This document shows, piece after piece, positions 1 through 64,000 of a stretch of 64,000 bases of DNA. This DNA is from Spirochaetia bacterium (lineage in GTDB: Bacteria > Spirochaetota > Spirochaetia > UBA9216), in assembly GCA_965140585.1 (NCBI GenBank), contig OZ223264.1, positions 192,001 to 256,000 on the forward strand, in the 5' to 3' direction. The notes under the pieces are model-generated. The model saw only the letters and a program-made list of their open reading frames with translations. It was not told where the DNA came from and searched no databases. A program made the translations under genes and the position numbers. Every line of letters begins with the position of its first letter. Position 1 is the first letter of the stretch.

Positions 1-1
1 T

Positions 2-1915
2 GCCGGAGAAATGCGTGAGAGGGTGGAGCATATGGTTCCTGGTGCTTCATCAGTAATGATAAGGACCTTCCATTCCTTCGGCGCCTGGTTTATGAGAAAT
101 AACTCCCACTTCACGCCCGATCTGAAATCCTCCTTTTCAATTTATGATGATGATGATGCCCTGAGTCTTCTGCAGTCGATATTTCCCGAAAGTCAAAAGA
201 AAAAGCTTCAGCCCTATGCGGGCTGGATAAGCCGTGCACGCGACTACTGCCTGACTCCGGCTGATGATCTTAGTGAAATTACACATACAAGCGATTTTCC
301 CTCCGTATACGCAGCATACGATGAAAAGCTGCGCAAGATAGGGAACCTCGATTTCGGTTCGCTTATAACAAGACCGGTTGAACTGCTTGAATCCAACACC
401 GAAGTCCTGGAGCGGACAAGGCAGCGTTTTCGCATTATCCTTGTCGATGAGTATCAGGACAGCAACGTCGCCCAGTACCGCCTTCTGAAGATGCTTGCCG
501 GCGACAGCAATTCTGTCTGTGTTGTAGGGGACGATGACCAGTCCATTTACAAATTCCGCGGGGCTGAGGTCAGAAACATATTGTCCTTTCCTGAGGAGTT
601 TGAGGGAACAAAGATAATCCGCCTTGAACAGAACTACCGCTCAACAAACCCGATACTCGAGATCGCTTCGGGTGTTGTTGAAAATAATTCAAACCGTCTG
701 GGAAAGAAGCTCTGGACTGAAAAGACCGAGGGGCAGCCGGCTAAGATTGTCTATCTTGAAAGGGATACCGATGAGGCCGAATTCTGTGCATCGCTTCTTG
801 CTGACGGCAACTATAAAAACACTGCCATCCTTTACCGTACCAATGCACAGTCCAGAAGTTTTGAGACTTGTTTTATCCGTGCAGGTATTCCCTACAGGAT
901 AGTCGGAGCACTTCGATTCCTCGAACGCGAAGAAATCAAGGATGTCATGGCCATTTTATCGCTTATAGTCAATCCCGCGGATGAGGTAGCTTTTAACCGG
1001 GTTGTAAACAAGCCTGCAAGGGGTATCGGAAAGACCGGCCTCAGAAAAATAATTGATTATGCCGTGGCAGAAGGAATTGATTTGATCTGCGCCCTGAAAG
1101 AGGTCAAAGGTCTTTCCGCCAAAGCCTGCACAGGCGCTGAAAAGTTTGCAGGCTACATAGAAAATATGCGGAAATCACTGGCGGTTAAGCCGCTTGGTGA
1201 GTTTGTTGCTGAAGTAATTGAAGAATCAGGGCTTTTAGCTCATTACACTTCAAAGGATGAGATAGCTGCAAAGGGTCGGGCTGATAACCTCAATGAAATG
1301 ATTTCGGCAGCCGGTATTTACGGTGAGGGTGAGGAAGCGTTGTCGCTTTTTCTTGAAGAACTTGAGCTCGATCGAAGTACTCTGCCCGGAATGGATGACG
1401 GTGATGACGAAAATGCTGTTACCCTGATTACCATGCACAATACAAAGGGTCTTGAGTTCGACCGTGTAATTATTACCGGAATGGAGGAGGGTCTGTTTCC
1501 TTCCGGACGGGAAGAGACCGGAGAAGAGCTTGAAGAAGAGCGCCGGATATTCTATGTAAGTATAACCCGTGCAAGGGATGAGCTGTACTTTACGTCCTGC
1601 AGAAGCCGTATGATCTGGGGCCAGTTCCGGCAGCAGGCACCATCAATCTTCCTTCATGAAATATCCCGCGACCATGCTGAAGTTGTTGATATGGTTTCAA
1701 AGCCGGGGAAGACTTCAGCAGAAGCTGAAAATCCGGCATACAGAAACGGCCGAAGGGTGTATCATGACGATTACGGTAATGGTTTTATTATAAAAAGCGG
1801 CAGTGCCGGCGGTCATGATTATGTTATGATTAAATTTGAAACCGGAAAAACCGGCAGATTTCTGCCTGATCTTGATCCGCATCTGGAGTTTTTGGAAAAT
1901 GATGAATGGTTCTGA
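2..1915 (+). CDS. pcrA: ATP-dependent DNA helicase UvrD/PcrA (5' end outside window)
   Basis: SF1 helicase motifs TFHSFG, ILVDEYQD, VVGDDDQSIYKFRGA, LEQNYRS, TMHNTKGLEF, EERRIFYVSITRA; frame open to window edge, Walker A lies upstream. Confidence 0.93.
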   Translation, partial: AGEMRERVEHMVPGASSVMIRTFHSFGAWFMRNNSHFTPDLKSSFSIYDDDDALSLLQSIFPESQKKKLQPYAGWISRARDYCLTPADDLSEITHTSDFPSVYAAYDEKLRKIGNLDFGSLITRPVELLESNTEVLERTRQRFRIILVDEYQDSNVAQYRLLKMLAGDSNSVCVVGDDDQSIYKFRGAEVRNILSFPEEFEGTKIIRLEQNYRSTNPILEIASGVVENNSNRLGKKLWTEKTEGQPAKIVYLERDTDEAEFCASLLADGNYKNTAILYRTNAQSRSFETCFIRAGIPYRIVGALRFLEREEIKDVMAILSLIVNPADEVAFNRVVNKPARGIGKTGLRKIIDYAVAEGIDLICALKEVKGLSAKACTGAEKFAGYIENMRKSLAVKPLGEFVAEVIEESGLLAHYTSKDEIAAKGRADNLNEMISAAGIYGEGEEALSLFLEELELDRSTLPGMDDGDDENAVTLITMHNTKGLEFDRVIITGMEEGLFPSGREETGEELEEERRIFYVSITRARDELYFTSCRSRMIWGQFRQQAPSIFLHEISRDHAEVVDMVSKPGKTSAEAENPAYRNGRRVYHDDYGNGFIIKSGSAGGHDYVMIKFETGKTGRFLPDLDPHLEFLENDEWF

Positions 1916-2618
1916 ATCACTGTACAGTGAGTTGCCAATTGTAAAGCGTACCCGTGACTATCATGTATATGATAACAGGGGCTTCAGATATTTTGATATG
2001 TGGCTTGATTCCGGTCGGGCGCTAATGGGGCACAAAACACCCAATTCCACAAAGAATATGAAAAACCTGCTTGAGCAGGGGCTTGCTGCCGCATACCCCT
2101 CTGTTCACACAGCCAGGCTTGAGAAGGCTGTAAAGAATCTTTATCCCGGAATCAGGGAAATAGCAGCCGGGTACTTTCCTCCGCCTTCAGAGCTCCCGCT
2201 TGTCAGACCATTCGAGCAGGCAGCAACTGCTGGATCTTTTGAAATTCTTGTTCCGCTTCCTGCTGCTGCCGGTATCAGACTTGCCGCATCATATGAAGAG
2301 CTTCCTTCCGGGATAGGAAACGGAGCTGTTCCGGCCTTCCTTGCCGGTTCCATGGCAAGAAGCTTCTATGATCTGGCTGCTTTTTCTTCGCGAATCAATC
2401 AGGAAGTCTGGCAGGCCTTTGACTGCGGACTCTGGAAAAGAAGGGGCCCCTGGCTGTATCCTGCAGTAAGAGAAGAGGTTTACCCGGATCTTTTCAGAGC
2501 CATGCTGAAAAGAGGGATAATAATTTCTCCATATTACAATATTCCGTCATGTGCTCCGGTAAACTTTACAGACGGAGAAATTAAGCCGATAAAAGAAATT
2601 GTAAAGGATTTTACCTGA
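1899..2618 (+). CDS. degenerate class-III PLP aminotransferase-like protein
   Basis: N-terminal 'RTRDYHVYDNRGFRYFDMWLDSGRALMGH' resembles the class-III aminotransferase N-terminus; ATG overlaps helicase end. Confidence 0.55.
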   Translation: MMNGSESLYSELPIVKRTRDYHVYDNRGFRYFDMWLDSGRALMGHKTPNSTKNMKNLLEQGLAAAYPSVHTARLEKAVKNLYPGIREIAAGYFPPPSELPLVRPFEQAATAGSFEILVPLPAAAGIRLAASYEELPSGIGNGAVPAFLAGSMARSFYDLAAFSSRINQEVWQAFDCGLWKRRGPWLYPAVREEVYPDLFRAMLKRGIIISPYYNIPSCAPVNFTDGEIKPIKEIVKDFT

Positions 2619-2920
2619 TGACAACCGACAGTTTAGTTTTTATAATCAGCCGCCTTGTTTTCGGTGCAGGTTCAGCATTTTTTGCCATAATGCTATGGTC
2701 AAGAACCCGCGAATCTGCCTGGATGTTCATTGTTGTCGGTACAATTTTTAGATACGGACAGATCATTTACGATACCTTCAGTATATTCGGTGTGGTCAGG
2801 ACAGATGTAGAACTTATTCCGGGATATCTGAAGATAGAGACACTTTTAGAGAACCTTCCCTATATCTTTTTCATTGTAGCTTTCATTATCATGATTCGGC
2901 GGACATTTCGTCGATGGTGA
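2618..2920 (+). CDS. small membrane protein
   Basis: three hydrophobic segments; TGATG coupling to upstream gene. Confidence 0.7.
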   Translation: MTTDSLVFIISRLVFGAGSAFFAIMLWSRTRESAWMFIVVGTIFRYGQIIYDTFSIFGVVRTDVELIPGYLKIETLLENLPYIFFIVAFIIMIRRTFRRW

Positions 2921-3092
2921 TGGCTTCGGCAGGACAGTCTTCCGCGGCTTCAGCCGCCCTTTCAAGCAGTTCCTTCGTCAGTGGTGTTTTTTTAAGTTCT
3001 GCCGTGAACTCTCCTGTTGAAAACAGTTCAGGTACATTTTCTTCACAGAGTCCGCATCCTATGCACAGATTTTTATCAATTTTTACGTTCAT
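2889..3092 (-). CDS. monocluster ferredoxin
   Basis: CIGCGLC...DCPAEAI motif, 67 aa. Confidence 0.88.
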   Translation of the reverse strand: MNVKIDKNLCIGCGLCEENVPELFSTGEFTAELKKTPLTKELLERAAEAAEDCPAEAITIDEMSAES

Positions 3093-3218
3093 ACAGTTCC
3101 CCGTAAAAAGAAAATAACAGTATTATTTCCCAAAGGCAAACATTATAGAGACAGCTCGGAATTCCTATTGCGGAATGCTCTGTATTTGGATATTGTAAAT
3201 GGAAAACGGAGGAAGACC

Positions 3219-3449
3219 ATGAAAGCTCTGATTATCGGAATAGTACTATCTCTCTTTGCTGTATTTGCAGCTATCCCTTCCCCGGGCCTGGGGTGGTGGG
3301 AGGAGCTTCTGTATGTACTCAGAGGTCTTGTGCCCGTTATTGCCTTATTTATAGGTGTAATTGCCGTTTTTGTCGGTATTACAGACCTTATGGATAGTAG
3401 GGAAGCAAAGAAGGATGCAGAGGCTGAAGCTGATTCAAAAAAAGACTGA
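3219..3449 (+). CDS. small membrane protein
   Basis: GGAGG SD before ATG 3219; two TM segments and charged tail. Confidence 0.7.
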   Translation: MKALIIGIVLSLFAVFAAIPSPGLGWWEELLYVLRGLVPVIALFIGVIAVFVGITDLMDSREAKKDAEAEADSKKD

Positions 3450-3584
3450 ATTCCTTGTGTAATAAGTAATTAATTTTCCCCCGGCAGTTCTGTCCCTTGA
3501 CAATATCATCTAAATATGGAATTATTCGAGTCACCCGTTACGATTTTTAGAAGTTTACAAACTAATTGAATTAAAGGCAGACTG

Positions 3585-4010
3585 ATGGATACAATATATG
3601 TAAAACCAAAAGATGTTGACCGAAAATGGTGGATTATCGACGCCGAAGGCAAAAGGCTCGGTAGAGTCGCTGTTAAGGCTGTTGAACTGCTCAGAGGAAA
3701 ACATAAACCGGAATTTGTTCCCTACCATGAACTTGGGGATTACGTGATAATCATTAATGCAGACAAGATTGAAGTAAGCGGAAACAAGGCAAACAATAAG
3801 CTTTATTACCGTCACACCGGCTTCCCCGGCGGAATCAGGGTTGAAAATTTCAGCAATATGATTGCAAAGAAACCGACTTTCCCTATTGAAGCCGCCGTTA
3901 AGGGTATGCTTCCGAAGGGTCCTATGGGCAGAAAACTTTTCAAGAATATGAAAGTTTATGCAGGATCAGAACATCCGCATGCGGCTCAGAAGCCCGTGGT
4001 TATTGAATAA
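3585..4010 (+). CDS. rplM: 50S ribosomal protein L13
   Basis: W.IIDAEGKRLGR, LRGKHKP, YYRHTGFPGG, HPHAAQKP. Confidence 0.98.
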   Translation: MDTIYVKPKDVDRKWWIIDAEGKRLGRVAVKAVELLRGKHKPEFVPYHELGDYVIIINADKIEVSGNKANNKLYYRHTGFPGGIRVENFSNMIAKKPTFPIEAAVKGMLPKGPMGRKLFKNMKVYAGSEHPHAAQKPVVIE

Positions 4011-4025
4011 GACAGGAGTTGAATA

Positions 4026-4418
4026 GTGGCAGAAAATCTTGCTTTAGGTACAGGTAGAAGAAAGACTTCAGTTGCCAGAGTTTATCTCAGAAGCGGCAGC
4101 GGAAAAATAACTGTAAACGGTAAGGATGTTGAAACCTATTTTTCAAATCCTATCAATGTATTTATAGTAAAACAGCCCCTCGATGTTACTGATAGTCTTA
4201 CAAAGTATGATATAGTAATAACAGTAAGAGGCGGCGGAGTAACCGGACAGGCCGGTGCATGCAGACACGGACTTGCAAGAGCCCTTCAGTCTGTAGATGC
4301 TTCAAACACATCAGCACTCAAGGCAAACGGATTCCTTACTCGAGACCCGAGAATGGTAGAAAGAAAGAAATATGGCCAGAGAGGCGCAAGAAGAAAATTT
4401 CAGTTCTCAAAGCGTTAA
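4026..4418 (+). CDS. rpsI: 30S ribosomal protein S9
   Basis: [34 protein letters not shown]...QFSKR; GTG start after AGGAG. Confidence 0.98.
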
Positions 4419-5040
4419 ACTCACTGTTTCGAGTATCGAGAGAGGAGCTATCGGAAAAGCCGCACAAGTCGGCTTTTCCGACGGCTCCTCTTTTTTTATT
4501 CATCCCGGAGTTATAAAGCATTTCGGCTTAACCTGCGGGGATAGCCTGAGCACGGCCGAGATTGAGGAATTAAAAGCATATTCGGAAAAGCTGAGAGCAA
4601 AGCAGAAAGCACTTGAGTTCCTTGCCAGAAGAGAACACAGTACTGCGGAATTAATTCTGAAGCTGAGGCAGAAGGGTTTTGACCAGCAGACGGCAAGGGT
4701 TGCAGTGTCGGAGCTTGAGGCTGAAGGTTCAGCCGATGACAGGCGTTTTGCTCATGCCTGGATTGAATCGAGGCTTCAAAGACATCCTGAAGGTCTGGGT
4801 AGTCTGATTGGCGGGTTGGTTTCTAAAGGGGTTGTACGGGATCTTGCAGAAGAGGTTGCGGGTATATATTACTCTGAAGAGTCGGCTGCCGGGGCTCTGG
4901 GCAGGGCGGCGGAGAAGTACCTCAGACGCAGCGGTGTGACCCGGGAGAACCTGATAACTCATCTGGGCCGCAGAGGTTTTACCTATCGTGAGATTAAAAA
5001 ATATATAGAGGATTCAGGCATACAATGGACAGAAAGCTGA
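4372..5040 (+). CDS. recX: regulatory protein RecX (start uncertain)
   Basis: [38 protein letters not shown]; follows rpsI. Confidence 0.85.
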
Positions 5041-5312
5041 GAGCATACAGACTCAATATAAGCGGCAGGGTGCAGGGTGTTGGATTCAGATACTCTGCAC
5101 AACGGGAGGCTATACGGCTGGGGCTGACCGGCTGGGTCCGAAATGATCCTGACGGTACTGTGAGTCTGTACTGTGAAGGTCCTGCTGAGAAGACGGCCGT
5201 CTTTCTTAAATGGCTGGAGAAAGGCGGACCTTCAATGTCGCATATTACCAATATTACTAAAATCAGTAAAACGCCTATAGAAACCTACCTTAGATTCACT
5301 ATTGATTATTGA
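5025..5312 (+). CDS. acyP: acylphosphatase
   Basis: SGRVQGVGFRY, GLTGWVRN..DGTV. Confidence 0.95.
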   Translation: MDRKLRAYRLNISGRVQGVGFRYSAQREAIRLGLTGWVRNDPDGTVSLYCEGPAEKTAVFLKWLEKGGPSMSHITNITKISKTPIETYLRFTIDY

Positions 5313-5433
5313 AACCATATTTTCATTCTATTTTGTTATTTAATTATGAGTAAAAAAGTCACCTGATAATTTGTATTCACCCCATTCAATTCCTAAAATA
5401 TAGGTAGATATAATTATAAGGAGATCTTTTTTA

Positions 5434-7644
5434 ATGAGTAAAAGATCGGTAAAACAGAATATTATTGTACTATCTATAGTCCTGCCATTGCTTGTTACGG
5501 GCATCTTTTCAGTTTTTATGTATATTATTCAGGCCAACAGTTTCGGCGATAAAGAAAAAGAGCTGCTCCTTGCTGAAGGAATATCATCTGCTATGGAAGT
5601 AAAGTCCGAGATGATCAAAAGTTTTGAACTTCTGCGGAATCTGGCTGCAGACCCTGAGACGGCTGAGGTTCTTAAACGGCTGGATCAGGTTCCTGATGGT
5701 CTTGATAATGACGATTTTATCGGGCTTGAAGGTGCGGCAGAACTCAGTAAGCGTATGGGCTTTGTGATCAAGGGAACCGATATTGATCTGGTGTTCGCTT
5801 CAGGAACCAGGAGTACAGGAATCCTGCTCGGGCGTGATGTTCAGATAGGTGAAGGCTTTGATGTCAGAAAACGGGACTACTTTGAGGGGGCGCTTGCCTA
5901 TCCGGGTGAATCGTTTATCAGTCAGCCCAGGGTTTCGGCTGAACAGGGTGCTGCTCCAAAGATTGTAATAACAGTTGCCCTGGGAGTGAACGATGAATCA
6001 GGAAACGCGGCAGGGATTCTTGCGCTTAATTATCAGCTGGATCCCATTATAAGGATACTTAAAAATGTGATGGAATCAACCGGTAAGACTATCGGTATCT
6101 ACGATAGAGTCGGAGGCTTCTTTATATGGAATCCGAACGGTGAGGAAGAATACTTTTTTGATCCTGAAAATATGCTTACACTGGAATCCATCGCAGTGGT
6201 TCTCGGCTTTAAAGACGCTGCCGCTGCCGAATTTGTTAATCATGTTACAACCGATTTCAGTTATTTTTTTCAGGGAACGACGCCTTTCGGAAAAGCATTG
6301 ATTAATTCATTTCAGATTCCGGGAACCAGATGGGGGCTGTTTGTATCAACTCCGATCAGTGAAATTACAAAAATTGTAACCGGTTCGGTTCTTCCGCCTA
6401 TTCTTGCCTTTATAGCAGGTCTGCTGTTATTGCAGATTATCGTTTATATTATATACTCACGACTGATGATTAAGCCGCTTATACAGATGGGCAGCAATCT
6501 TGCCAATCTTGCAGCAGCTGATGCAGATCTTACTGTTGAAATGCCTGTTCTTACGAAGGATGAAATAGGGGGTATGGCGAAGAACTTCAACGAATTTGTT
6601 CTTAAACTATGTACCCTGATGAATGATCTAAAGGAAGTTATAGGAAATACCTTCCTGATTAAGCAGAATGTAGTCGCTTCCGCGGAAGAAACCTCTACCG
6701 CTATCGAAGAGATCAGTACGAATCTTGAATCGATAAGCGGGCAGATAGATATTCTTGATAATAATATCAATGAGACTGTTGCGGCTATCGAGCAGGTTAC
6801 CAGAAATATATCATCAGTGGATGAGCAGATAATCAGTCAGTCTTCAATGGTGGAACAGTCTACGGCAGCCATTACCCAGATGATGGCTTCTCTTGGCAGT
6901 GTTAATCATGTTGCCCAGAATAAAAGACAGACTACCGTTGCCCTGGCTGCAGTGGCATCGGATGGAAGAGCGAAAATTGAAGAGACTGCTTCGGCATTTA
7001 AAAGTGTAGTTGAGCATATCAATCAAATTCAGGAGATGGCTTCCACTATCAACGGGATTGCTGCCCAGACCAATCTGCTTTCAATGAATGCTGCCATAGA
7101 GGCTGCACATGCCGGAGATTCCGGAAAGGGTTTTGCAGTAGTTGCAGAGGAAATCAGGAAGCTTGCTGATTCGGCCGGAAATTCTGCGAAAGCTATTTCG
7201 AAGAGTATCAAGGATATAACAAGTTCAGTGCTTGAGACAGATAAAAATGTTGCTGAAACAACCCAGGCCTTTGACAGAATATCTGCAGAAGTTGATGATA
7301 CTGTAAATGCTTTCTCCGAAATAGAACAGTCGGTGAATGAGCTCAACATCGGCGGTCAGCAGATTCTTGAATCAACAAATCAGATTAACGAAGTTACTCT
7401 GTCCATCAGAAGCGGATCCGCTGAAATAAAATCCGGAACTTCGCTGATGCAGAATAGTTCAATGCAGATAAAGGAAGTCTCGTCCAGGGTTTCAACCGGA
7501 ATGGCAGAATCAAACACAGGAGCGCGTGAGATTGTCAGGGCAATGCAGCAGATGGTGGATTTCTCACAGGAGCTGGGTAATATAGTTGAAGAACTGAAAG
7601 ATAATTTCGGACAGTTTAAAACTGATAAGACTGATGAAACCTAA
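5434..7644 (+). CDS. methyl-accepting chemotaxis protein (Cache sensor, HAMP)
   Basis: two TM segments, RKRDYF Cache motif, [37 protein letters not shown]. Confidence 0.95.
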
Positions 7645-7668
7645 ATAGGTTCTTATTCGGTATATAAT

Positions 7669-7705
7669 AAAAAAGCCGCTATCCGTGAAGGACGCGGCTT
7701 TTTTT
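7669..7705. terminator. bidirectional intrinsic terminator between convergent mcp and eno
   Basis: AAAAAAGCCGC-loop-GCGGCTTTTTTT. Confidence 0.8.
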
Positions 7706-7761
7706 GTTGTGGATTTTTTGATTCATCAAAAAATCCTAAAACAAAACTAAGTTTTGTTTAA

Positions 7762-9060
<1,299 letters not shown>

Positions 9061-9207
9061 TCACTCCTTAAAAAATATTCCTTGGTTCATTTATATTGTA
9101 AGGATCCTGATAATCAGGACAAATGTCAAGCTTTGAGCCTGTTCTTTATACACTTCATGAGAAAATTGCTGTATTTCCGCTGATTTTATATTAGAATTAA
9201 TAAAGCT

Positions 9208-10902
9208 ATGAAATATTCAAGTCTCTTTGGTAATAACACTCTCAGGCACAGTTCAGGCAAGGCGAAGGCTGCTAGTTTTTCCCTGCTCCACAGGGGGGGA
9301 TACATAAGATCGGTCGGTCCCGGTCTTTTTGCCATGATGCCGCTGGGAATGAGGGTTATGGACAAGCTTAAGGGTGTAATTCGAGAAGAACTTGAGAATC
9401 TGGGCGGACAGGAAATTGAAATTCCTCTTGTTGTTCCGCAGAATCTCTGGAAGAAAACAGGAAGAGACCAGCTGATTGGACGTGAGCTTATCAGGTTTTC
9501 AGACCGTACAGGACATAATCTTGTGCTTTCAACAAGTCATCTTGAACCTATCACCCAGATTGCACGAATGGCCATTAATAGCTATCGTGATGTCCCCAGA
9601 TTTCTGTATCAGTTCCAGACAAAGTACCGGGATGAGGAAAAAGTTAAGAATGGATTGTTCAGAGCAAAGGAATTTGTAATGAATGATGCATACTCCTTCC
9701 ATCGTTCATATGTTGATTTGAATATCTTTTTCCCGAAGGTTTTTAAAGCCTACGAAAAGATTTTTGAAAGATGTCAGGTACCTTTTGTTACGGCGGAATC
9801 TGCTGTTGGTTCACTTTCAGGCGACAGGGCATATGAATTTCTTATGCCCAGTGAAATAGGTGACGATCGTGTAATCACCTGTCCTTCCTGCGGTTACACT
9901 GCTAATCGTGATATAGCCGTTGGAAAAAAATCAATAATTAATGAAATACCAGTGATGTCCAGTGAAATAAATTCTCCCCAGTACGCAGGTGTACATGATC
10001 TGGCCAGGGCTTTAAAAATACCCCTGCCGCGGATTGCAGTCACTTCCCTGTATAAAACTCTCAAGGACTGGGTTCTGGTAACCTACAGAGCAGATTATGA
10101 AATAAGCAATGAAAAGCTCTCCAGGTTTCTGGAAGAACCTGTTATCGGTCCGGCTACGCAGGAGGAGGTTGCCTCCTTCGGGCTGCAGCCCGGGTTTTTA
10201 TTTCCGTCTGCTGAAATTACAGGTTTCAGGCATGTTGTTGATGATCTTGTTGCCCAGTCTGCGAATCTTGTAGTCGGTGCCGATAAACCCGGCAAACATA
10301 TAGTAAATGCCAACTTCGGGCGTGATTTTGAAAGTGAACTGATAGGTGATATTGTAAGTATTCATGCAAAGGATCTTTGTACGCAGTGTGAAACTCCGAT
10401 GAAGGAGTTTGCAGCTCTTGAAGTCGGGAATGTCTTCAAACTTGGGGATTTTTATTCAAAATCTATAGGCCTGTCCTTCACTGAAGAAAACGGCGGAGTA
10501 GGTTATCCGCACATGGGTTCCTACGGTATTGGCCTTGGCCGGCTCATGGGAGCTGTTGTTGAAGCGAACCATGATGAGCAGGGAATTATATGGCCGATGG
10601 AACTTACTCCATACTGCTTCTACCTTATGGGTATCGGGAAATCTCTCAGGGTCAAGAAGGTTGTTGATTCACTTGCTGAGGATCTTGGTTCAATGGTTCT
10701 GTTTGATGACCGTCATGAATCCATAGGTGTTAAATTCAAGGATTTTGATCTTCTTGGAATTCCCTACAGGATTGTCATCTCTACAAAGAGTCTTGAAGAT
10801 GGAAATGCAGAGTTTTATGAAAGAAAAACCCGGAAAACATGGCGTGTTCCGGTTGGAGATGTCTATTCTGAATGTACAAAACTGATTAATAGTGACTTCT
10901 GA
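9208..10902 (+). CDS. bacterial-type prolyl-tRNA synthetase-like protein (divergent)
   Basis: class II aaRS motifs (TKYRDE, EFVMNDAYSFH, MGSYGIGLGR), INS-domain-sized insert, anticodon-binding DDR..GVKFKDFDLLGIP; several conserved residues altered. Confidence 0.8.
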   Translation: MKYSSLFGNNTLRHSSGKAKAASFSLLHRGGYIRSVGPGLFAMMPLGMRVMDKLKGVIREELENLGGQEIEIPLVVPQNLWKKTGRDQLIGRELIRFSDRTGHNLVLSTSHLEPITQIARMAINSYRDVPRFLYQFQTKYRDEEKVKNGLFRAKEFVMNDAYSFHRSYVDLNIFFPKVFKAYEKIFERCQVPFVTAESAVGSLSGDRAYEFLMPSEIGDDRVITCPSCGYTANRDIAVGKKSIINEIPVMSSEINSPQYAGVHDLARALKIPLPRIAVTSLYKTLKDWVLVTYRADYEISNEKLSRFLEEPVIGPATQEEVASFGLQPGFLFPSAEITGFRHVVDDLVAQSANLVVGADKPGKHIVNANFGRDFESELIGDIVSIHAKDLCTQCETPMKEFAALEVGNVFKLGDFYSKSIGLSFTEENGGVGYPHMGSYGIGLGRLMGAVVEANHDEQGIIWPMELTPYCFYLMGIGKSLRVKKVVDSLAEDLGSMVLFDDRHESIGVKFKDFDLLGIPYRIVISTKSLEDGNAEFYERKTRKTWRVPVGDVYSECTKLINSDF

Positions 10903-11008
10903 CCGTTAAATTATTAGTTTATAAGACGAAGAAAATTTATTCTTGGCAAGTGAGTTAAAATAAATTAAACTGTTAGATCGTAAAACAAAAATTCAAAAGG
11001 AGAATTTC

Positions 11009-12634
11009 ATGAACATGAAAAAACTGATCGTTGCAGCACTGCTGATCCTGATGATCGTTCCTGCCTTTACCTTTGCAGGCGGTAAGCAGGAAGCTTCTAC
11101 CGGTACCGAAGCCGCACCCGCCGCTAAGGCTGAACCAGTCGTATTTAAAATCAATAATGGTACTGAGCCGGAATCTCTGGATCCGACTGTTATCGAAGGT
11201 GTTCCTGAGCACAGACTCTATACAGCGCTTTTTGAAGGCCTTGTAACCTATGACCCGGAATCTCTTGATGCTATTCCCGGAACAGCCGAAAGCTGGGAAG
11301 TTTCAGACGATGCACTGACATGGACTTTTTATCTTAGAAAAAATGCTAAATGGTCTGATGGAACCCCAATTACTGCTCAGCAGTTTGTTGATTCATGGAT
11401 AAAGTATCTTTCTCCTGAAACAGCTGCTGTATACGCCTACCTTCCAGCAATGGTAATTAAGGGTGCTGCAGAATATAACGCTGGTGAAGCCGGCCCGGAA
11501 ACAGTTGCGATCAGGGCTCTTGATGACTATACATTCCAGTTTGAGCTTACAGGACCTGCACCTTATGTGCTTGGTATGCTTACACATTATTCATTTGCAG
11601 TTCTTCCGCTTCATGCAATGGAAAAATACGGTGATGAATGGACCAGACCTGAAAATATGGTATCGAACGGTCCGTTTGTGTTAAAAAACTGGATTCCTCA
11701 GGATAAGATTATTGTTGAAAAGAACCAGAATTACTGGGATAAAGATAATGTAAAGCTTGATGAAATAGTTTTCTTTGCAACCGATGATGGAAATACCGCA
11801 ACCAACATGTATCTGAACGGTGAAATTGATTGGTTGACTGATACTCCTCCAAATAGACTTGATGAAATGAAACTTGATAAGGGATATGCAAACAATGCAT
11901 CTTTTATTACTTATTACTATGAATTTAATACAACAATAGCACCTTTCGATGATGTTCGCGTTAGAAAGGCTCTCTCAATGGCTATAGACAGACAGGAACT
12001 TGTTGACAAGGTTACTAGAGGCGGCCAGTTCCCTGCATTCGGTCTTACTCCTCCTCTTCCCGGACTTTATCCCAAAGTTGTAGCCTTTAAAGAAGATGCT
12101 GAAGCTGCAAGAAAACTGCTTGCAGAAGCTGGCTTCCCAGGCGGTGCTGGTTTTCCTGAAACCACCATTATTTATAATACTAACGAAGGTCACAAAAACA
12201 TAGCTCAGTATGTACAGCAGAAATGGACTGAAGTTCTTGGTATCAATGTACAGATTGAAAACCAGGAATGGGCGACCTTCCTTGATAACAGGCAGAACCA
12301 GAACTTTCAGGTTGCAAGATCAGGATGGCAGGGAGACTATGTAGATCCTAATACGTTCCTTACTGACCTCCTTTACTCAGGTTCAGGAAACAATGATGGA
12401 AAATACAACAGCCCTGAGTATGATGCTCTTCTTGCAAAAGCAGCTCTTATGCCCGGCGGAAAAGCACGATTCGATGTTCTTCGACAGGCTGAAGAACTTG
12501 CGATCGGTCAGGATATGGCTGTTATGCCTTTCTACTACTACACAGCTTTGAACTGGGTTGATACTGATGTATGGGGAGGATGGTATCCTACAGTACAGGA
12601 TGTTCACCCTGTAAAGAGTATTTATAAAAAATAA
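11009..12634 (+). CDS. oppA: oligopeptide ABC transporter substrate-binding protein
   Basis: signal peptide, NGTEPESLDP, WTFYLRKNAKWSDG, PFDDVRVRKALSMAIDR. Confidence 0.93.
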   Translation: MNMKKLIVAALLILMIVPAFTFAGGKQEASTGTEAAPAAKAEPVVFKINNGTEPESLDPTVIEGVPEHRLYTALFEGLVTYDPESLDAIPGTAESWEVSDDALTWTFYLRKNAKWSDGTPITAQQFVDSWIKYLSPETAAVYAYLPAMVIKGAAEYNAGEAGPETVAIRALDDYTFQFELTGPAPYVLGMLTHYSFAVLPLHAMEKYGDEWTRPENMVSNGPFVLKNWIPQDKIIVEKNQNYWDKDNVKLDEIVFFATDDGNTATNMYLNGEIDWLTDTPPNRLDEMKLDKGYANNASFITYYYEFNTTIAPFDDVRVRKALSMAIDRQELVDKVTRGGQFPAFGLTPPLPGLYPKVVAFKEDAEAARKLLAEAGFPGGAGFPETTIIYNTNEGHKNIAQYVQQKWTEVLGINVQIENQEWATFLDNRQNQNFQVARSGWQGDYVDPNTFLTDLLYSGSGNNDGKYNSPEYDALLAKAALMPGGKARFDVLRQAEELAIGQDMAVMPFYYYTALNWVDTDVWGGWYPTVQDVHPVKSIYKK

Positions 12635-12667
12635 GACTATCACGGCGGAACTTCCCCCGGGTTAAAT

Positions 12668-12703
12668 AAAAAGGCAGCTCCCTATCGGAAGCTGCCTTTT
12701 TTT
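12668..12703 (+). terminator. intrinsic terminator after oppA
   Basis: AAAAAGGCAGCT...AGCTGCCTTTTTTT. Confidence 0.8.
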
Positions 12704-12867
12704 GAATTTAGTTCATTAGCACCCGTATTTCCATGAACAGCAGAACTTTACCTTGAAATTCCGGTAATTCATATATATAATCACTTGTTTACGGAAAAGT
12801 AACTTCATAACCAATGAAGCAGCTAAAAACAGAAAATTAACCAAACTGTTTTTTACAAGGGGAAAAT

Positions 12868-13794
12868 ATGTCTAAATTTATTATTAGACGCGCTCTCGGT
12901 TTAATTCCTACTATGCTGATCATCATCACGATCTGTTTCTTTCTTATCCGAGTCGCGCCGGGCGGGCCCTTCAGTTCTGAAAAGAAGATCCCTATCCAGA
13001 TTATGAAAAATATCGAAAAAAAGTATCACATGGATGAACCGCTTATCCAGCAATACGGACGTTATCTGGTAAATGTTCTCCGGGGAGATCTTGGTCCTTC
13101 TTTTAAATATAAGGATTACGATGTAAATTATTACATTGGGCAGGGCCTTCCGAATTCGCTTATTCTTGGAACAGTATCTATTATTCTCGCTGTGATTTTG
13201 GGTATTGCTGCCGGAATGTTTTCGGCACTGCGTCAGAATACCTGGGTTGATTATACCTGGATGTCGTTTGCGGTAGTTGGAATTTCAGTTCCTACCTTCG
13301 TTATTGGGCCGGTATTGATGTACTTATTTTCAATGAAGCTCGGATGGCTCCCTGTTGCCGGCTGGCTTGATGAATATGGAGCCATTGCTCTTATCCTTCC
13401 TGTTATTACACTGTTCTATCAGTATTTTGCTACTATTGCACGTTTGTCGAGGGCGAGTTTCCTTGAATCAATAAGATCAGACTACGTACGAACCGCAAAG
13501 GCAAAGGGGCTTAAAACATCGTATATAATGCTTAAGCATGTTCTTAAGGGTGCATCGCTGCCGGTTGTAAGTTATCTCGGCCCGGCTTTTTCCGGAATTA
13601 TCACCGGTTCAATTGTTGTTGAACAGATTTTCCGTGTTCCCGGACTCGGCCGTCACTTTGTGCAGTCTGCATTTAATCGTGATTACACCATGATTATGGG
13701 TACTGTAATTGTTTACTCACTTATCCTGGTGGTAATGAACTTCCTAGTTGATGTTCTTTACGGATATCTTGACCCAAGAATTTCATACAGTTAG
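12868..13794 (+). CDS. oppB: oligopeptide ABC permease
   Basis: APGGPF, RGDLGPSF, DYVRTAKAKGL, NRDY. Confidence 0.95.
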   Translation: MSKFIIRRALGLIPTMLIIITICFFLIRVAPGGPFSSEKKIPIQIMKNIEKKYHMDEPLIQQYGRYLVNVLRGDLGPSFKYKDYDVNYYIGQGLPNSLILGTVSIILAVILGIAAGMFSALRQNTWVDYTWMSFAVVGISVPTFVIGPVLMYLFSMKLGWLPVAGWLDEYGAIALILPVITLFYQYFATIARLSRASFLESIRSDYVRTAKAKGLKTSYIMLKHVLKGASLPVVSYLGPAFSGIITGSIVVEQIFRVPGLGRHFVQSAFNRDYTMIMGTVIVYSLILVVMNFLVDVLYGYLDPRISYS

Positions 13795-13838
13795 GGAGTT
13801 GTCATGAGCGAAGTAATAAAAGAACAGAAGACAATAAG

Positions 13839-14894
13839 ATGGTTAATGAACTTAACCAGCCAGTAAAGGGTGTAAGCCTCTGGCTCGATGCCTGGAGACG
13901 GCTTCGAAAAAATAAGATGTCAATGATAGGTTTGATTCTGATGGTGATTTACGCGATCATTTCACTTTCAGCAGGAATACTCCCTATTTATTCATATAAA
14001 CAGCAGGTTCTTGAACATCAGTACCTTCCTCCTTCTACCAGGACAGCAGGAGAATTGATGGTTGAGAAAAAGGTTGATCTTCTAAATAGAATTGCAGCGA
14101 AAGAAAACCGAGAGCTGAAACCTTCCGAGATTGAGGAAATTGATGAGCTTAAGGAACGAGTTGCAACAGAGAAAAAGGTTCTGCTTTCAGGTGAAGAAGT
14201 TATGGTCCATCAACGTATATACCTGCTTGGAACTGATGAGCTTGGTCGAGATCTTCTTTCAAGAATAATATATGGTGGTCAGGTTTCAATTATGATAGGT
14301 CTCATTGGAGCAATTGCGACTGCTGTTATCGGTGTAGTTCTCGGAGCTCTTTCTGGTTACTTAGGTGGAACTTTTGATACCCTGATGATGCGATTTGTTG
14401 ATATCATGTACTCGCTGCCCTACATGCTGCTGGTTATCATTATGATGGCCATATGGGGTAAAAGTATTACCAACCTATTCCTGGCCCTCGCTCTGGTGAG
14501 TTGGCTGACTGTCTGCCGTGTTGTCCGCGGACAGATAATATCACTTAAAAACTCGGAATTTGTTGAAGCTGCCAGAGCCGCCGGAGCAAGTACTGCAAGA
14601 ATAGTTTTCAAGCATCTTATACCTAACACCATGAGTGTTATTGTTGTTTATACAACGCTGAGGGTTCCGGCCTTCATAATGCTTGAAGCCTTCCTTTCAT
14701 TTCTTGGTCTCGGAGTTCAGGCTCCGTATGCCTCTTGGGGTGTTCTTATCCATGACGGGGTTTATGCTATGACAAATTATCCATGGATGCTCTGGTTCCC
14801 CGCTGTTGCAATGACAGTCTTTCTGTTTTCGATGAACTTCTTCGGAGACGGACTGCGTGACGCTCTGGATCCTCAGAGTAAGAATAAACTATAA
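13839..14894 (+). CDS. oppC: oligopeptide ABC permease (true start probably 13804 across a 1-nt indel)
   Basis: LGTDELGRDLLSR, EFVEAARAAGAS, GDGLRDALDP. Confidence 0.93.
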   Translation: MVNELNQPVKGVSLWLDAWRRLRKNKMSMIGLILMVIYAIISLSAGILPIYSYKQQVLEHQYLPPSTRTAGELMVEKKVDLLNRIAAKENRELKPSEIEEIDELKERVATEKKVLLSGEEVMVHQRIYLLGTDELGRDLLSRIIYGGQVSIMIGLIGAIATAVIGVVLGALSGYLGGTFDTLMMRFVDIMYSLPYMLLVIIMMAIWGKSITNLFLALALVSWLTVCRVVRGQIISLKNSEFVEAARAAGASTARIVFKHLIPNTMSVIVVYTTLRVPAFIMLEAFLSFLGLGVQAPYASWGVLIHDGVYAMTNYPWMLWFPAVAMTVFLFSMNFFGDGLRDALDPQSKNKL

Positions 14895-14908
14895 GGACGG
14901 GGCGTTTA

Positions 14909-15901
14909 ATGAGTGATGTAATATTAGAGGTTAAAGACCTTAGAACATATTTTAATACGGATGACGGCGTAGTTAAGGCTGTTGACGGTGTTTCCTTCCA
15001 GCTGAAGAAGGGTGAGATGCTTGGAATTGTAGGTGAGTCCGGTTCAGGTAAATCAGTTACGAACCTTTCGCTTATGAAACTGATTCCTTCCCCTCCCGGA
15101 AAAATAATGGGAGGAGAGGCTCTGCTTGACGGTGAGGACATCTTCAAGATGAACGAAGCCGAGATCAGGAAGCTTCGTGGAAACAGGATTTCGATGATTT
15201 TCCAGGATCCGATGACAAGCCTTAATCCATTTCTCAGAATCTCAACACAGATGATTGAGACAATCATGCTGCATCAGGATCTTGATAAAGATGATGCACG
15301 CAAGAGAGCGGTAGAAATGCTTGAGATGGTTGGAATCCCCAACCCGTCAAAGCGAATCAATGATTACCCGCACCAGTTCTCCGGCGGTATGCGCCAGAGG
15401 GTAATGATTGCAATGGCGCTCAGCTGTGACCCTGAGATTCTAATTGCCGATGAGCCTACATCAGCTCTTGATGTAACAATTCAGGCACAGATTATTGAGG
15501 TAATGCAGGAACTCTGCAGAAAGATGAATACTGCTGTAATCATGATTACACACGACCTTGGTGTAGTTGCCGGAATCTGTGATACTGTCTGCGTTATGTA
15601 CGCCGGCCGTATTGTTGAGAAGGGGACCAACGATGAGATTTTCAAGGAACCCAGGCATCCATATACTCAGGGCTTGATAAAGTCAGTTCCCAGGCTTGAT
15701 AAGCCGACTGATGAGAAGCTTTACTCTATCAAAGGCCAGCCGCCTAACGTAATTGATTTACCCGAATGCTGTCCTTTCCATCCACGCTGTGAAAAGGCTA
15801 TGGATAAATGCCGTAATACATATCCTCCAAGAATAGAATTTGGTGAAGGCCGTCAGGTCACAGATGCTGGCTTTATGAGGAGGAAAAATAATGGCAGATA
15901 A
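14909..15901 (+). CDS. oppD: oligopeptide ABC ATPase (last ~10 codons out of frame)
   Basis: [36 protein letters not shown]. Confidence 0.95.
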
Positions 15902-16886
15902 TACACTTCTTCAGGTTAAGAACCTGAAAATGCATTTCCCCATTGAAGAAGGGGTAATTCTTAAAAAGAAAGTCGGCGCCATTCGTGCAATTGACGGCAT
16001 AGACTTTGAGATAGAGAAGGGTGAAACCCTCGGGCTCGTCGGTGAGTCAGGATGCGGAAAATCCACAACAGCAAGATGTATAGCCCAGCTCCATAAACCG
16101 ACCTCAGGTGAGGTTATCTATGAAGGTGTGGATCTGTGCAATGCAAAGGAGCATGACTTGCTTCAGGCAAGAAAGGGCATCCAGATGGTTTTTCAGGATC
16201 CCTACGCTTCGCTGAACCCCAGGATGACAGCAGGCAATATTATTGCCGAACCGATGGTTATCTACAAAAACCGGGGAATGCTGAAGATGTCCCAGCAGCA
16301 GATTAATGCCAGGGTTGAAGACCTTATGGAAAAGGTTGGTCTGTCAAGGTTCTTTAAAAACCGTTATCCGCATGAGTTTTCAGGCGGACAGAGACAGCGA
16401 ATCGGCGTTGCCCGTGCGCTTGCCCTGAACCCGAAGCTGATTCTTGCTGATGAGCCGGTTTCAGCTCTCGATGTTTCAATCCAGTCCCAGATTCTGAACC
16501 TTCTGGATGATCTGCAGAAGGAATTTGATCTTACCTTCCTGTTCATTGCACACGATCTTGCTGTTATTCAGCATATCAGTACCCGTGTTGCGGTAATGTA
16601 CCTTGGAAAGATAGTTGAAATATCAAAGGCTGACGAACTGTACAAGCGGCCGCTTCATCCGTATACCGAAGCCCTCCTTTCTGCAGTTCCGATTCCTGAT
16701 CCTGATATTGAGCGCAACCGAAAGAGAATTATTCTTTCTGGGGATGTTCCTTCTCCAGATCGCGAACGTTCAGGATGTTATTTCTATGATCGCTGTCCCA
16801 AAAAAATGGATAAGTGTAAAAGCAACATTCCTCAGCTCAAAGAGCAGGGCGAGAAGCATCAGGTAGCCTGCTTTCTTTACGAGTAG
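15891..16886 (+). CDS. oppF: oligopeptide ABC ATPase
   Basis: GESGCGKST, YPHEFSGGQRQR, DEPVSALDVS, HQVACFLY. Confidence 0.95.
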   Translation: MADNTLLQVKNLKMHFPIEEGVILKKKVGAIRAIDGIDFEIEKGETLGLVGESGCGKSTTARCIAQLHKPTSGEVIYEGVDLCNAKEHDLLQARKGIQMVFQDPYASLNPRMTAGNIIAEPMVIYKNRGMLKMSQQQINARVEDLMEKVGLSRFFKNRYPHEFSGGQRQRIGVARALALNPKLILADEPVSALDVSIQSQILNLLDDLQKEFDLTFLFIAHDLAVIQHISTRVAVMYLGKIVEISKADELYKRPLHPYTEALLSAVPIPDPDIERNRKRIILSGDVPSPDRERSGCYFYDRCPKKMDKCKSNIPQLKEQGEKHQVACFLYE

Positions 16887-16908
16887 CTTGATTTTTAATT
16901 GATTATAC

Positions 16909-16937
16909 AGCCGTCTGGAATCCCGGACGGTTTTTTT
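16909..16937 (+). terminator. intrinsic terminator after oppF
   Basis: AGCCGTCTGG-loop-CCGGACGGTT followed by T run. Confidence 0.7.
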
Positions 16938-17532
16938 ATTCTTTCACAAGTGTCAGACCGGTGAAATCAGATAGAATCCCTGCCTTCTTTTCAAGTGCAT
17001 CGGTACCGCGGCTGTCTATAGTTTCAATTTTCACAGATCTGCCGTCACTGATATTTAAGAGCAGTTCCTGGTGATATTTCGGATGTATGATTCTGGGCAG
17101 CCTCTGCGCACTTATTCCGTCAGCGTGCCTCGCTCTCGGACGGCCGATCTCGATCTGGTGATCCGCCGTTCCGTCAGATTCAGCGCCTCTTAGAAAAATA
17201 ACAAGCTGGAGTGATTCTGAATCGTCAAAGCTGTATACAGATTTTTTAGAAAGTATTTTCAGCCCGAATCGGTGATATATCATCCTCTGCTTTCGATCGA
17301 AGATCCAGAGCTCTTCATAAAGCATTCCGGCCAGACAGAAGATTCCAATTAGTGCAGGGACTATTAATCTGCTCATCGGTTCGCCTGATGCCTTCAGATC
17401 TCCATAGACTGCATATAAACCGACGGCTATTGCTGCCGTCAAAACAAGAAAAAGTATTCTGAACCACGGTGCGGGAGAGAATATTATAATATCATCTGAT
17501 TTTCGTCGTAATACTAGGTTCAGAGTAGGCAT
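16936..17532 (-). CDS. hypothetical membrane protein
   Basis: two N-terminal TM segments, AAGGA SD. Confidence 0.65.
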   Translation of the reverse strand: MPTLNLVLRRKSDDIIIFSPAPWFRILFLVLTAAIAVGLYAVYGDLKASGEPMSRLIVPALIGIFCLAGMLYEELWIFDRKQRMIYHRFGLKILSKKSVYSFDDSESLQLVIFLRGAESDGTADHQIEIGRPRARHADGISAQRLPRIIHPKYHQELLLNISDGRSVKIETIDSRGTDALEKKAGILSDFTGLTLVKE

Positions 17533-17645
17533 TACTGGTTCCTTCTTAAATCTTGGATTTTCTATTACATGTCAATCATACCCCGAATATTTTAGGCAGG
17601 CAATAACGGTTTAAACATTATTTATTTGATGCTACAATCGGCCCG

Positions 17646-18596
17646 ATGTTTTGTTTTTACAGAAGAATTGCTGCATCTGTGCTGCTTTTGTTGTTCGTTC
17701 TGCTGCCTGGTTACGGGCAGGATTTAATTGAAAACGGATTGACTGTTGCCGGTGTCCAGTATGAAATAGATATTAACAATTATAAGAGTCTTAACAGCTT
17801 CTTTGCCGGAGTCGAGGATATTCTTGATGAAGTTCTGGAAAGCTGTGAGCCTGATTTAGTAGTATTTCCTGAATATACAGGTGTATTTGTACAGCTTATT
17901 CCATATTTCAGTAAGGTGAAATCATATGACAGTTTCGCTTCTGCACTTGGGTCTCTAGTTCAGGCTGACAATGATATTGATAACCTTACTGATGTATTTC
18001 TGAATACAGAGGAAATTCTGGACAGCGCCCTTTTAAGATGGGCTGAACTTTCTTCGGAATACGGTGTTTATATTCTGGCCGGAAGTTTTTTTGTCCCTGA
18101 TGATGAAGACGGAACTGTCCGGAACCGGACCTATGTATTCAATCCGGAGGGCGTGCTGGAGTATACACAGGATAAGGTTTTTCTGACAGAATTTGAGACT
18201 GATATTGTAGGTCTTGAGCCCGGTAAAATAAGCGAGGCCGAACTGTTCCGGGTCAGCGGCTACAGTATAGGTGTGTCTATCTGCCGTGATACATATTTTC
18301 CTGACTGGGAGGAAAGATTTCAGGATGCTTTTCTATGGATAGATATTAAAGCAAATGGTGAAATCTTTGACAGGGAGCAGCAGCGCAGTTTTATGAGGGC
18401 TCTGCCTGCAAGAATTGCCGAATCGGAAGTAGATTACGGAATGACGGTATGTACAGTCGGTTCATATCTGGATCTTCTATGGGAGGGTCGTTCTTCCATA
18501 ATTGAGTCGGACAACGGCCAGGTTCGATATGATTCAAAGGCCGAAACTGCAGACAGCTATGATCTGATTATTTTCAGTACAGACTATTTACAGTGA
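17646..18596 (+). CDS. secreted carbon-nitrogen hydrolase (nitrilase superfamily)
   Basis: E-K-C triad: VVFPEY, QDKVFL, SICRD; signal peptide. Confidence 0.85.
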   Translation: MFCFYRRIAASVLLLLFVLLPGYGQDLIENGLTVAGVQYEIDINNYKSLNSFFAGVEDILDEVLESCEPDLVVFPEYTGVFVQLIPYFSKVKSYDSFASALGSLVQADNDIDNLTDVFLNTEEILDSALLRWAELSSEYGVYILAGSFFVPDDEDGTVRNRTYVFNPEGVLEYTQDKVFLTEFETDIVGLEPGKISEAELFRVSGYSIGVSICRDTYFPDWEERFQDAFLWIDIKANGEIFDREQQRSFMRALPARIAESEVDYGMTVCTVGSYLDLLWEGRSSIIESDNGQVRYDSKAETADSYDLIIFSTDYLQ

Positions 18597-19278
18597 GCAT
18601 TGAGACAAGTTCACCGAATATATCAATGGCTTTTGAGCCGTTGAGAGGATCTGCCATGGCTGTTCCGTCAACAATGAATTTATACTTATATTTTCCATTT
18701 GTGATTCTCAATCTTGTTGAATAAACCCCGTTGCTGCCTATCTCATTAAGTCTGTACATGAAGGGATCCCAGTTGTTAAAGTCGCCGTATACATATACCA
18801 TCTGCCCCGGCGCTCCCCTGTAGGTGAATGTGACCTGCTCGCCGGACACATCCGGTGAGACCAGAAGTTTTTCTTTCTGCGGCAGCTGATATTTAGAAAA
18901 ATACACACCGCCGAAATCCTTTTGTACTACCGGATTCGTAGGATCAGTCATCCACAGCCCATCCACAACCAGCCTGTACTCAACTTCCTCCAGATCCTTT
19001 GGAAGAGCATAAGTCAGTATGTAGACTCCGTTTGTATTCACATAGAAGGGATGGATCTGCTTGAAATCTTCATGTCTGAATGCGGCGCCGACAAAGCGGT
19101 AGTTCCTGCTTCCCTTATAGGTTAGAACCAGGTGATTGTCAATTATTTCCGGAGGTGAAGACGCAGTGGCTTCAGTGATAGCAAAATGAAGCCTCACGGT
19201 GACCTCTTCTTCAGCGGCAAAGAGCGGAAAAACTGACAGTATAACTGTAAAAACAGCAATAATTACGCGGTATTTCAT
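18574..19278 (-). CDS. secreted glycogen-binding (CBM48/AMPK-beta-like) domain protein
   Basis: two repeats YRLVVDGLWMTDP / YKFIVDG..MADP, GDFNNWDP; signal peptide. Confidence 0.8.
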   Translation of the reverse strand: MKYRVIIAVFTVILSVFPLFAAEEEVTVRLHFAITEATASSPPEIIDNHLVLTYKGSRNYRFVGAAFRHEDFKQIHPFYVNTNGVYILTYALPKDLEEVEYRLVVDGLWMTDPTNPVVQKDFGGVYFSKYQLPQKEKLLVSPDVSGEQVTFTYRGAPGQMVYVYGDFNNWDPFMYRLNEIGSNGVYSTRLRITNGKYKYKFIVDGTAMADPLNGSKAIDIFGELVSMLTVNSLY

Positions 19279-19388
19279 ATACTGTTTTATTTTTCGGTGA
19301 CAGATTGTCGCCTCTTGAGATATAATTTTAAATATCCATAAGGATATAAAAACCTAAGAAGCAGCCGGTAAATTACCGAAATTCAAGT

Positions 19389-22300
19389 ATGCCCGAACTT
19401 CAGGATATAGAAGAATTTAAAAACGAATTCGCAAGACTCGGAAATGAACCTCAAATTCGCGCGGAAAAGGGTGAAGTTATGCCCGAAATCACTCCGCCTG
19501 AAGCCTCCTCTACTGATGATCTGAGTGATCTTTTTGACGACACATCCTTATCTGATGACGGCGGGGATGATATCCTTGAGCAGATGTTCGGCGACGAACT
19601 TTCAGAACCTCCGGCCGAACCGGAGGAAGACCTCATTCAGGGGGCTGATGAAGAAATTCAGGAGGCTCGTGAAGGCTTTGAGGAAATCGTAGATTCTGAT
19701 GAGCTTTCCGATGACTTCGGCATTCCCGAAGGTCTTCTGGACGGGCTTGATGAATCTCTTGATGAGAGTGAATCTGAAGATGATGATTTCGGCTTTGAGC
19801 TGGACCTTGAACCTGAAGAGCTCACAGCACCGGAAGTAGAGGCTGCTGATGCAGAGGATGAATTTGATATAGATTTTGATACCGCAGCTGATTCCGATAC
19901 CGGGACCGAAGCCTCAGCAGACGATGAAGCTGATATCTTTGCCGACTTTGATGATGCTATGGATGATTTCGGTGTTCCTGAAGGTTTGACCGATGGTCTG
20001 GAAGAGGACCTGGCCGGAGAGCCGGAAGAAGATTTTGAAGTTGATTTTGAAGAGTCCATGGACGGTTTAGACAGCCTAGATATTGATGATTCTGCAGATG
20101 CATCAGAGGCTGAGGATGATCTTCTATCCGATTTTCTGGATGAACCTGATTTTGACGATACCGATGAAGACATAACTGATTTTAATGATTTAGGTGATGA
20201 ATCCGCAGCTGATCCCGTTGACTCGGAAGTTGACTTCGATATGAGCTTTGATGATGAGAAACTCAGTACTGACGAAGAAGCGGTTGAGGATTTTGGTGAA
20301 GAAGAGGACGCGAGCTCAGATTTCGATACAGACTTTTCAATGCCTGATGATTTTTCCGGGGAAGAAGAGTCTCTTTCTTTTGATGATACAGATTTTACAT
20401 TTGAAGATGAAGAGCCGGAGCAGCCGGATTTTAATATGGAAGATGACAGCTTCGGTACCGATTCTTTTGAGGACTCTTTTGAAGACGAAGCTGACGACGG
20501 TGAATCAGAGTTCAGTATTGATACCGAAGAGGAGTCTTCAGATGAGTTCAGTCTGGAAGATTTCAGTATGGGTGAAATCGATGATGATGATATTGAGGCC
20601 TCGGAGTTCAGTCTAGGGGATCTCGGCGGAGAATTCGGTCTTGATGACGGTGACGATACCGATTACGGCGTGCTGGAAAATATTCCCATGGAAGATCAGG
20701 ATGAATCAGCAGCCGGGTATAAGGATTTGTCAGGTGATGATAACTATGCCATTCCTGATGATGAGTTTGATGTAATTAAAAAGACCCTCATAACCCTTCC
20801 CAGAAACCTCAAAATAATAATAGAAGAGCTGATCGGCGAGAAGCGGCTTGCAGGGGAAAACCTTGAGAAACTGCTGAAAGGTCTTAAATCAGGGGCAGCG
20901 CCTAAAGAACTCGGCTCAATTGTTTCAAAGATTACCGGAAAAAAAGTCCAGATACCGACACAATATGAAAGAAAGACCGCTGAGGATTTTGAATCTGAGC
21001 GGGGAACATTCCTGTATGCATTTAAGAGAAACTTTATTCCGATGTTCAGAACGGCTATGCTTGCCGCTGCAGCACTTGGGCTTATTCTCTTTTTAGGTTT
21101 CAAATTTCTATATACACCGCTGCATGCAGAATCGCTGTATAAAACCGGTTATGAGGAAATCCAGGCTGGAAACTATGTGCAGGCCAATAATTATTTTAAT
21201 CGCGGTTTTAATGAATGGAAGAAGAAAAGCTGGTTTTTCAAATACGCTGAAGAATTTATAAATCAGAAGCAGTATCTGCTTGCTGAAGAAAAATATGAAT
21301 CACTTCTTGCATGGTATCCCGATGAACGGCAGGGAAGGCTGGATTATGCAGATTTGGAGTTCAGAATACTTGGCAAGTACCCTGAGGCCGAAACTCTGCT
21401 GAAGCAGCTTCTTGCTGATGATCTTTCTGATTATGATGCGCGGCTGATGCTGGGTGATACCTACATGGAATGGGCACAGGAGCTTAATCCGGTACTATAT
21501 GATGAAGCCCGCTTTAACTATGCCAAGCTTCTTGAGCAGTATGGGCACAGAGACGTGCTTCTTTTCAGAATGCTGAGGTATTTTATCCGGACCGATAATT
21601 ATCAGGAAGCCATGGTTCTGTATAATGCTTTTAAGGATAATCCGAAAGCCAAGATCGAACCTTCGATATATGCCGAACTGGCAGGTTATTTTATCGATAA
21701 GGGCCAGTTGGGCGATGTCCGTGATATTTTGTTCACTGCCAGAGCGCTTGATGAAAGCATTCCAGAAATTCACTATAATCTGGCCCGTTATTTTGAAATA
21801 CTCGATATTCCTGAGGAAGAGGATAAGGCTCTCAGTGCTGCAATATGGCTTTTTGAGAACACATCGCCTCTTACCTCTACCAGGACCGGAATGCTTGTTG
21901 ATTCATATAACCGCTACGGCACTGTTTTATATGATAGAGAGATGTATCTCGATGCTGAAGAATATTTTCAGAAGGCTCTGACAAATTACGAGGATGCGCT
22001 CGCTAGGGATCAGTTGAAACCCGAAGCCAAGTACGGCAGTATATATAGCAACCTCGGAGACCTTGCCTACTACATAAGCGGTGATTTTGATTCAGCCCTT
22101 AAATTCTTTCAGGAGGCTGAGGACAACCTGTTTACCAATCGTGATTTGAAATACAAGAAGGGCTATGTATATTACTATAATGAGGATTACCGCAAAGCTC
22201 TGATAGAGTTTTATGATACAGCGGAAGGTTTTTCAGTTGATAAAGATCTGATGTACGCAACTGCAAATACTCTTTTTAACAGGAATGATTTCTATCTTGC

Positions 22301-22676
22301 AGAAGGGATGTACATGCATCTGCTTGATATCCTGAATAAGGAGTATTCTGCCATCTCCTATCTGCTAATTGATGAAATTCCTGAACACCGGGCACTGGTT
22401 GAGAACCTGATGAAGGTAAGCAATAATCTGGGAGTTACCAAGTACCGACTTTATGAGAAAACCAGAGACCCGAAGAAAAATGCAGAAGCCATGGTGCTTC
22501 TGACAGATTCTACCGAATATTATGATTCCCTTGCCAGAGATCCCAACTCCCTGGAAAAGCCGAATACTGTTAACCTTTCTTATCTGAATTCCAAGGCTGT
22601 CTTCTACCCGGTAGAGGATTACAGACTCCAGATTTACGGAAGTATTCCACGGGATATGACAAAGCTCAATTTCTAA
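19389..22676 (+). CDS. flcA: periplasmic flagellar collar protein FlcA-like TPR protein
   Basis: very acidic low-complexity N-half, LPRNLKIIIEELI block, single TM, C-terminal TPR repeats: the spirochaete FlcA architecture. Confidence 0.75.
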   Translation: MPELQDIEEFKNEFARLGNEPQIRAEKGEVMPEITPPEASSTDDLSDLFDDTSLSDDGGDDILEQMFGDELSEPPAEPEEDLIQGADEEIQEAREGFEEIVDSDELSDDFGIPEGLLDGLDESLDESESEDDDFGFELDLEPEELTAPEVEAADAEDEFDIDFDTAADSDTGTEASADDEADIFADFDDAMDDFGVPEGLTDGLEEDLAGEPEEDFEVDFEESMDGLDSLDIDDSADASEAEDDLLSDFLDEPDFDDTDEDITDFNDLGDESAADPVDSEVDFDMSFDDEKLSTDEEAVEDFGEEEDASSDFDTDFSMPDDFSGEEESLSFDDTDFTFEDEEPEQPDFNMEDDSFGTDSFEDSFEDEADDGESEFSIDTEEESSDEFSLEDFSMGEIDDDDIEASEFSLGDLGGEFGLDDGDDTDYGVLENIPMEDQDESAAGYKDLSGDDNYAIPDDEFDVIKKTLITLPRNLKIIIEELIGEKRLAGENLEKLLKGLKSGAAPKELGSIVSKITGKKVQIPTQYERKTAEDFESERGTFLYAFKRNFIPMFRTAMLAAAALGLILFLGFKFLYTPLHAESLYKTGYEEIQAGNYVQANNYFNRGFNEWKKKSWFFKYAEEFINQKQYLLAEEKYESLLAWYPDERQGRLDYADLEFRILGKYPEAETLLKQLLADDLSDYDARLMLGDTYMEWAQELNPVLYDEARFNYAKLLEQYGHRDVLLFRMLRYFIRTDNYQEAMVLYNAFKDNPKAKIEPSIYAELAGYFIDKGQLGDVRDILFTARALDESIPEIHYNLARYFEILDIPEEEDKALSAAIWLFENTSPLTSTRTGMLVDSYNRYGTVLYDREMYLDAEEYFQKALTNYEDALARDQLKPEAKYGSIYSNLGDLAYYISGDFDSALKFFQEAEDNLFTNRDLKYKKGYVYYYNEDYRKALIEFYDTAEGFSVDKDLMYATANTLFNRNDFYLAEGMYMHLLDILNKEYSAISYLLIDEIPEHRALVENLMKVSNNLGVTKYRLYEKTRDPKKNAEAMVLLTDSTEYYDSLARDPNSLEKPNTVNLSYLNSKAVFYPVEDYRLQIYGSIPRDMTKLNF

Positions 22677-22677
22677 A

Positions 22678-22713
22678 AAAAGGCTGACAGGGGTGCTTCC
22701 CGGTCAGCCTTTT
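22678..22713. terminator. bidirectional terminator between flcA and ilvE
   Basis: AAAAGGCTGAC...GTCAGCCTTTT. Confidence 0.75.
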
Positions 22714-22735
22714 CTATAATAGATGCGTGTTTTAA

Positions 22736-23830
22736 TCAGATTGAATCAGACATCCACTTATGTTTATCTTCAGATGCTCCGTACTGAATACTCTTCAGAG
22801 CCTTAAGAAGGCTTGTTGTGAGTTCTCCCTGTTCCCCGTTATTAAAAACTGCGGTTTTTCCGTTATAGGTGATGGATTCAAGGAATGAAACTCCTGCCGC
22901 AGTTCCTGTAACAAAGGACTCTACTGCATCGCTAAGGACTTCATCGATTGCAATTTTTCTTTCTTCAACCGGAATTCCCATTTCTTTTGCAAGGGTGATG
23001 ACGGTCTTACGATTGATGCCTGGAAGAATTGTATCACCCAGTTCGGGGGTTACAAGCGTTCCGTTTTTAAGTTTAAAGAAAATATTACATGAAGATCCCT
23101 CTTCAACATATTTTTGTTCAACTGAATCCAGGAAAACTGCTTCCATGTACCCTGCTTTAACAGCCTCTTTTTTAGCAAGGATGGGAATAACATAATTTGC
23201 ATTACATTTAATCCAGCCTGTTCCGTTCGGGGTGGCCCTGAACTTGTCGGTTACCAGTGCCTTTGAGTTTCCAGGTGCAAAGTAAGCCCCTACAGGGGTT
23301 GCTACGATAACCACCCAGGGATGTGATGAAATATTCAGACCGATCGCCGGCTCGGAATATGTGAAGGGTCTCAGATAAACCGAGTGACCGGTAATATAGT
23401 TATCTTTTTCCCACTCAGAGTCGTATTCGGGATAGAATCCGCTGTCCTTGTTCAGTTTAACTACTTTCTTGCAGGCCTCGACGAACATATCCGCGGGAAA
23501 TGGCGGCATCATCAGTCCTTCCATTGAGCAATACATTCGTGATGCATTTTCATCAGGTCTGAAAAGTTTGAGGTTTCCGTCTTTTTGCGGAAAGGCTTTA
23601 AGCCCTTCAAAGCAGCCCAGTCCGTACTGTGATGTATAGTTTACCAGCGGAAGCTGGGGAAACGAGTTTCTCTTTGCAAGCAGTTCTGAAAAATCATCGG
23701 AAGAAAGAGCAGCTTCTTCAGCAGGAGTAAGATGCGGATTTTCGATGAATTCTTCAGTCCATTCATTATTTTCATTGTACCTGGCAATGTAGACCCATGG
23801 ATAAGTCTCGAGTGTAAAACCTTTAGCCAT
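22736..23830 (-). CDS. ilvE: branched-chain amino acid aminotransferase (class IV)
   Basis: YGLGCFEGLKA, LFRPDENASR, IKCNANY, EEGSSCNIF, ILPGINR, GTAAGV; GGAGG SD before ATG 23830. Confidence 0.93.
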   Translation of the reverse strand: MAKGFTLETYPWVYIARYNENNEWTEEFIENPHLTPAEEAALSSDDFSELLAKRNSFPQLPLVNYTSQYGLGCFEGLKAFPQKDGNLKLFRPDENASRMYCSMEGLMMPPFPADMFVEACKKVVKLNKDSGFYPEYDSEWEKDNYITGHSVYLRPFTYSEPAIGLNISSHPWVVIVATPVGAYFAPGNSKALVTDKFRATPNGTGWIKCNANYVIPILAKKEAVKAGYMEAVFLDSVEQKYVEEGSSCNIFFKLKNGTLVTPELGDTILPGINRKTVITLAKEMGIPVEERKIAIDEVLSDAVESFVTGTAAGVSFLESITYNGKTAVFNNGEQGELTTSLLKALKSIQYGASEDKHKWMSDSI

Positions 23831-23972
23831 ATGCTCCTCCGTGAAATTCCATAATAATCCGATCGGATGCAACAATCAAGCACGGCAATTATTAATTTGA
23901 ATCATGATGAAGATAATTCAGTTTATATCAGTCAAGTTCCGGTGCTTTATATCAAAAATATCGAGGAGAAAA

Positions 23973-23995
23973 ATGAACAGTCTTAATTCAGTATT
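23973..23995 (+). pseudogene. ssb: 5' fragment of prophage-interrupted ssb (MNSLNSV)
   Basis: GAGGAG SD at 23963-23968, ATG AAC AGT CTT AAT TCA GTA TT joins in frame to 63176 onward. Confidence 0.88.
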
Positions 23996-24012
23996 GTTTG
24001 GAGCCTAATTCA
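23975..24012. other. attL (core GTATT 23991-23995)
   Basis: ssb 5' codons switch to phage arm GTTTGGAGCCTAATTCAT, an imperfect inverted repeat of the attR arm. Confidence 0.85.
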
Positions 24013-24059
24013 TTGATTAAATACCCTTATATAATCTATTATAGGGTAAAGGATTGGAC

Positions 24060-25604
24060 ATGGAAAGATGTGGCGTATACTGTAGAGTATCAACGGAGCT
24101 TCAGAAGGACAATTACTCAGTTGAGAGACAAAAGAGCGATGGGAAGCAGTTTTGTTTAGATAATGGCTATGAATGTGAACTTTATTTAGATGTGCAAAGT
24201 GGTAGTACAATCTCTAAAAGAAGTGAGTTCAGTCGCCTTATTCATGATATTGAAGATAAGAAGATAGATATCATCTGGGTTATTGAGTTCAGTAGGCTCA
24301 CTCGTAACGATGAAGAAGATGCACTCTTCTTAAAACGGCTATTTAACGAATACAACATTAAACTGTTTGAGAATGGTATCCAAATAAAATTTGATAGCCC
24401 AGAAGACCAACTCTTCTACAATCTTAGAAGTTCAGTCGCTGCATATGAAAGACGAAAGATAGTTGAGCGTATGACTAATGGTCAGAGAAAACGCATTGAT
24501 AATGGTGACCGAGTCCTACCAAGACTTTATGGATATGAGCGAGTTGGAGACGGTTTTAAGATAAAAGAGCAAGAAGCCGAAGTAATAAGATTTATCTTTA
24601 AATTAGCCTCAGAAGATATGACTTTCGTAACAATCCAGAGAGAGTTGCTCTTAAAGGGCTATAAGATGCGTTTTGGCAGTGTTAATTGGCAAACTGGACA
24701 TATATCAAGAATATTACGTCAAAAGGCTTATATAGGTCAAATAAAGAACTCTAAAGGTGCTTATATAGAATCTTCCATGTATGAACCCATCATTGATAAA
24801 GAAACATGGGAAAGAACACAAGCCGTATTGAGGCAAAAAACTACAATTAAAAAGAACAAGAACTATAGAGTTGGAACCTTTGAATTATCTGGTCTTCTTG
24901 TTTGTAGAGAATGTGGAACCAAGTATTTCAGGAAGGCTAACACAAATAAGGGTATTGAAAGAGGATTCTACATCCACACATTGAATAGTAATGGTGCGTT
25001 TGAGTGTAAGGAGAATCTCAAGAATACAACTGTTGACGAGATGATTTTATTGTATCTGGTCAGAGGACTCTACGCTCATAATTTCAATGATACAGAAGCT
25101 GTCCTTGGTTTTTTTGAATCAGAGATTGAACGGCTAAAACGAGAGAATGAGCTTGTTCATTCAAAAATCGAAGATTTGAACAAGAATCTCAAGAAATTGG
25201 AGAATGACAAGAAAAAGTTAGTTGATGCCGTTATTAGTGAAATTTTTACCATAGATGAGATTAAAGACAAGAAAGCTGAGATTGATAATCAAATAGGGAT
25301 AATAAAGCAGCGAATCAATGAACAGAACCTGATTATGACCTCTGAGCAAGAAATGAAAGATAAGTTAAATGAATTCGCTGTGGAAGATAACAATGCTTTT
25401 GTTGATATGTCTCAGGTTGAGAGAAAAGAGTTATATATGAAGCGTATCAAAAAAATAACCCTCTACAATAGAGAGTTAGATATTGAGTTTATAAATAATG
25501 TATCCTACCACATTCCTGATATCTATAATCTGGAAGAACCATGGAAGGGTGAGTTTGATATGGCAAAAGCCTATGCTGAGGGTAACTTTAACACTGAGGA
25601 TTAG
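24060..25604 (+). CDS. large serine recombinase (integrase)
   Basis: YCRVSTELQ catalytic Ser, SRLTR, recombinase domain (YGY), LSGLLVCRECG zinc ribbon, coiled coil. Confidence 0.95.
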   Translation: MERCGVYCRVSTELQKDNYSVERQKSDGKQFCLDNGYECELYLDVQSGSTISKRSEFSRLIHDIEDKKIDIIWVIEFSRLTRNDEEDALFLKRLFNEYNIKLFENGIQIKFDSPEDQLFYNLRSSVAAYERRKIVERMTNGQRKRIDNGDRVLPRLYGYERVGDGFKIKEQEAEVIRFIFKLASEDMTFVTIQRELLLKGYKMRFGSVNWQTGHISRILRQKAYIGQIKNSKGAYIESSMYEPIIDKETWERTQAVLRQKTTIKKNKNYRVGTFELSGLLVCRECGTKYFRKANTNKGIERGFYIHTLNSNGAFECKENLKNTTVDEMILLYLVRGLYAHNFNDTEAVLGFFESEIERLKRENELVHSKIEDLNKNLKKLENDKKKLVDAVISEIFTIDEIKDKKAEIDNQIGIIKQRINEQNLIMTSEQEMKDKLNEFAVEDNNAFVDMSQVERKELYMKRIKKITLYNRELDIEFINNVSYHIPDIYNLEEPWKGEFDMAKAYAEGNFNTED

Positions 25605-26620
25605 TTAGGTCTTTTCCTGACTGCTTCAGCGGCTTTTCTATCCTCTTCAGTTCCGGGGATATCTATCTTTGGAGCATCTTCAAGCCACATTTTGAAGAGC
25701 TGGTCTAACTGATTCTCATTGGCACAATTAGAACAGAATAATAACCCTTTAGAAGTAGGAAATAGCATACCTGAAATGAACAATTCAGGTTTGGATAACA
25801 GATACTCACCGGTTTTATCAGAATCAATAATAGTCCCATAATATCCATTTAATTGGGATTCTCGCCATTTACGCCTATCCATTATCTCTTCTAATGTAGA
25901 CTGAATACGCTTTCCACTCAACTTCCTATCAGACATTCTATTAACTATCTCATCTATAGTATCATCAAGGAGGATTTGGCCTTCTTGGGGTGAAGTCGTC
26001 TTCTTGGCTCTCGTAGGGGTAACATGTGAGGTCTGTTTTGATTGAGACATTTGACCCGTTTTGTTCTTTTTCTTGTACTCATCGAGGAGATTAGGCGGTT
26101 TCTTGCCTGATTCCTTGGCTGTCCTTCTAACTCCGTCATACAGACCATCAAAAACCTCATCTACCCACTCACCAACAGACTGCTCATTACGATTGATAAG
26201 GTTTGACTTACGCCAGCCATCTTTGAGCAGATTTTGTGTCTTATTCAGAAAGTGTGCTGCAAATATCCTTCTGTTCATTTCATTCTGCTCAGTATCAACA
26301 AGAAGCAATCCATTTGGAAAGAAGTCAAAGATACGAGCCTGCATCTCGTCCTTGTTCAAATAGTAATCATACAAATCAGATATCAAATCAGAAAGCATAT
26401 TATGCTGGTCCTGAAATACCTTGTCAGGAGTATCAGGATAGGCTTTCTGGAGGGATATAAGCGCCAATTTGGTAAAGAACTCCCATATTAGGTCCACATT
26501 TTCAGAGGTTCCGTCAAAGTAATCTTTGAATGTATTCCATATCTCATAGTGGTTATTAACTATGAAAGTCTTGATTTTGTAGATTCTCTCTGCTGTGTTC
26601 ATGTGTATATATTGCTTCAT
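25601..26620 (-). CDS. phage hypothetical protein with weak sigma70 region-2-like segment
   Basis: 339-aa ORF; SDLISDLY...FAAHFLNKTQNLLKDGWRK recalls sigma region 2; sits where a repressor usually lies. Confidence 0.55.
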   Translation of the reverse strand: MKQYIHMNTAERIYKIKTFIVNNHYEIWNTFKDYFDGTSENVDLIWEFFTKLALISLQKAYPDTPDKVFQDQHNMLSDLISDLYDYYLNKDEMQARIFDFFPNGLLLVDTEQNEMNRRIFAAHFLNKTQNLLKDGWRKSNLINRNEQSVGEWVDEVFDGLYDGVRRTAKESGKKPPNLLDEYKKKNKTGQMSQSKQTSHVTPTRAKKTTSPQEGQILLDDTIDEIVNRMSDRKLSGKRIQSTLEEIMDRRKWRESQLNGYYGTIIDSDKTGEYLLSKPELFISGMLFPTSKGLLFCSNCANENQLDQLFKMWLEDAPKIDIPGTEEDRKAAEAVRKRPN

Positions 26621-26777
26621 GAAAAAAAGTATAAAAAATTCAAAAAACTTTTACAAGTTTGATTTTCCCGTGCGTGTATTTATATGAATCACTTAAAGAT
26701 TCAAATCCACAAAACACATTTCGGACTTCTCGCGAGTTAAAGGTGGCCATCGAGTCCTCCCATTTGGAGGAACAGAG

Positions 26778-27218
26778 ATGAACGAAATCATGCCTGTAAA
26801 AATCAATACAAACCCGAATCTCAAAAACTGGGATTACCGCAAATCAGTTACCACAGTTAAATCAACTGTAATCAACTGGAAGAAAGCCAGTACGGAACTG
26901 CTCGACGAGCTGTTCAAAGCACGAATGGCACTTTCTAAAGTGGGCAATCCGTTCCAACTCACCGAAGACGGGGTTGAGAAAAAGAAAACATGGAACGACT
27001 ACTGTGTCGAAATCGGGCTTAACCGCAGAACAGTTAATCGCTGGATCGATAGATATCTCAATCCTGAGAGAGACGTTGAAACTCCGGTGAAGGAGAAAAT
27101 CCTTACACATAACATACTCGTTCAGTCAGTAAAGAAACAGAAAGATGGTTCTTACGCTATCAGATTTGTTTGTCCTGAATGTGAGCAGATTCATACCATG
27201 GAGGTCGAAATTGACTAA
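26778..27218 (+). CDS. phage HTH DNA-binding protein (DUF3102-like)
   Basis: TWNDYCVEIGLNRRTVNRWI helix-turn-helix; C-terminal CPEC; GGAGG SD. Confidence 0.65.
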   Translation: MNEIMPVKINTNPNLKNWDYRKSVTTVKSTVINWKKASTELLDELFKARMALSKVGNPFQLTEDGVEKKKTWNDYCVEIGLNRRTVNRWIDRYLNPERDVETPVKEKILTHNILVQSVKKQKDGSYAIRFVCPECEQIHTMEVEID

Positions 27219-28077
27219 TACAGTAATATCAACATTCGCAGGGGGAGGAGGCTCCTCCCTTGGTTACAAGATGGCCGGTTTTAAAGAACTCTTGGCAATC
27301 GACTTTGAAAAGAATGCAGTGGACACACTGAAAGCAAATTACGACTTTCCTGTTTGGCAGAGAGATATTTCTACAGTTACACCTGAAGAGATATTCAAAG
27401 CCACAGGTATTAAAAAAGGAGAACTCGATGTTCTCGATGGTTCACCTCCATGTCAGGGATTCAGTTTGGCCAATACCAAACGTGTTGTCGGTGATGAGCG
27501 GAATGACCTTGTATACGAGTTCATAAGACTTATTAAAGGTCTTGAACCAAAGACTTTCGTAATCGAGAACGTTGCGGGAATGGTGACTGGCAAAATGGCA
27601 CCTACTTTCTATCGTATCGTTCAGACTCTTAAATCTCTGAATTACAGAGTAGAAGCCAAACTCATGAACGCCATGTATTACGGTGTTCCTCAGAGTAGAC
27701 AGAGGGTCATTATAATCGGGGTTCGTAAGGACCTCAAAAAAATACCTTCATTCCCAAAGGCTTCATCAAAAAATCTGGTTACTCTTTCTGAAGCACTACC
27801 CCATATTGACGGTTATATCGAAGCTCAGTTTGAAAGAGCACATATTCCTGGAACTAAACCTGTCGGAACAATAACTAAAACCACAGGCATGATGTTCATC
27901 AAAAACAATAAAAAGGTCAGACCTGATATTGATGATGTCAAAGTTCTCTGTTCATTCCCCCGTGACTACATTCTGACTGGTGGTTATACAGCACAGTGGG
28001 CACGACTCGGGAATGCTGTCTGCCCCGCAATGATGAAGGCGATAGCAACGAATATTAAGCGGAATATTCTTAATTGA
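27211..28077 (+). CDS. orphan DNA (cytosine-5) methyltransferase
   Basis: STFAGGGG (I), GSPPCQGFS (IV), IENVAG (VI), QSRQR (VIII), RLGNAVCP (X); TTG start with GGAGG SD. Confidence 0.93.
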   Translation: MTNTVISTFAGGGGSSLGYKMAGFKELLAIDFEKNAVDTLKANYDFPVWQRDISTVTPEEIFKATGIKKGELDVLDGSPPCQGFSLANTKRVVGDERNDLVYEFIRLIKGLEPKTFVIENVAGMVTGKMAPTFYRIVQTLKSLNYRVEAKLMNAMYYGVPQSRQRVIIIGVRKDLKKIPSFPKASSKNLVTLSEALPHIDGYIEAQFERAHIPGTKPVGTITKTTGMMFIKNNKKVRPDIDDVKVLCSFPRDYILTGGYTAQWARLGNAVCPAMMKAIATNIKRNILN

Positions 28078-28552
28078 CATATTCCCATCGATACCCACCT
28101 GCATTTGGTCTTCTGCCTCTGCAAACTGAGCAGATATGACCTTTCTGTGCACCGCTGACAGAGGCAGCCATTTCTATTGATTCATAGATTTGGTCTGTCT
28201 CAATGCATCTAACTTTCCGTTTAAAAGGTGTGATTAAGTCAGTTTCATAAGCATGAATAGTATTATGACTATTCGTACACCATTCGAGATTCTCAACATT
28301 ATTATTTCCTTTATCACCATCAATGTGATTTACAACAGGAAAGTTGAGAGGATTTGGAAGAAAAGCCGAAGCAACAATGCGATGAACATAAAACCCTTTA
28401 CGTTTACCTTCATTCGATAAACTTACGGATTTATATTTATCCTTTCTAATTTTCGGCTTTAACCATCCTTTGCTTTTAAATGACCAAATACGACCATCTC
28501 TTGTAACAGCATAAGATGGAAAATCATTAACAAATCTAATTTCGGTAATCAT
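28070..28552 (-). CDS. NUMOD4/HNH homing endonuclease with NUMOD1-like tail
   Basis: YAVTRDGRIWS, VHRIVASAF, VNHIDGDKGNNNVENLEWCT, AGGYRWEY. Confidence 0.9.
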   Translation of the reverse strand: MITEIRFVNDFPSYAVTRDGRIWSFKSKGWLKPKIRKDKYKSVSLSNEGKRKGFYVHRIVASAFLPNPLNFPVVNHIDGDKGNNNVENLEWCTNSHNTIHAYETDLITPFKRKVRCIETDQIYESIEMAASVSGAQKGHICSVCRGRRPNAGGYRWEYVN

Positions 28553-28626
28553 AATGCCCCCTTTGTAGATAAATATGCAAAAAAAGGGGGGTGAAACTGA
28601 GACATTTGACTCAATAAGGAGAACAT

Positions 28627-29745
28627 ATGAAATACACTAACCGATTCGGAGAAATCCAAGTAAAGAAAAGTTTTGCAGCACCGATGCTGACTTCTCAGTA
28701 CACTATCTGTCCCATCCCTTTTAAGTTTGACCCTTACAAAGGGTGTGCATACAATTGCAAATACTGTTTTGCCAAGGACATTGTCGAGTTTGCCAGAAGA
28801 CGTTCTGACAATAAAACCTTCCAGTACATCTATGGTAATAGACCTGACCAGCTTAGAGCATGGATTCAGAATGCAATCGAATCTTCTTACGATTATGAAC
28901 GAGGGGCTGAGGTTGCAATCAAAGAAAGAATCCCTGTCAAAGTTGGTGCCACTTCAGACCCATTCCCTACTATAGAGAGAGATGCTCATATCACTTATGA
29001 CGCATTGAAAGTATTCGACATGTTTGACTACCCAATTGAGATTCAAACCAAGAACCCTGCAATACTCGCCGAGTATGCTGATGAGTTTGATAATCCCAAT
29101 TGGACAGTTGCGGTTTCTCTTATCTCTACTGATGAAAAGTATCTCAAAGCTACAGAGCCAGGTGCACCAACGGCAAAACAGAGATTGGATGCAATAAAGA
29201 AACTCACTGATATGGGAATCAAAGTTATGGGTAAGATTCAGCCTGCTATCTTTCCCAAGATTCTCGATGACTTACCTTCTCTGGTTAGTGCATTCAAAGA
29301 TGCTGGTTGCTGGTCATTCAATATTGAAGGACTCAGAGTATCGAGAGCTATGACACCTCAGCAGAAAGCTCAGTACGATTCCATTAGTGATTATCTTGGT
29401 TTTGATGTCGTTGAATATTATAAAAACGAAGATTTGATGGGAGAGTATGTTCTTGGTTATGACAAGAAAATGCAGTACGTCAGACTTTCTGAACAGTTGG
29501 CTGCAAAACATGGTCTCAGGTTTTTTGTCGCAGATAATGGCATGGGTTGTATGGGATGTTCTGGTGAGTGTTGTGGAACTGAGGTTCTTCGGGATTATCA
29601 GATAATGGGATACAACGATAGGTCTCTCTCATTTCCTACTGAGTCAAATGTCTCAGTAGAGATGCAGAATGTAAAAGCTAATTTCAGTAGGAACAAATCA
29701 AAACAGCACATGACTATCAGAGAGGTAGTCGATTCTCTAATGTAA
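28627..29745 (+). CDS. radical SAM protein, spore-photoproduct-lyase-like
   Basis: DPYKGCAYNCKYC (CxxxCxxC), ATSDPF, IQTKNP, EPGAPT..RL; C-terminal CMGC..CCG. Confidence 0.88.
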   Translation: MKYTNRFGEIQVKKSFAAPMLTSQYTICPIPFKFDPYKGCAYNCKYCFAKDIVEFARRRSDNKTFQYIYGNRPDQLRAWIQNAIESSYDYERGAEVAIKERIPVKVGATSDPFPTIERDAHITYDALKVFDMFDYPIEIQTKNPAILAEYADEFDNPNWTVAVSLISTDEKYLKATEPGAPTAKQRLDAIKKLTDMGIKVMGKIQPAIFPKILDDLPSLVSAFKDAGCWSFNIEGLRVSRAMTPQQKAQYDSISDYLGFDVVEYYKNEDLMGEYVLGYDKKMQYVRLSEQLAAKHGLRFFVADNGMGCMGCSGECCGTEVLRDYQIMGYNDRSLSFPTESNVSVEMQNVKANFSRNKSKQHMTIREVVDSLM

Positions 29746-29749
29746 TTTT

Positions 29750-29779
29750 GCCCTCCGTTTTGGAGGGCCATTTTTTTTT
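29750..29779 (+). terminator. intrinsic terminator
   Basis: GCCCTCC-GTTTT-GGAGGGC then CA and T9. Confidence 0.85.
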
Positions 29780-29861
29780 ATTAATTCCAAAAAAGTTTCA
29801 AAATATTCAAAAAGTGATGTTTGAAAAGCATATTTATATATAAAGAAAAAGGAGGTAGCAG

Positions 29862-30011
29862 ATGTCTACTACTATAAATATTGGTGATATTAAATTAAAA
29901 GCCTTTAAAGCTAAAGTGAAAGAAGAAGGTAGAACTATAAAATGGGTAATGGCTCAACTTATAGATTTGTATCTTGAAGATGAAGTAGAGCTGAAGAGGA
30001 ATGGCAAGTGA
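29862..30011 (+). CDS. ribbon-helix-helix (Arc/CopG-like) regulator, 49 aa
   Basis: AAGGAGG SD; MSTTINIGDIKLKAFKAKVKEEGRTIKWVMAQLIDLYLED fits RHH pattern; below ORF-track cutoff. Confidence 0.75.
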   Translation: MSTTINIGDIKLKAFKAKVKEEGRTIKWVMAQLIDLYLEDEVELKRNGK

Positions 30012-30151
30012 ACAAGGATTTAATAGAGGTCTTGAAAGCTCAGAATAAGAAAATTAAGCAGTTGGAGTCTGTGCTTGAATCCATGCAAACTGCTCTTAAA
30101 GCCATAGATGAAGATTTGGAGTATATCTCCAAGATTGTATTAGAGAGGTAG
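30008..30151 (+). CDS. small coiled-coil phage protein, 47 aa
   Basis: GTGA overlap with upstream stop; MNKDLIEVLKAQNKKIKQLESVL. Confidence 0.6.
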   Translation: MNKDLIEVLKAQNKKIKQLESVLESMQTALKAIDEDLEYISKIVLER

Positions 30152-30153
30152 AT

Positions 30154-30315
30154 ATGAGAATAGAAAAATTGATGCAAGAAATAGAAATTGAATTTAAAAA
30201 CGCTAAAAATGAACATGAATATGAAAAGATATATTCAGCTGTTAGTGATTGGGTTGAAGAGTTCAATCTGTCTGATGGCTGGGAAGACAAGATAAGAAAA
30301 CTAAAAGGTTATTAA
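30154..30315 (+). CDS. small phage protein, 53 aa
   Basis: GAGGT SD; MRIEKLMQEIEIEF...KLKGY. Confidence 0.6.
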   Translation: MRIEKLMQEIEIEFKNAKNEHEYEKIYSAVSDWVEEFNLSDGWEDKIRKLKGY

Positions 30316-30426
30316 TCACATAGTCCTGAGTTAGACTTTAAATGACTCCTAAACTAACAGGGAACACTACACACTACATAACTCTACTACATCAAGCACA
30401 TTTATATTTTTTAACAAGGAATGTAA

Positions 30427-30948
30427 ATGGAAAGAAAAGACCTTCTCAGAATATTAAAAGACATTAACAGCTATGGGATTGATTTCTATCTCAGTGGCAA
30501 GATGGTTAAACTGCCACCAGAGGTGGTGGTCAGTGGAGCCATACTTAATGGCTTGAATCTATTCAATAACGATGTTGAATATTTGAAATCATTATCAACT
30601 ATAGATTACCTCAAATCAGAATATTGGAGAGAGCTATCAATCAGGAAACTTGAAAGAGACCCCAAGTGCCAAGGCTGTGGGAATAAGGCAATAAAGGTTT
30701 ATAAAACTGAATGGCTTACCAAAGGTGAAGAGACCTTGGATGATGTAGTTTCTCTATGTTCAAAATGTAAGGTAATAGACGGTGAGGTTGTTTCTCACAA
30801 GCAGATAAAGCAGGAGATTAGAGACGCTATCAGGCAATCACCTGAATTTAAAGAGATGCTTCAAAAGGAAGTTGAAGAAAAAATTATTAAAACTACCAAG
30901 GACTACTTGGAAGGTAGGAACAGTAGAGAAGTAAAGGAGATATTATGA
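30427..30948 (+). CDS. phage protein with degenerate HNH/Zn-finger domain
   Basis: YLKSEYWREL..RDPKCQGCG...VVSLCSKC; HNH histidines absent. Confidence 0.6.
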   Translation: MERKDLLRILKDINSYGIDFYLSGKMVKLPPEVVVSGAILNGLNLFNNDVEYLKSLSTIDYLKSEYWRELSIRKLERDPKCQGCGNKAIKVYKTEWLTKGEETLDDVVSLCSKCKVIDGEVVSHKQIKQEIRDAIRQSPEFKEMLQKEVEEKIIKTTKDYLEGRNSREVKEIL

Positions 30949-31772
30949 AAGAATTTAAATACTATGGAGAATTATTAAAAAAGACAAATGGGTATAAGAA
31001 ACGGACCACAGAGAATGGTGATTTCTTTGCAGCCGTACCATTGGAAATATTTGATTATGATTTGAATCTTACAGAGACAAGAGTCTATATGTACTTATTA
31101 CAAGCTTCCTCTGAAAAAGGATATTGTTGGCCAAGACAAAGCTTGATAGCTGAGAAGACTGATAGAACAAGGTCTACTGTATCAAGAGCTTTAAGGTCAT
31201 TGGAAAGAAAAGGGTTGCTTGCAATACACACAATAAGAAAAGAGAATAACATGGAGCATAATGTATACCTACCTAAGCTTGGTATTTTTTTCTCAACCAA
31301 TATGACTAAAAAGTCATCAGAGCCTTCCGTAGACGACACACGGGCTGAGCAAGAAAGTTCTGGTAGCATTCCCAAAACAGCACAGTATAAGTATTATCTA
31401 AAAGGATTATCTAAAATTATTAATAATAATGGTATCAATAATGAATTTACTAAATCTACAGGGAACACTACATTTAATACTACTAATAAATTTATAGAAT
31501 TCTATAATATTGAATATCAGAAGCATCTTGGTTCAGAGCATTATGTAGATAATAAGCTTATTCAAAAAGTTAATAAATTAGAGCCTGATAAAATTAAATT
31601 TATTCAAGATAATATTGCTGAATGGTTCAGGTTTATAAAATATACAGACAACCAGTTTATTCAGAATTCTAATAAAAGCCTGCACGTTTTACTTGAGCCA
31701 TCTGTTTATATGCTGTTCTACCAATATGCCAATAGGCCAGGTAAGCCCAAATCAGTTTGGGAGCTTGATTAA
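30945..31772 (+). CDS. phage replication initiator with winged HTH
   Basis: VYMYL..CWPRQSLIAEKTDRTRSTVSRALRSLERKGL (HTH_36-like), N/T-rich linker. Confidence 0.8.
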   Translation: MKEFKYYGELLKKTNGYKKRTTENGDFFAAVPLEIFDYDLNLTETRVYMYLLQASSEKGYCWPRQSLIAEKTDRTRSTVSRALRSLERKGLLAIHTIRKENNMEHNVYLPKLGIFFSTNMTKKSSEPSVDDTRAEQESSGSIPKTAQYKYYLKGLSKIINNNGINNEFTKSTGNTTFNTTNKFIEFYNIEYQKHLGSEHYVDNKLIQKVNKLEPDKIKFIQDNIAEWFRFIKYTDNQFIQNSNKSLHVLLEPSVYMLFYQYANRPGKPKSVWELD

Positions 31773-31820
31773 GCATATTTATACCTGATTATCAATTTGA
31801 TATCCGTTCATATCTCCAAT

Positions 31821-31847
31821 GCCCAGAGTTTCTGGGCTTCTTTTTTC
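31821..31847 (+). terminator. intrinsic terminator after replication gene
   Basis: GCCCAGA-GTT-TCTGGGC then T-rich run. Confidence 0.75.
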
Positions 31848-31894
31848 TACTGAGACAAATGGCTCAATAAAGCTTTTGTAATTCAATTAATTTC

Positions 31895-31922
31895 TTGAAA
31901 AGATTTTTTGTTGTGTTATAAT
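31895..31922 (+). promoter_or_regulatory. sigma70-type promoter of moron
   Basis: TTGAAA-16 nt-TATAAT with extended TG. Confidence 0.7.
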
Positions 31923-31967
31923 TCCAGAGTGATCACAAAAAAATATTAAAAAATCGGAGTAAAAAAA

Positions 31968-32798
31968 ATGAAAATCCTATCTCTATTTAAACGTAAAAAA
32001 GACTTTAATATTTTATCTTTCTTTTCCAGTTTCTTATGTATTGTCTTAATTATCAGTCTTTCCGGTTGTGGGATTATTGCACAATCAATAACTGAAGAGG
32101 TTTCTGAAAAAGATACAAAGATAATATCTGCTGTTGAAGAAAACAGAGAAGTAATTCTTGAGTCATTGTTAAGTTCTGAAGGAAGAGGTGATACTGAAAA
32201 TGAGGATATCCCCTATGAAGAAATTGAGTATTATCTTAATAATCCTGAAGTTATGATTGAGGAAGTTTCAAAAACAGAGGACGGTCAAGCTGTCTTGGAT
32301 CTTATTTATGGTCTTTCTTCCGACTTGCCGGTTGAGGAGTTAATATCAATGGCTGAAGACCTTTTACCAGCCGAAGGCTATGAGGAAGAAATTGAACTAT
32401 TTTATGAATATAAAGAAGAAGCATCACGACTAAATACAAATCAAAAATATTTATCCCTCTTTGCTGGTTATGCAGCAGCAGAGTTGGCTGCGGCTATTGT
32501 CTATGCCGCAACACCTTGGTACCTTGTAGCAAACAAAACTGCAGCGGCATCAGCTCTAAGTGCTGCGGCGCTTGCTTTGAGTGTGACATTAGTATTAATT
32601 GCCGATGATGATATGCCTGATGCTGTTCAGGTAGCGCTCTATTTAGCATCAGGACATTGTGCTGGATATTCTTATAGTGTTGTAGTGGCGCAAATTTGTG
32701 GTGCGTTTGGTTTAGGTGGAACCGGCGCAAGTATAATGATGGGAGTTATGTGTGCATATCACGTATGGGCGATAATAAGGATTATTACTGGGATTTAA
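31968..32798 (+). CDS. moron lipoprotein with hydrophobic Ala/Gly-rich C-terminal domain
   Basis: lipobox LSGC; acidic middle; several TM-like segments at C-terminus. Confidence 0.7.
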   Translation: MKILSLFKRKKDFNILSFFSSFLCIVLIISLSGCGIIAQSITEEVSEKDTKIISAVEENREVILESLLSSEGRGDTENEDIPYEEIEYYLNNPEVMIEEVSKTEDGQAVLDLIYGLSSDLPVEELISMAEDLLPAEGYEEEIELFYEYKEEASRLNTNQKYLSLFAGYAAAELAAAIVYAATPWYLVANKTAAASALSAAALALSVTLVLIADDDMPDAVQVALYLASGHCAGYSYSVVVAQICGAFGLGGTGASIMMGVMCAYHVWAIIRIITGI

Positions 32799-32801
32799 AG
32801 T

Positions 32802-33287
32802 ATGAAGAAAAATATTTTTATTATACTTATACTTTTTTCGACATCAACATTTTTATACTGTCAATCTATTGGAGACTCTTCTGTAGAAGAGTCTCCAATG
32901 TTGAGATATCGATTGACTGGATTATATGAATATTTTACCTATGGTGATGAAGAATTAGAGTTTGCTATGATGTATGGTTCAGATAAGGAAGATAGATTAT
33001 TAGATATCTTATCTTCAGATGACAAGGCAGCATTAGAGGTTTTGAAGTATCAAGATGATATGTCCAAAGCCAGGTTATTAATAACAATTTCTAATTCTTT
33101 AATATTAGTTGGAAGTTCTCTGGCATTGGCACCTGAATATGTTGAAGATGTTCCATCCGTGGTGCCAACTATAGGGCTTATAACCATCGGGAGTGGATTA
33201 ATTACTGATGTGGTGGGTTATTTATTTTTGCAGAGTGCAAAAGGAGCTCTTTTTGATTCTGTCTGGGAATTTAATAATAGAAAATGA
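32802..33287 (+). CDS. moron secreted/membrane protein
   Basis: signal peptide and two C-terminal hydrophobic helices; 3 nt after upstream stop. Confidence 0.7.
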   Translation: MKKNIFIILILFSTSTFLYCQSIGDSSVEESPMLRYRLTGLYEYFTYGDEELEFAMMYGSDKEDRLLDILSSDDKAALEVLKYQDDMSKARLLITISNSLILVGSSLALAPEYVEDVPSVVPTIGLITIGSGLITDVVGYLFLQSAKGALFDSVWEFNNRK

Positions 33288-33330
33288 TATATAAATATTA
33301 AATAGTAAATTTCATCTTTACTGTCCCGAT

Positions 33331-33373
33331 ACGCAAGATAACCTTAAACGCTTCGGAGGTTATCTTGCGTTTT
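33331..33373 (+). terminator. 14-bp-stem terminator closing the moron
   Basis: ACGCAAGATAACCT...AGGTTATCTTGCGT TTT. Confidence 0.8.
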
Positions 33374-33542
33374 CTCGATTGGCTCGTACAAAACAATCAC
33401 ATCACAAAGAGATTTGCCTACAGACTTGGCTTTGATTCTATTTTACACAACAAAAAAGTAGGAGATGAGCTGGCCTTATACTTACCAAATAAGACTGTGC
33501 ATATATTACTTCAGCAGTGGATAAACGAGGAGTAATTATAGA

Positions 33543-33953
33543 TTGCAGTCATTAGATATTAAAAAAGTAAAGAGGAATTACAGACCATACAAGAAGCAGC
33601 AAATCACTCTAAAAGAGTATTACAAGACCATTCATTGGGTCAACTTTAGAAAGCAGTTATTAAATGCAGATGATTGCGAGTGTGAAATTTGTGGCCGGAA
33701 GCGTTGGTCGTTCTACAAGATAGGAGCTAAAAAAGGTCAGAGAAAGAGAACGCCAGAACTGAGATTCAACATACATCACCTCCATTATAAGAGTTTATAT
33801 AAGGAAAAACGGTCTGATGTTCTTGTTCTATGTCAGTTCTGTCATGACTTGTTACATCAATTAGAGAGGGCATCAAAGCTTAATCCAGAGGTCTATGAAT
33901 CAGCGTATCTGATTATGAAATCCAATACAAAATGGGAATATCAGAAACGTTGA
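33543..33953 (+). CDS. HNH endonuclease-family protein
   Basis: CEICG, NIHHLHY, LVLCQFCHDLLH; TTG start after GAGGAG. Confidence 0.85.
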   Translation: MQSLDIKKVKRNYRPYKKQQITLKEYYKTIHWVNFRKQLLNADDCECEICGRKRWSFYKIGAKKGQRKRTPELRFNIHHLHYKSLYKEKRSDVLVLCQFCHDLLHQLERASKLNPEVYESAYLIMKSNTKWEYQKR

Positions 33954-34477
33954 AGATTTATCAATTACAAAAAAAATACCTTCAAACACATCAAGAATCT
34001 TACCTCAGTGAGCTATATAAACACATCAAGAAATTACTCTTCTACATCTACAAGACAGAAACATCCAACTTGCCTATTTATCAAATCGAAGACGGAATAG
34101 AAACAATCACATCAAGAACTATTATGCAGATAGCTAACGGTGATGAGATAGAAAACTTTTACAGCTATCTCAAACGTGCTCTTACATTCTGGATAATCCA
34201 GAACAAGACCTACAACAAGAAGTTTGTCTATGATGCTGAGCTGCCATCATCTGAATCAACACCTGATTGGTTAATCACAGATTCAGTAATCAGCACCATA
34301 GACAGATATCTCAAAGATGAACCTATCAAAACCAAGACTCGTATTCTAAACAGAATTATCAAGACTGTTGGTAATAACAGGAATATTAACAATTCATTCT
34401 ATGGTCTTACCATGAGAGAAAGAGCACTTTTATCATTCATATACAGCGAGGTAAAGAAACTATTATGCGGAATCTAA
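33932..34477 (+). CDS. sigma-factor-like phage transcription regulator
   Basis: IED...IENFYSYLKRAL (region-2-like), LTMRERALL (region-4-like); located just before packaging genes. Confidence 0.55.
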   Translation: MGISETLKIYQLQKKYLQTHQESYLSELYKHIKKLLFYIYKTETSNLPIYQIEDGIETITSRTIMQIANGDEIENFYSYLKRALTFWIIQNKTYNKKFVYDAELPSSESTPDWLITDSVISTIDRYLKDEPIKTKTRILNRIIKTVGNNRNINNSFYGLTMRERALLSFIYSEVKKLLCGI

Positions 34478-34549
34478 GTCAGATTGAATATCTGTTGGTA
34501 AAGAAACTGACAGACTTGCAAAAGAGATATATCAAGGAGTCTGAAAAAA

Positions 34550-34906
34550 CTGAGAAGACTGTGCCTAATCCCAAACTGTAATCATCTGTCAGTTGCTAAT
34601 GGTTATTGTAAGGACCACCAATACAAGTATCAAGAGAGGTTAGCACAGAGATTTACAGGCAGAAGAACTGAGTCAGCCAAATGGAATCATTTATATAGAA
34701 CCAAAGAGTGGATTGAGCTACGTCAGAGAATATTAAAAAGAGATTCAAATCAATGCTGCAAGTGCGGAGGCAGGACAGATTTAATAGTCCATCACATTCA
34801 TAGATGGAAGAATGAGTATGAGTTCTTTAATAACGAGTATGAAGTTATATGCCGTTCATGTCATTCAAGAGAGCATCAAAATAATAAAAAAGGTTATAGA
34901 AATTAA
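34550..34906 (+). CDS. terminase-associated HNH endonuclease (HK97 gp74-like), no canonical start
   Basis: LCLIPNC...GYCKDH, LYRTKEWIELR..ILKRD..CCKCG, VHHI, ICRSCHSREH; AAGGAG 10 nt before CTG; missed by ORF track. Confidence 0.82.
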   Translation: MRRLCLIPNCNHLSVANGYCKDHQYKYQERLAQRFTGRRTESAKWNHLYRTKEWIELRQRILKRDSNQCCKCGGRTDLIVHHIHRWKNEYEFFNNEYEVICRSCHSREHQNNKKGYRN

Positions 34907-35045
34907 GATTTGTTATGTGCCTGCATGGTCTTTATATACAGGTAGGCTATGAAAAAACTTGGAAACTATTTTATATATATCACACACCCACAGCCCAACG
35001 TACACAAACAGACAAAAAAGATGTTAAAGCAATCTGGAGTCTATT

Positions 35046-35525
35046 ATGGGACGTAGACGAAAACCTGTTGAGGTGATGAAAAAGAAAGGAACATATAAAA
35101 AGCACCGACATGAAAAGTTCCAAGGTCAGCTTAAAGTTCCTGTCGTTGAAAATGTTCCAAGACCAATAATGCCGCTTAATCAATACGGTTTGTATGAATA
35201 TTACAGGTTGTGCAGAGAACTAAAAGAACTTGAGATTCTGGGTGACATTGATTTGTCGCTTGTAGAGATGGCTGCAAATTATTATGGAACGTATGTTGAG
35301 AATTTTAATTACATCATTAACAACTACGGTTCTGTATCAAAATATCTTGTCAATAAAACAAACAATACAGCAATGATTTATACGAGTATGAACAACGCAT
35401 TCAAATCCTATGTAGATGTAGGGTCCCGGTTCGGTATTACACCGACTGCGAGATTGAATCTGCCAAACAAGAATGATGGAGGTGGTGAAGATGAGTTTTC
35501 AAAATTCTTAAATGAGGTTTCATGA
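35046..35525 (+). CDS. terminase small subunit (P27 family)
   Basis: MGRRRKP..KGT, RFGITPTARLNL. Confidence 0.9.
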   Translation: MGRRRKPVEVMKKKGTYKKHRHEKFQGQLKVPVVENVPRPIMPLNQYGLYEYYRLCRELKELEILGDIDLSLVEMAANYYGTYVENFNYIINNYGSVSKYLVNKTNNTAMIYTSMNNAFKSYVDVGSRFGITPTARLNLPNKNDGGGEDEFSKFLNEVS

Positions 35526-37171
35526 GAGTTGATGATTTAAAAAAGTATTGTAACCATGTAATAGCAGATAACAAAAACTATTGTAAAAACTACCAATTAG
35601 CCTGTAAGCGTTTTTTAAAAGATGTTGAATCAGATAATCAATACTACTTTGATGAGTCTGAATCAGAGAAGTTGTTTCTATTCATTCAGAATCTTAAACA
35701 GTTTGAAGATGTCTTTTTTGATAAACCACTCATATTAGAAGATTGGGAAAAGTTCATCCTTGCTCAAATCTATTGTTGGAAAAAGAAATCGGATAACAAG
35801 AGACGTATAAAAAGAATCTATATCCAAGTTGCCAGAAAGAACGGAAAGACAATTTTAATGTCAGTGATTGCTCTATATTCATTGATTGTTGGTAAGTCTG
35901 AAGAGATTTATTCTCTGGCCTCCAAGAAAGACCAGGCTAAGATTGTATATGACAAGATGTGTGGAATCATCAGGCAAACGGGTCTTGAAAAGTATTACAA
36001 AATCTTTCGTGGTGAGATAAGAAACAAGAGCAACAAGTATGTGTATGTTTCTGCTGACCACAAACTTCAAGACGGAACAAACCCCTCGATTGTTATTGCT
36101 GATGAGTATCATGCCCACCCGACAGATGAACTTCTTAATGTTTATACATCAGGTATGGGAGCACGTTCAGAACCTCTTGTTCTAATCATTACAACTGCCG
36201 GTTTCAATTTGGATGGACCATGTTATGAAGAATATGAGAGAGCAGAGAAAATCTTAAATGGTATTTATGAAGATGAATCATATCTGCCAATAATATTTGA
36301 GCTTGATGAATCAGACAGTTGGGAAGATGAGTGTGTATACAAGAAAGCAAATCCAAACCTTAATGTCAGTGTCGGTCTTGAGTATCTACAGGGACAGAAG
36401 CTTGAAGCTCAACAACGCCCGTCTAAGCGTAGAGACTTTCTAACCAAGAATCTGAATATCTGGGTTGATGGTGCTGAGAGTTGGATTGATTTACAGACAT
36501 GGAGAAAGAATAAAGAGTTTTTTGATGTTAATGAGCTTGAAGGTAGAGATTGTTTCGCTGGTTTAGACTTATCAGCAGTGTCAGACTTAACTGCATATTC
36601 ATTATACTTTCCACCAGATGATAAAGATGAAAAAGTAAAAGTTCTTCATAAATGCTACATACCAGAATCTTCCATAGACAAGAAAGAGAAATTTGAATCA
36701 ATAAAATTCAGAGAGTGGATAGACCAAGGTTATGTTACTCCAACGCCAGGTGAAGTAGTTGATTATTCATATCTTGTTGATGACCTACTTTCAGATGCCA
36801 AACTGTACAACATAAAAGAGATTGCCTTTGACTCTTACCTTTCCAAGAACATTATAAAACCAATCGAAGATGAGCTTGGTGAAGATGTAATGATTGAAAT
36901 GAGACAGGGTTTAATTAACTTCTCTCCATGGACCAAGGAATGGGAGAAAGATGTTTTAGCAAATCGAATAATTGATTTCAATCCTGTTATGGAATGGTGT
37001 ATCTCAAACACTGTTATCAAGACAGACCAGAATGGAAACTATAAACCACTCAAAGAGAAGCCGAATAAAAAGATTGACCTTGTAATCTCATCAATTATGG
37101 CACATGCCAGAATGACCGCCGTTGATAGAGAGGAATTTCGTTCCATCTTTGAAGTGCTGATGTCTGAATAA
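35522..37171 (+). CDS. terminase large subunit
   Basis: VARKNGKT, IADEYHAH, IITTAG, GLDLSAVSDL, KIDLVIS. Confidence 0.96.
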   Translation: MRVDDLKKYCNHVIADNKNYCKNYQLACKRFLKDVESDNQYYFDESESEKLFLFIQNLKQFEDVFFDKPLILEDWEKFILAQIYCWKKKSDNKRRIKRIYIQVARKNGKTILMSVIALYSLIVGKSEEIYSLASKKDQAKIVYDKMCGIIRQTGLEKYYKIFRGEIRNKSNKYVYVSADHKLQDGTNPSIVIADEYHAHPTDELLNVYTSGMGARSEPLVLIITTAGFNLDGPCYEEYERAEKILNGIYEDESYLPIIFELDESDSWEDECVYKKANPNLNVSVGLEYLQGQKLEAQQRPSKRRDFLTKNLNIWVDGAESWIDLQTWRKNKEFFDVNELEGRDCFAGLDLSAVSDLTAYSLYFPPDDKDEKVKVLHKCYIPESSIDKKEKFESIKFREWIDQGYVTPTPGEVVDYSYLVDDLLSDAKLYNIKEIAFDSYLSKNIIKPIEDELGEDVMIEMRQGLINFSPWTKEWEKDVLANRIIDFNPVMEWCISNTVIKTDQNGNYKPLKEKPNKKIDLVISSIMAHARMTAVDREEFRSIFEVLMSE

Positions 37172-37231
37172 TGTAAACTTTTTCATATCAAATCTCGGTA
37201 GGGCTGCCATATCCATAGTCCTTATCTTTAT

Positions 37232-38461
37232 ATGGCATTATTTAATGTAAGAAGAAAACCGCAGAATGAAACCCGTAAACTGTCCTTGGAAGATTTGTTT
37301 AATTACAGATATTACGGGACGATTGATAAATCTTACATCAATCAGTTATCAGCTTTGGAGAATGAAGCAGTTTATGCCTCAATTAAAATCATAGCTGAAA
37401 CATTGGCTGGTTTTCCGATTCAAACATTCATCAAAAATGGTGATATAAAAACCAAGGATAATTCCTACTTTCTTTATAGAACTCTTAATTATCCGAATGC
37501 CGAATTAGATAAATTCACATTCTGGGAAACTTTCTATACAAACCTTTTAACACATGGAAATGCATACGCCTATATCTATCGGGATAGTTTTAGTTCATAC
37601 GCTCAGTCGCTGTTCATTCTCCCATCCAAGTATGTAAGTGTAAAACGTAATAACGGAAAGTTAGAATACCACTTTAAAGAACCGACTAAAGAATTAAAGA
37701 TATATAAAAAAGAGAATGTCTTCCATATAAAGCTTACTTCATTCGATGGCCTTGTAGGTCTCTCGCCTATGGAGCTGTTCAAGCTTCAAATCCTTGAATC
37801 CATAACCGCTGATAATTATAACTACAATTTCTTTGACAAGGGGATACTCAGTAATATTGCTCTGAACATCCCGAATAATAACAACTATACGAAAGAACAA
37901 ATCAATTACATCAAACAGCAATTCATAAACAGCCATGGTGGATTAAAGAATCAGAATGAACCTATTGTTCTTGATTCAGGCACAGAGATAAAAGAGTTTA
38001 AAGGTTATTCAAATAAAGACAATTCAATTGTTGAGTTAAGAAAAGAAGCGCTCTTAAAGATTGCTCGTGTCTACAGAATACCTCCTCACATGCTTCAGGA
38101 GTTGGGTAATGCTACTTACTCTAACATTGCACAGCAGTCATTGGATTTTTATAAACAGACATTACTTCCTCACATACAGCGTATCGAATGGGGATTGATA
38201 CACCAGTTAATACCATCCAACCACAGAGAGAAGAGGTTTGTAAAACTCAACATCAGTTCAGTTCTTAGAGCTTCTGATAATGAAAGAGCTTCTTACTACG
38301 ACATCATGCAAAAGAACGGAAACCTCTCAATCAATGAAGTCAGACGATTAGAAGATCTCCCGCCTATAGAAGCTGCTGTTGCTGATTACCACTTTAACCA
38401 ACTGAACATGTCTCCAATCGAAGTATGGCAGAACGACAAAGATAAGGATTTAAAAATATGA
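37232..38461 (+). CDS. HK97-family portal protein
   Basis: AVYASIKIIAETLA, LTHGNAY, GLSP, IARVYRIPPHML, INEVRRLEDLPP. Confidence 0.95.
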   Translation: MALFNVRRKPQNETRKLSLEDLFNYRYYGTIDKSYINQLSALENEAVYASIKIIAETLAGFPIQTFIKNGDIKTKDNSYFLYRTLNYPNAELDKFTFWETFYTNLLTHGNAYAYIYRDSFSSYAQSLFILPSKYVSVKRNNGKLEYHFKEPTKELKIYKKENVFHIKLTSFDGLVGLSPMELFKLQILESITADNYNYNFFDKGILSNIALNIPNNNNYTKEQINYIKQQFINSHGGLKNQNEPIVLDSGTEIKEFKGYSNKDNSIVELRKEALLKIARVYRIPPHMLQELGNATYSNIAQQSLDFYKQTLLPHIQRIEWGLIHQLIPSNHREKRFVKLNISSVLRASDNERASYYDIMQKNGNLSINEVRRLEDLPPIEAAVADYHFNQLNMSPIEVWQNDKDKDLKI

Positions 38462-39180
38462 GTTATGAAATAAGAAAAATGTCTTTAAAGACGCCTATCA
38501 CAATTACTGAAGATGGTGATGAGAAATATATCGAAGGGATGATTCCATACAACTCTCGTTCAGAGGATATGGGATTTATTGAGGTCATAAAGCCAGGTGC
38601 ATTCAAGAAGTCAATCAAAGATAAGGACATTCGGTGCCTATGGAATCACGTTGACAGATTGATTTTAGGAAAGACCTCAAACGGGAGACTCATCTTTGAA
38701 GATGGTGAAGACGGACTCCACTTCAAAGTCAAAGTTCCAATGACTCGGTCATACGGTCTTGATGCATATGACGTTGTAAAGACAGGTGATGCAGATGGTG
38801 TCTCATTCGGATTCAGAGTTATCAACGACACATGGAAAGAGGGTAACGATGTCAACTTCAGAGAGTTAACTGAAGTTGAACTTAGAGAAGTTTCTATTGG
38901 TGTGACCTTTCCTGCCTATCCAAACTCAAAGGCACAGGCCAGAGCATTTGATGAAGTGACTGGAATTGATTTATCCAAATTTGTTTCAACGCTCGTCAGA
39001 GGCGAGGAGTTGGGTGAACAAGATAAAGCCTACATGAATCAGGTAATAACGCAATTAAGAACTTTAACAGGGGAACTAAAAACAGAGCCGGCAGAAGACC
39101 ACTCTGAAACTGAAATAGAGCCGACGGATGTCACTCTACGAAAGATGCAATTAGAGCTTCTGGCAAAGTCTTTTCAATAA
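38458..39180 (+). CDS. HK97 prohead protease
   Basis: FIEVIKPGAF, LWNH, GVSFGF, LREVS.VTFPAY. Confidence 0.93.
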   Translation: MSYEIRKMSLKTPITITEDGDEKYIEGMIPYNSRSEDMGFIEVIKPGAFKKSIKDKDIRCLWNHVDRLILGKTSNGRLIFEDGEDGLHFKVKVPMTRSYGLDAYDVVKTGDADGVSFGFRVINDTWKEGNDVNFRELTEVELREVSIGVTFPAYPNSKAQARAFDEVTGIDLSKFVSTLVRGEELGEQDKAYMNQVITQLRTLTGELKTEPAEDHSETEIEPTDVTLRKMQLELLAKSFQ

Positions 39181-39201
39181 TTTAAAAAAGGAATTTAAAA
39201 A

Positions 39202-40356
39202 ATGAATATCATAAAGTTAAAGGAAGAGAGAAATACTCTCTTGGAAAAAGCGAATGAAATCCTTGAAGTGGCTGGTAAAGAAATCAGAGCACTTACTGAG
39301 GATGAGAATAAACATTTTGATGAGATAAGAACTCAGATTGATGCTTACACAAATACTATCAATAAAGCTGAAGCATTAGAGAAACCAGAACTTACCCGTT
39401 CAATCGAACTCGATGTTGAAGATAGAGATTCTACTTCAGATGATTTTAGAAACTACCTCATTAAAGGGGAAACTCGTGGATTGGTTGCAGGAACTGATGC
39501 AAGCGGTGGTTATGTAGCACCTGAAAAGTTTTATGAAACTGTATATGAGAATGCTTTCAATCCATTCATGATTCAGTCTCTTGTTAATGTTGTAAAGATT
39601 AAAGGGAATGGTTCAGTCGGTGTTCCTTACATTGACACTGATGCATCTGATGCTGATTGGACAATCGAAGTACCAGCATCTGATATTACTGCCGATTCTA
39701 CATTGGCTTTTGGTAAGAAGACTCTTGAGCCTATCTCTCTTGCAAAATACTTTACTGCATCAAAGCAGTTTCTTAACAAGGCAGCAATCAATGTCGATTC
39801 ATTCGTTGCTGAAAGAATTGGTAGAAAACTATCCAAGGCGATTGAGAATGCAATCTTAAATGGTACAGGAACAGCTCAACCACTTGGTATCTTTGATACT
39901 ACAACTGGTGTTGCTTCTGTGTCTGCTTCTCAGGTATCTACAGGTTCAGCTACTTCAATCAATACCAACGCACTTATTGAGGCATTAACTGAAGTTGAAA
40001 AGTATGGACTTCAAAATCTTACATGGGTATTCCACCCAGACGTGCTTGCAGCAATCAGAAAGTTGAAAGGAACAGACAGATATGAACTTTGGACTCCTGA
40101 ACTTAACGGAAGAAAAACTCTTCTTGGTGTGCCATACGTTCTTTCTGATTTGGCACCAAACACTTTTACAACTGGTTTACCACTCGCTGTTATCGGTGAC
40201 TTCAGCAAGTACATGTTTACAGTTTCTAACGATGTGGAGCTTACAAGACTTAACGAGGTAGCCGCACTTAAAAACAGTGTTGGTTTCCTTGGTTACATGG
40301 AAGGTGATGGAACTCCAATTCTTAGTGATGCTTTCAGAGTAATCATGACAGCATAA
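39202..40356 (+). CDS. HK97-fold major capsid protein
   Basis: coiled-coil delta domain, SGGYVAPE, ILNGTGTAQPLGI, LLGVPY, GDFSKY. Confidence 0.95.
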   Translation: MNIIKLKEERNTLLEKANEILEVAGKEIRALTEDENKHFDEIRTQIDAYTNTINKAEALEKPELTRSIELDVEDRDSTSDDFRNYLIKGETRGLVAGTDASGGYVAPEKFYETVYENAFNPFMIQSLVNVVKIKGNGSVGVPYIDTDASDADWTIEVPASDITADSTLAFGKKTLEPISLAKYFTASKQFLNKAAINVDSFVAERIGRKLSKAIENAILNGTGTAQPLGIFDTTTGVASVSASQVSTGSATSINTNALIEALTEVEKYGLQNLTWVFHPDVLAAIRKLKGTDRYELWTPELNGRKTLLGVPYVLSDLAPNTFTTGLPLAVIGDFSKYMFTVSNDVELTRLNEVAALKNSVGFLGYMEGDGTPILSDAFRVIMTA

Positions 40357-40398
40357 TTTATGAGAGGCTTTATGCCTCTCTAATTTAAAAAGGTAGTA

Positions 40399-40908
40399 AT
40401 GGCAATAATAACTGAAGAACAATTAAAATCCTATTGTGGAAATTACAACGACGACACTCTCAATTCAATCTATATCAACTCAGCAGTAGAGAGGATAGAA
40501 AAGTATTTAGGCTACGCTGTTGAGGCAATGGATTATTCAATAATCAGAAGTGGTAACGGTGAAAAGTTCTTCGACCTAGGTGTAAAGCAAATCAATTCAG
40601 TCACATCTATTACTGTAAATGAAGAAGAAAAAGATATAACCAATCTGATTATTGATGCTCCGTTTATCTACAGTAAAGATTTCTACTTTAGAGAAGGTGA
40701 TTACAATGTAAATATTACCTTCAATGCCGGTTTTACTTCTATCCCAAACACAATAGCTCTCACAGCATTAAAAATAGCAACTGTATTGAAACTCGAAGAG
40801 GGCGGTAATGTCGCTGTTAAGAGCAAGAGCTTTGAAGATGGATCACGCGAGTTCTTGGAAAAGAAGATTGAAAACTACCTGAAAGATATTGAGGACTACA
40901 GAATATGA
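40399..40908 (+). CDS. head-tail connector protein
   Basis: position after capsid; LKSY..SAVERIEKYLG, FNAGFTSIP. Confidence 0.75.
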   Translation: MAIITEEQLKSYCGNYNDDTLNSIYINSAVERIEKYLGYAVEAMDYSIIRSGNGEKFFDLGVKQINSVTSITVNEEEKDITNLIIDAPFIYSKDFYFREGDYNVNITFNAGFTSIPNTIALTALKIATVLKLEEGGNVAVKSKSFEDGSREFLEKKIENYLKDIEDYRI

Positions 40909-41357
40909 AAATGTATGTAACGACTGACATATCTGATGTTCTTCACACATTTAAAAAGAATATCAAGAACAACCCATCAATGCAAAAAAAGATGATAAGA
41001 GGTGTTCTTAATTTGGGTAGGTCTGATGCCAAAAAGAATACGTACAACACAGTTAAAAAGAAATCAGGTGATTTGAAAAACAAGTTCTATACAAAGCTTA
41101 AACCGGATAACAGCGGATATATCGTAAACAGAGCCTCATACGCAGGGAGGCTTGAACATGGCGGAACTGTTGTGTCCAAGAAAAACAGATACATGACTTT
41201 TATTACTGATGATGGCAATTGGGTAAAAGTTCCATCTTTCACTATCAAAGCAAAGTTGGGATTTATAAGGCAGATGGAAAATCTTTATTCATCAGATGCT
41301 CCGCTTAGAAGGATGGAGGAAATATTACAAAAAGAATTGGAGCGTATCTATAAATGA
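40905..41357 (+). CDS. neck/tail completion protein (HK97 gp10-like)
   Basis: KSGDLKN, YAGRLEHGG; position. Confidence 0.65.
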   Translation: MKMYVTTDISDVLHTFKKNIKNNPSMQKKMIRGVLNLGRSDAKKNTYNTVKKKSGDLKNKFYTKLKPDNSGYIVNRASYAGRLEHGGTVVSKKNRYMTFITDDGNWVKVPSFTIKAKLGFIRQMENLYSSDAPLRRMEEILQKELERIYK

Positions 41358-41803
41358 TTGAAGAGATATTAGATACCCTTGAAATCTTCATCCTAAATAA
41401 TCTGGGTTCATACCTATCCAAGTACTCAACTGAAGATGTACCGCTCACAGCTCCAATATCTGTAATCAGAGACTATCCTGATTTTGATAAAAACAATACA
41501 GCATTAAGCCTTTATGTTTTGCCTGATTATTTTGAGTTTGAATATTTGGATGTCGGTGGTGAGTATGAGCTGACACTAAGAGTTAATGTGTACTGCTTTG
41601 TAAGAAAGGATTCTACAGCAACCCTACAACTTCAGTCATTCAGGCAGTTAAAGGCAATGACAGAGATGATTAGAGATAACCCGACTTTAGGGGATGGGGT
41701 GCAGGACAGCACTTTGATTGATGGAGATATTTTCAATGATGTTGAAGGAGATGAAAACATAAAGGGCTACAAAATCAGTTTGGATTTAATTGAAATTATT
41801 TAA
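41354..41803 (+). CDS. tail terminator-like protein
   Basis: acidic 149 aa before tail tube, NPTLGDGV. Confidence 0.55.
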   Translation: MIEEILDTLEIFILNNLGSYLSKYSTEDVPLTAPISVIRDYPDFDKNNTALSLYVLPDYFEFEYLDVGGEYELTLRVNVYCFVRKDSTATLQLQSFRQLKAMTEMIRDNPTLGDGVQDSTLIDGDIFNDVEGDENIKGYKISLDLIEII

Positions 41804-41819
41804 AAAAAGGATTTAAAAA

Positions 41820-42806
41820 ATGAGTTACGCAGGAACAAATACACAGTGCCAATTATCCATTGAATCAGTGTGGGGCACTAACCCAGGAACAGGCGATACC
41901 CTATTAGCAATACTCTCAGAGGGGATGAAATATAACATCGACACAGCGAGTGAAGAAACTCTGCTTGCCGGTAAGACTGTCTCAGGTGTTGATATTATGG
42001 GTGTTGGTGTTGAGGGTGATTTATCACTTTATGTACGGCCATCAACTATAGGATATCTGCTTGCACTTTCATTCGGAGAAGAGGGAACACCTTCTGTTAC
42101 ATCAGGTGGGACGCTCGCTTATGACCACATCTTTACATTGATAGAAGCAGATGCTGCAAGTTCACTTCCTTCTACCACAGTAATAGTTGATAGAAAGGCC
42201 GCAGTTAAAGCATATACCGGTTGTAAAGTTGACAGCATAGAATTCTCAGCGTCTGCAAAAGAGTATCTAAAATGTAAGTTAAACCTCAAAGGTAAGAGTG
42301 AAGAAACAGGAACTATCGATAGCGGATTAAGTAATCCTACATCATATAAGCCATTCAGATTCATTGAAGGAACAGTAAATGTAAATGGTGCTTCTGCTGG
42401 TTATATTACTTCATTCACAACTACTGTTAGCAACAACCTTGATGATGGTGAGCCGGTACTCGGAAGCGGAATATACGGAACAGAAACTGAGGTTCAAGGG
42501 CGTGAGGTAGCACTTACTCTTGAGTGTTTCTATGATGCCAGTTCAGAGTTAATCAGAGAGAATTACTTTAAAACAGGTAATGCAATATCAGTTGATTTGA
42601 TATTTGAATCCACTGCTGAAGCTGAATCAGGTATTCCATATACATTCAAATTGGAACTTCCAAACGTTGTGATATCAGATGCCAATCCACCTGTGTCAGG
42701 TAAAGAGAAAGTCAAAATGACTATAAACGGAACAGGTATTGAGACATCAGGTGAAGAGCCAATCACAGCAACAATAATTGATTTGAAATCAGATGCTTAT
42801 ATTTAA
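41820..42806 (+). CDS. major tail tube protein
   Basis: ESVWGT.P, YTGCKVDS, beta-rich; position. Confidence 0.8.
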   Translation: MSYAGTNTQCQLSIESVWGTNPGTGDTLLAILSEGMKYNIDTASEETLLAGKTVSGVDIMGVGVEGDLSLYVRPSTIGYLLALSFGEEGTPSVTSGGTLAYDHIFTLIEADAASSLPSTTVIVDRKAAVKAYTGCKVDSIEFSASAKEYLKCKLNLKGKSEETGTIDSGLSNPTSYKPFRFIEGTVNVNGASAGYITSFTTTVSNNLDDGEPVLGSGIYGTETEVQGREVALTLECFYDASSELIRENYFKTGNAISVDLIFESTAEAESGIPYTFKLELPNVVISDANPPVSGKEKVKMTINGTGIETSGEEPITATIIDLKSDAYI

Positions 42807-42817
42807 GAAGGTAAATA

Positions 42818-43159
42818 ATGGAATTAAGTAAACTTAAAAGTTATACAGAGACAGTTGAGATAGTATTAGATGAGTTCTATGAGGGTGAAGATGTAAAAGT
42901 AATCATCAGAGAGCCAAAGCCTGAAGAGTTAAGCATTTTCAATGATGAGCTTAATGATAAGGGTGAAGCCGTTGCTTTAAAGAATCTGTTCTCAAAACTA
43001 ATCACTGAACATGGATTTACTCAGGCAGGAAAGAAGTGCTCAAACAAGGATGTTACAGAAGCCCTGTTTATGAAGATTGATGTATTCAAAGAGATAGGTG
43101 AAGTAATAGGTAAGATTGTTGAAAAAAAAAGCAGGATGAAAGAAACCTCAGAAGAATAG
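42818..43159 (+). CDS. tail assembly chaperone (gpG-like)
   Basis: between tube and tape measure; A9 slippery run near 3' end. Confidence 0.8.
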   Translation: MELSKLKSYTETVEIVLDEFYEGEDVKVIIREPKPEELSIFNDELNDKGEAVALKNLFSKLITEHGFTQAGKKCSNKDVTEALFMKIDVFKEIGEVIGKIVEKKSRMKETSEE

Positions 43160-43398
43160 CATCTCACACATTCAGAGGTGAGTATATTGACCAAGATTTA
43201 GCGGATGAGTGGCAATCAGGAAAGTGGTTACCTCTTATCCGTATTTTTTTAGGGATTGTCCATAGACGTTACGGTCACTTTGTTACAATGCCTTTCTCTG
43301 GTGGTTACTGTGAACAGCCTGAAATGTTGATGGTCTATCTTGAAATAATTCAGAATGAGTTCTTTGGATATCTTGAAGAAATAAATAAACAAAATTAG
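43123..43398 (+). CDS. -1 frameshift extension of tail chaperone (gpGT-like)
   Basis: A AAA AAA heptamer then open -1 frame KQDERNLRRIA...MPFSGGYCEQP...KQN*. Confidence 0.8.
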   Translation, partial: KKKQDERNLRRIASHTFRGEYIDQDLADEWQSGKWLPLIRIFLGIVHRRYGHFVTMPFSGGYCEQPEMLMVYLEIIQNEFFGYLEEINKQN

Positions 43399-43443
43399 TT
43401 CAAATCATAAAAAGCCTGTGTGGCCGCAATCTTTATCTTATGT

Positions 43444-45573
43444 ATGGCAAAGCAGGCAATTTATCACATTAAAGCCAAAGATGAGACTCAGCAGGGAATA
43501 AACTCTGCAATTACTTCATTACGCAACATGGATAAGTCCATAGGTTCTGTAGGAAAGAATTTATCAGGTCTTATAAAATTTGGTGCGGTTGCTGGCGGTA
43601 TAAAACTTGTAGCCAATCAGATTAAACAAAATGTTACAGCAATTGGCACTCAGCAAAAAGCAGAACTTCAGTTAGCAAGGACGGTTCAAAACTCTCATTT
43701 AATAAATGGTCAGGGATTAAAAAATCTAAAAGCATACGCTTCTCAGCTACAGCAAAACTCAATCTACGGAGATGAGCTTCTTATCGGATTAGAAGCCCAG
43801 TTGGTTGCTCAAGGGAAGACAGAAGAACAGGTTAAGAAGATTATGCAGGCTTCAGTTGACCTGGCTTCTGCTGGTGTAATGCCGCTTGAAAGTGCTGTAA
43901 AGAACATGGCTAAAACCTACAGCGGAATGTCTGGTGAGTTAGGTGAATCAATTCCTGCTATCAAGGAACTTACTTCAGAGCAGATGAAAAACGGTGCTGC
44001 CGTTGAGCTTGTAGCTCAGAAGTATAAAGGGATGGCTGAGACTGTTGCCAGTGGAGTAGAAGGTCAGAAGGTTCAGTTATCAAACATCATTGGGGATATC
44101 AGAGAGAATCTTGGTGATATATGGATAAATGTTGTTGGTGATTTTAATTCAAAGATGTTACCGGTCTTCAGTCGTATCAATGACTGGATTACTGAGCATA
44201 AAGAACGGATTATAAATCTGTTTCTTAACTTTCCTGTTATTGCAAAACGCTCATTTCAGTTTGCCTTTGATTACCTCAAAGAGATATTCAGTCTTGATTA
44301 TCTAACGAGCCTTGGTTCTTTCATGTGGAAGATATATGAGTCTTTCTGTTATTCAACATTCAATACGATAGCCAATTATCTTTCAGCAATCGGAATCACA
44401 ATCTGGGAGCCTCTTAAATATGGATTTGAAATGGTTATCTATGGAATCAAATCTGTATTTGTCGGAGTCATAAACTATTTCATAAATAAACTTAATGCAC
44501 TGGCTGAAGGTGCTCACAATGTTGCTCAAACCATATTACACCCAATAGATAAATCAAAGAGAACCGAGTACACAGGCGGGATTGCAACTCTATCAACTCA
44601 GATTGAGAAGCCACAGAACAATGTAATTAACAATATCAAATCAGCATGGGTAACAGCGACAGAAAAGACAAAATCATCATTGGCTGAAAGTGTTGATTAT
44701 ATAAAAGAAGGGTTTGTAGATTTCAAGGAATCAACCAAGGACCTCTCTGTTATAACAGAAGGTTTTGTTGATGATATAAATGAAACTCTAAACACTCCTA
44801 TTACCTTAAACACAGATGCAATAACACAGGCAATCAGTTCAGGGATAAGTTCTACTGATACACCAGATGATAAAGCCTCAGAGGGTTTTGATAACAGTGC
44901 TGGTAATCTGACACTCTCTTTAATAAATGGGTTTATAACCGGAGATTGGGCACAGCTTATAACATCAGTTAAAGATTTGGTTTTATCAATTGAACCACTT
45001 AACATGGTCTTGGACCCGTTGCTGATAATTGTAAAACAGCTATTAGAAACAATCACACCTTCGATTTCAAATGTCTTAACTCCGCTTATTGGGGTGGTTG
45101 CTGCAGTCGGTGAATTACTTGGAACTTTGGTTGTTCCATTGCTTGATATGCTTGTTCCGGTATTAGACGGAGTTGTTCAGGCGTTTTTACTTTTATATAA
45201 CTACGGTCTTCGGTATCTGTTTGACGGGATTATCTGGGTGTTTAACTTCCTACATAATGTCGTTGTCTATATTGCAAACAGTATCATTGGATTTATAAAT
45301 AAAGTATTCAAGACCAATTATAAAACATACTCATATAAAGACACATCAACTGCCGATTACCTCCCAAAGATTACAGCTGAGTCAATTACAAGCAGCGGAT
45401 CATCCTATGTTTCTGATAACTCATCTTCAGGTGGTAATACAGCCACATATACAGGGGTAAGAGACATCTATGTCTATGTGACTTACAACGTTGGAATCTC
45501 AGCCCAAGACGATAAAGACATTGCTTTAAAGATTAGAGATTTAATAAAAGAACAGGAGAAGCTTGGTTATTAA
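43444..45573 (+). CDS. tail tape measure protein
   Basis: IKAKDET start, helical Ala/Ile-rich sequence with periodic W/F, YGDE. Confidence 0.9.
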   Translation: MAKQAIYHIKAKDETQQGINSAITSLRNMDKSIGSVGKNLSGLIKFGAVAGGIKLVANQIKQNVTAIGTQQKAELQLARTVQNSHLINGQGLKNLKAYASQLQQNSIYGDELLIGLEAQLVAQGKTEEQVKKIMQASVDLASAGVMPLESAVKNMAKTYSGMSGELGESIPAIKELTSEQMKNGAAVELVAQKYKGMAETVASGVEGQKVQLSNIIGDIRENLGDIWINVVGDFNSKMLPVFSRINDWITEHKERIINLFLNFPVIAKRSFQFAFDYLKEIFSLDYLTSLGSFMWKIYESFCYSTFNTIANYLSAIGITIWEPLKYGFEMVIYGIKSVFVGVINYFINKLNALAEGAHNVAQTILHPIDKSKRTEYTGGIATLSTQIEKPQNNVINNIKSAWVTATEKTKSSLAESVDYIKEGFVDFKESTKDLSVITEGFVDDINETLNTPITLNTDAITQAISSGISSTDTPDDKASEGFDNSAGNLTLSLINGFITGDWAQLITSVKDLVLSIEPLNMVLDPLLIIVKQLLETITPSISNVLTPLIGVVAAVGELLGTLVVPLLDMLVPVLDGVVQAFLLLYNYGLRYLFDGIIWVFNFLHNVVVYIANSIIGFINKVFKTNYKTYSYKDTSTADYLPKITAESITSSGSSYVSDNSSSGGNTATYTGVRDIYVYVTYNVGISAQDDKDIALKIRDLIKEQEKLGY

Positions 45574-48500
45574 TGTTAGCTTACGTTGATTTTGGTTCAG
45601 GTGAATCAAACATTTCAGATTATATAATATCTTCCTCATTCAAGCGGACACTTCAGCTATGTAATGAAGAATTGTGCTATGTAGTTAACAAATGCAGTTT
45701 TGAAATCAAAGGTTCAACGACTCTGAAACTTCAGATTATGAACAGCGATGATACAACAATCCGGATAACTGAAGACGATGGAACAGCGTATTTTAAAGGA
45801 AAGGTAAGAGGAACATTTGAAACCAAAATCAGTTCTCAGGTAGGTAACCTAAAGGTTGAGTTGGTCGATAATCTCGATGACATAACAGCAACTGTTGAGA
45901 CTGTTGATATATGGTCTGGGTATAAGATATGTGACAGTTCAAATACTTCGGCTTCTATACTGCATCAACTCTTTTATTTGGCTGGTTACTCTTCCTCTGA
46001 TTTGAGCCTTGTGGATGTCGATGTGACAATTCCATATTTCTATTTGGAAGAGGATACTGCAGTCATTGATATTATCAGTGATTTAACTTTTCAATACGGT
46101 CAGGTGATTAACTGTGAACTCGATGGAACATTTAAGAATTACAGTATCTACTATGATGATTTAACAACTTCTTCTTATCTCAACAATACCAACATCTATG
46201 GTGAGCTTGGAATCAAGAAAGTTGAAGAGAAGTACAAATCGGTCAAGGTAATATGGAATCCTATCGAGTATGCAGCAGACAAGGTTGTCTTTTCAGATAT
46301 TACAAACGGAACAACTTTATTGCAATGTAATATTGAATTAGAACCTTCTCAGTATTACCAAGATGATGATGAGATATTTGCCAACTATACCTACAATGAT
46401 GAAGAGCTTGTCTATGTAGAAAATGCCTCTTTGGATATCAGCTGTGATGCTGATATTTCCTACTCAATAACTGAGGCTCCTAAGGGGGCTTATCTTTCTA
46501 TTCAGAATACAAACTCAACAATCAATGAGAACATTACAAAACTCGATATCACAGGTGATGTATATTATAAAGGTGCACAGCACACTGAATATTCTTCAAA
46601 CATTAGTGACACCAAAGATATAGAAGAGATTGAAGCCTCTTACATTTTTGAAGAGGCTTATGCTCAGAATCTTGCGAGTTATCATGCTGTTTACTACAAG
46701 TATTCTGATTTCAAATACACTGCCAAATCCAAAGACTATTATCCTATTGGGACACTTGTCCTGATAAACGAAACAGCATTTACCAACCTTGATGTTACTG
46801 GATTTGTCTCTCAGATTGTTGATGATGGAACTGGCTACTATACTTATACAATCTATTCAGTAAGTGAGTTCTCAGCACAGCCTATTACAACCAAAGTAAG
46901 TACAATCTCAAAGACCAACACCCAGATTTCAATTCCTACTATTGTTGAGGAAGTTTCAAATAATATTACCGTTGAAGGTGTTCCGACGTACAATGAGATA
47001 AACACAGGAGCTTCGTTGTTAAATGAAGGTTCTGCAACGACAACAATACCTGATGTGCCGACTGTTGTGGTTGAAGAATATTATAAATCACTCAGGATTG
47101 TTTACGATGTTCAAGACAACCTTTCAAACTTTAGCCACTATGAGATTCAGGTTTCAGCTGATGAATCAAATTGGTATTCATTGGCTTCAGGTTCAAATTG
47201 GAAAGATACTCTTAATGATACTACAGCTACTATTTTCTATTATCATACTCATGCAGGCATTCCTAACTCTGGAACAAGCCAAGAACCTACAGGAACAACT
47301 CTCTCATATAGAGTAAGACGTGTTACTTCTGCCAATGTTGAAAGTGATTGGTCAGATGTAGTAACAGGCACAACCAAGATTATCGAGACAGGTGATGTTG
47401 CTGCATCTTCAATAACTGCGGACAAGATAGAAGCTGGTTCAATCACATCTGATAAGTTATCAACAGACTTATTACAGACACAGATTGCACAGGTCAGCGG
47501 AAGTATCACTATTGATAGTTCTTATGGGTTTGTTGGGGTTGATAATGATACAAAGAGAAGAGTCTACCTCGATACTGATGAAGTGGTCGTCGAACAATAT
47601 AACGAAACAACTGGTGATAGTGTTGTTCAATGTAGAATGGGTGGAAAGATAAAAGGTGCACCTTCATCTTATATAATCGGAAATGGTTTAATTAAAAATG
47701 AAAATGTAGAGATTCCAACAGCAATCCCAGACACTACTTATAAATTCACATTTGAAACAGATTTCTCAGATACGACTGCTACTTATTATTTCTCAAATGA
47801 TACAGAAACAACACCAACTATAGATACATCAAAATATGTTTTTGGGACTCACTCCATGAAGCTTGTTTCAACTAATGGAGAATCTTCTGTTTCCGATTGG
47901 TTTATACCAACATGGACAGGTGGTAATCCATTCTTCTTTGCATCATATTTCTACATTCCTACTGGAACTACAGCTCACTTCTCTTTTCAAGTTGGAGCTG
48001 TGTATATGGATTGTGTGCATTTAGGTATTTCTACACTTTCGGGTTGGGCTGATGGGTATGTTACTAAAGATGGTGTTGATTGTGGTGCAACAGGAACAAT
48101 TGACATTCCATATGATGAATGGTTTCTCTGTGCAATAAGTTATGACCCTGTTTTAGATACATTAAGTGTATCAGTGAATGATAATTATATAACTGCAAGT
48201 ATTGATAATTCAACAGCTTGGGCTGGTTCAACAGATTATATGATGGGAAACATTATTTATTGGAATGATACCAGTGAAAGTATTTACATGGATGAAACTG
48301 TCTTGGATGTTGAAACTTTTATAGATATTAGTGAGGCAATTAAACAATACTCAAGAACTGAGACATGGAACATTGGTGAAGATATAAGTGATAACCTTTA
48401 TTTGATACCAGGAGAAGGCGGTTCTGTAATAATTGGTGGTGACATAACATTCTCAAATGCTTTTACGCTTACGGATGCAGAGATAACAACATTAAATACC

Positions 48501-49127
48501 ACAACGTTGAATTCAACAAATATAAATGGAACTCAAATATGTGCTGGGTATGACCCGAATGTTGATAACTCTGTTAGTTGTTCAAATTGGTTTCGTTCAT
48601 CAGGAAATACTGGGTGGTATAACGCTACTTATGCTGGTGGACTTTATATGGTGGATACAACATATGTTCGGACTTATAACGGAAAGTATTTTTATGCAAA
48701 CAGAGTTTATGGTGCTGTTGGTAATGACTATGCAGATGCCATAGAAATTGATGAAGAGTTGAATGTTGATTTTGGCTATGTCTATGTTAGAACTGCTGAA
48801 GGTAAAACAAGAAAGTCAACCAAATATGCAGAAAAAGGGATCATCGGAATAACTACAAATACCCAGTCTTTTACTGCTCATTCTTATGATGGAGAAAAAG
48901 ACAGATTACCAATTTCAGTTTCAGGATTTGTATTGGCTCATACAGATAGAATTTATAAATCAGGAACACCTCTTACTTCATCAAAAAATGGATTACTTAC
49001 TAAGGCTAGTCTGATTACTCGTGTCTTTAAACCTGAAAGAGTTATAGCAACGTTTTATAAAGAGATAAGTCAAAATACTTGGAATGATGTTGATGTAAAT
49101 AAAAGAAATATAGTGAGAGTTAAATAA
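45573..49127 (+). CDS. tail tip/fibre protein (FN3-like, LamG-like and fibre segments)
   Basis: YRVRRV..SDWS, SITADKI repeats, LamG-like block, NWFRSSGNTGWY fibre motif, NDYADA tail. Confidence 0.8.
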   Translation: MLAYVDFGSGESNISDYIISSSFKRTLQLCNEELCYVVNKCSFEIKGSTTLKLQIMNSDDTTIRITEDDGTAYFKGKVRGTFETKISSQVGNLKVELVDNLDDITATVETVDIWSGYKICDSSNTSASILHQLFYLAGYSSSDLSLVDVDVTIPYFYLEEDTAVIDIISDLTFQYGQVINCELDGTFKNYSIYYDDLTTSSYLNNTNIYGELGIKKVEEKYKSVKVIWNPIEYAADKVVFSDITNGTTLLQCNIELEPSQYYQDDDEIFANYTYNDEELVYVENASLDISCDADISYSITEAPKGAYLSIQNTNSTINENITKLDITGDVYYKGAQHTEYSSNISDTKDIEEIEASYIFEEAYAQNLASYHAVYYKYSDFKYTAKSKDYYPIGTLVLINETAFTNLDVTGFVSQIVDDGTGYYTYTIYSVSEFSAQPITTKVSTISKTNTQISIPTIVEEVSNNITVEGVPTYNEINTGASLLNEGSATTTIPDVPTVVVEEYYKSLRIVYDVQDNLSNFSHYEIQVSADESNWYSLASGSNWKDTLNDTTATIFYYHTHAGIPNSGTSQEPTGTTLSYRVRRVTSANVESDWSDVVTGTTKIIETGDVAASSITADKIEAGSITSDKLSTDLLQTQIAQVSGSITIDSSYGFVGVDNDTKRRVYLDTDEVVVEQYNETTGDSVVQCRMGGKIKGAPSSYIIGNGLIKNENVEIPTAIPDTTYKFTFETDFSDTTATYYFSNDTETTPTIDTSKYVFGTHSMKLVSTNGESSVSDWFIPTWTGGNPFFFASYFYIPTGTTAHFSFQVGAVYMDCVHLGISTLSGWADGYVTKDGVDCGATGTIDIPYDEWFLCAISYDPVLDTLSVSVNDNYITASIDNSTAWAGSTDYMMGNIIYWNDTSESIYMDETVLDVETFIDISEAIKQYSRTETWNIGEDISDNLYLIPGEGGSVIIGGDITFSNAFTLTDAEITTLNTTTLNSTNINGTQICAGYDPNVDNSVSCSNWFRSSGNTGWYNATYAGGLYMVDTTYVRTYNGKYFYANRVYGAVGNDYADAIEIDEELNVDFGYVYVRTAEGKTRKSTKYAEKGIIGITTNTQSFTAHSYDGEKDRLPISVSGFVLAHTDRIYKSGTPLTSSKNGLLTKASLITRVFKPERVIATFYKEISQNTWNDVDVNKRNIVRVK

Positions 49128-49639
49128 TGTCAGGTGAAACATTGGTTACTGATTCAAAATTCAGTCATTACTCATCCAGTTCATTTTCTGTTGGATCATC
49201 AGCTTATACATACGTACAAAGATTTGGTAGAGGTAATAGAGGTTATATGAATGGAACACCAAGAAGCAATATCTTCACTGATGATAGCTTTATTATGAGA
49301 ATCTATTACTACTCAGGAGGATGGGTTCAATCTGCATCAGCAGTTTGTTCTACTGATGGAACAGCCGTTGGTCTTTATTGTTCTTCAACAGATAGTTATA
49401 GAACCAGATGGTATTTTCTTTGGGATGCAAGGCCGTATGGTGATGGTAAAGCATATTTTGCTGGATATGGCAGAGTGGGGACTGCATACGCAATTAATCA
49501 CTCATCTTATCCTAGAGGAAAAAATCTTGCTTTGTATCGAATCACAAACTTTGGTTGTGATACTTCTAACACTTCAGCAACATCCGATAGTTCAACAGCA
49601 ATAACTACAGCACATTATGTATGTACAAAATATCAATAG
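49127..49639 (+). CDS. putative tail/receptor-binding accessory protein
   Basis: TAATG coupling to fibre gene; S/Y/G-rich. Confidence 0.55.
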   Translation: MSGETLVTDSKFSHYSSSSFSVGSSAYTYVQRFGRGNRGYMNGTPRSNIFTDDSFIMRIYYYSGGWVQSASAVCSTDGTAVGLYCSSTDSYRTRWYFLWDARPYGDGKAYFAGYGRVGTAYAINHSSYPRGKNLALYRITNFGCDTSNTSATSDSSTAITTAHYVCTKYQ

Positions 49640-49651
49640 GAGATTTTAAAA

Positions 49652-50089
49652 ATGGCTTTACTCGTAGATTTAAAAGCAGATAGTAATTACTCACAAATAG
49701 ATTTAACTGATGTCTATGTTCGTATAGATAGAGTTCAGATACAACCCAAGTTTGGGATTATGAAAATGACAGTAGAGGGTTATATCAGTCCTGATGTCTC
49801 GTCTGTTATTAGAGGAATTGAACAAGCACAGACAACCTTTGCTTCTAATTTCTTTGAAGAGGTGGGGAGTGATATTATTTCAGGCAGTTTGTATAACTCT
49901 GTCCAAGAAGAACGGAGTATGTTAGAACCACCTCCATTCACACAAGATTATCCAGTAGCACTATTCAATGATGTATTTACTGTAAGGCTAACTGAAGAGA
50001 CTGCTTCAACTTCTGTAGATGACCTTTATCCCATCTTATATGAAATGCTTAAAACAGAAACAAGATTTCAGAATGTCAGGGATGCTTGA
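49652..50089 (+). CDS. putative tail fibre assembly protein
   Basis: AGGAG SD; YVRIDRV...LYEMLKT pattern; position. Confidence 0.5.
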   Translation: MALLVDLKADSNYSQIDLTDVYVRIDRVQIQPKFGIMKMTVEGYISPDVSSVIRGIEQAQTTFASNFFEEVGSDIISGSLYNSVQEERSMLEPPPFTQDYPVALFNDVFTVRLTEETASTSVDDLYPILYEMLKTETRFQNVRDA

Positions 50090-50478
50090 TGGAAGAGGAG
50101 AGAAGAAAAGACAGAATTGATTTTCAAACTTATATGGAGGTTTTGGTGAGCAACGTAAAAGAAACTGTCAAAATAGAACTGACCTCTGTAAAGCAGGAAA
50201 TCAAGAACTTGGAAGAGAAGGTAATTACTCGCATTGACCTTCATGAAAAAGAAAGCGGTAACAAGATAACAAACATTGAAGAAGAGTTGGACTGTCTTAA
50301 AACCAAGGTCTCAAGTATTGAAAACAGAGTTGAAGCTTTGGAGTTGAAACCTATCAAGGATAATTCTGAGACAATAGAAAAGTTTAAATCAACATTCAAA
50401 AAGATTCTGTATACCACATTAGCAGGAGGGATAATCACTTTTATTTTGTATTTAATAAAAATGTTTTTAGGTGTTTAA
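50086..50478 (+). CDS. coiled-coil protein with C-terminal TM (holin/XhlA-like)
   Basis: heptad repeats and one C-terminal TM at start of lysis region. Confidence 0.55.
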   Translation: MMEEERRKDRIDFQTYMEVLVSNVKETVKIELTSVKQEIKNLEEKVITRIDLHEKESGNKITNIEEELDCLKTKVSSIENRVEALELKPIKDNSETIEKFKSTFKKILYTTLAGGIITFILYLIKMFLGV

Positions 50479-50944
50479 AATGTATATATTTCAAAATCAC
50501 AACGACCTGTATCCAGTTATTCAGGATGTGGGTTGTTACTTTCGGTCATGCCTTCATATTGCCGAGTTAGAAAGTCACAAGATTCTATCACCAACTCAGA
50601 TAAATAGATTATGGGATAAGGCAAATAGTTTAGGACAGATTATTGATTCTAATCTTAAAAAGCCAGGTCCGTTAATTGAACTTGGTTGCAAGGAGCTTGG
50701 ATTAGATAGGACTGCCTTTGATGTCGCAATCTTCAAGTATGGTCAGATTGATTATTATGGTTGGGTTAAATCACATCCTCAATACAAGAATTATAAATAC
50801 CTGATTCAGAAAGTTCAGACTGTAAATGATCATGAACATTATAGGGTTGTAGATGTATTTGGCAATGTAATATTTGACCCATATCATCCATCACCTGAAG
50901 TTAGCTTTATTTATAGTTCTATTCTGTTCTATGTAGGAGCTTGA
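50471..50944 (+). CDS. DUF261-like protein, candidate endolysin
   Basis: FQN..L...IQDVGCYFRSC...HYRV...FDP resembles Borrelia cp32 DUF261 (recall); Cys/His/Asp pattern. Confidence 0.65.
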   Translation: MFKMYIFQNHNDLYPVIQDVGCYFRSCLHIAELESHKILSPTQINRLWDKANSLGQIIDSNLKKPGPLIELGCKELGLDRTAFDVAIFKYGQIDYYGWVKSHPQYKNYKYLIQKVQTVNDHEHYRVVDVFGNVIFDPYHPSPEVSFIYSSILFYVGA

Positions 50945-51307
50945 ATGGATGGTAAGAAAGTTATTATCAATATTACTTGCACTCTTGTTGTTTCAGCCTG
51001 CCTATACTTGGGCGGATTCTTTACTGCCAGAAGTATCTATAGTCGAGCAGTTGACGAATGTAATATTTCAATTGCAGAAAGTACAGAACGATATAACCAG
51101 TTATCAGAAGCTTATACAAGAATTACAGAAATCAATTCAGACTTACAAGGCAGACTCGATTCAAGCATCTTTGAAGCTGAAAGAGCAACAGGCATTATTA
51201 AATCAATATCAGAAGGACTTGGAAGCACATCAGGAGACATACAATCAATTATTGAATGCCTACAACGAATTGTTGAACAGATTAGAGAATATGAAGGTTG
51301 TGAATAA
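50945..51307 (+). CDS. i-spanin-like protein (N-terminal TM + coiled coil)
   Basis: AGGAG SD, TM then heptads; in lysis cassette. Confidence 0.6.
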   Translation: MDGKKVIINITCTLVVSACLYLGGFFTARSIYSRAVDECNISIAESTERYNQLSEAYTRITEINSDLQGRLDSSIFEAERATGIIKSISEGLGSTSGDIQSIIECLQRIVEQIREYEGCE

Positions 51308-51380
51308 TATCTTAATCGGGACAACTGTCTCATTTGGCTTATTTGTAATCATTAAAGGTTTTATCATATGGAAAAGTTAA
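50949..51380 (+). CDS. overlapping spanin-like partner (signal peptide + coiled coil + C-terminal TM)
   Basis: MVRKLLSILLALLLFQPAYTWA signal; Q/L heptads; +1 frame over 50945 ORF. Confidence 0.6.
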   Translation: MVRKLLSILLALLLFQPAYTWADSLLPEVSIVEQLTNVIFQLQKVQNDITSYQKLIQELQKSIQTYKADSIQASLKLKEQQALLNQYQKDLEAHQETYNQLLNAYNELLNRLENMKVVNNILIGTTVSFGLFVIIKGFIIWKS

Positions 51381-51541
51381 AAAGCAGAAAATTTATTACA
51401 TGGATTGTAACAACTCTACTTTGCATAATCTCAGTTTTTATAACTAAGACTATATCTCCAGAATTGATAAACTGCTATACAGTGATAACAGTTTTATATA
51501 TTGGAGGGAATACAGTTTCTAAGTATTTTGAGAAACGATAA
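51368..51541 (+). CDS. holin, 57 aa
   Basis: MEKLKSRKF + two TM + YIGGN; below ORF-track cutoff. Confidence 0.75.
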   Translation: MEKLKSRKFITWIVTTLLCIISVFITKTISPELINCYTVITVLYIGGNTVSKYFEKR

Positions 51542-51544
51542 TGT

Positions 51545-51988
51545 TTAGGGTATCTCGATTGATGTTGAAGAACTTTTTATCCAATTGTCAAGTTGCTCGA
51601 TTACTGATTTAATTTCAGAGGGTTTTTTCTTCTTGATTGCACATTCCCATATTATTGCTATCCGCCAGCCTTTACTTTTTAAATTCCGAATATTTGTACT
51701 ATCTCTTTCTACATTCTCTTGTAATTTTTTTTGCCAAAATTCTGTTCTGGTTTTTGGTAGTACAAAAAGAGGGCAGTTGTGCATATGCCAAAAGCAACCG
51801 TGAACAAAAATGACTACTTTATGTTTGGTTAATACAATATCAGGTTTACCGGGTAATTTTTTTGAATGTAGAGAATATCGATATCCAGAAGCAAATAAAC
51901 CTTTTCGAATTACAAGTTCAGGTTTTGTATTTTTAGCTTTAATACCACTCATCATTTTTGAACGAGTGGCAGGCGATACAATATCCAT
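51545..51988 (-). CDS. vsr: very short patch repair endonuclease
   Basis: RSKMMSGIKAKNTKPE, LPGKPD, FVHGCFWH, IWEC. Confidence 0.96.
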   Translation of the reverse strand: MDIVSPATRSKMMSGIKAKNTKPELVIRKGLFASGYRYSLHSKKLPGKPDIVLTKHKVVIFVHGCFWHMHNCPLFVLPKTRTEFWQKKLQENVERDSTNIRNLKSKGWRIAIIWECAIKKKKPSEIKSVIEQLDNWIKSSSTSIEIP

Positions 51989-53235
51989 TATTTTACAAGC
52001 ACTAAATCTTCATGCTTTTTCATTGCATTGATAACAATCGGTTTAATAACTTTAGCAACTTCAGAAAAAACAGGGACAACTACACTATTACCAAATTGCT
52101 TATATGCTCTAGTGTCGGAAACCGGAATGTCGAAACTGTCATCAAACCCCATTAATCTGGCACATTCTCTGGGCGTTAGCCGTCTTGGGTTTTTGTTTTT
52201 TTGGTGAACTAAAATTTCTGAACCATCTTTATAATATCTGGCAGATAGAGTTCTGGAAACGTCGTTTTCTTTAACAAGGCCAAATCCAAATCCATTTCCT
52301 TTTGCTCTATGTTTCTCGGCATAGTTTTGTAAATAAGCCCAAAGTTTATCTGTTAAAGTATATTTGTCATGTACCTTGTTATTTTTATGGTCAAAATATT
52401 TATCCTTATCATGTTCAAGGAAAAGTTCAGAACCATCTGTTTTGTGAAGGATGCTACCAATCTTAACTTGCCCTTTTGGTGGATAGTTTAACATATCCCA
52501 GTCAAACTCAGCTTCATTTTTGAATCCAACAATAATTATTCTTTCTCTATGTTGTGGTACCCAATGTTGTCCATCTATTATGTGGGGATAGACATTGTAT
52601 TCTAATTCTTCTCGAAGTGTTCGCATAATTACTTTAAAGGTGTTCCCTTTATCATGTGATTTTAGATTCTTCACATTTTCAAGAACGAAAGCTTCTGGTC
52701 TTTTAGCATCGATTATTCGAGCTACATCGAAGAAAAGAGTTCCTTGTGTTTCATCTTCGAAACCATGCAATCTTCCAAGAGATATTTTTTTTGACACTCC
52801 AGCTATTGAGAATGGCTGGCAAGGGAATCCTGCCAATAATACATTGTGGTCTGGAATCTCTGACACCTCAACTTTTGTTATGTCTCCGTTTAAGAGTTCA
52901 CCATCTCTATAATTTGCAGCATAGGTTTTCTGAGCATATGAATCCCATTCAGAAGTAAAGACACATTCACCACCAGCTTTTTCAAAGGCATTTCTAATCC
53001 CGCCAATTCCTGCAAATAAATCTATAAATTTGAATTCACCATTAGTCTTTTTACCGATAGTTTGTGCTGAAATCAATTTCTGTAATCTATCAACAACATA
53101 ATCTTTTGGTTCAGATTCATTTTTTAACCAACGTGTGACTGTACTTACATTTACATCAAGTTCGTCAGCAATCTCTCGTTTAGTATAATAATTTAATGCA
53201 TTAGACAGATAATCGATAGTTTTGACTGTGCTCAT
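51988..53235 (-). CDS. dcm: Dcm/M.EcoRII-like C5 methyltransferase with N-terminal HTH
   Basis: DLFAGIGG, AGFPCQPFS, LENVKNL, PQHRER, RTLSARYYKDGSEIL, QFGNSVV. Confidence 0.93.
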   Translation of the reverse strand: MSTVKTIDYLSNALNYYTKREIADELDVNVSTVTRWLKNESEPKDYVVDRLQKLISAQTIGKKTNGEFKFIDLFAGIGGIRNAFEKAGGECVFTSEWDSYAQKTYAANYRDGELLNGDITKVEVSEIPDHNVLLAGFPCQPFSIAGVSKKISLGRLHGFEDETQGTLFFDVARIIDAKRPEAFVLENVKNLKSHDKGNTFKVIMRTLREELEYNVYPHIIDGQHWVPQHRERIIIVGFKNEAEFDWDMLNYPPKGQVKIGSILHKTDGSELFLEHDKDKYFDHKNNKVHDKYTLTDKLWAYLQNYAEKHRAKGNGFGFGLVKENDVSRTLSARYYKDGSEILVHQKNKNPRRLTPRECARLMGFDDSFDIPVSDTRAYKQFGNSVVVPVFSEVAKVIKPIVINAMKKHEDLVLVK

Positions 53236-53355
53236 GAAATCCCCTCCCTGGGAACATATATTGCATTATGCACTATTTATTCCCAGATGAACAGGTTTAT
53301 TTTGAGTTAATTCCTCAGAAATGTCAATTATTATAAAGATTATATATGAATGGAC

Positions 53356-54546
53356 TTATTTCTGCTTTCTATCCCTTAATCTTTCTGTTCTTGAATATAG
53401 TTGAATGAGTTTTTCTTCTTTAACCCTAAAGCAGGTTCCATGATTTCGTTTAGTATGCATCCTAATTTCCATCATAACATCTCCTGATTCAATAAGCTGG
53501 ATAAACTCCTTTATTGAGGGGCCTGAATAATAGGTTAGCTCTACATAATGAAATTCTTCATTCTTATCTTTACCTCTATTTTCGGCACCGATATACGCAC
53601 TTTCTGTAAGCTTTTCATTTAGTCTAAATTGAATGGTCGTAAAATCATATTTTCCTATAGGAGTGTTATTAAAACATAGATATACGTTTTCAGTTTCATT
53701 ATCTACAGAAAGACTTAGATTGTGGGTATTAATGTTAATGGTCGGTGTTGAATACAACGCTTGACGTTGGTTTTCAGCATCAAAATAACCATACCTCTCA
53801 AGTCTCTCATTTTGATTTTTGGAGCCATCAATCCATTCCGGTTCTTTGAGAAATAAATTCATTTTTTCTTTAGATTGATTTTGTTTTAACCTGAAGCATT
53901 TCAGCTCAATACCCTTGAAGTCTGGTCCTGAAGAATTATTCTCTTCTATACCCATTAAAGATTCAAATGTGTATCCTACTCCTGTACTTCCAGAACGAAG
54001 TGTTTTGACATAACCCATTTCTTTAATTTTATCAAATTCCTCTAACAGTATATCGATGCCATTATTTCGCTGTACTGGTTGAATTGATAAGTGCCAATCT
54101 AAATCTAAAAAGAAAGAACCTTGTAAATTTGATAAATTTAGTTCAGAAAGTAATTCGGAATAGTAGATATGGTCAGGCTCAAGAATATGGATTTCATAAG
54201 TTCTTTTATAATCTTTTCTTCTTCCTACAATTATAAGAGTATGTTCAGGTACAGAATTGACTGATGTCTTTAGGCGCGTTATTCGTCTCTCAGGATACCG
54301 ATGGTAATGTTTATAATTACCATCCTTAACTTCAATTGTTCCTGTGTCATTCCAAAGATAGCTAATTTGTTCTGTATAATTTATTGATACATTCGGGATA
54401 AAGTTGGTAATTGCAGGAAAAAGTCTATATGCTTCAACCGGGATAAGAACGCCATGTCTACCAGAATCATCATTTTTAGTTAATATCTTACAGAGGATAC
54501 CATCTACATTTTCATAATTGATAAGAATTTTTGATAATACAGACAT
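53356..54546 (-). CDS. MvaI/BcnI-family restriction endonuclease with EcoRII-N-like N-terminus
   Basis: GVGYTFESLMGIEENN..PDFKGIELK, RNHGTCFR; KILTKNDDSGRHGVLIP. Confidence 0.85.
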   Translation of the reverse strand: MSVLSKILINYENVDGILCKILTKNDDSGRHGVLIPVEAYRLFPAITNFIPNVSINYTEQISYLWNDTGTIEVKDGNYKHYHRYPERRITRLKTSVNSVPEHTLIIVGRRKDYKRTYEIHILEPDHIYYSELLSELNLSNLQGSFFLDLDWHLSIQPVQRNNGIDILLEEFDKIKEMGYVKTLRSGSTGVGYTFESLMGIEENNSSGPDFKGIELKCFRLKQNQSKEKMNLFLKEPEWIDGSKNQNERLERYGYFDAENQRQALYSTPTININTHNLSLSVDNETENVYLCFNNTPIGKYDFTTIQFRLNEKLTESAYIGAENRGKDKNEEFHYVELTYYSGPSIKEFIQLIESGDVMMEIRMHTKRNHGTCFRVKEEKLIQLYSRTERLRDRKQK

Positions 54547-54620
54547 AATAAGTCAGTTTAGATGCAATCTGATTCCATGTCATGCAAAAAAATCAATTTT
54601 GTTAACTCTTCAGAACTGTC

Positions 54621-54642
54621 TATTGAGCCAATTGGCTCAATA
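54621..54642. repeat. perfect 22-bp palindrome, best copy of the phage 16-bp site family
   Basis: TATTGAGCCAATTGGCTCAATA. Confidence 0.9.
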
Positions 54643-54739
54643 TATCTATAAAAGCGCTCCCCGGTATAAAAAGGGCCGTGTACATCCCAAATTCCACCCA
54701 GTACTATGCTTCCAAGATTAACTCAAGGAGGTACAAACT

Positions 54740-55069
54740 ATCGAAGATTGGGAAGTTGTCTTCTCATATTCAAGAGAAGATGCAAAGCGTGATGGGGTAT
54801 TAAAAGACGTAACTTACATTGCTAAAGAGTGTGGGTTCAAGCTTGATACTGTCATTACAGAGACCTTGTGGCACCTCATAGAAGGTGAAGAAGGTGTAAG
54901 GCCATTACTTTTTGATTTGTTGCTGAGAATCAAGATGGCAAAGAAAGACAGTTCTATTCTTGTTTATGATTACAAGTGTAGAAAAGGCATGATTAAGGTC
55001 AGGTCAGAAGTCGGACCTGGCGATGATGCGTATCCGGTTCTAACAATCGGAACAATTTATGATTTCTAA
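54740..55069 (+). CDS. DUF6573-like phage protein with ATC start
   Basis: AAGGAGG SD 8 nt before ATC; VFSYSREDAKRDGVLKDVT..AKECGFK; ORF track shows only the last 67 aa. Confidence 0.65.
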   Translation: MEDWEVVFSYSREDAKRDGVLKDVTYIAKECGFKLDTVITETLWHLIEGEEGVRPLLFDLLLRIKMAKKDSSILVYDYKCRKGMIKVRSEVGPGDDAYPVLTIGTIYDF

Positions 55070-55077
55070 GGAGTGAA

Positions 55078-55290
55078 ATGATGAGTGTAATGACTAAATT
55101 GATTGAAGTAGAAGCAATGGAAGAAAACGATGTTTATTCTCAGTTTAAGACTGGTAAGAATAATGTAAAGAAGGTGCTAAAAGTCCTGCTATTTGATGAG
55201 TTGAAAGATGAAATGGAGAAAGAAGATAAGCCAATTAGGCAACGTAAGCCTCAAAAGAAAGAAAAGCCGGTTGAGCCGGAAAGAACTTAA
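55078..55290 (+). CDS. small phage protein
   Basis: AAGGAG SD; 70 aa with basic tail. Confidence 0.55.
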   Translation: MMSVMTKLIEVEAMEENDVYSQFKTGKNNVKKVLKVLLFDELKDEMEKEDKPIRQRKPQKKEKPVEPERT

Positions 55291-55293
55291 ATT

Positions 55294-55319
55294 AAGGAGC
55301 CAATTGGCTCCTTTTTTTT
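55294..55319 (+). terminator. terminator whose stem is a copy of the 16-bp palindrome
   Basis: AAGGAGCCAATTGGCTCC followed by T8. Confidence 0.75.
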
Positions 55320-55385
55320 AGGAAAATTTATTGGTCAGTGGCTTTTAGAGGGTGTAATATAGAATAAACTAAAAAAGGATAAAAG

Positions 55386-56006
55386 ATGAAAAAGTCGATT
55401 TTTATTACAATTACGATTCTTACAATAATACAGTTAATTTTCTCCTGTGATAATTTGGCAGGAGTTAACCCTGAAGATATAACTTCAGATGGATCAGATT
55501 CTACTTCAGACGATGGAAGTGATAGTTCAGAAAGTGAAGTAATTGCAAAGAGCATGAAAGCATATGATGCAAACGGTTCTTTTTTAGGTTATTGTACTTA
55601 TGCTTCAGGTTACTTTTTATTTATGTATTCTCAGAATGGATATTTTTACAGTATAAATTGGGATGGTTCGTTCACAGACGGAGGATTGTATTACACAGGG
55701 CAAAATCTAACAGGCACTGCTTTTTATGCGTACTTAGATTCTTATGCCATTAAAGCAAAAACTGTTTTTTCTGTTAATAATGTTTTGTATACCTATGTAG
55801 ATTCAAATAGTGATAGTTTGGCAGATATAAATGCTTCAATCACACAGTATCAAAGTGTTTACAGTGGTGGAACTACAACTAACTATGAAACACCTTATGA
55901 ATTAAGCACATTTGGCTATTCTGCCTTTTCTGTGCAAACAATAACCAAATCCACAGCAGGAATACCGAGTAGCATTACTACTCCTATTTCCTTAGTAAGT
56001 GAGTAG
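55386..56006 (+). CDS. cargo lipoprotein
   Basis: spirochaetal lipobox LIFSC, S/D linker, Y/G/S-rich beta domain. Confidence 0.75.
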   Translation: MKKSIFITITILTIIQLIFSCDNLAGVNPEDITSDGSDSTSDDGSDSSESEVIAKSMKAYDANGSFLGYCTYASGYFLFMYSQNGYFYSINWDGSFTDGGLYYTGQNLTGTAFYAYLDSYAIKAKTVFSVNNVLYTYVDSNSDSLADINASITQYQSVYSGGTTTNYETPYELSTFGYSAFSVQTITKSTAGIPSSITTPISLVSE

Positions 56007-56020
56007 AGCTTTAATAGATA

Positions 56021-56613
56021 ATGGAGCAGGAAATTGAGAATAATGAATTAGTAGAATATTTTAATAGTAAACTTATAAGGGGTCAGTATTCTAAATTATT
56101 TTTAGAACAGATAATAAAAATTGATTCAAACGAACCATTAGTTTTAGGAGCAACTGATTTCTCTGAGTTCCGGCTTTTTAATATTACTGAAACAATATTA
56201 GAGTTAGAAGGTGTGAACAGAACATCAACAAAGAAAGAAAAACAAATGAGAGGGATATTGTCTCAATATTATCATAAGCATATTGAATATTGGTATTCGA
56301 TAGATGAAATATTTAATAAGACTATTGCTAATGAAAACCTGATAAATGAAGCAATTAAGAAGGCGATTAAATATAAGAAAGATAATAATCGAAAAGAAGA
56401 AGTTGTGCAATTGTTACCACATTTTTTAGTAACTGATAGAATTTCTGAAGTATACAAAAATAGAAAAGTAACAGGGGAGTGGTTGGTGTACTATAAACAT
56501 GAATTAGGTAATATATATATCTTACTTTAGCTTCACATGCGGAAGATTATAAAGAAATATTAAAAAGAATTAATAGTTGTGCCATAGAAATGGAAATGAT
56601 TTCAACTTTTTAA
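56021..56613 (+). pseudogene. hypothetical protein frameshifted at (AT)5
   Basis: TGEWLVYYKHELGNIY continues as LTLASHAEDYKEILKR in another frame if one AT is removed. Confidence 0.6.
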
Positions 56614-56902
56614 AGAACTCAGTCCATGCATCCTTAACATTGTTTGACTCATCGTCGGGTATATTACTGTGAAAGAGTTCAATAGTCTGGTCACGAACAG
56701 AGTATACTACAATTGAAGGCTGGTCCCATTCTTTAACATTGAAAGCTGAGACTAAAGTTTTGCCAGGTCTTTCAGTTATTGCTTTGATTGTAATGCTGAG
56801 AGGAAAGTTCTTTTTTACAAACTTGTCATCAGTAAGATTTGCATATAGCTCTTTCATGTTGCTTTTAGGGAATTTACCGATTACTTTGATGGTTTTAGCC
56901 AT
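56570..56902 (-). CDS. hypothetical protein
   Basis: 110-aa ORF with GGAG SD. Confidence 0.6.
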   Translation of the reverse strand: MAKTIKVIGKFPKSNMKELYANLTDDKFVKKNFPLSITIKAITERPGKTLVSAFNVKEWDQPSIVVYSVRDQTIELFHSNIPDDESNNVKDAWTEFFKKLKSFPFLWHNY

Positions 56903-57030
56903 AAGAGATACTCCGAATTATTGTTTGTTTATTAGTATAACACGGTAGGAAAACACTGTTAAGACGAAAAAAGTAGTGTGGATGTCTAAATAAGTGTAAT
57001 ATAGTTATATCCGATGGAGCTGTATTTAAA

Positions 57031-57851
57031 ATGAAAAAAATTCCGATAAACGATCAAATTGCGTATTCTATTTCGAACTTAGTTGATGACTCTCAAGTAG
57101 GACGTAGAGACCCAAGCCATTATGAAATAGAAACGTTGATTAACGAGTGCGCATTATCAAAATATGATCCAAACCAAATCGGGAAAGGCCCTGTTGGGAA
57201 GATGAAACGTATTCGTCATGTACTAATAGGTTCATTAGAAGAAGAAACAGAAAAAGCCGAGGCTTTTGCTTATGGAATTATAAGCTTAATACGTTCTTCT
57301 GGTGGATTCCGAGAATTATCTCCCAATTTTATTGGATGGGAGAATATCCATAATTTGCAAACGGTTTTAAAAGATGAAGGTATTTTGTTGGGTGATGATG
57401 GTACCTTAAGTTATAAGATTTTAGATGATTTATCAAATTCAGAGAAGACCGATGTTTTATATTCATATATTAAAAGAGCCAGGAAAGGTAGTGAAGATGC
57501 TGCTCTGATTGTGGGAACTAGTAAAGATTTGATTGAAGCAGTATCAGCTCATGTGATTTTTTAAAATGTGGAACATATCCTACAACTGCAAATTTCCCAA
57601 CATTACTGGGACAGGCATTTGTTATGTTGGGCATGGCTACCTCTTATGATGAGGAAAAGAAAGATGAACATCCAAGAAAAACGATTGAACGAAACATGTA
57701 TGATTTAGCTTGTTCTATTAATAAATTACGGAATAAACAAGGAACTGGTCACGGTAGACCTTTTCTTCCAGATTTGTCAAAGACAGAGGCTATTGAAGCT
57801 GTACAAGTTATGGGGATTATTGCAGAGAAGATGTTAAATTGTTTGAGTTGA
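57031..57851 (+). pseudogene. Abi_C-domain abortive infection protein split by a frameshift at T6
   Basis: GTSKDLIEA..HV | YP..ANFPTLLGQAF ... INKLRNKQGTGHGR; frames join with one extra nt at 57557-57562. Confidence 0.78.
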
Positions 57852-57892
57852 GAAGATTGTGATATTGAACTAAGTGCTTATTTATTGGGGGT

Positions 57893-58375
57893 ATGTTGAA
57901 AAAACAAAAGTTTTCAAAAGCTGAAATTTCTGAACTTGTTATGTATAAGCTCACAGAAGGGGCAGATTTTATTGTTGAGAAGTTATTAGAAATTAATGAG
58001 AAATACCAAATTAGTGAAGATGATAATCAAACTCTTTCAGCTGTGCTGGCTTTTGTTTTTTTCTGTTATGATTTTTCCTTCTTCTCGGTCTATCAAGATT
58101 CTCAAGAATCAATAGATATTAGAGCTCAAATCAAAGAAAATATGCTCAAATTTCCCATGATTTCTCAAGAAAAATTAGAGTGGTATGTTAGAAATCATGG
58201 ACACCTTTTAAGGAAACATAAAAATCATACAAATAGCGATTGGATAGTTGAATTAGTTTCTGTAACTTTTAATTGGCGGGACGATAATGTTTCAGGACTT
58301 TTTCTTTTAGTTTTCTTGCAGACCTATGAATTCGTTGAAGAAATATCAAAAAAAATTAAAATAGTTCTAAGATAA
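57893..58375 (+). CDS. hypothetical protein
   Basis: 160-aa ORF, helical. Confidence 0.55.
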   Translation: MLKKQKFSKAEISELVMYKLTEGADFIVEKLLEINEKYQISEDDNQTLSAVLAFVFFCYDFSFFSVYQDSQESIDIRAQIKENMLKFPMISQEKLEWYVRNHGHLLRKHKNHTNSDWIVELVSVTFNWRDDNVSGLFLLVFLQTYEFVEEISKKIKIVLR

Positions 58376-58506
58376 TATACCTGATGCCGAGGTAAAGTAG
58401 TGACGTGAGTGGATTGGGCCAAGAGGCTCAGTTAAGAAATGTATGATTATTTATATTGTACTATAAAAATTGCCGTCATAATGACGGCTAGAATATCTAT
58501 TTCTAT

Positions 58507-59601
58507 TTATTGCAAAGACATTAATTCCTCAAGAATTATTTTACTAAAATCTGGTGGAAGTCTACTTGAATGTATCATGTATTCTGTAAATAGAAATGCA
58601 AATTTTGTTGCTTGTCTATTAGTTTTTGTAAATAACTTTAAACACTTTCTTTCTTTATCATTTGATAGAATTGACCAAGCTAATTCACGGAGTATTAATG
58701 GCGAGCTATTAATTTCAAATGGAGCCTCTAATGCATGTCTGATTAATTCGATGAATTTCCCCCAATGTGGCAATGATAATTGTTCACCTAAATCAGAACT
58801 TGGTCTTGCATTTTTTAATGCCTCTTCGTAAAGATTATTCTTATATTCATAGGTTTCCCGTCCGCCATATAGTAACATTAACAATGCATCAGAAAGATCT
58901 TCTTTTTTGTCTGGATGAAGATAAAGAGAAAAAATTTTATTAACAATCTCTGCTATAGAAATGAGAAATAAACTAGAATAATCTAATACCAAAGAGAGAT
59001 GCTCTTCTTTTTTAGGATCTAATTCTGGTGCGTTTTTTCTTAATAGAATGAGAGATTTACGACATGATTCCCCAGCATCTTTTATCATCCAAAAACTCGA
59101 ACGAGAGAAACTAATTAATTCGGATAATGTTGGATATTTTTTTCCAATATCAAAATATTTTTCCCATAAATCAATTTTACCTAAATTTGCGTCTGTCAAG
59201 GTTAAAGCTTTTTGTGAAGTCGCATCACAGAATACCTTAAAATCATGCTCGGTCAATAAAGTAACACCTATTTGACCAGCTGAGATGCGATGATCTTTCT
59301 CGATGTTGTCTTTTCGCAAGATGCAAATGCCCATCTCGGCAGACATGTATTTCATTATTCCATTTAACCATAAAGCTCTGTTAATTGGACTTTGCCCCTT
59401 TAAAGTTTTGCAATCAATTATAATTTTTTTATAGCTGATGAAATCACATGGAATATATGCTAGAACGTCCAAGTCGGTAATTTTAATATTTTTATTCTGT
59501 ATGTCTAGGGGACTACAGACATCTACCTCAAGTTGGGGGACCCAACCTTTTGATACAGCATACTTCAATGCTCTTTGTTTTTGTTCACGGTCTTGCATCA
59601 T
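58507..59601 (-). CDS. PD-(D/E)xK nuclease-fold protein
   Basis: LEV..ITDLDVLAY..IIIDCKT; GGAG SD, ATGA overlap with upstream gene. Confidence 0.75.
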   Translation of the reverse strand: MMQDREQKQRALKYAVSKGWVPQLEVDVCSPLDIQNKNIKITDLDVLAYIPCDFISYKKIIIDCKTLKGQSPINRALWLNGIMKYMSAEMGICILRKDNIEKDHRISAGQIGVTLLTEHDFKVFCDATSQKALTLTDANLGKIDLWEKYFDIGKKYPTLSELISFSRSSFWMIKDAGESCRKSLILLRKNAPELDPKKEEHLSLVLDYSSLFLISIAEIVNKIFSLYLHPDKKEDLSDALLMLLYGGRETYEYKNNLYEEALKNARPSSDLGEQLSLPHWGKFIELIRHALEAPFEINSSPLILRELAWSILSNDKERKCLKLFTKTNRQATKFAFLFTEYMIHSSRLPPDFSKIILEELMSLQ

Positions 59602-60893
59602 AGTTTAGCTCCGTACATGATTGAATCTAGTTCATATTGCTTTTCTTCAGACAATGGGATTTCTCCTCTTTTCCTTAGGTTTGTTGCGCTTATTGTTGAC
59701 TCTACATATTCCTTGCTCTGTTCAAACATTTTACATGCCTCTGGGTTAATTTCTAATCCTGAGACAGCCTCGTTAGAAACAAGTGATAATGCAATGCCCA
59801 ATGCTTCCATATTTTCTTCTGTGTCTATGATGTGAAGTTGAGAATACCCGTGAGGAAGTGGCTCTAAATAGCCAACTCGGCATTGCACTAGGTTTTTATA
59901 TTGTTGAGTAGCCTCAGTTGTGCTACTTATTGTCTTTCTATCTCGTAAAGCTCTAATAATCGCTGCCGGTTGTCTTATCCTATGTGCCTTCGGTAAGAAT
60001 TGCCCTTGTCGAACAGAAGAAACAATTGCCATTGCTCGTTCATATATTTCACGTTTTGTTGGCGGTAGGTGTTTTGATGAAGGCGCTGGGGTAAACAGGA
60101 AGTAGTTTTTACCACTATGATCAGTTTCAATAGAGGGTGGTTTCACTATGCCAAATTGTGATAGGTTTAATAATAATTTGAGTTCATCATCTGTGATGTG
60201 GTGTCCGTTTATTTCTTTAGTTTCTTCGACTATTGATAAAGGTATACCCTGAACTGTTTTAATTAGACTTAAAATATTGCTGACAGATTTAGAGCCACTA
60301 CTAGCAACTGCATCTGTAAATATATCAATGTTCTCAGAGAAATAGTGTGGACTGAGTAATATATCTTTTCCTCGGGCTCGGCGATTAATTATAAAGTTTC
60401 CTTTTGTCCCAATATCTACTGCTCTATCAAAGAGAACTTTTTCAGGGCTAAGCTTCTGAAATAGAGAATCACGATTTTCTGGAGATTGAGCAAGGCGTTT
60501 CACCATCTCAATACATAACTGTTCTGATTCGTTAAATGACCCTTCAGACATAGAATAATCACCGATTACATGGTATAGATCTTCATAATAAGGAACATTA
60601 GGTAAAATCCCCTTAATAGTTCTTCCTTCTTGCCTGATCTTTACAAATTCAATATCACCTAAAATTTCTACTATCCCCTTAATCGATGTTGTTGGTATTG
60701 ATAAATAGTGATTTGATACCATTTTCAGAATTTCAAAGTCAATAAAAGGAAGACCTCTGATATGTAATGCTAATCGTACTGCCATGCCTATTTCAACTAA
60801 AAATCCGAACTCTGGAACATCAATTGCTCCTAAATTTAATTGAATTTCATGGCATCTTGCAGCTATTTCAGATGATTCACCTTTTGAACTCAT
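59598..60893 (-). CDS. conserved-looking hypothetical protein (possible winged-helix repeats)
   Basis: 431 aa, AGGAGG SD, translationally coupled to nuclease gene. Confidence 0.7.
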   Translation of the reverse strand: MSSKGESSEIAARCHEIQLNLGAIDVPEFGFLVEIGMAVRLALHIRGLPFIDFEILKMVSNHYLSIPTTSIKGIVEILGDIEFVKIRQEGRTIKGILPNVPYYEDLYHVIGDYSMSEGSFNESEQLCIEMVKRLAQSPENRDSLFQKLSPEKVLFDRAVDIGTKGNFIINRRARGKDILLSPHYFSENIDIFTDAVASSGSKSVSNILSLIKTVQGIPLSIVEETKEINGHHITDDELKLLLNLSQFGIVKPPSIETDHSGKNYFLFTPAPSSKHLPPTKREIYERAMAIVSSVRQGQFLPKAHRIRQPAAIIRALRDRKTISSTTEATQQYKNLVQCRVGYLEPLPHGYSQLHIIDTEENMEALGIALSLVSNEAVSGLEINPEACKMFEQSKEYVESTISATNLRKRGEIPLSEEKQYELDSIMYGAKL

Positions 60894-61023
60894 TTTTAAA
60901 TCCTCCTATAAGGACCAATGTATAAATCTAAGAGTTATATGATAATGCTTCTAGACTAAGTATTCAAATATAAATTTTATTCTTTGAAAAAGAATTAAAC
61001 TTCATTCAAAAAAAGTATAATGT

Positions 61024-61115
61024 ATTAAACCTTAGGTAACCCGGAATAACGTGAATTGGGACAGGTGACTCAGTTGAAAATGTTGATGTGCAGTAATCGA
61101 GTTTGTGATATTGTT
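61024..61115 (+). repeat. 92-bp cargo leader, copy A
   Basis: 61051-61115 identical to 61622-61686; contains TGGGACAGGTGACTCA. Confidence 0.92.
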
Positions 61116-61121
61116 TTCGTT

Positions 61122-61517
61122 ATGCAAAAAGTGTTAAAGAGGTTAATCCCTTTACTTATAATGCTAATCTTCTTATTTGTTGGATGTGAAAAAGTTGAAC
61201 ATTTTGAAATTTCTGATGTGATTATCTTAACGACATCTGATAATGCACCAATAATGTTTAATTATATAATAGATTATAAAGTTTATGGGTATAACGAGCG
61301 TGAGAGAATTAATAAGCTTGAATGGAAAATTGAATCACTAATTATTCCCGAATTTGTTGATTTTATAAATGAGCAAGTATCGGGATTTTCTAAATCTGAA
61401 ATGATTACTAGTAATAAGATCCTGAATGGCATGAATACAAAAGTTGAAAGTCATTTAAATAAAATAGCGTCTGAATATCATTTCAGGGTTAAAAAAGTTA
61501 CTATAACTGTAAAGTAA
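61122..61517 (+). CDS. cargo lipoprotein (SPFH-like)
   Basis: lipobox LFVGC; TSDNAPIMFNYIIDYKV. Confidence 0.65.
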   Translation: MQKVLKRLIPLLIMLIFLFVGCEKVEHFEISDVIILTTSDNAPIMFNYIIDYKVYGYNERERINKLEWKIESLIIPEFVDFINEQVSGFSKSEMITSNKILNGMNTKVESHLNKIASEYHFRVKKVTITVK

Positions 61518-61594
61518 AAAATTTATTGAATTCTGTTTTAATTTGATATAGGGAAACAATTTATACGTGCTCATAAATTTCGTCCCCTAACCGG

Positions 61595-61686
61595 ATTAAA
61601 CCTTAGGCAACCTGGAACTGTGTGAATTGGGACAGGTGACTCAGTTGAAAATGTTGATGTGCAGTAATCGAGTTTGTGATATTGTT
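61595..61686 (+). repeat. 92-bp cargo leader, copy B
   Basis: direct repeat of 61024-61115. Confidence 0.92.
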
Positions 61687-61865
61687 GATTGATAGAGGAT
61701 TGAAAGTGTTAAAAAGAGGTTTCGTATTTTTAATCTGTTATTATATTAATAAACTCCATAATTTTGTTTTTAGGATTAATGGAGATGAATTAGAAGTAAT
61801 ATCCCCAACTATGATAATGTTACGATTTAAAAATTTAAGAATGATAGAAAGTGAAGAGGACGTAG

Positions 61866-62627
61866 ATGCAACTGAGTCAATCTCAAGGGCAATATTACTA
61901 CAATGCCAGATGGTATGACCCAAGCATAGGCCGAATCACCACCGAAGACCCCATGCGTGACGGCCTAAACTGGTACGCTTATGCTAATAATAATCCGTTG
62001 AAGTTTGTTGACCCGAGCGGGTTGGCTAACTTGACATCATATACACCTGATAATCCCTATTACTATTATAGCTCCTCAAAAGTGACTGATACGGTTATTA
62101 AATCATTATCGCTTATTCCTTATATAGGTGTAGGTGCAGGAATTGCAGAGTCCATCTCAAACAAATTTGGTTTATTTGAGATTATTGATTTAAATAAACA
62201 AAGCCAAATTGATAAAGCCTCTGGAGGATTATCGTCTGCTGGAACTGTAGCAGGAATTATGAATAAATTGGGGGAAGGTTTTTTTAGTAATGGTTTTTCA
62301 AAAGTTTTAGGCGTTTTATCCACAATCGGAACAATAGTGGGACTTGCAGATTATGCTAATAGTTTCTTATCAGAACCCTCATTAGAAACGGAGAAAGCAG
62401 TAGATGCCTCAGGGGTCGTTCAGGGGAAACATTTAGACACATTAATCCCATTTGCAAAAGAAGTAGAAGAATTAATGTCTGGATATTTAGATAGTGGCGA
62501 TGTTGAAATAATTGAACGAGATGATGGTACTGACACATTGCAATGGAATTCGCAGGCATCTAAAGATGCATTCAATTCAGTTGTAGAAGATTATCAACGA
62601 AATGAAGTGGAAAGAACCGATGAATAA
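61866..62627 (+). CDS. orphan Rhs repeat-associated core fragment + C-terminal toxin domain
   Basis: YYYNARWYDPSIGRITTEDP..DGLNWYAYANNNPLKFVDPSG. Confidence 0.88.
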   Translation: MQLSQSQGQYYYNARWYDPSIGRITTEDPMRDGLNWYAYANNNPLKFVDPSGLANLTSYTPDNPYYYYSSSKVTDTVIKSLSLIPYIGVGAGIAESISNKFGLFEIIDLNKQSQIDKASGGLSSAGTVAGIMNKLGEGFFSNGFSKVLGVLSTIGTIVGLADYANSFLSEPSLETEKAVDASGVVQGKHLDTLIPFAKEVEELMSGYLDSGDVEIIERDDGTDTLQWNSQASKDAFNSVVEDYQRNEVERTDE

Positions 62628-62793
62628 TATAATTATTCTATTTACAGTATTAGCTGTATTATTCTCTAATTTTAGTATTTGGTTATATTCGAAACAAGCA
62701 AAATTTTCGAAGATTATTAAGATTATTTTGTTTATAGTAGCAGATGGTATTTGGGCTACTTTGTTTGTAATAAAGATAATAGAAATTTTATAA
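62620..62793 (+). CDS. putative membrane immunity protein
   Basis: 57 aa, two TM, overlaps toxin stop. Confidence 0.6.
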   Translation: MNNIIILFTVLAVLFSNFSIWLYSKQAKFSKIIKIILFIVADGIWATLFVIKIIEIL

Positions 62794-62931
62794 TTCTATA
62801 TAAAGACGTTTTAAACAATTATATATGATTCCATTGGAAGTAGTCCCGGAGAACCCGGACTACTCAACAGAGTCTATTCCGATAAATAGAGTTTGTTCGA
62901 AATTTCGGAAATGATTCATCGTCCTACCAAT

Positions 62932-63040
62932 TTCGTCTAACGCGCGTTAGACGAACCCTTTAGGGCGGTGAGGGGAACTGCAGAAGCTCCGCTTCCGTCG
63001 GCAGATTTTGTAACAACGGGCTGTTGTACGAAGTCTGCCG
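62932..63040. repeat. palindrome/hairpin cluster with attC-like core sites
   Basis: perfect 24-bp TTCGTCTAACGCGCGTTAGACGAA and bulged hairpin CGGCAGA...TCTGCCG. Confidence 0.6.
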
Positions 63041-63152
63041 GTTAACTATATAAACCACCTTACAGTTTTAAGAATATTACACAATCCATTCCCCTCTAAC
63101 GGATTAAACTTCAGACAAACAATAGTGTACTGAAATACCCATATATAATATT

Positions 63153-63195
63153 ATGAAATAAGAGTTCCAATTAATGTATTAATTGAGGGAAACCT
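63153..63195. other. attR (core GTATT 63176-63180)
   Basis: phage arm ATGAAATAAGAGTTCCAATTAAT then GTATT then ssb codons. Confidence 0.85.
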
Positions 63196-63598
63196 GGTCA
63201 GAGATCCGGTTTTAAATGAAACCCCAAAGGGGACTAAAATATGCAATTTCACAATTGCAACCAACAGATACTTTAAGCAGGATGAGGAATATCAAAAAGA
63301 AGTTTCCTTCATCGATGTGGAAGCCTGGTCCAGACTTGGGGTTGTTTGTGATAATGGACTTCAAAAGGGACAGGGGGCCAGAGTTGTAGGTCGTCTGAAA
63401 CAGGACAGGTGGAATGATAAGGAGGGCGCTTTTAAATCAAGACTGAAGATTGTTGCTGAACATGTGGAATTTAAGCCTGTATTCTCGAAGGAAGAGGCCC
63501 AGGCTCGTCAGGAGGCTGAGCAGGTAGATCTATCCCAGGAGGCCGTTGCGAATGTCGTAACGCCGGAACTGGACCCTGTCGCGGATTCAGTGATTTAA
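63176..63598 (+). pseudogene. ssb: 3' part of prophage-interrupted single-stranded DNA-binding protein
   Basis: VLIEGNLVRDP..TPKGTKICNFTIATNR..FIDVEAW..KGQGARVVGRLKQDRW; reconstituted gene 146 aa. Confidence 0.93.
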
Positions 63599-63618
63599 AT
63601 ATTTTAATATGTGATGCG

Positions 63619-63660
63619 GCGGAAGCCCGGAATATCCCGGCTTCCGCTTACCCTTTTTTT
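63619..63660 (+). terminator. terminator after ssb
   Basis: GCGGAAGCC...GGCTTCCGC then T-rich tract. Confidence 0.65.
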
Positions 63661-63707
63661 CAAAAATACCGGTGGAAATATAGGCTTCAGCAGGGCATAA
63701 TCAGTTT

Positions 63708-64000
63708 ATGATGCGTGAAGATTTGCAGGAAATAATGAATAAAGTTGATCTGTTTTATAAAAACGGCAGGAGCCGTGATGCTGAACCGCTTCTGCAAAAA
63801 AGTGCAGAGGATTTTGAACAAAAGTATGGCAGGAATGAAGGCTATGCTGCTATAGTGAGCGAACTTGGAGCCCTGTACAGGGAATTAAGTGATTACAGCA
63901 GGGCGGAATACTGTTTTTCAGAGGCCGGAGAAACGTTGAAAAGCTGTGCGGGTGAAAATAATCTGGAATATGCCACTATTATTAATAATACTGCCGGGCT
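63708..64000 (+). CDS. TPR-repeat protein (3' end outside window)
   Basis: MMREDLQE..AEPLLQ..ELGALYRELSDYSRAE..YATIINN. Confidence 0.75.
   Translation, partial: MMREDLQEIMNKVDLFYKNGRSRDAEPLLQKSAEDFEQKYGRNEGYAAIVSELGALYRELSDYSRAEYCFSEAGETLKSCAGENNLEYATIINNTAG

Follow-up and report, generated by a model that had tools for sequence, protein, structure and literature searches.

A probable temperate phage with its own large serine integrase interrupts a stand-alone ssb gene in an uncultured Spirochaetia bacterium

Introduction

Large serine integrases insert phage DNA without cofactors and excise it only with a directionality factor. Their att sites are short, and attB and attP are identical over a few base pairs around a central dinucleotide that is not palindromic and has imperfect inverted repeats on both sides. 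Towards the C terminus, the enzymes have a zinc-ribbon domain in which a coiled coil is embedded. The primary ssb gene of many bacteria usually lies in an rpsF-ssb-rpsR operon, and the acidic tip of SSB, canonically D-D-I-P-F in E. coli, ends in a hydrophobic residue or Phe.

Genes of the ssb family have been described as phage integration sites. In Streptococcus mitis B6, phiB6 is reported to disrupt ssbB close to the 5' end (PMC2828477), and pneumococcal prophages are described as using attB(ssbB) (bioRxiv 10.1101/2024.08.13.607808; review PMC12378983). A 'chromosomal curing' argument has been put forward in this literature for prophages that occupy ssbB and comYC of streptococci. The initial annotation of the locus studied here had presented the targeting of ssb as new, an idea that these reports of insertion near the ssbB 5' end in S. 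mitis and S. pneumoniae had anticipated. We describe the interrupted ssb gene within a 64-kb window, which is the whole stretch of DNA analysed and to which all positions refer.

Results

The insertion lies inside codons 7-8 of a stand-alone ssb gene, and the following features define it.

23996-63180, unstranded: prophage, 39,185 bp with one core copy, delimited by the empty site in a relative (L001), a G+C drop and phage genes
23991-23995, unstranded: attL core GTATT, the left boundary
63176-63180, unstranded: attR core GTATT, the right boundary
23973-24008, + strand: ssb 5' stub, in which six codons of the host gene are followed by the core and then by sequence of the phage
63176-63598, + strand: ssb 3' part, codons 7-146 and the stop codon
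24060-25604, + strand: large serine integrase (int), 514 aa, with Pfam, phrog_95 and PDB relatives
24019-24042, + strand: direct repeat, right copy, containing TATAAT, upstream of int
63133-63154, + strand: direct repeat, left copy, followed by AAGAG (63160-63164) and an in-frame ATT (63170)

The stub frame starts at the ATG at 23973 and reads MNSLNSVLFGA before a stop at 24006-24008; immediately 5' of it is the native SD sequence GAGGAG, which is also found 5' of the intact ssb of L001. The frame from 63176 reads VLIEGNLVRDP... and remains open until the stop at 63596-63598, and this 140-aa piece matches Pfam SSB (PF00436) from profile position 4 (E 5.6e-26, 91.1 bits). A scripted join of 23973-23995 with 63181-63598 gave 441 nt, with 146 codons and one terminal stop. 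Removal of the insert through the core is thus predicted to restore a 146-aa SSB and to rebuild the gene exactly. An independent database protein of 146 aa (P0001), which starts MNSLNSVLIEGN, is identical to the rebuilt SSB at 144 of 146 positions, differing at positions 113 and 116, and has the same N-terminus as had been predicted. The split at codons 7-8 with exact rebuilding upon excision, as proposed in the initial annotation, was therefore borne out, and every coordinate given there holds.

The comparison with a prophage-free relative that had been proposed gave the same picture. Locus L001, from a Spirochaetia MAG (CAXXYH010000004.1), aligns to window positions 14013-23998 (89.5%) and 63169-64000 (91.0%) and to nothing between; its ilvE-ssb-TPR locus is uninterrupted, and its intact ssb product differs from the rebuilt SSB at four of 146 positions. 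The split gene likewise has ilvE upstream and a TPR gene downstream, and ilvE is divergent and upstream of ssb in all of L001-L004. Close relatives thus carry the allele without interruption and, at the syntenic position, a site that is empty. The G+C content was 0.33-0.41 in 2-kb windows wholly inside the insert (24001-63000) and 0.42-0.47 in those wholly in host DNA (1-24000).

The integrase contains the motif YCRVSTELQ, in which Ser11, judged by its position, would be the nucleophile. Pfam Resolvase (PF00239) matched residues 6-150 with 92.2 bits (cut-off 23.3), and Recombinase (PF07508) matched residues 170-259, after the catalytic domain, with 54.9 bits (cut-off 21.1). Zn_ribbon_recom (PF13408) scored 22.6 bits, under its cut-off of 25.3; the translation shows a CxxC and a long charged stretch of heptad-like character, and residues 136-481 align with the C-terminal domain of the A118 integrase (PDB 4kis, E 1.2e-11). 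The protein also matched phrog_95 (integrase, 1.7e-85) and the structure of SprA (YokA) (PDB 9dxh, E 2.4e-12). A Pfam scan of the 46 + 20 ORFs of the insert found no second recombinase. The two domains, the Ser11 motif and the phage genes listed below agree with the earlier reading of a serine-integrase prophage. The integrase had also been called new, and its closest match in a 5.8-billion-protein collection is indeed no more than 48% identical; in a phage collection, the best-covering matches were the integrases of A118 and U153 (ca. 24-25% identity).

The other recognisable phage genes are as follows.

30945-31772, + strand: replication initiator or DnaD-like helicase loader (Pfam HTH_36 and DnaD_N; PHROG replication initiation families)
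35046-35525, + strand: terminase small subunit (near full-length Pfam match)
35522-37171, + strand: terminase large subunit (near full-length Pfam match; Terminase_4, TerL_ATPase, TerL_nuclease and phrog_83 are cited for the terminase pair)
37232-38461, + strand: portal (near full-length Pfam match)
38458-39180, + strand: S78 prohead protease (near full-length Pfam match)
39202-40356, + strand: HK97-type major capsid protein (near full-length Pfam match)
40399-40908, + strand: head-tail adaptor (Pfam, PHROGs)
41820-42806, + strand: tail tube (near full-length Pfam match)
43420-45573, + strand: tape measure (Pfam, PHROGs)
45573-49127, + strand: putative tail-end protein of 1184 aa, belonging to no family, with a role suggested by position only
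51545-54546, - strand: cargo, comprising a Vsr nicking endonuclease, a C5 cytosine methyltransferase and an MvaI/BcnI-family restriction enzyme

Searches of the insert with Pfam and PHROGs found no tail sheath protein, and Pfam, PHROGs and NCBIfam gave no recognisable repressor, excisionase or directionality factor. The gene set suggests a temperate tailed phage that is apparently complete in its head, tail and packaging functions. The capsid protein was found once only, on the window's own 946-kb contig, the next match being 37% identical, and no free or circular copy of the phage is known. This singleton status in the protein collection is what might be expected of an assembly chimera, or of a genomic island that is not viral. 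However, the two junctions share one 5-bp core, placed exactly where a known protein is restored, the integrase gene lies 65 bp from attL, the packaging, head and tail module is complete, and the capsid record comes from a contig as long as 946 kb, so that such an origin is extremely improbable. We consider it very probable that a temperate tailed phage with an HK97-type capsid integrated into the stand-alone ssb of an uncultured Spirochaetia bacterium by means of its own large serine integrase.

Since GTATT is the sole block identical between the two junctions (5 bp), the crossover must, on sequence comparison, lie inside it. The most likely candidate for the crossover dinucleotide is GT (23991-23992 and 63176-63177), which gave a four-way half-site similarity of 34/72 as compared to 21-27/72 for TA, AT and TT. 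The initial annotation had described attP as an imperfect inverted repeat centred on GT. This held only in part: in attP, 10 of 22 arm positions pair about GT, nine of them among the inner 12, with the neighbouring TG tying at 10/22; the rebuilt attB, however, had its best dyad about the core TT (12/22) and paired at only 5/22 about GT. Because attB is most symmetric about TT and its left half-site fits poorly to the other three half-sites, GT can be regarded only as a candidate crossover position. As is established for large serine integrases, dimers of the enzyme would engage attP and attB, cleave both at the central dinucleotide (most likely GT) with a 2-bp stagger, rotate and religate, and the reverse reaction between attL and attR would need a phage directionality factor.

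The OB-fold ssDNA-binding domain of the target SSB scores above the curated cut-offs of PF00436 and TIGR00621; with the latter (cut-off 53.95), P0001 scored 90.7 bits and the 140-aa piece 84.5 bits, and no species-level equivalog SSB model passed. The family is found across Spirochaetota and is well conserved. In all 80 best related genome loci, a six-codon leader, [M/V/L]-N-x-L-N-S, precedes the matched part. None of the best 80 loci from related species is interrupted, and thus insertion in this ssb is not a common state. The window SSB ends in DSVI. An acidic stretch with Phe forms the tip in 52 of the 80 orthologues (VF 23, PF 14), and the VI ending is seen in four, L001-L004 only, which makes the tail look more like an altered form of the canonical tip than like its loss. 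The initial annotation had taken the lack of DDIPF as a sign of a probable secondary SSB, a reading that these orthologues do not support. A flanking ORF of rpsF or rpsR size was present at none of the 80 loci, where the flanking ORF was the longest within 400 bp on each side, judged by size alone (no ORF was selected upstream in five loci or downstream in one), and this absence does not show the ssb to be secondary. There is no other SSB domain within the 64-kb window.

A direct repeat of 22-24 nt flanks the attP core, with 15 of 16 positions matching, a value reached by 0 of 500 shuffles. The right copy may be the int promoter or operator, since it contains TATAAT and sits upstream of int. 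Upstream of int and at attR alike, the repeat, a purine run and a start-like codon follow one another at parallel distances. In the frame of the ssb 3' part, no ATG, GTG or TTG occurs between the stop at 63146-63148 and the GTG at 63317, and no terminator-like site was found in 23700-24300.

Discussion

Integration would leave the promoter and ribosome-binding site of ssb in front of an 11-codon stub, with reading continuing into int. Since the 3' part has no ordinary start codon, the split gene would most likely be switched off, in which case the cell would either have another SSB or tolerate the loss. If the split SSB were the sole SSB of the cell, this reading could not be right; the widespread, conserved nature of the family and its mostly canonical-like tip were counted against it for that case.

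Re-wiring of ssb would explain how the cell tolerates insertion into a conserved SSB. The promoter-like repeat at attR, the weak SD AAGAG and the ATT at 63170 would then yield a slightly shorter SSB under phage control; such a protein would begin INVLIEGNL. The occurrence of the TATAAT repeat at equal distance upstream of int and of the ATT, together with the parallel spacing, is consistent with this. However, the promoter scan gave no call at the attR repeat, and the ATT sits in the attP half-site of the integrase and so may serve DNA recognition alone. Moreover, the full leader is kept in every one of the 80 orthologues, so that shortening of the N-terminus does not occur among the natural variants. 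In E. coli, ATT serves very poorly as a start codon. We regard re-wiring as quite unlikely, and give as little credence to its fuller form, in which the cell has the split gene as its main, or its only, canonical SSB and the attR repeat, ribosome-binding site and AUU start keep the lysogen alive. If this form were true, SSB supply would be under phage control during residence and return to the host upon excision.

Under the preferred reading of a gene switched off by integration, the simplest explanation for the choice of target is that ssb offers a conserved site for landing and that the cell tolerates losing it. It is possible that weakened ssDNA handling by the host benefits the phage, as argued for streptococcal ssbB prophages. 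Specifically, if the SSB handles imported or recombining ssDNA, its knockout might lower the chance that homologous recombination deletes the prophage. The insertion of phiB6 near the ssbB 5' end (PMC2828477), the anti-transformation reasoning given for the S. pneumoniae ssbB attB (bioRxiv 10.1101/2024.08.13.607808; PMC12378983) and the position of the present insertion, also at the 5' end and leaving no ordinary start codon, argue for it. Nothing, however, shows a role of the target SSB in DNA uptake, the window contains no competence gene, and the best 80 related loci are free of insertions. To our knowledge, it has not been established that this spirochaete group undergoes natural transformation. 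This explanation is accordingly a doubtful one; it concerns the reason for using the site and is compatible with phage integration as described above.

Active lysogeny, in which the prophage would leave without lysis when SSB is needed and later re-insert, had been inferred in the initial annotation. Both structural prerequisites, an interrupted ORF and scar-free restoration, are present at the sequence level, occupied and empty alleles exist at ca. 99% protein identity, and the top integrases of the phage collection belong to the comK-targeting Listeria A118 group, albeit at ca. 24-25% identity. No feature of the sequence separates a switch from an ordinary lysogen, however, or points to regulated, non-lytic excision; the phage appears complete rather than domesticated, and non-lysogens explain the empty alleles equally well. 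Kwun et al. argue, in the work as cited, that prophages in competence genes avoid transient excision. Such a switch is quite unlikely, and the mechanism as it stands is textbook serine-integrase lysogeny.

The locus adds an integrase/attP/attB set with precise boundaries from Spirochaetota, in which very few phages have been characterised and genetic tools are few. It also raises the question of whether this spirochaete has a second SSB; if it has none, the case becomes much more interesting.

Among known systems, the Anabaena fdxN-element XisF and staphylococcal CcrB belong to the same superfamily, and their NCBIfam models gave nearly full-length matches. The scores lie far under the curated cut-offs (96.7 vs 375 for XisF and 102.4 vs 900 for CcrB), and assignment of the integrase as an equivalog of either was rejected. 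As in Bacillus subtilis SPbeta (SprA/SprB, in spsM) and the related gene-intervening elements skin, gin (gerE) and yin (yabG), a serine integrase would rebuild a split host gene. In those elements, however, excision is described as tied to sporulation via a host-controlled directionality factor (PMC5499854, PMC5595907, PMC10747680), and neither an SPbeta-like directionality factor nor a sporulation-type programme is visible in the spirochaete prophage. Listeria A118 and phi10403S in comK share with it a large serine integrase, a position inside a coding region and restoration of the gene by excision (predicted in the present case), but the target gene differs and the A118 integrase is only ca. 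24-25% identical; regulated non-lytic excision is reported for Listeria (PMC7397523) and not for the spirochaete prophage. The closest likeness in target is to phiB6 and the pneumococcal prophages, temperate phages in the 5' end of an ssb-family gene with a short common core and attP beside the integrase gene, as described in PMC2828477 and bioRxiv 10.1101/2024.08.13.607808. These are likened by target and not by integrase, and their hosts are Bacillota as opposed to Spirochaetota. The reported streptococcal core is 9 bp as compared to 5 bp here, and the streptococcal target is a known competence-specific paralogue, whereas no such role is assigned to the spirochaete SSB. The present case shows that phages have independently adopted genes of the ssb family as landing sites in two distant phyla, in keeping with the idea of a preference of mobile elements for genes of ssDNA handling.

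Junctions of the prophage and the rebuilt ssb

The initial annotation held that a prophage splits an ssb gene with exact boundaries, and this was borne out by the two parts of the gene, each of which meets the phage DNA at a copy of GTATT.

23973 (start codon) to 24006-24008 (stop): ssb 5' stub, six native codons followed by GTATT (23991-23995) and then phage DNA, reading MNSLNSVLFGA
63176-63180 (GTATT), open frame to 63596-63598: ssb 3' part, beginning VLIEGNLVRDP

The 140-aa 3' piece matched the Pfam SSB profile from profile position 4 (E 5.6e-26) and scored 84.5 bits against TIGR00621 (cut-off 53.95). When the halves were fused by a script via a single copy of the core, a frame of 441 nt was obtained with 146 codons and one terminal stop, and the insert measured 39,185 bp. 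The G+C content of 2-kb windows was 0.33-0.41 wholly inside the insert versus 0.42-0.47 wholly within host DNA.

Comparison with prophage-free relatives agreed with the predicted rebuilt protein. A protein-collection search with the 140-aa piece found P0001, an intact 146-aa SSB from an independent source, which starts MNSLNSVLIEGN and differs from the rebuilt SSB at 2 of 146 residues (positions 113 and 116). A scan of genomes, one per species, yielded an empty site in a Spirochaetia metagenome-assembled genome (L001, CAXXYH010000004.1), which aligned to 14013-23998 of the window at 89.5% and to 63169-64000 at 91.0%; these alignments meet and share 15 bases. Its ssb is uninterrupted, with 4/146 differences from the rebuilt SSB. 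In the window, as in the four loci of its clade (L001-L004), a branched-chain aminotransferase gene lies upstream of ssb in divergent orientation. The insertion in ssb is more than chance.

The target ssb family

Locus counts refer to the best 80 of 557 confirmed relatives. The six-residue leader was kept in all of these 80 loci and none of them carried an interrupted ssb; rarer interrupted loci may exist beyond the best 80 of 557. Mean column identity of the SSB family was 58% over 26 sequences. No flanking ORF of rpsF or rpsR size, judged by size only, was seen on either side of ssb in the best 80 loci when the longest ORF within 400 bp was taken (missing upstream in five loci and downstream in one), and ssb is a stand-alone gene in all of them. 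A literature search on the context of spirochaete ssb returned nothing usable.

The initial annotation had read the missing DDIPF tail as a mark of a secondary SSB. This argument is weak: in 52 of the best 80 orthologues the protein closes with an acidic run and a Phe (VF in 23, PF in 14). The SSB of the window's clade ends in VI, which, judged from the sequences, looks like a variant tip rather than a lost one. An SSB HMM gave 81 matches, one per source (the window and the best 80 loci), and no further SSB domain was found in the 64-kb window or in those loci. Besides, no phage-encoded SSB substitute was detected by Pfam, PHROGs or NCBIfam. The insertion would gain greatly in interest only if no other SSB proved to be encoded in the genome.

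Integrase and attachment sites

The integrase gene lies next to the ssb 5' stub.

24060-25604: int, 514 aa, with a resolvase catalytic domain, a recombinase domain, a sub-threshold zinc-ribbon match and the motif YCRVSTELQ

A search of solved structures gave alignments of the protein with SPbeta SprA and with the A118 integrase C-terminal domain. Its nearest relatives were four proteins (P0121-P0124) at 43-48% identity, all others being at or below 31%, so that the integrase is new, as had been proposed; the best-covering matches among phages were the integrases of Listeria A118 and U153 (ca. 24-25% identity). A scan of 66 insert ORFs gave no second recombinase. Mechanistically, this is serine-integrase lysogeny of the ordinary kind; the active-lysogeny switch proposed by the initial annotation is a speculative reading.

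GTATT is the sole block identical at both junctions, and the 2-bp crossover must therefore fall inside it. On general grounds, TA and AT are unlikely crossover dinucleotides because they are palindromic. When the four half-sites were compared, a GT centre gave 34/72 identities versus 21-27 for other centres, and a CCAA..AAT motif stood beside the centre in three of the four. The initial annotation described the rebuilt attP as an imperfect inverted repeat centred on GT; pairing at 10 of 22 arm positions about GT fits this description only in part, and the rebuilt attB has its highest symmetry about TT (12/22). Since the half-sites favour GT but the attB symmetry favours TT, GT is our best guess for the crossover dinucleotide and not a result.

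The 42-bp attB was matched at 41 positions in L001 and at no more than 34 in the others of the best 80 loci. At ssb codon 7, the putative crossover position, GT (Val) occurs in seven and AT (Ile) in 71 of the best 80 loci. If GT is indeed the crossover, the usable host range would be narrow, and since GT is found in just these seven loci, whether the site is open to lysogeny in a given host may hinge on a conservative Val/Ile difference in SSB.

Predicted state of ssb in the lysogen

In the lysogen, an 11-codon stub would now be expressed from the ssb promoter and the GAGGAG ribosome-binding site. No terminator-like site was seen between this stub and int, 51 bp downstream, and host transcription probably feeds the integrase gene. 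On the other side, the ssb 3' part contains no in-frame ATG, GTG or TTG between a stop at 63146-63148 and GTG 63317, and a start at this GTG would yield a 93-aa fragment in which the OB fold has lost its first third.

A direct repeat accompanies the two ends of the prophage.

63133-63154 and 24019-24042, same orientation: direct repeat AAATACCC with one variable base, TATATAA..., containing TATAAT

The copies lie ca. 21-23 bp from the core, one on each side of attP, and match at 15 of 16 positions, a value reached in none of 500 shuffles; the repeat may be a promoter or an operator that has been duplicated. Downstream of the right copy (24019-24042) come a purine run and the ATG of int; downstream of the left copy (63133-63154) come AAGAG and, at 63170, an ATT in frame with the ssb remnant. 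The repeat, the AAGAG and this ATT are the basis for an alternative in which the ssb remnant is expressed from the attR end under phage control, a reading of low probability.

A G+C-richer stretch (62830-63080, plus strand) lies between the last phage ORF and attR and folds into at least five strong hairpins (RNA MFE -91.9 kcal/mol; z -5.9 on the plus strand and -3.9 on the minus strand). It matched no Rfam family at the gathering threshold or at E <= 1, contained no tRNA or tmRNA, and had no match in the phage collection.

Gene content and relatives of the prophage

Pfam and PHROGs identified TerS, TerL, portal, S78 prohead protease, HK97-type capsid, head-tail adaptor, tail tube and tape measure genes in the insert, with the packaging, head and tail genes in the usual order and matches near full length in Pfam for TerL, portal, protease, capsid and tail tube. 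No tail sheath protein was seen by these searches. The insert further encodes a DnaD-like replication initiator and several HNH endonucleases; ESM Atlas look-ups placed two unexplained replication-module ORFs in unnamed clusters only, and scans of the small insert ORFs gave no repressor or directionality factor. A second C5 methyltransferase within 27145-29745, whose Pfam match spans only profile positions 2-208 of 324, abuts an opposite-strand HNH/NUMOD endonuclease and a radical SAM gene, the latter bracketed by a 21-nt inverted repeat (95%; 28596-28616 and 29637-29657). At 50086-50944 (plus strand), an XhlA-like ORF (31.3 bits, below the cut-off of 34.7) precedes another that matches DUF261 weakly (E 0.004), and the pair may form a lysis cassette; the insert as a whole showed no recognisable endolysin family.

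The right 12 kb of the prophage is cargo.

51545-54546, minus strand: restriction-modification cargo, an MvaI/BcnI-family restriction enzyme, its C5 methyltransferase (type II) and a Vsr mismatch endonuclease
57624-57851, plus strand: 75-aa ORF with an Abi_C abortive-infection C-terminal domain (E 1e-11)

A defence-system scan of the right-arm ORFs gave no matches beyond the restriction-modification genes and Vsr. The Abi_C ORF is preceded by a 177-aa ORF without a family. Further right, copies of a 92-nt direct repeat (61024-61115 and 61595-61686; 93% identical) stand ahead of two ORFs. At 61866-62627, an ORF opens with the end of an RHS core, ca. 50 residues up to ...DPSGL (TIGR03696, 57.5 bits), continues into a C-terminal domain of no known kind, and is overlapped by a 63-aa hydrophobic ORF (62602-62793). 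The 64-kb window contains no full-length RHS gene, and the arrangement in 61024-62793 resembles orphan toxin/immunity cassettes.

In the GenBank phage collection, the closest matches were 37% for TerL (Geobacillus phages) and 32% for the capsid. A collection of 5.8 billion proteins returned only the window's own copy of the capsid (on a 946,203-bp contig), the next match being at 37%. By these sequence comparisons, the prophage is without a close relative.

Comparison with known systems

There are well-documented cases of serine-integrase elements that interrupt host genes and restore them: comK with A118-like phages (PMC7397523), and likewise spsM with SPbeta and the gerE and yabG elements (PMC5499854, PMC5595907, PMC10747680). 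For the TG1 integrase, the role of directionality factor is taken by a protein that resembles SSB (PMC11795197); no connection with the prophage described here is apparent. As for the target, the Streptococcus mitis phage phiB6 disrupts ssbB near its 5' end (PMC2828477). For pneumococcus, Kwun et al. include an ssbB attB in their list of prophage sites that inhibit transformation (bioRxiv 10.1101/2024.08.13.607808), and a 2025 review tabulates phiB6 together with the pneumococcal ssbB prophage sites (PMC12378983). The idea of ssb as a novel prophage target is thus not upheld; with ssb-family insertions in print, the target class is not new. The novelty lies in the phylum, the integrase and the phage.
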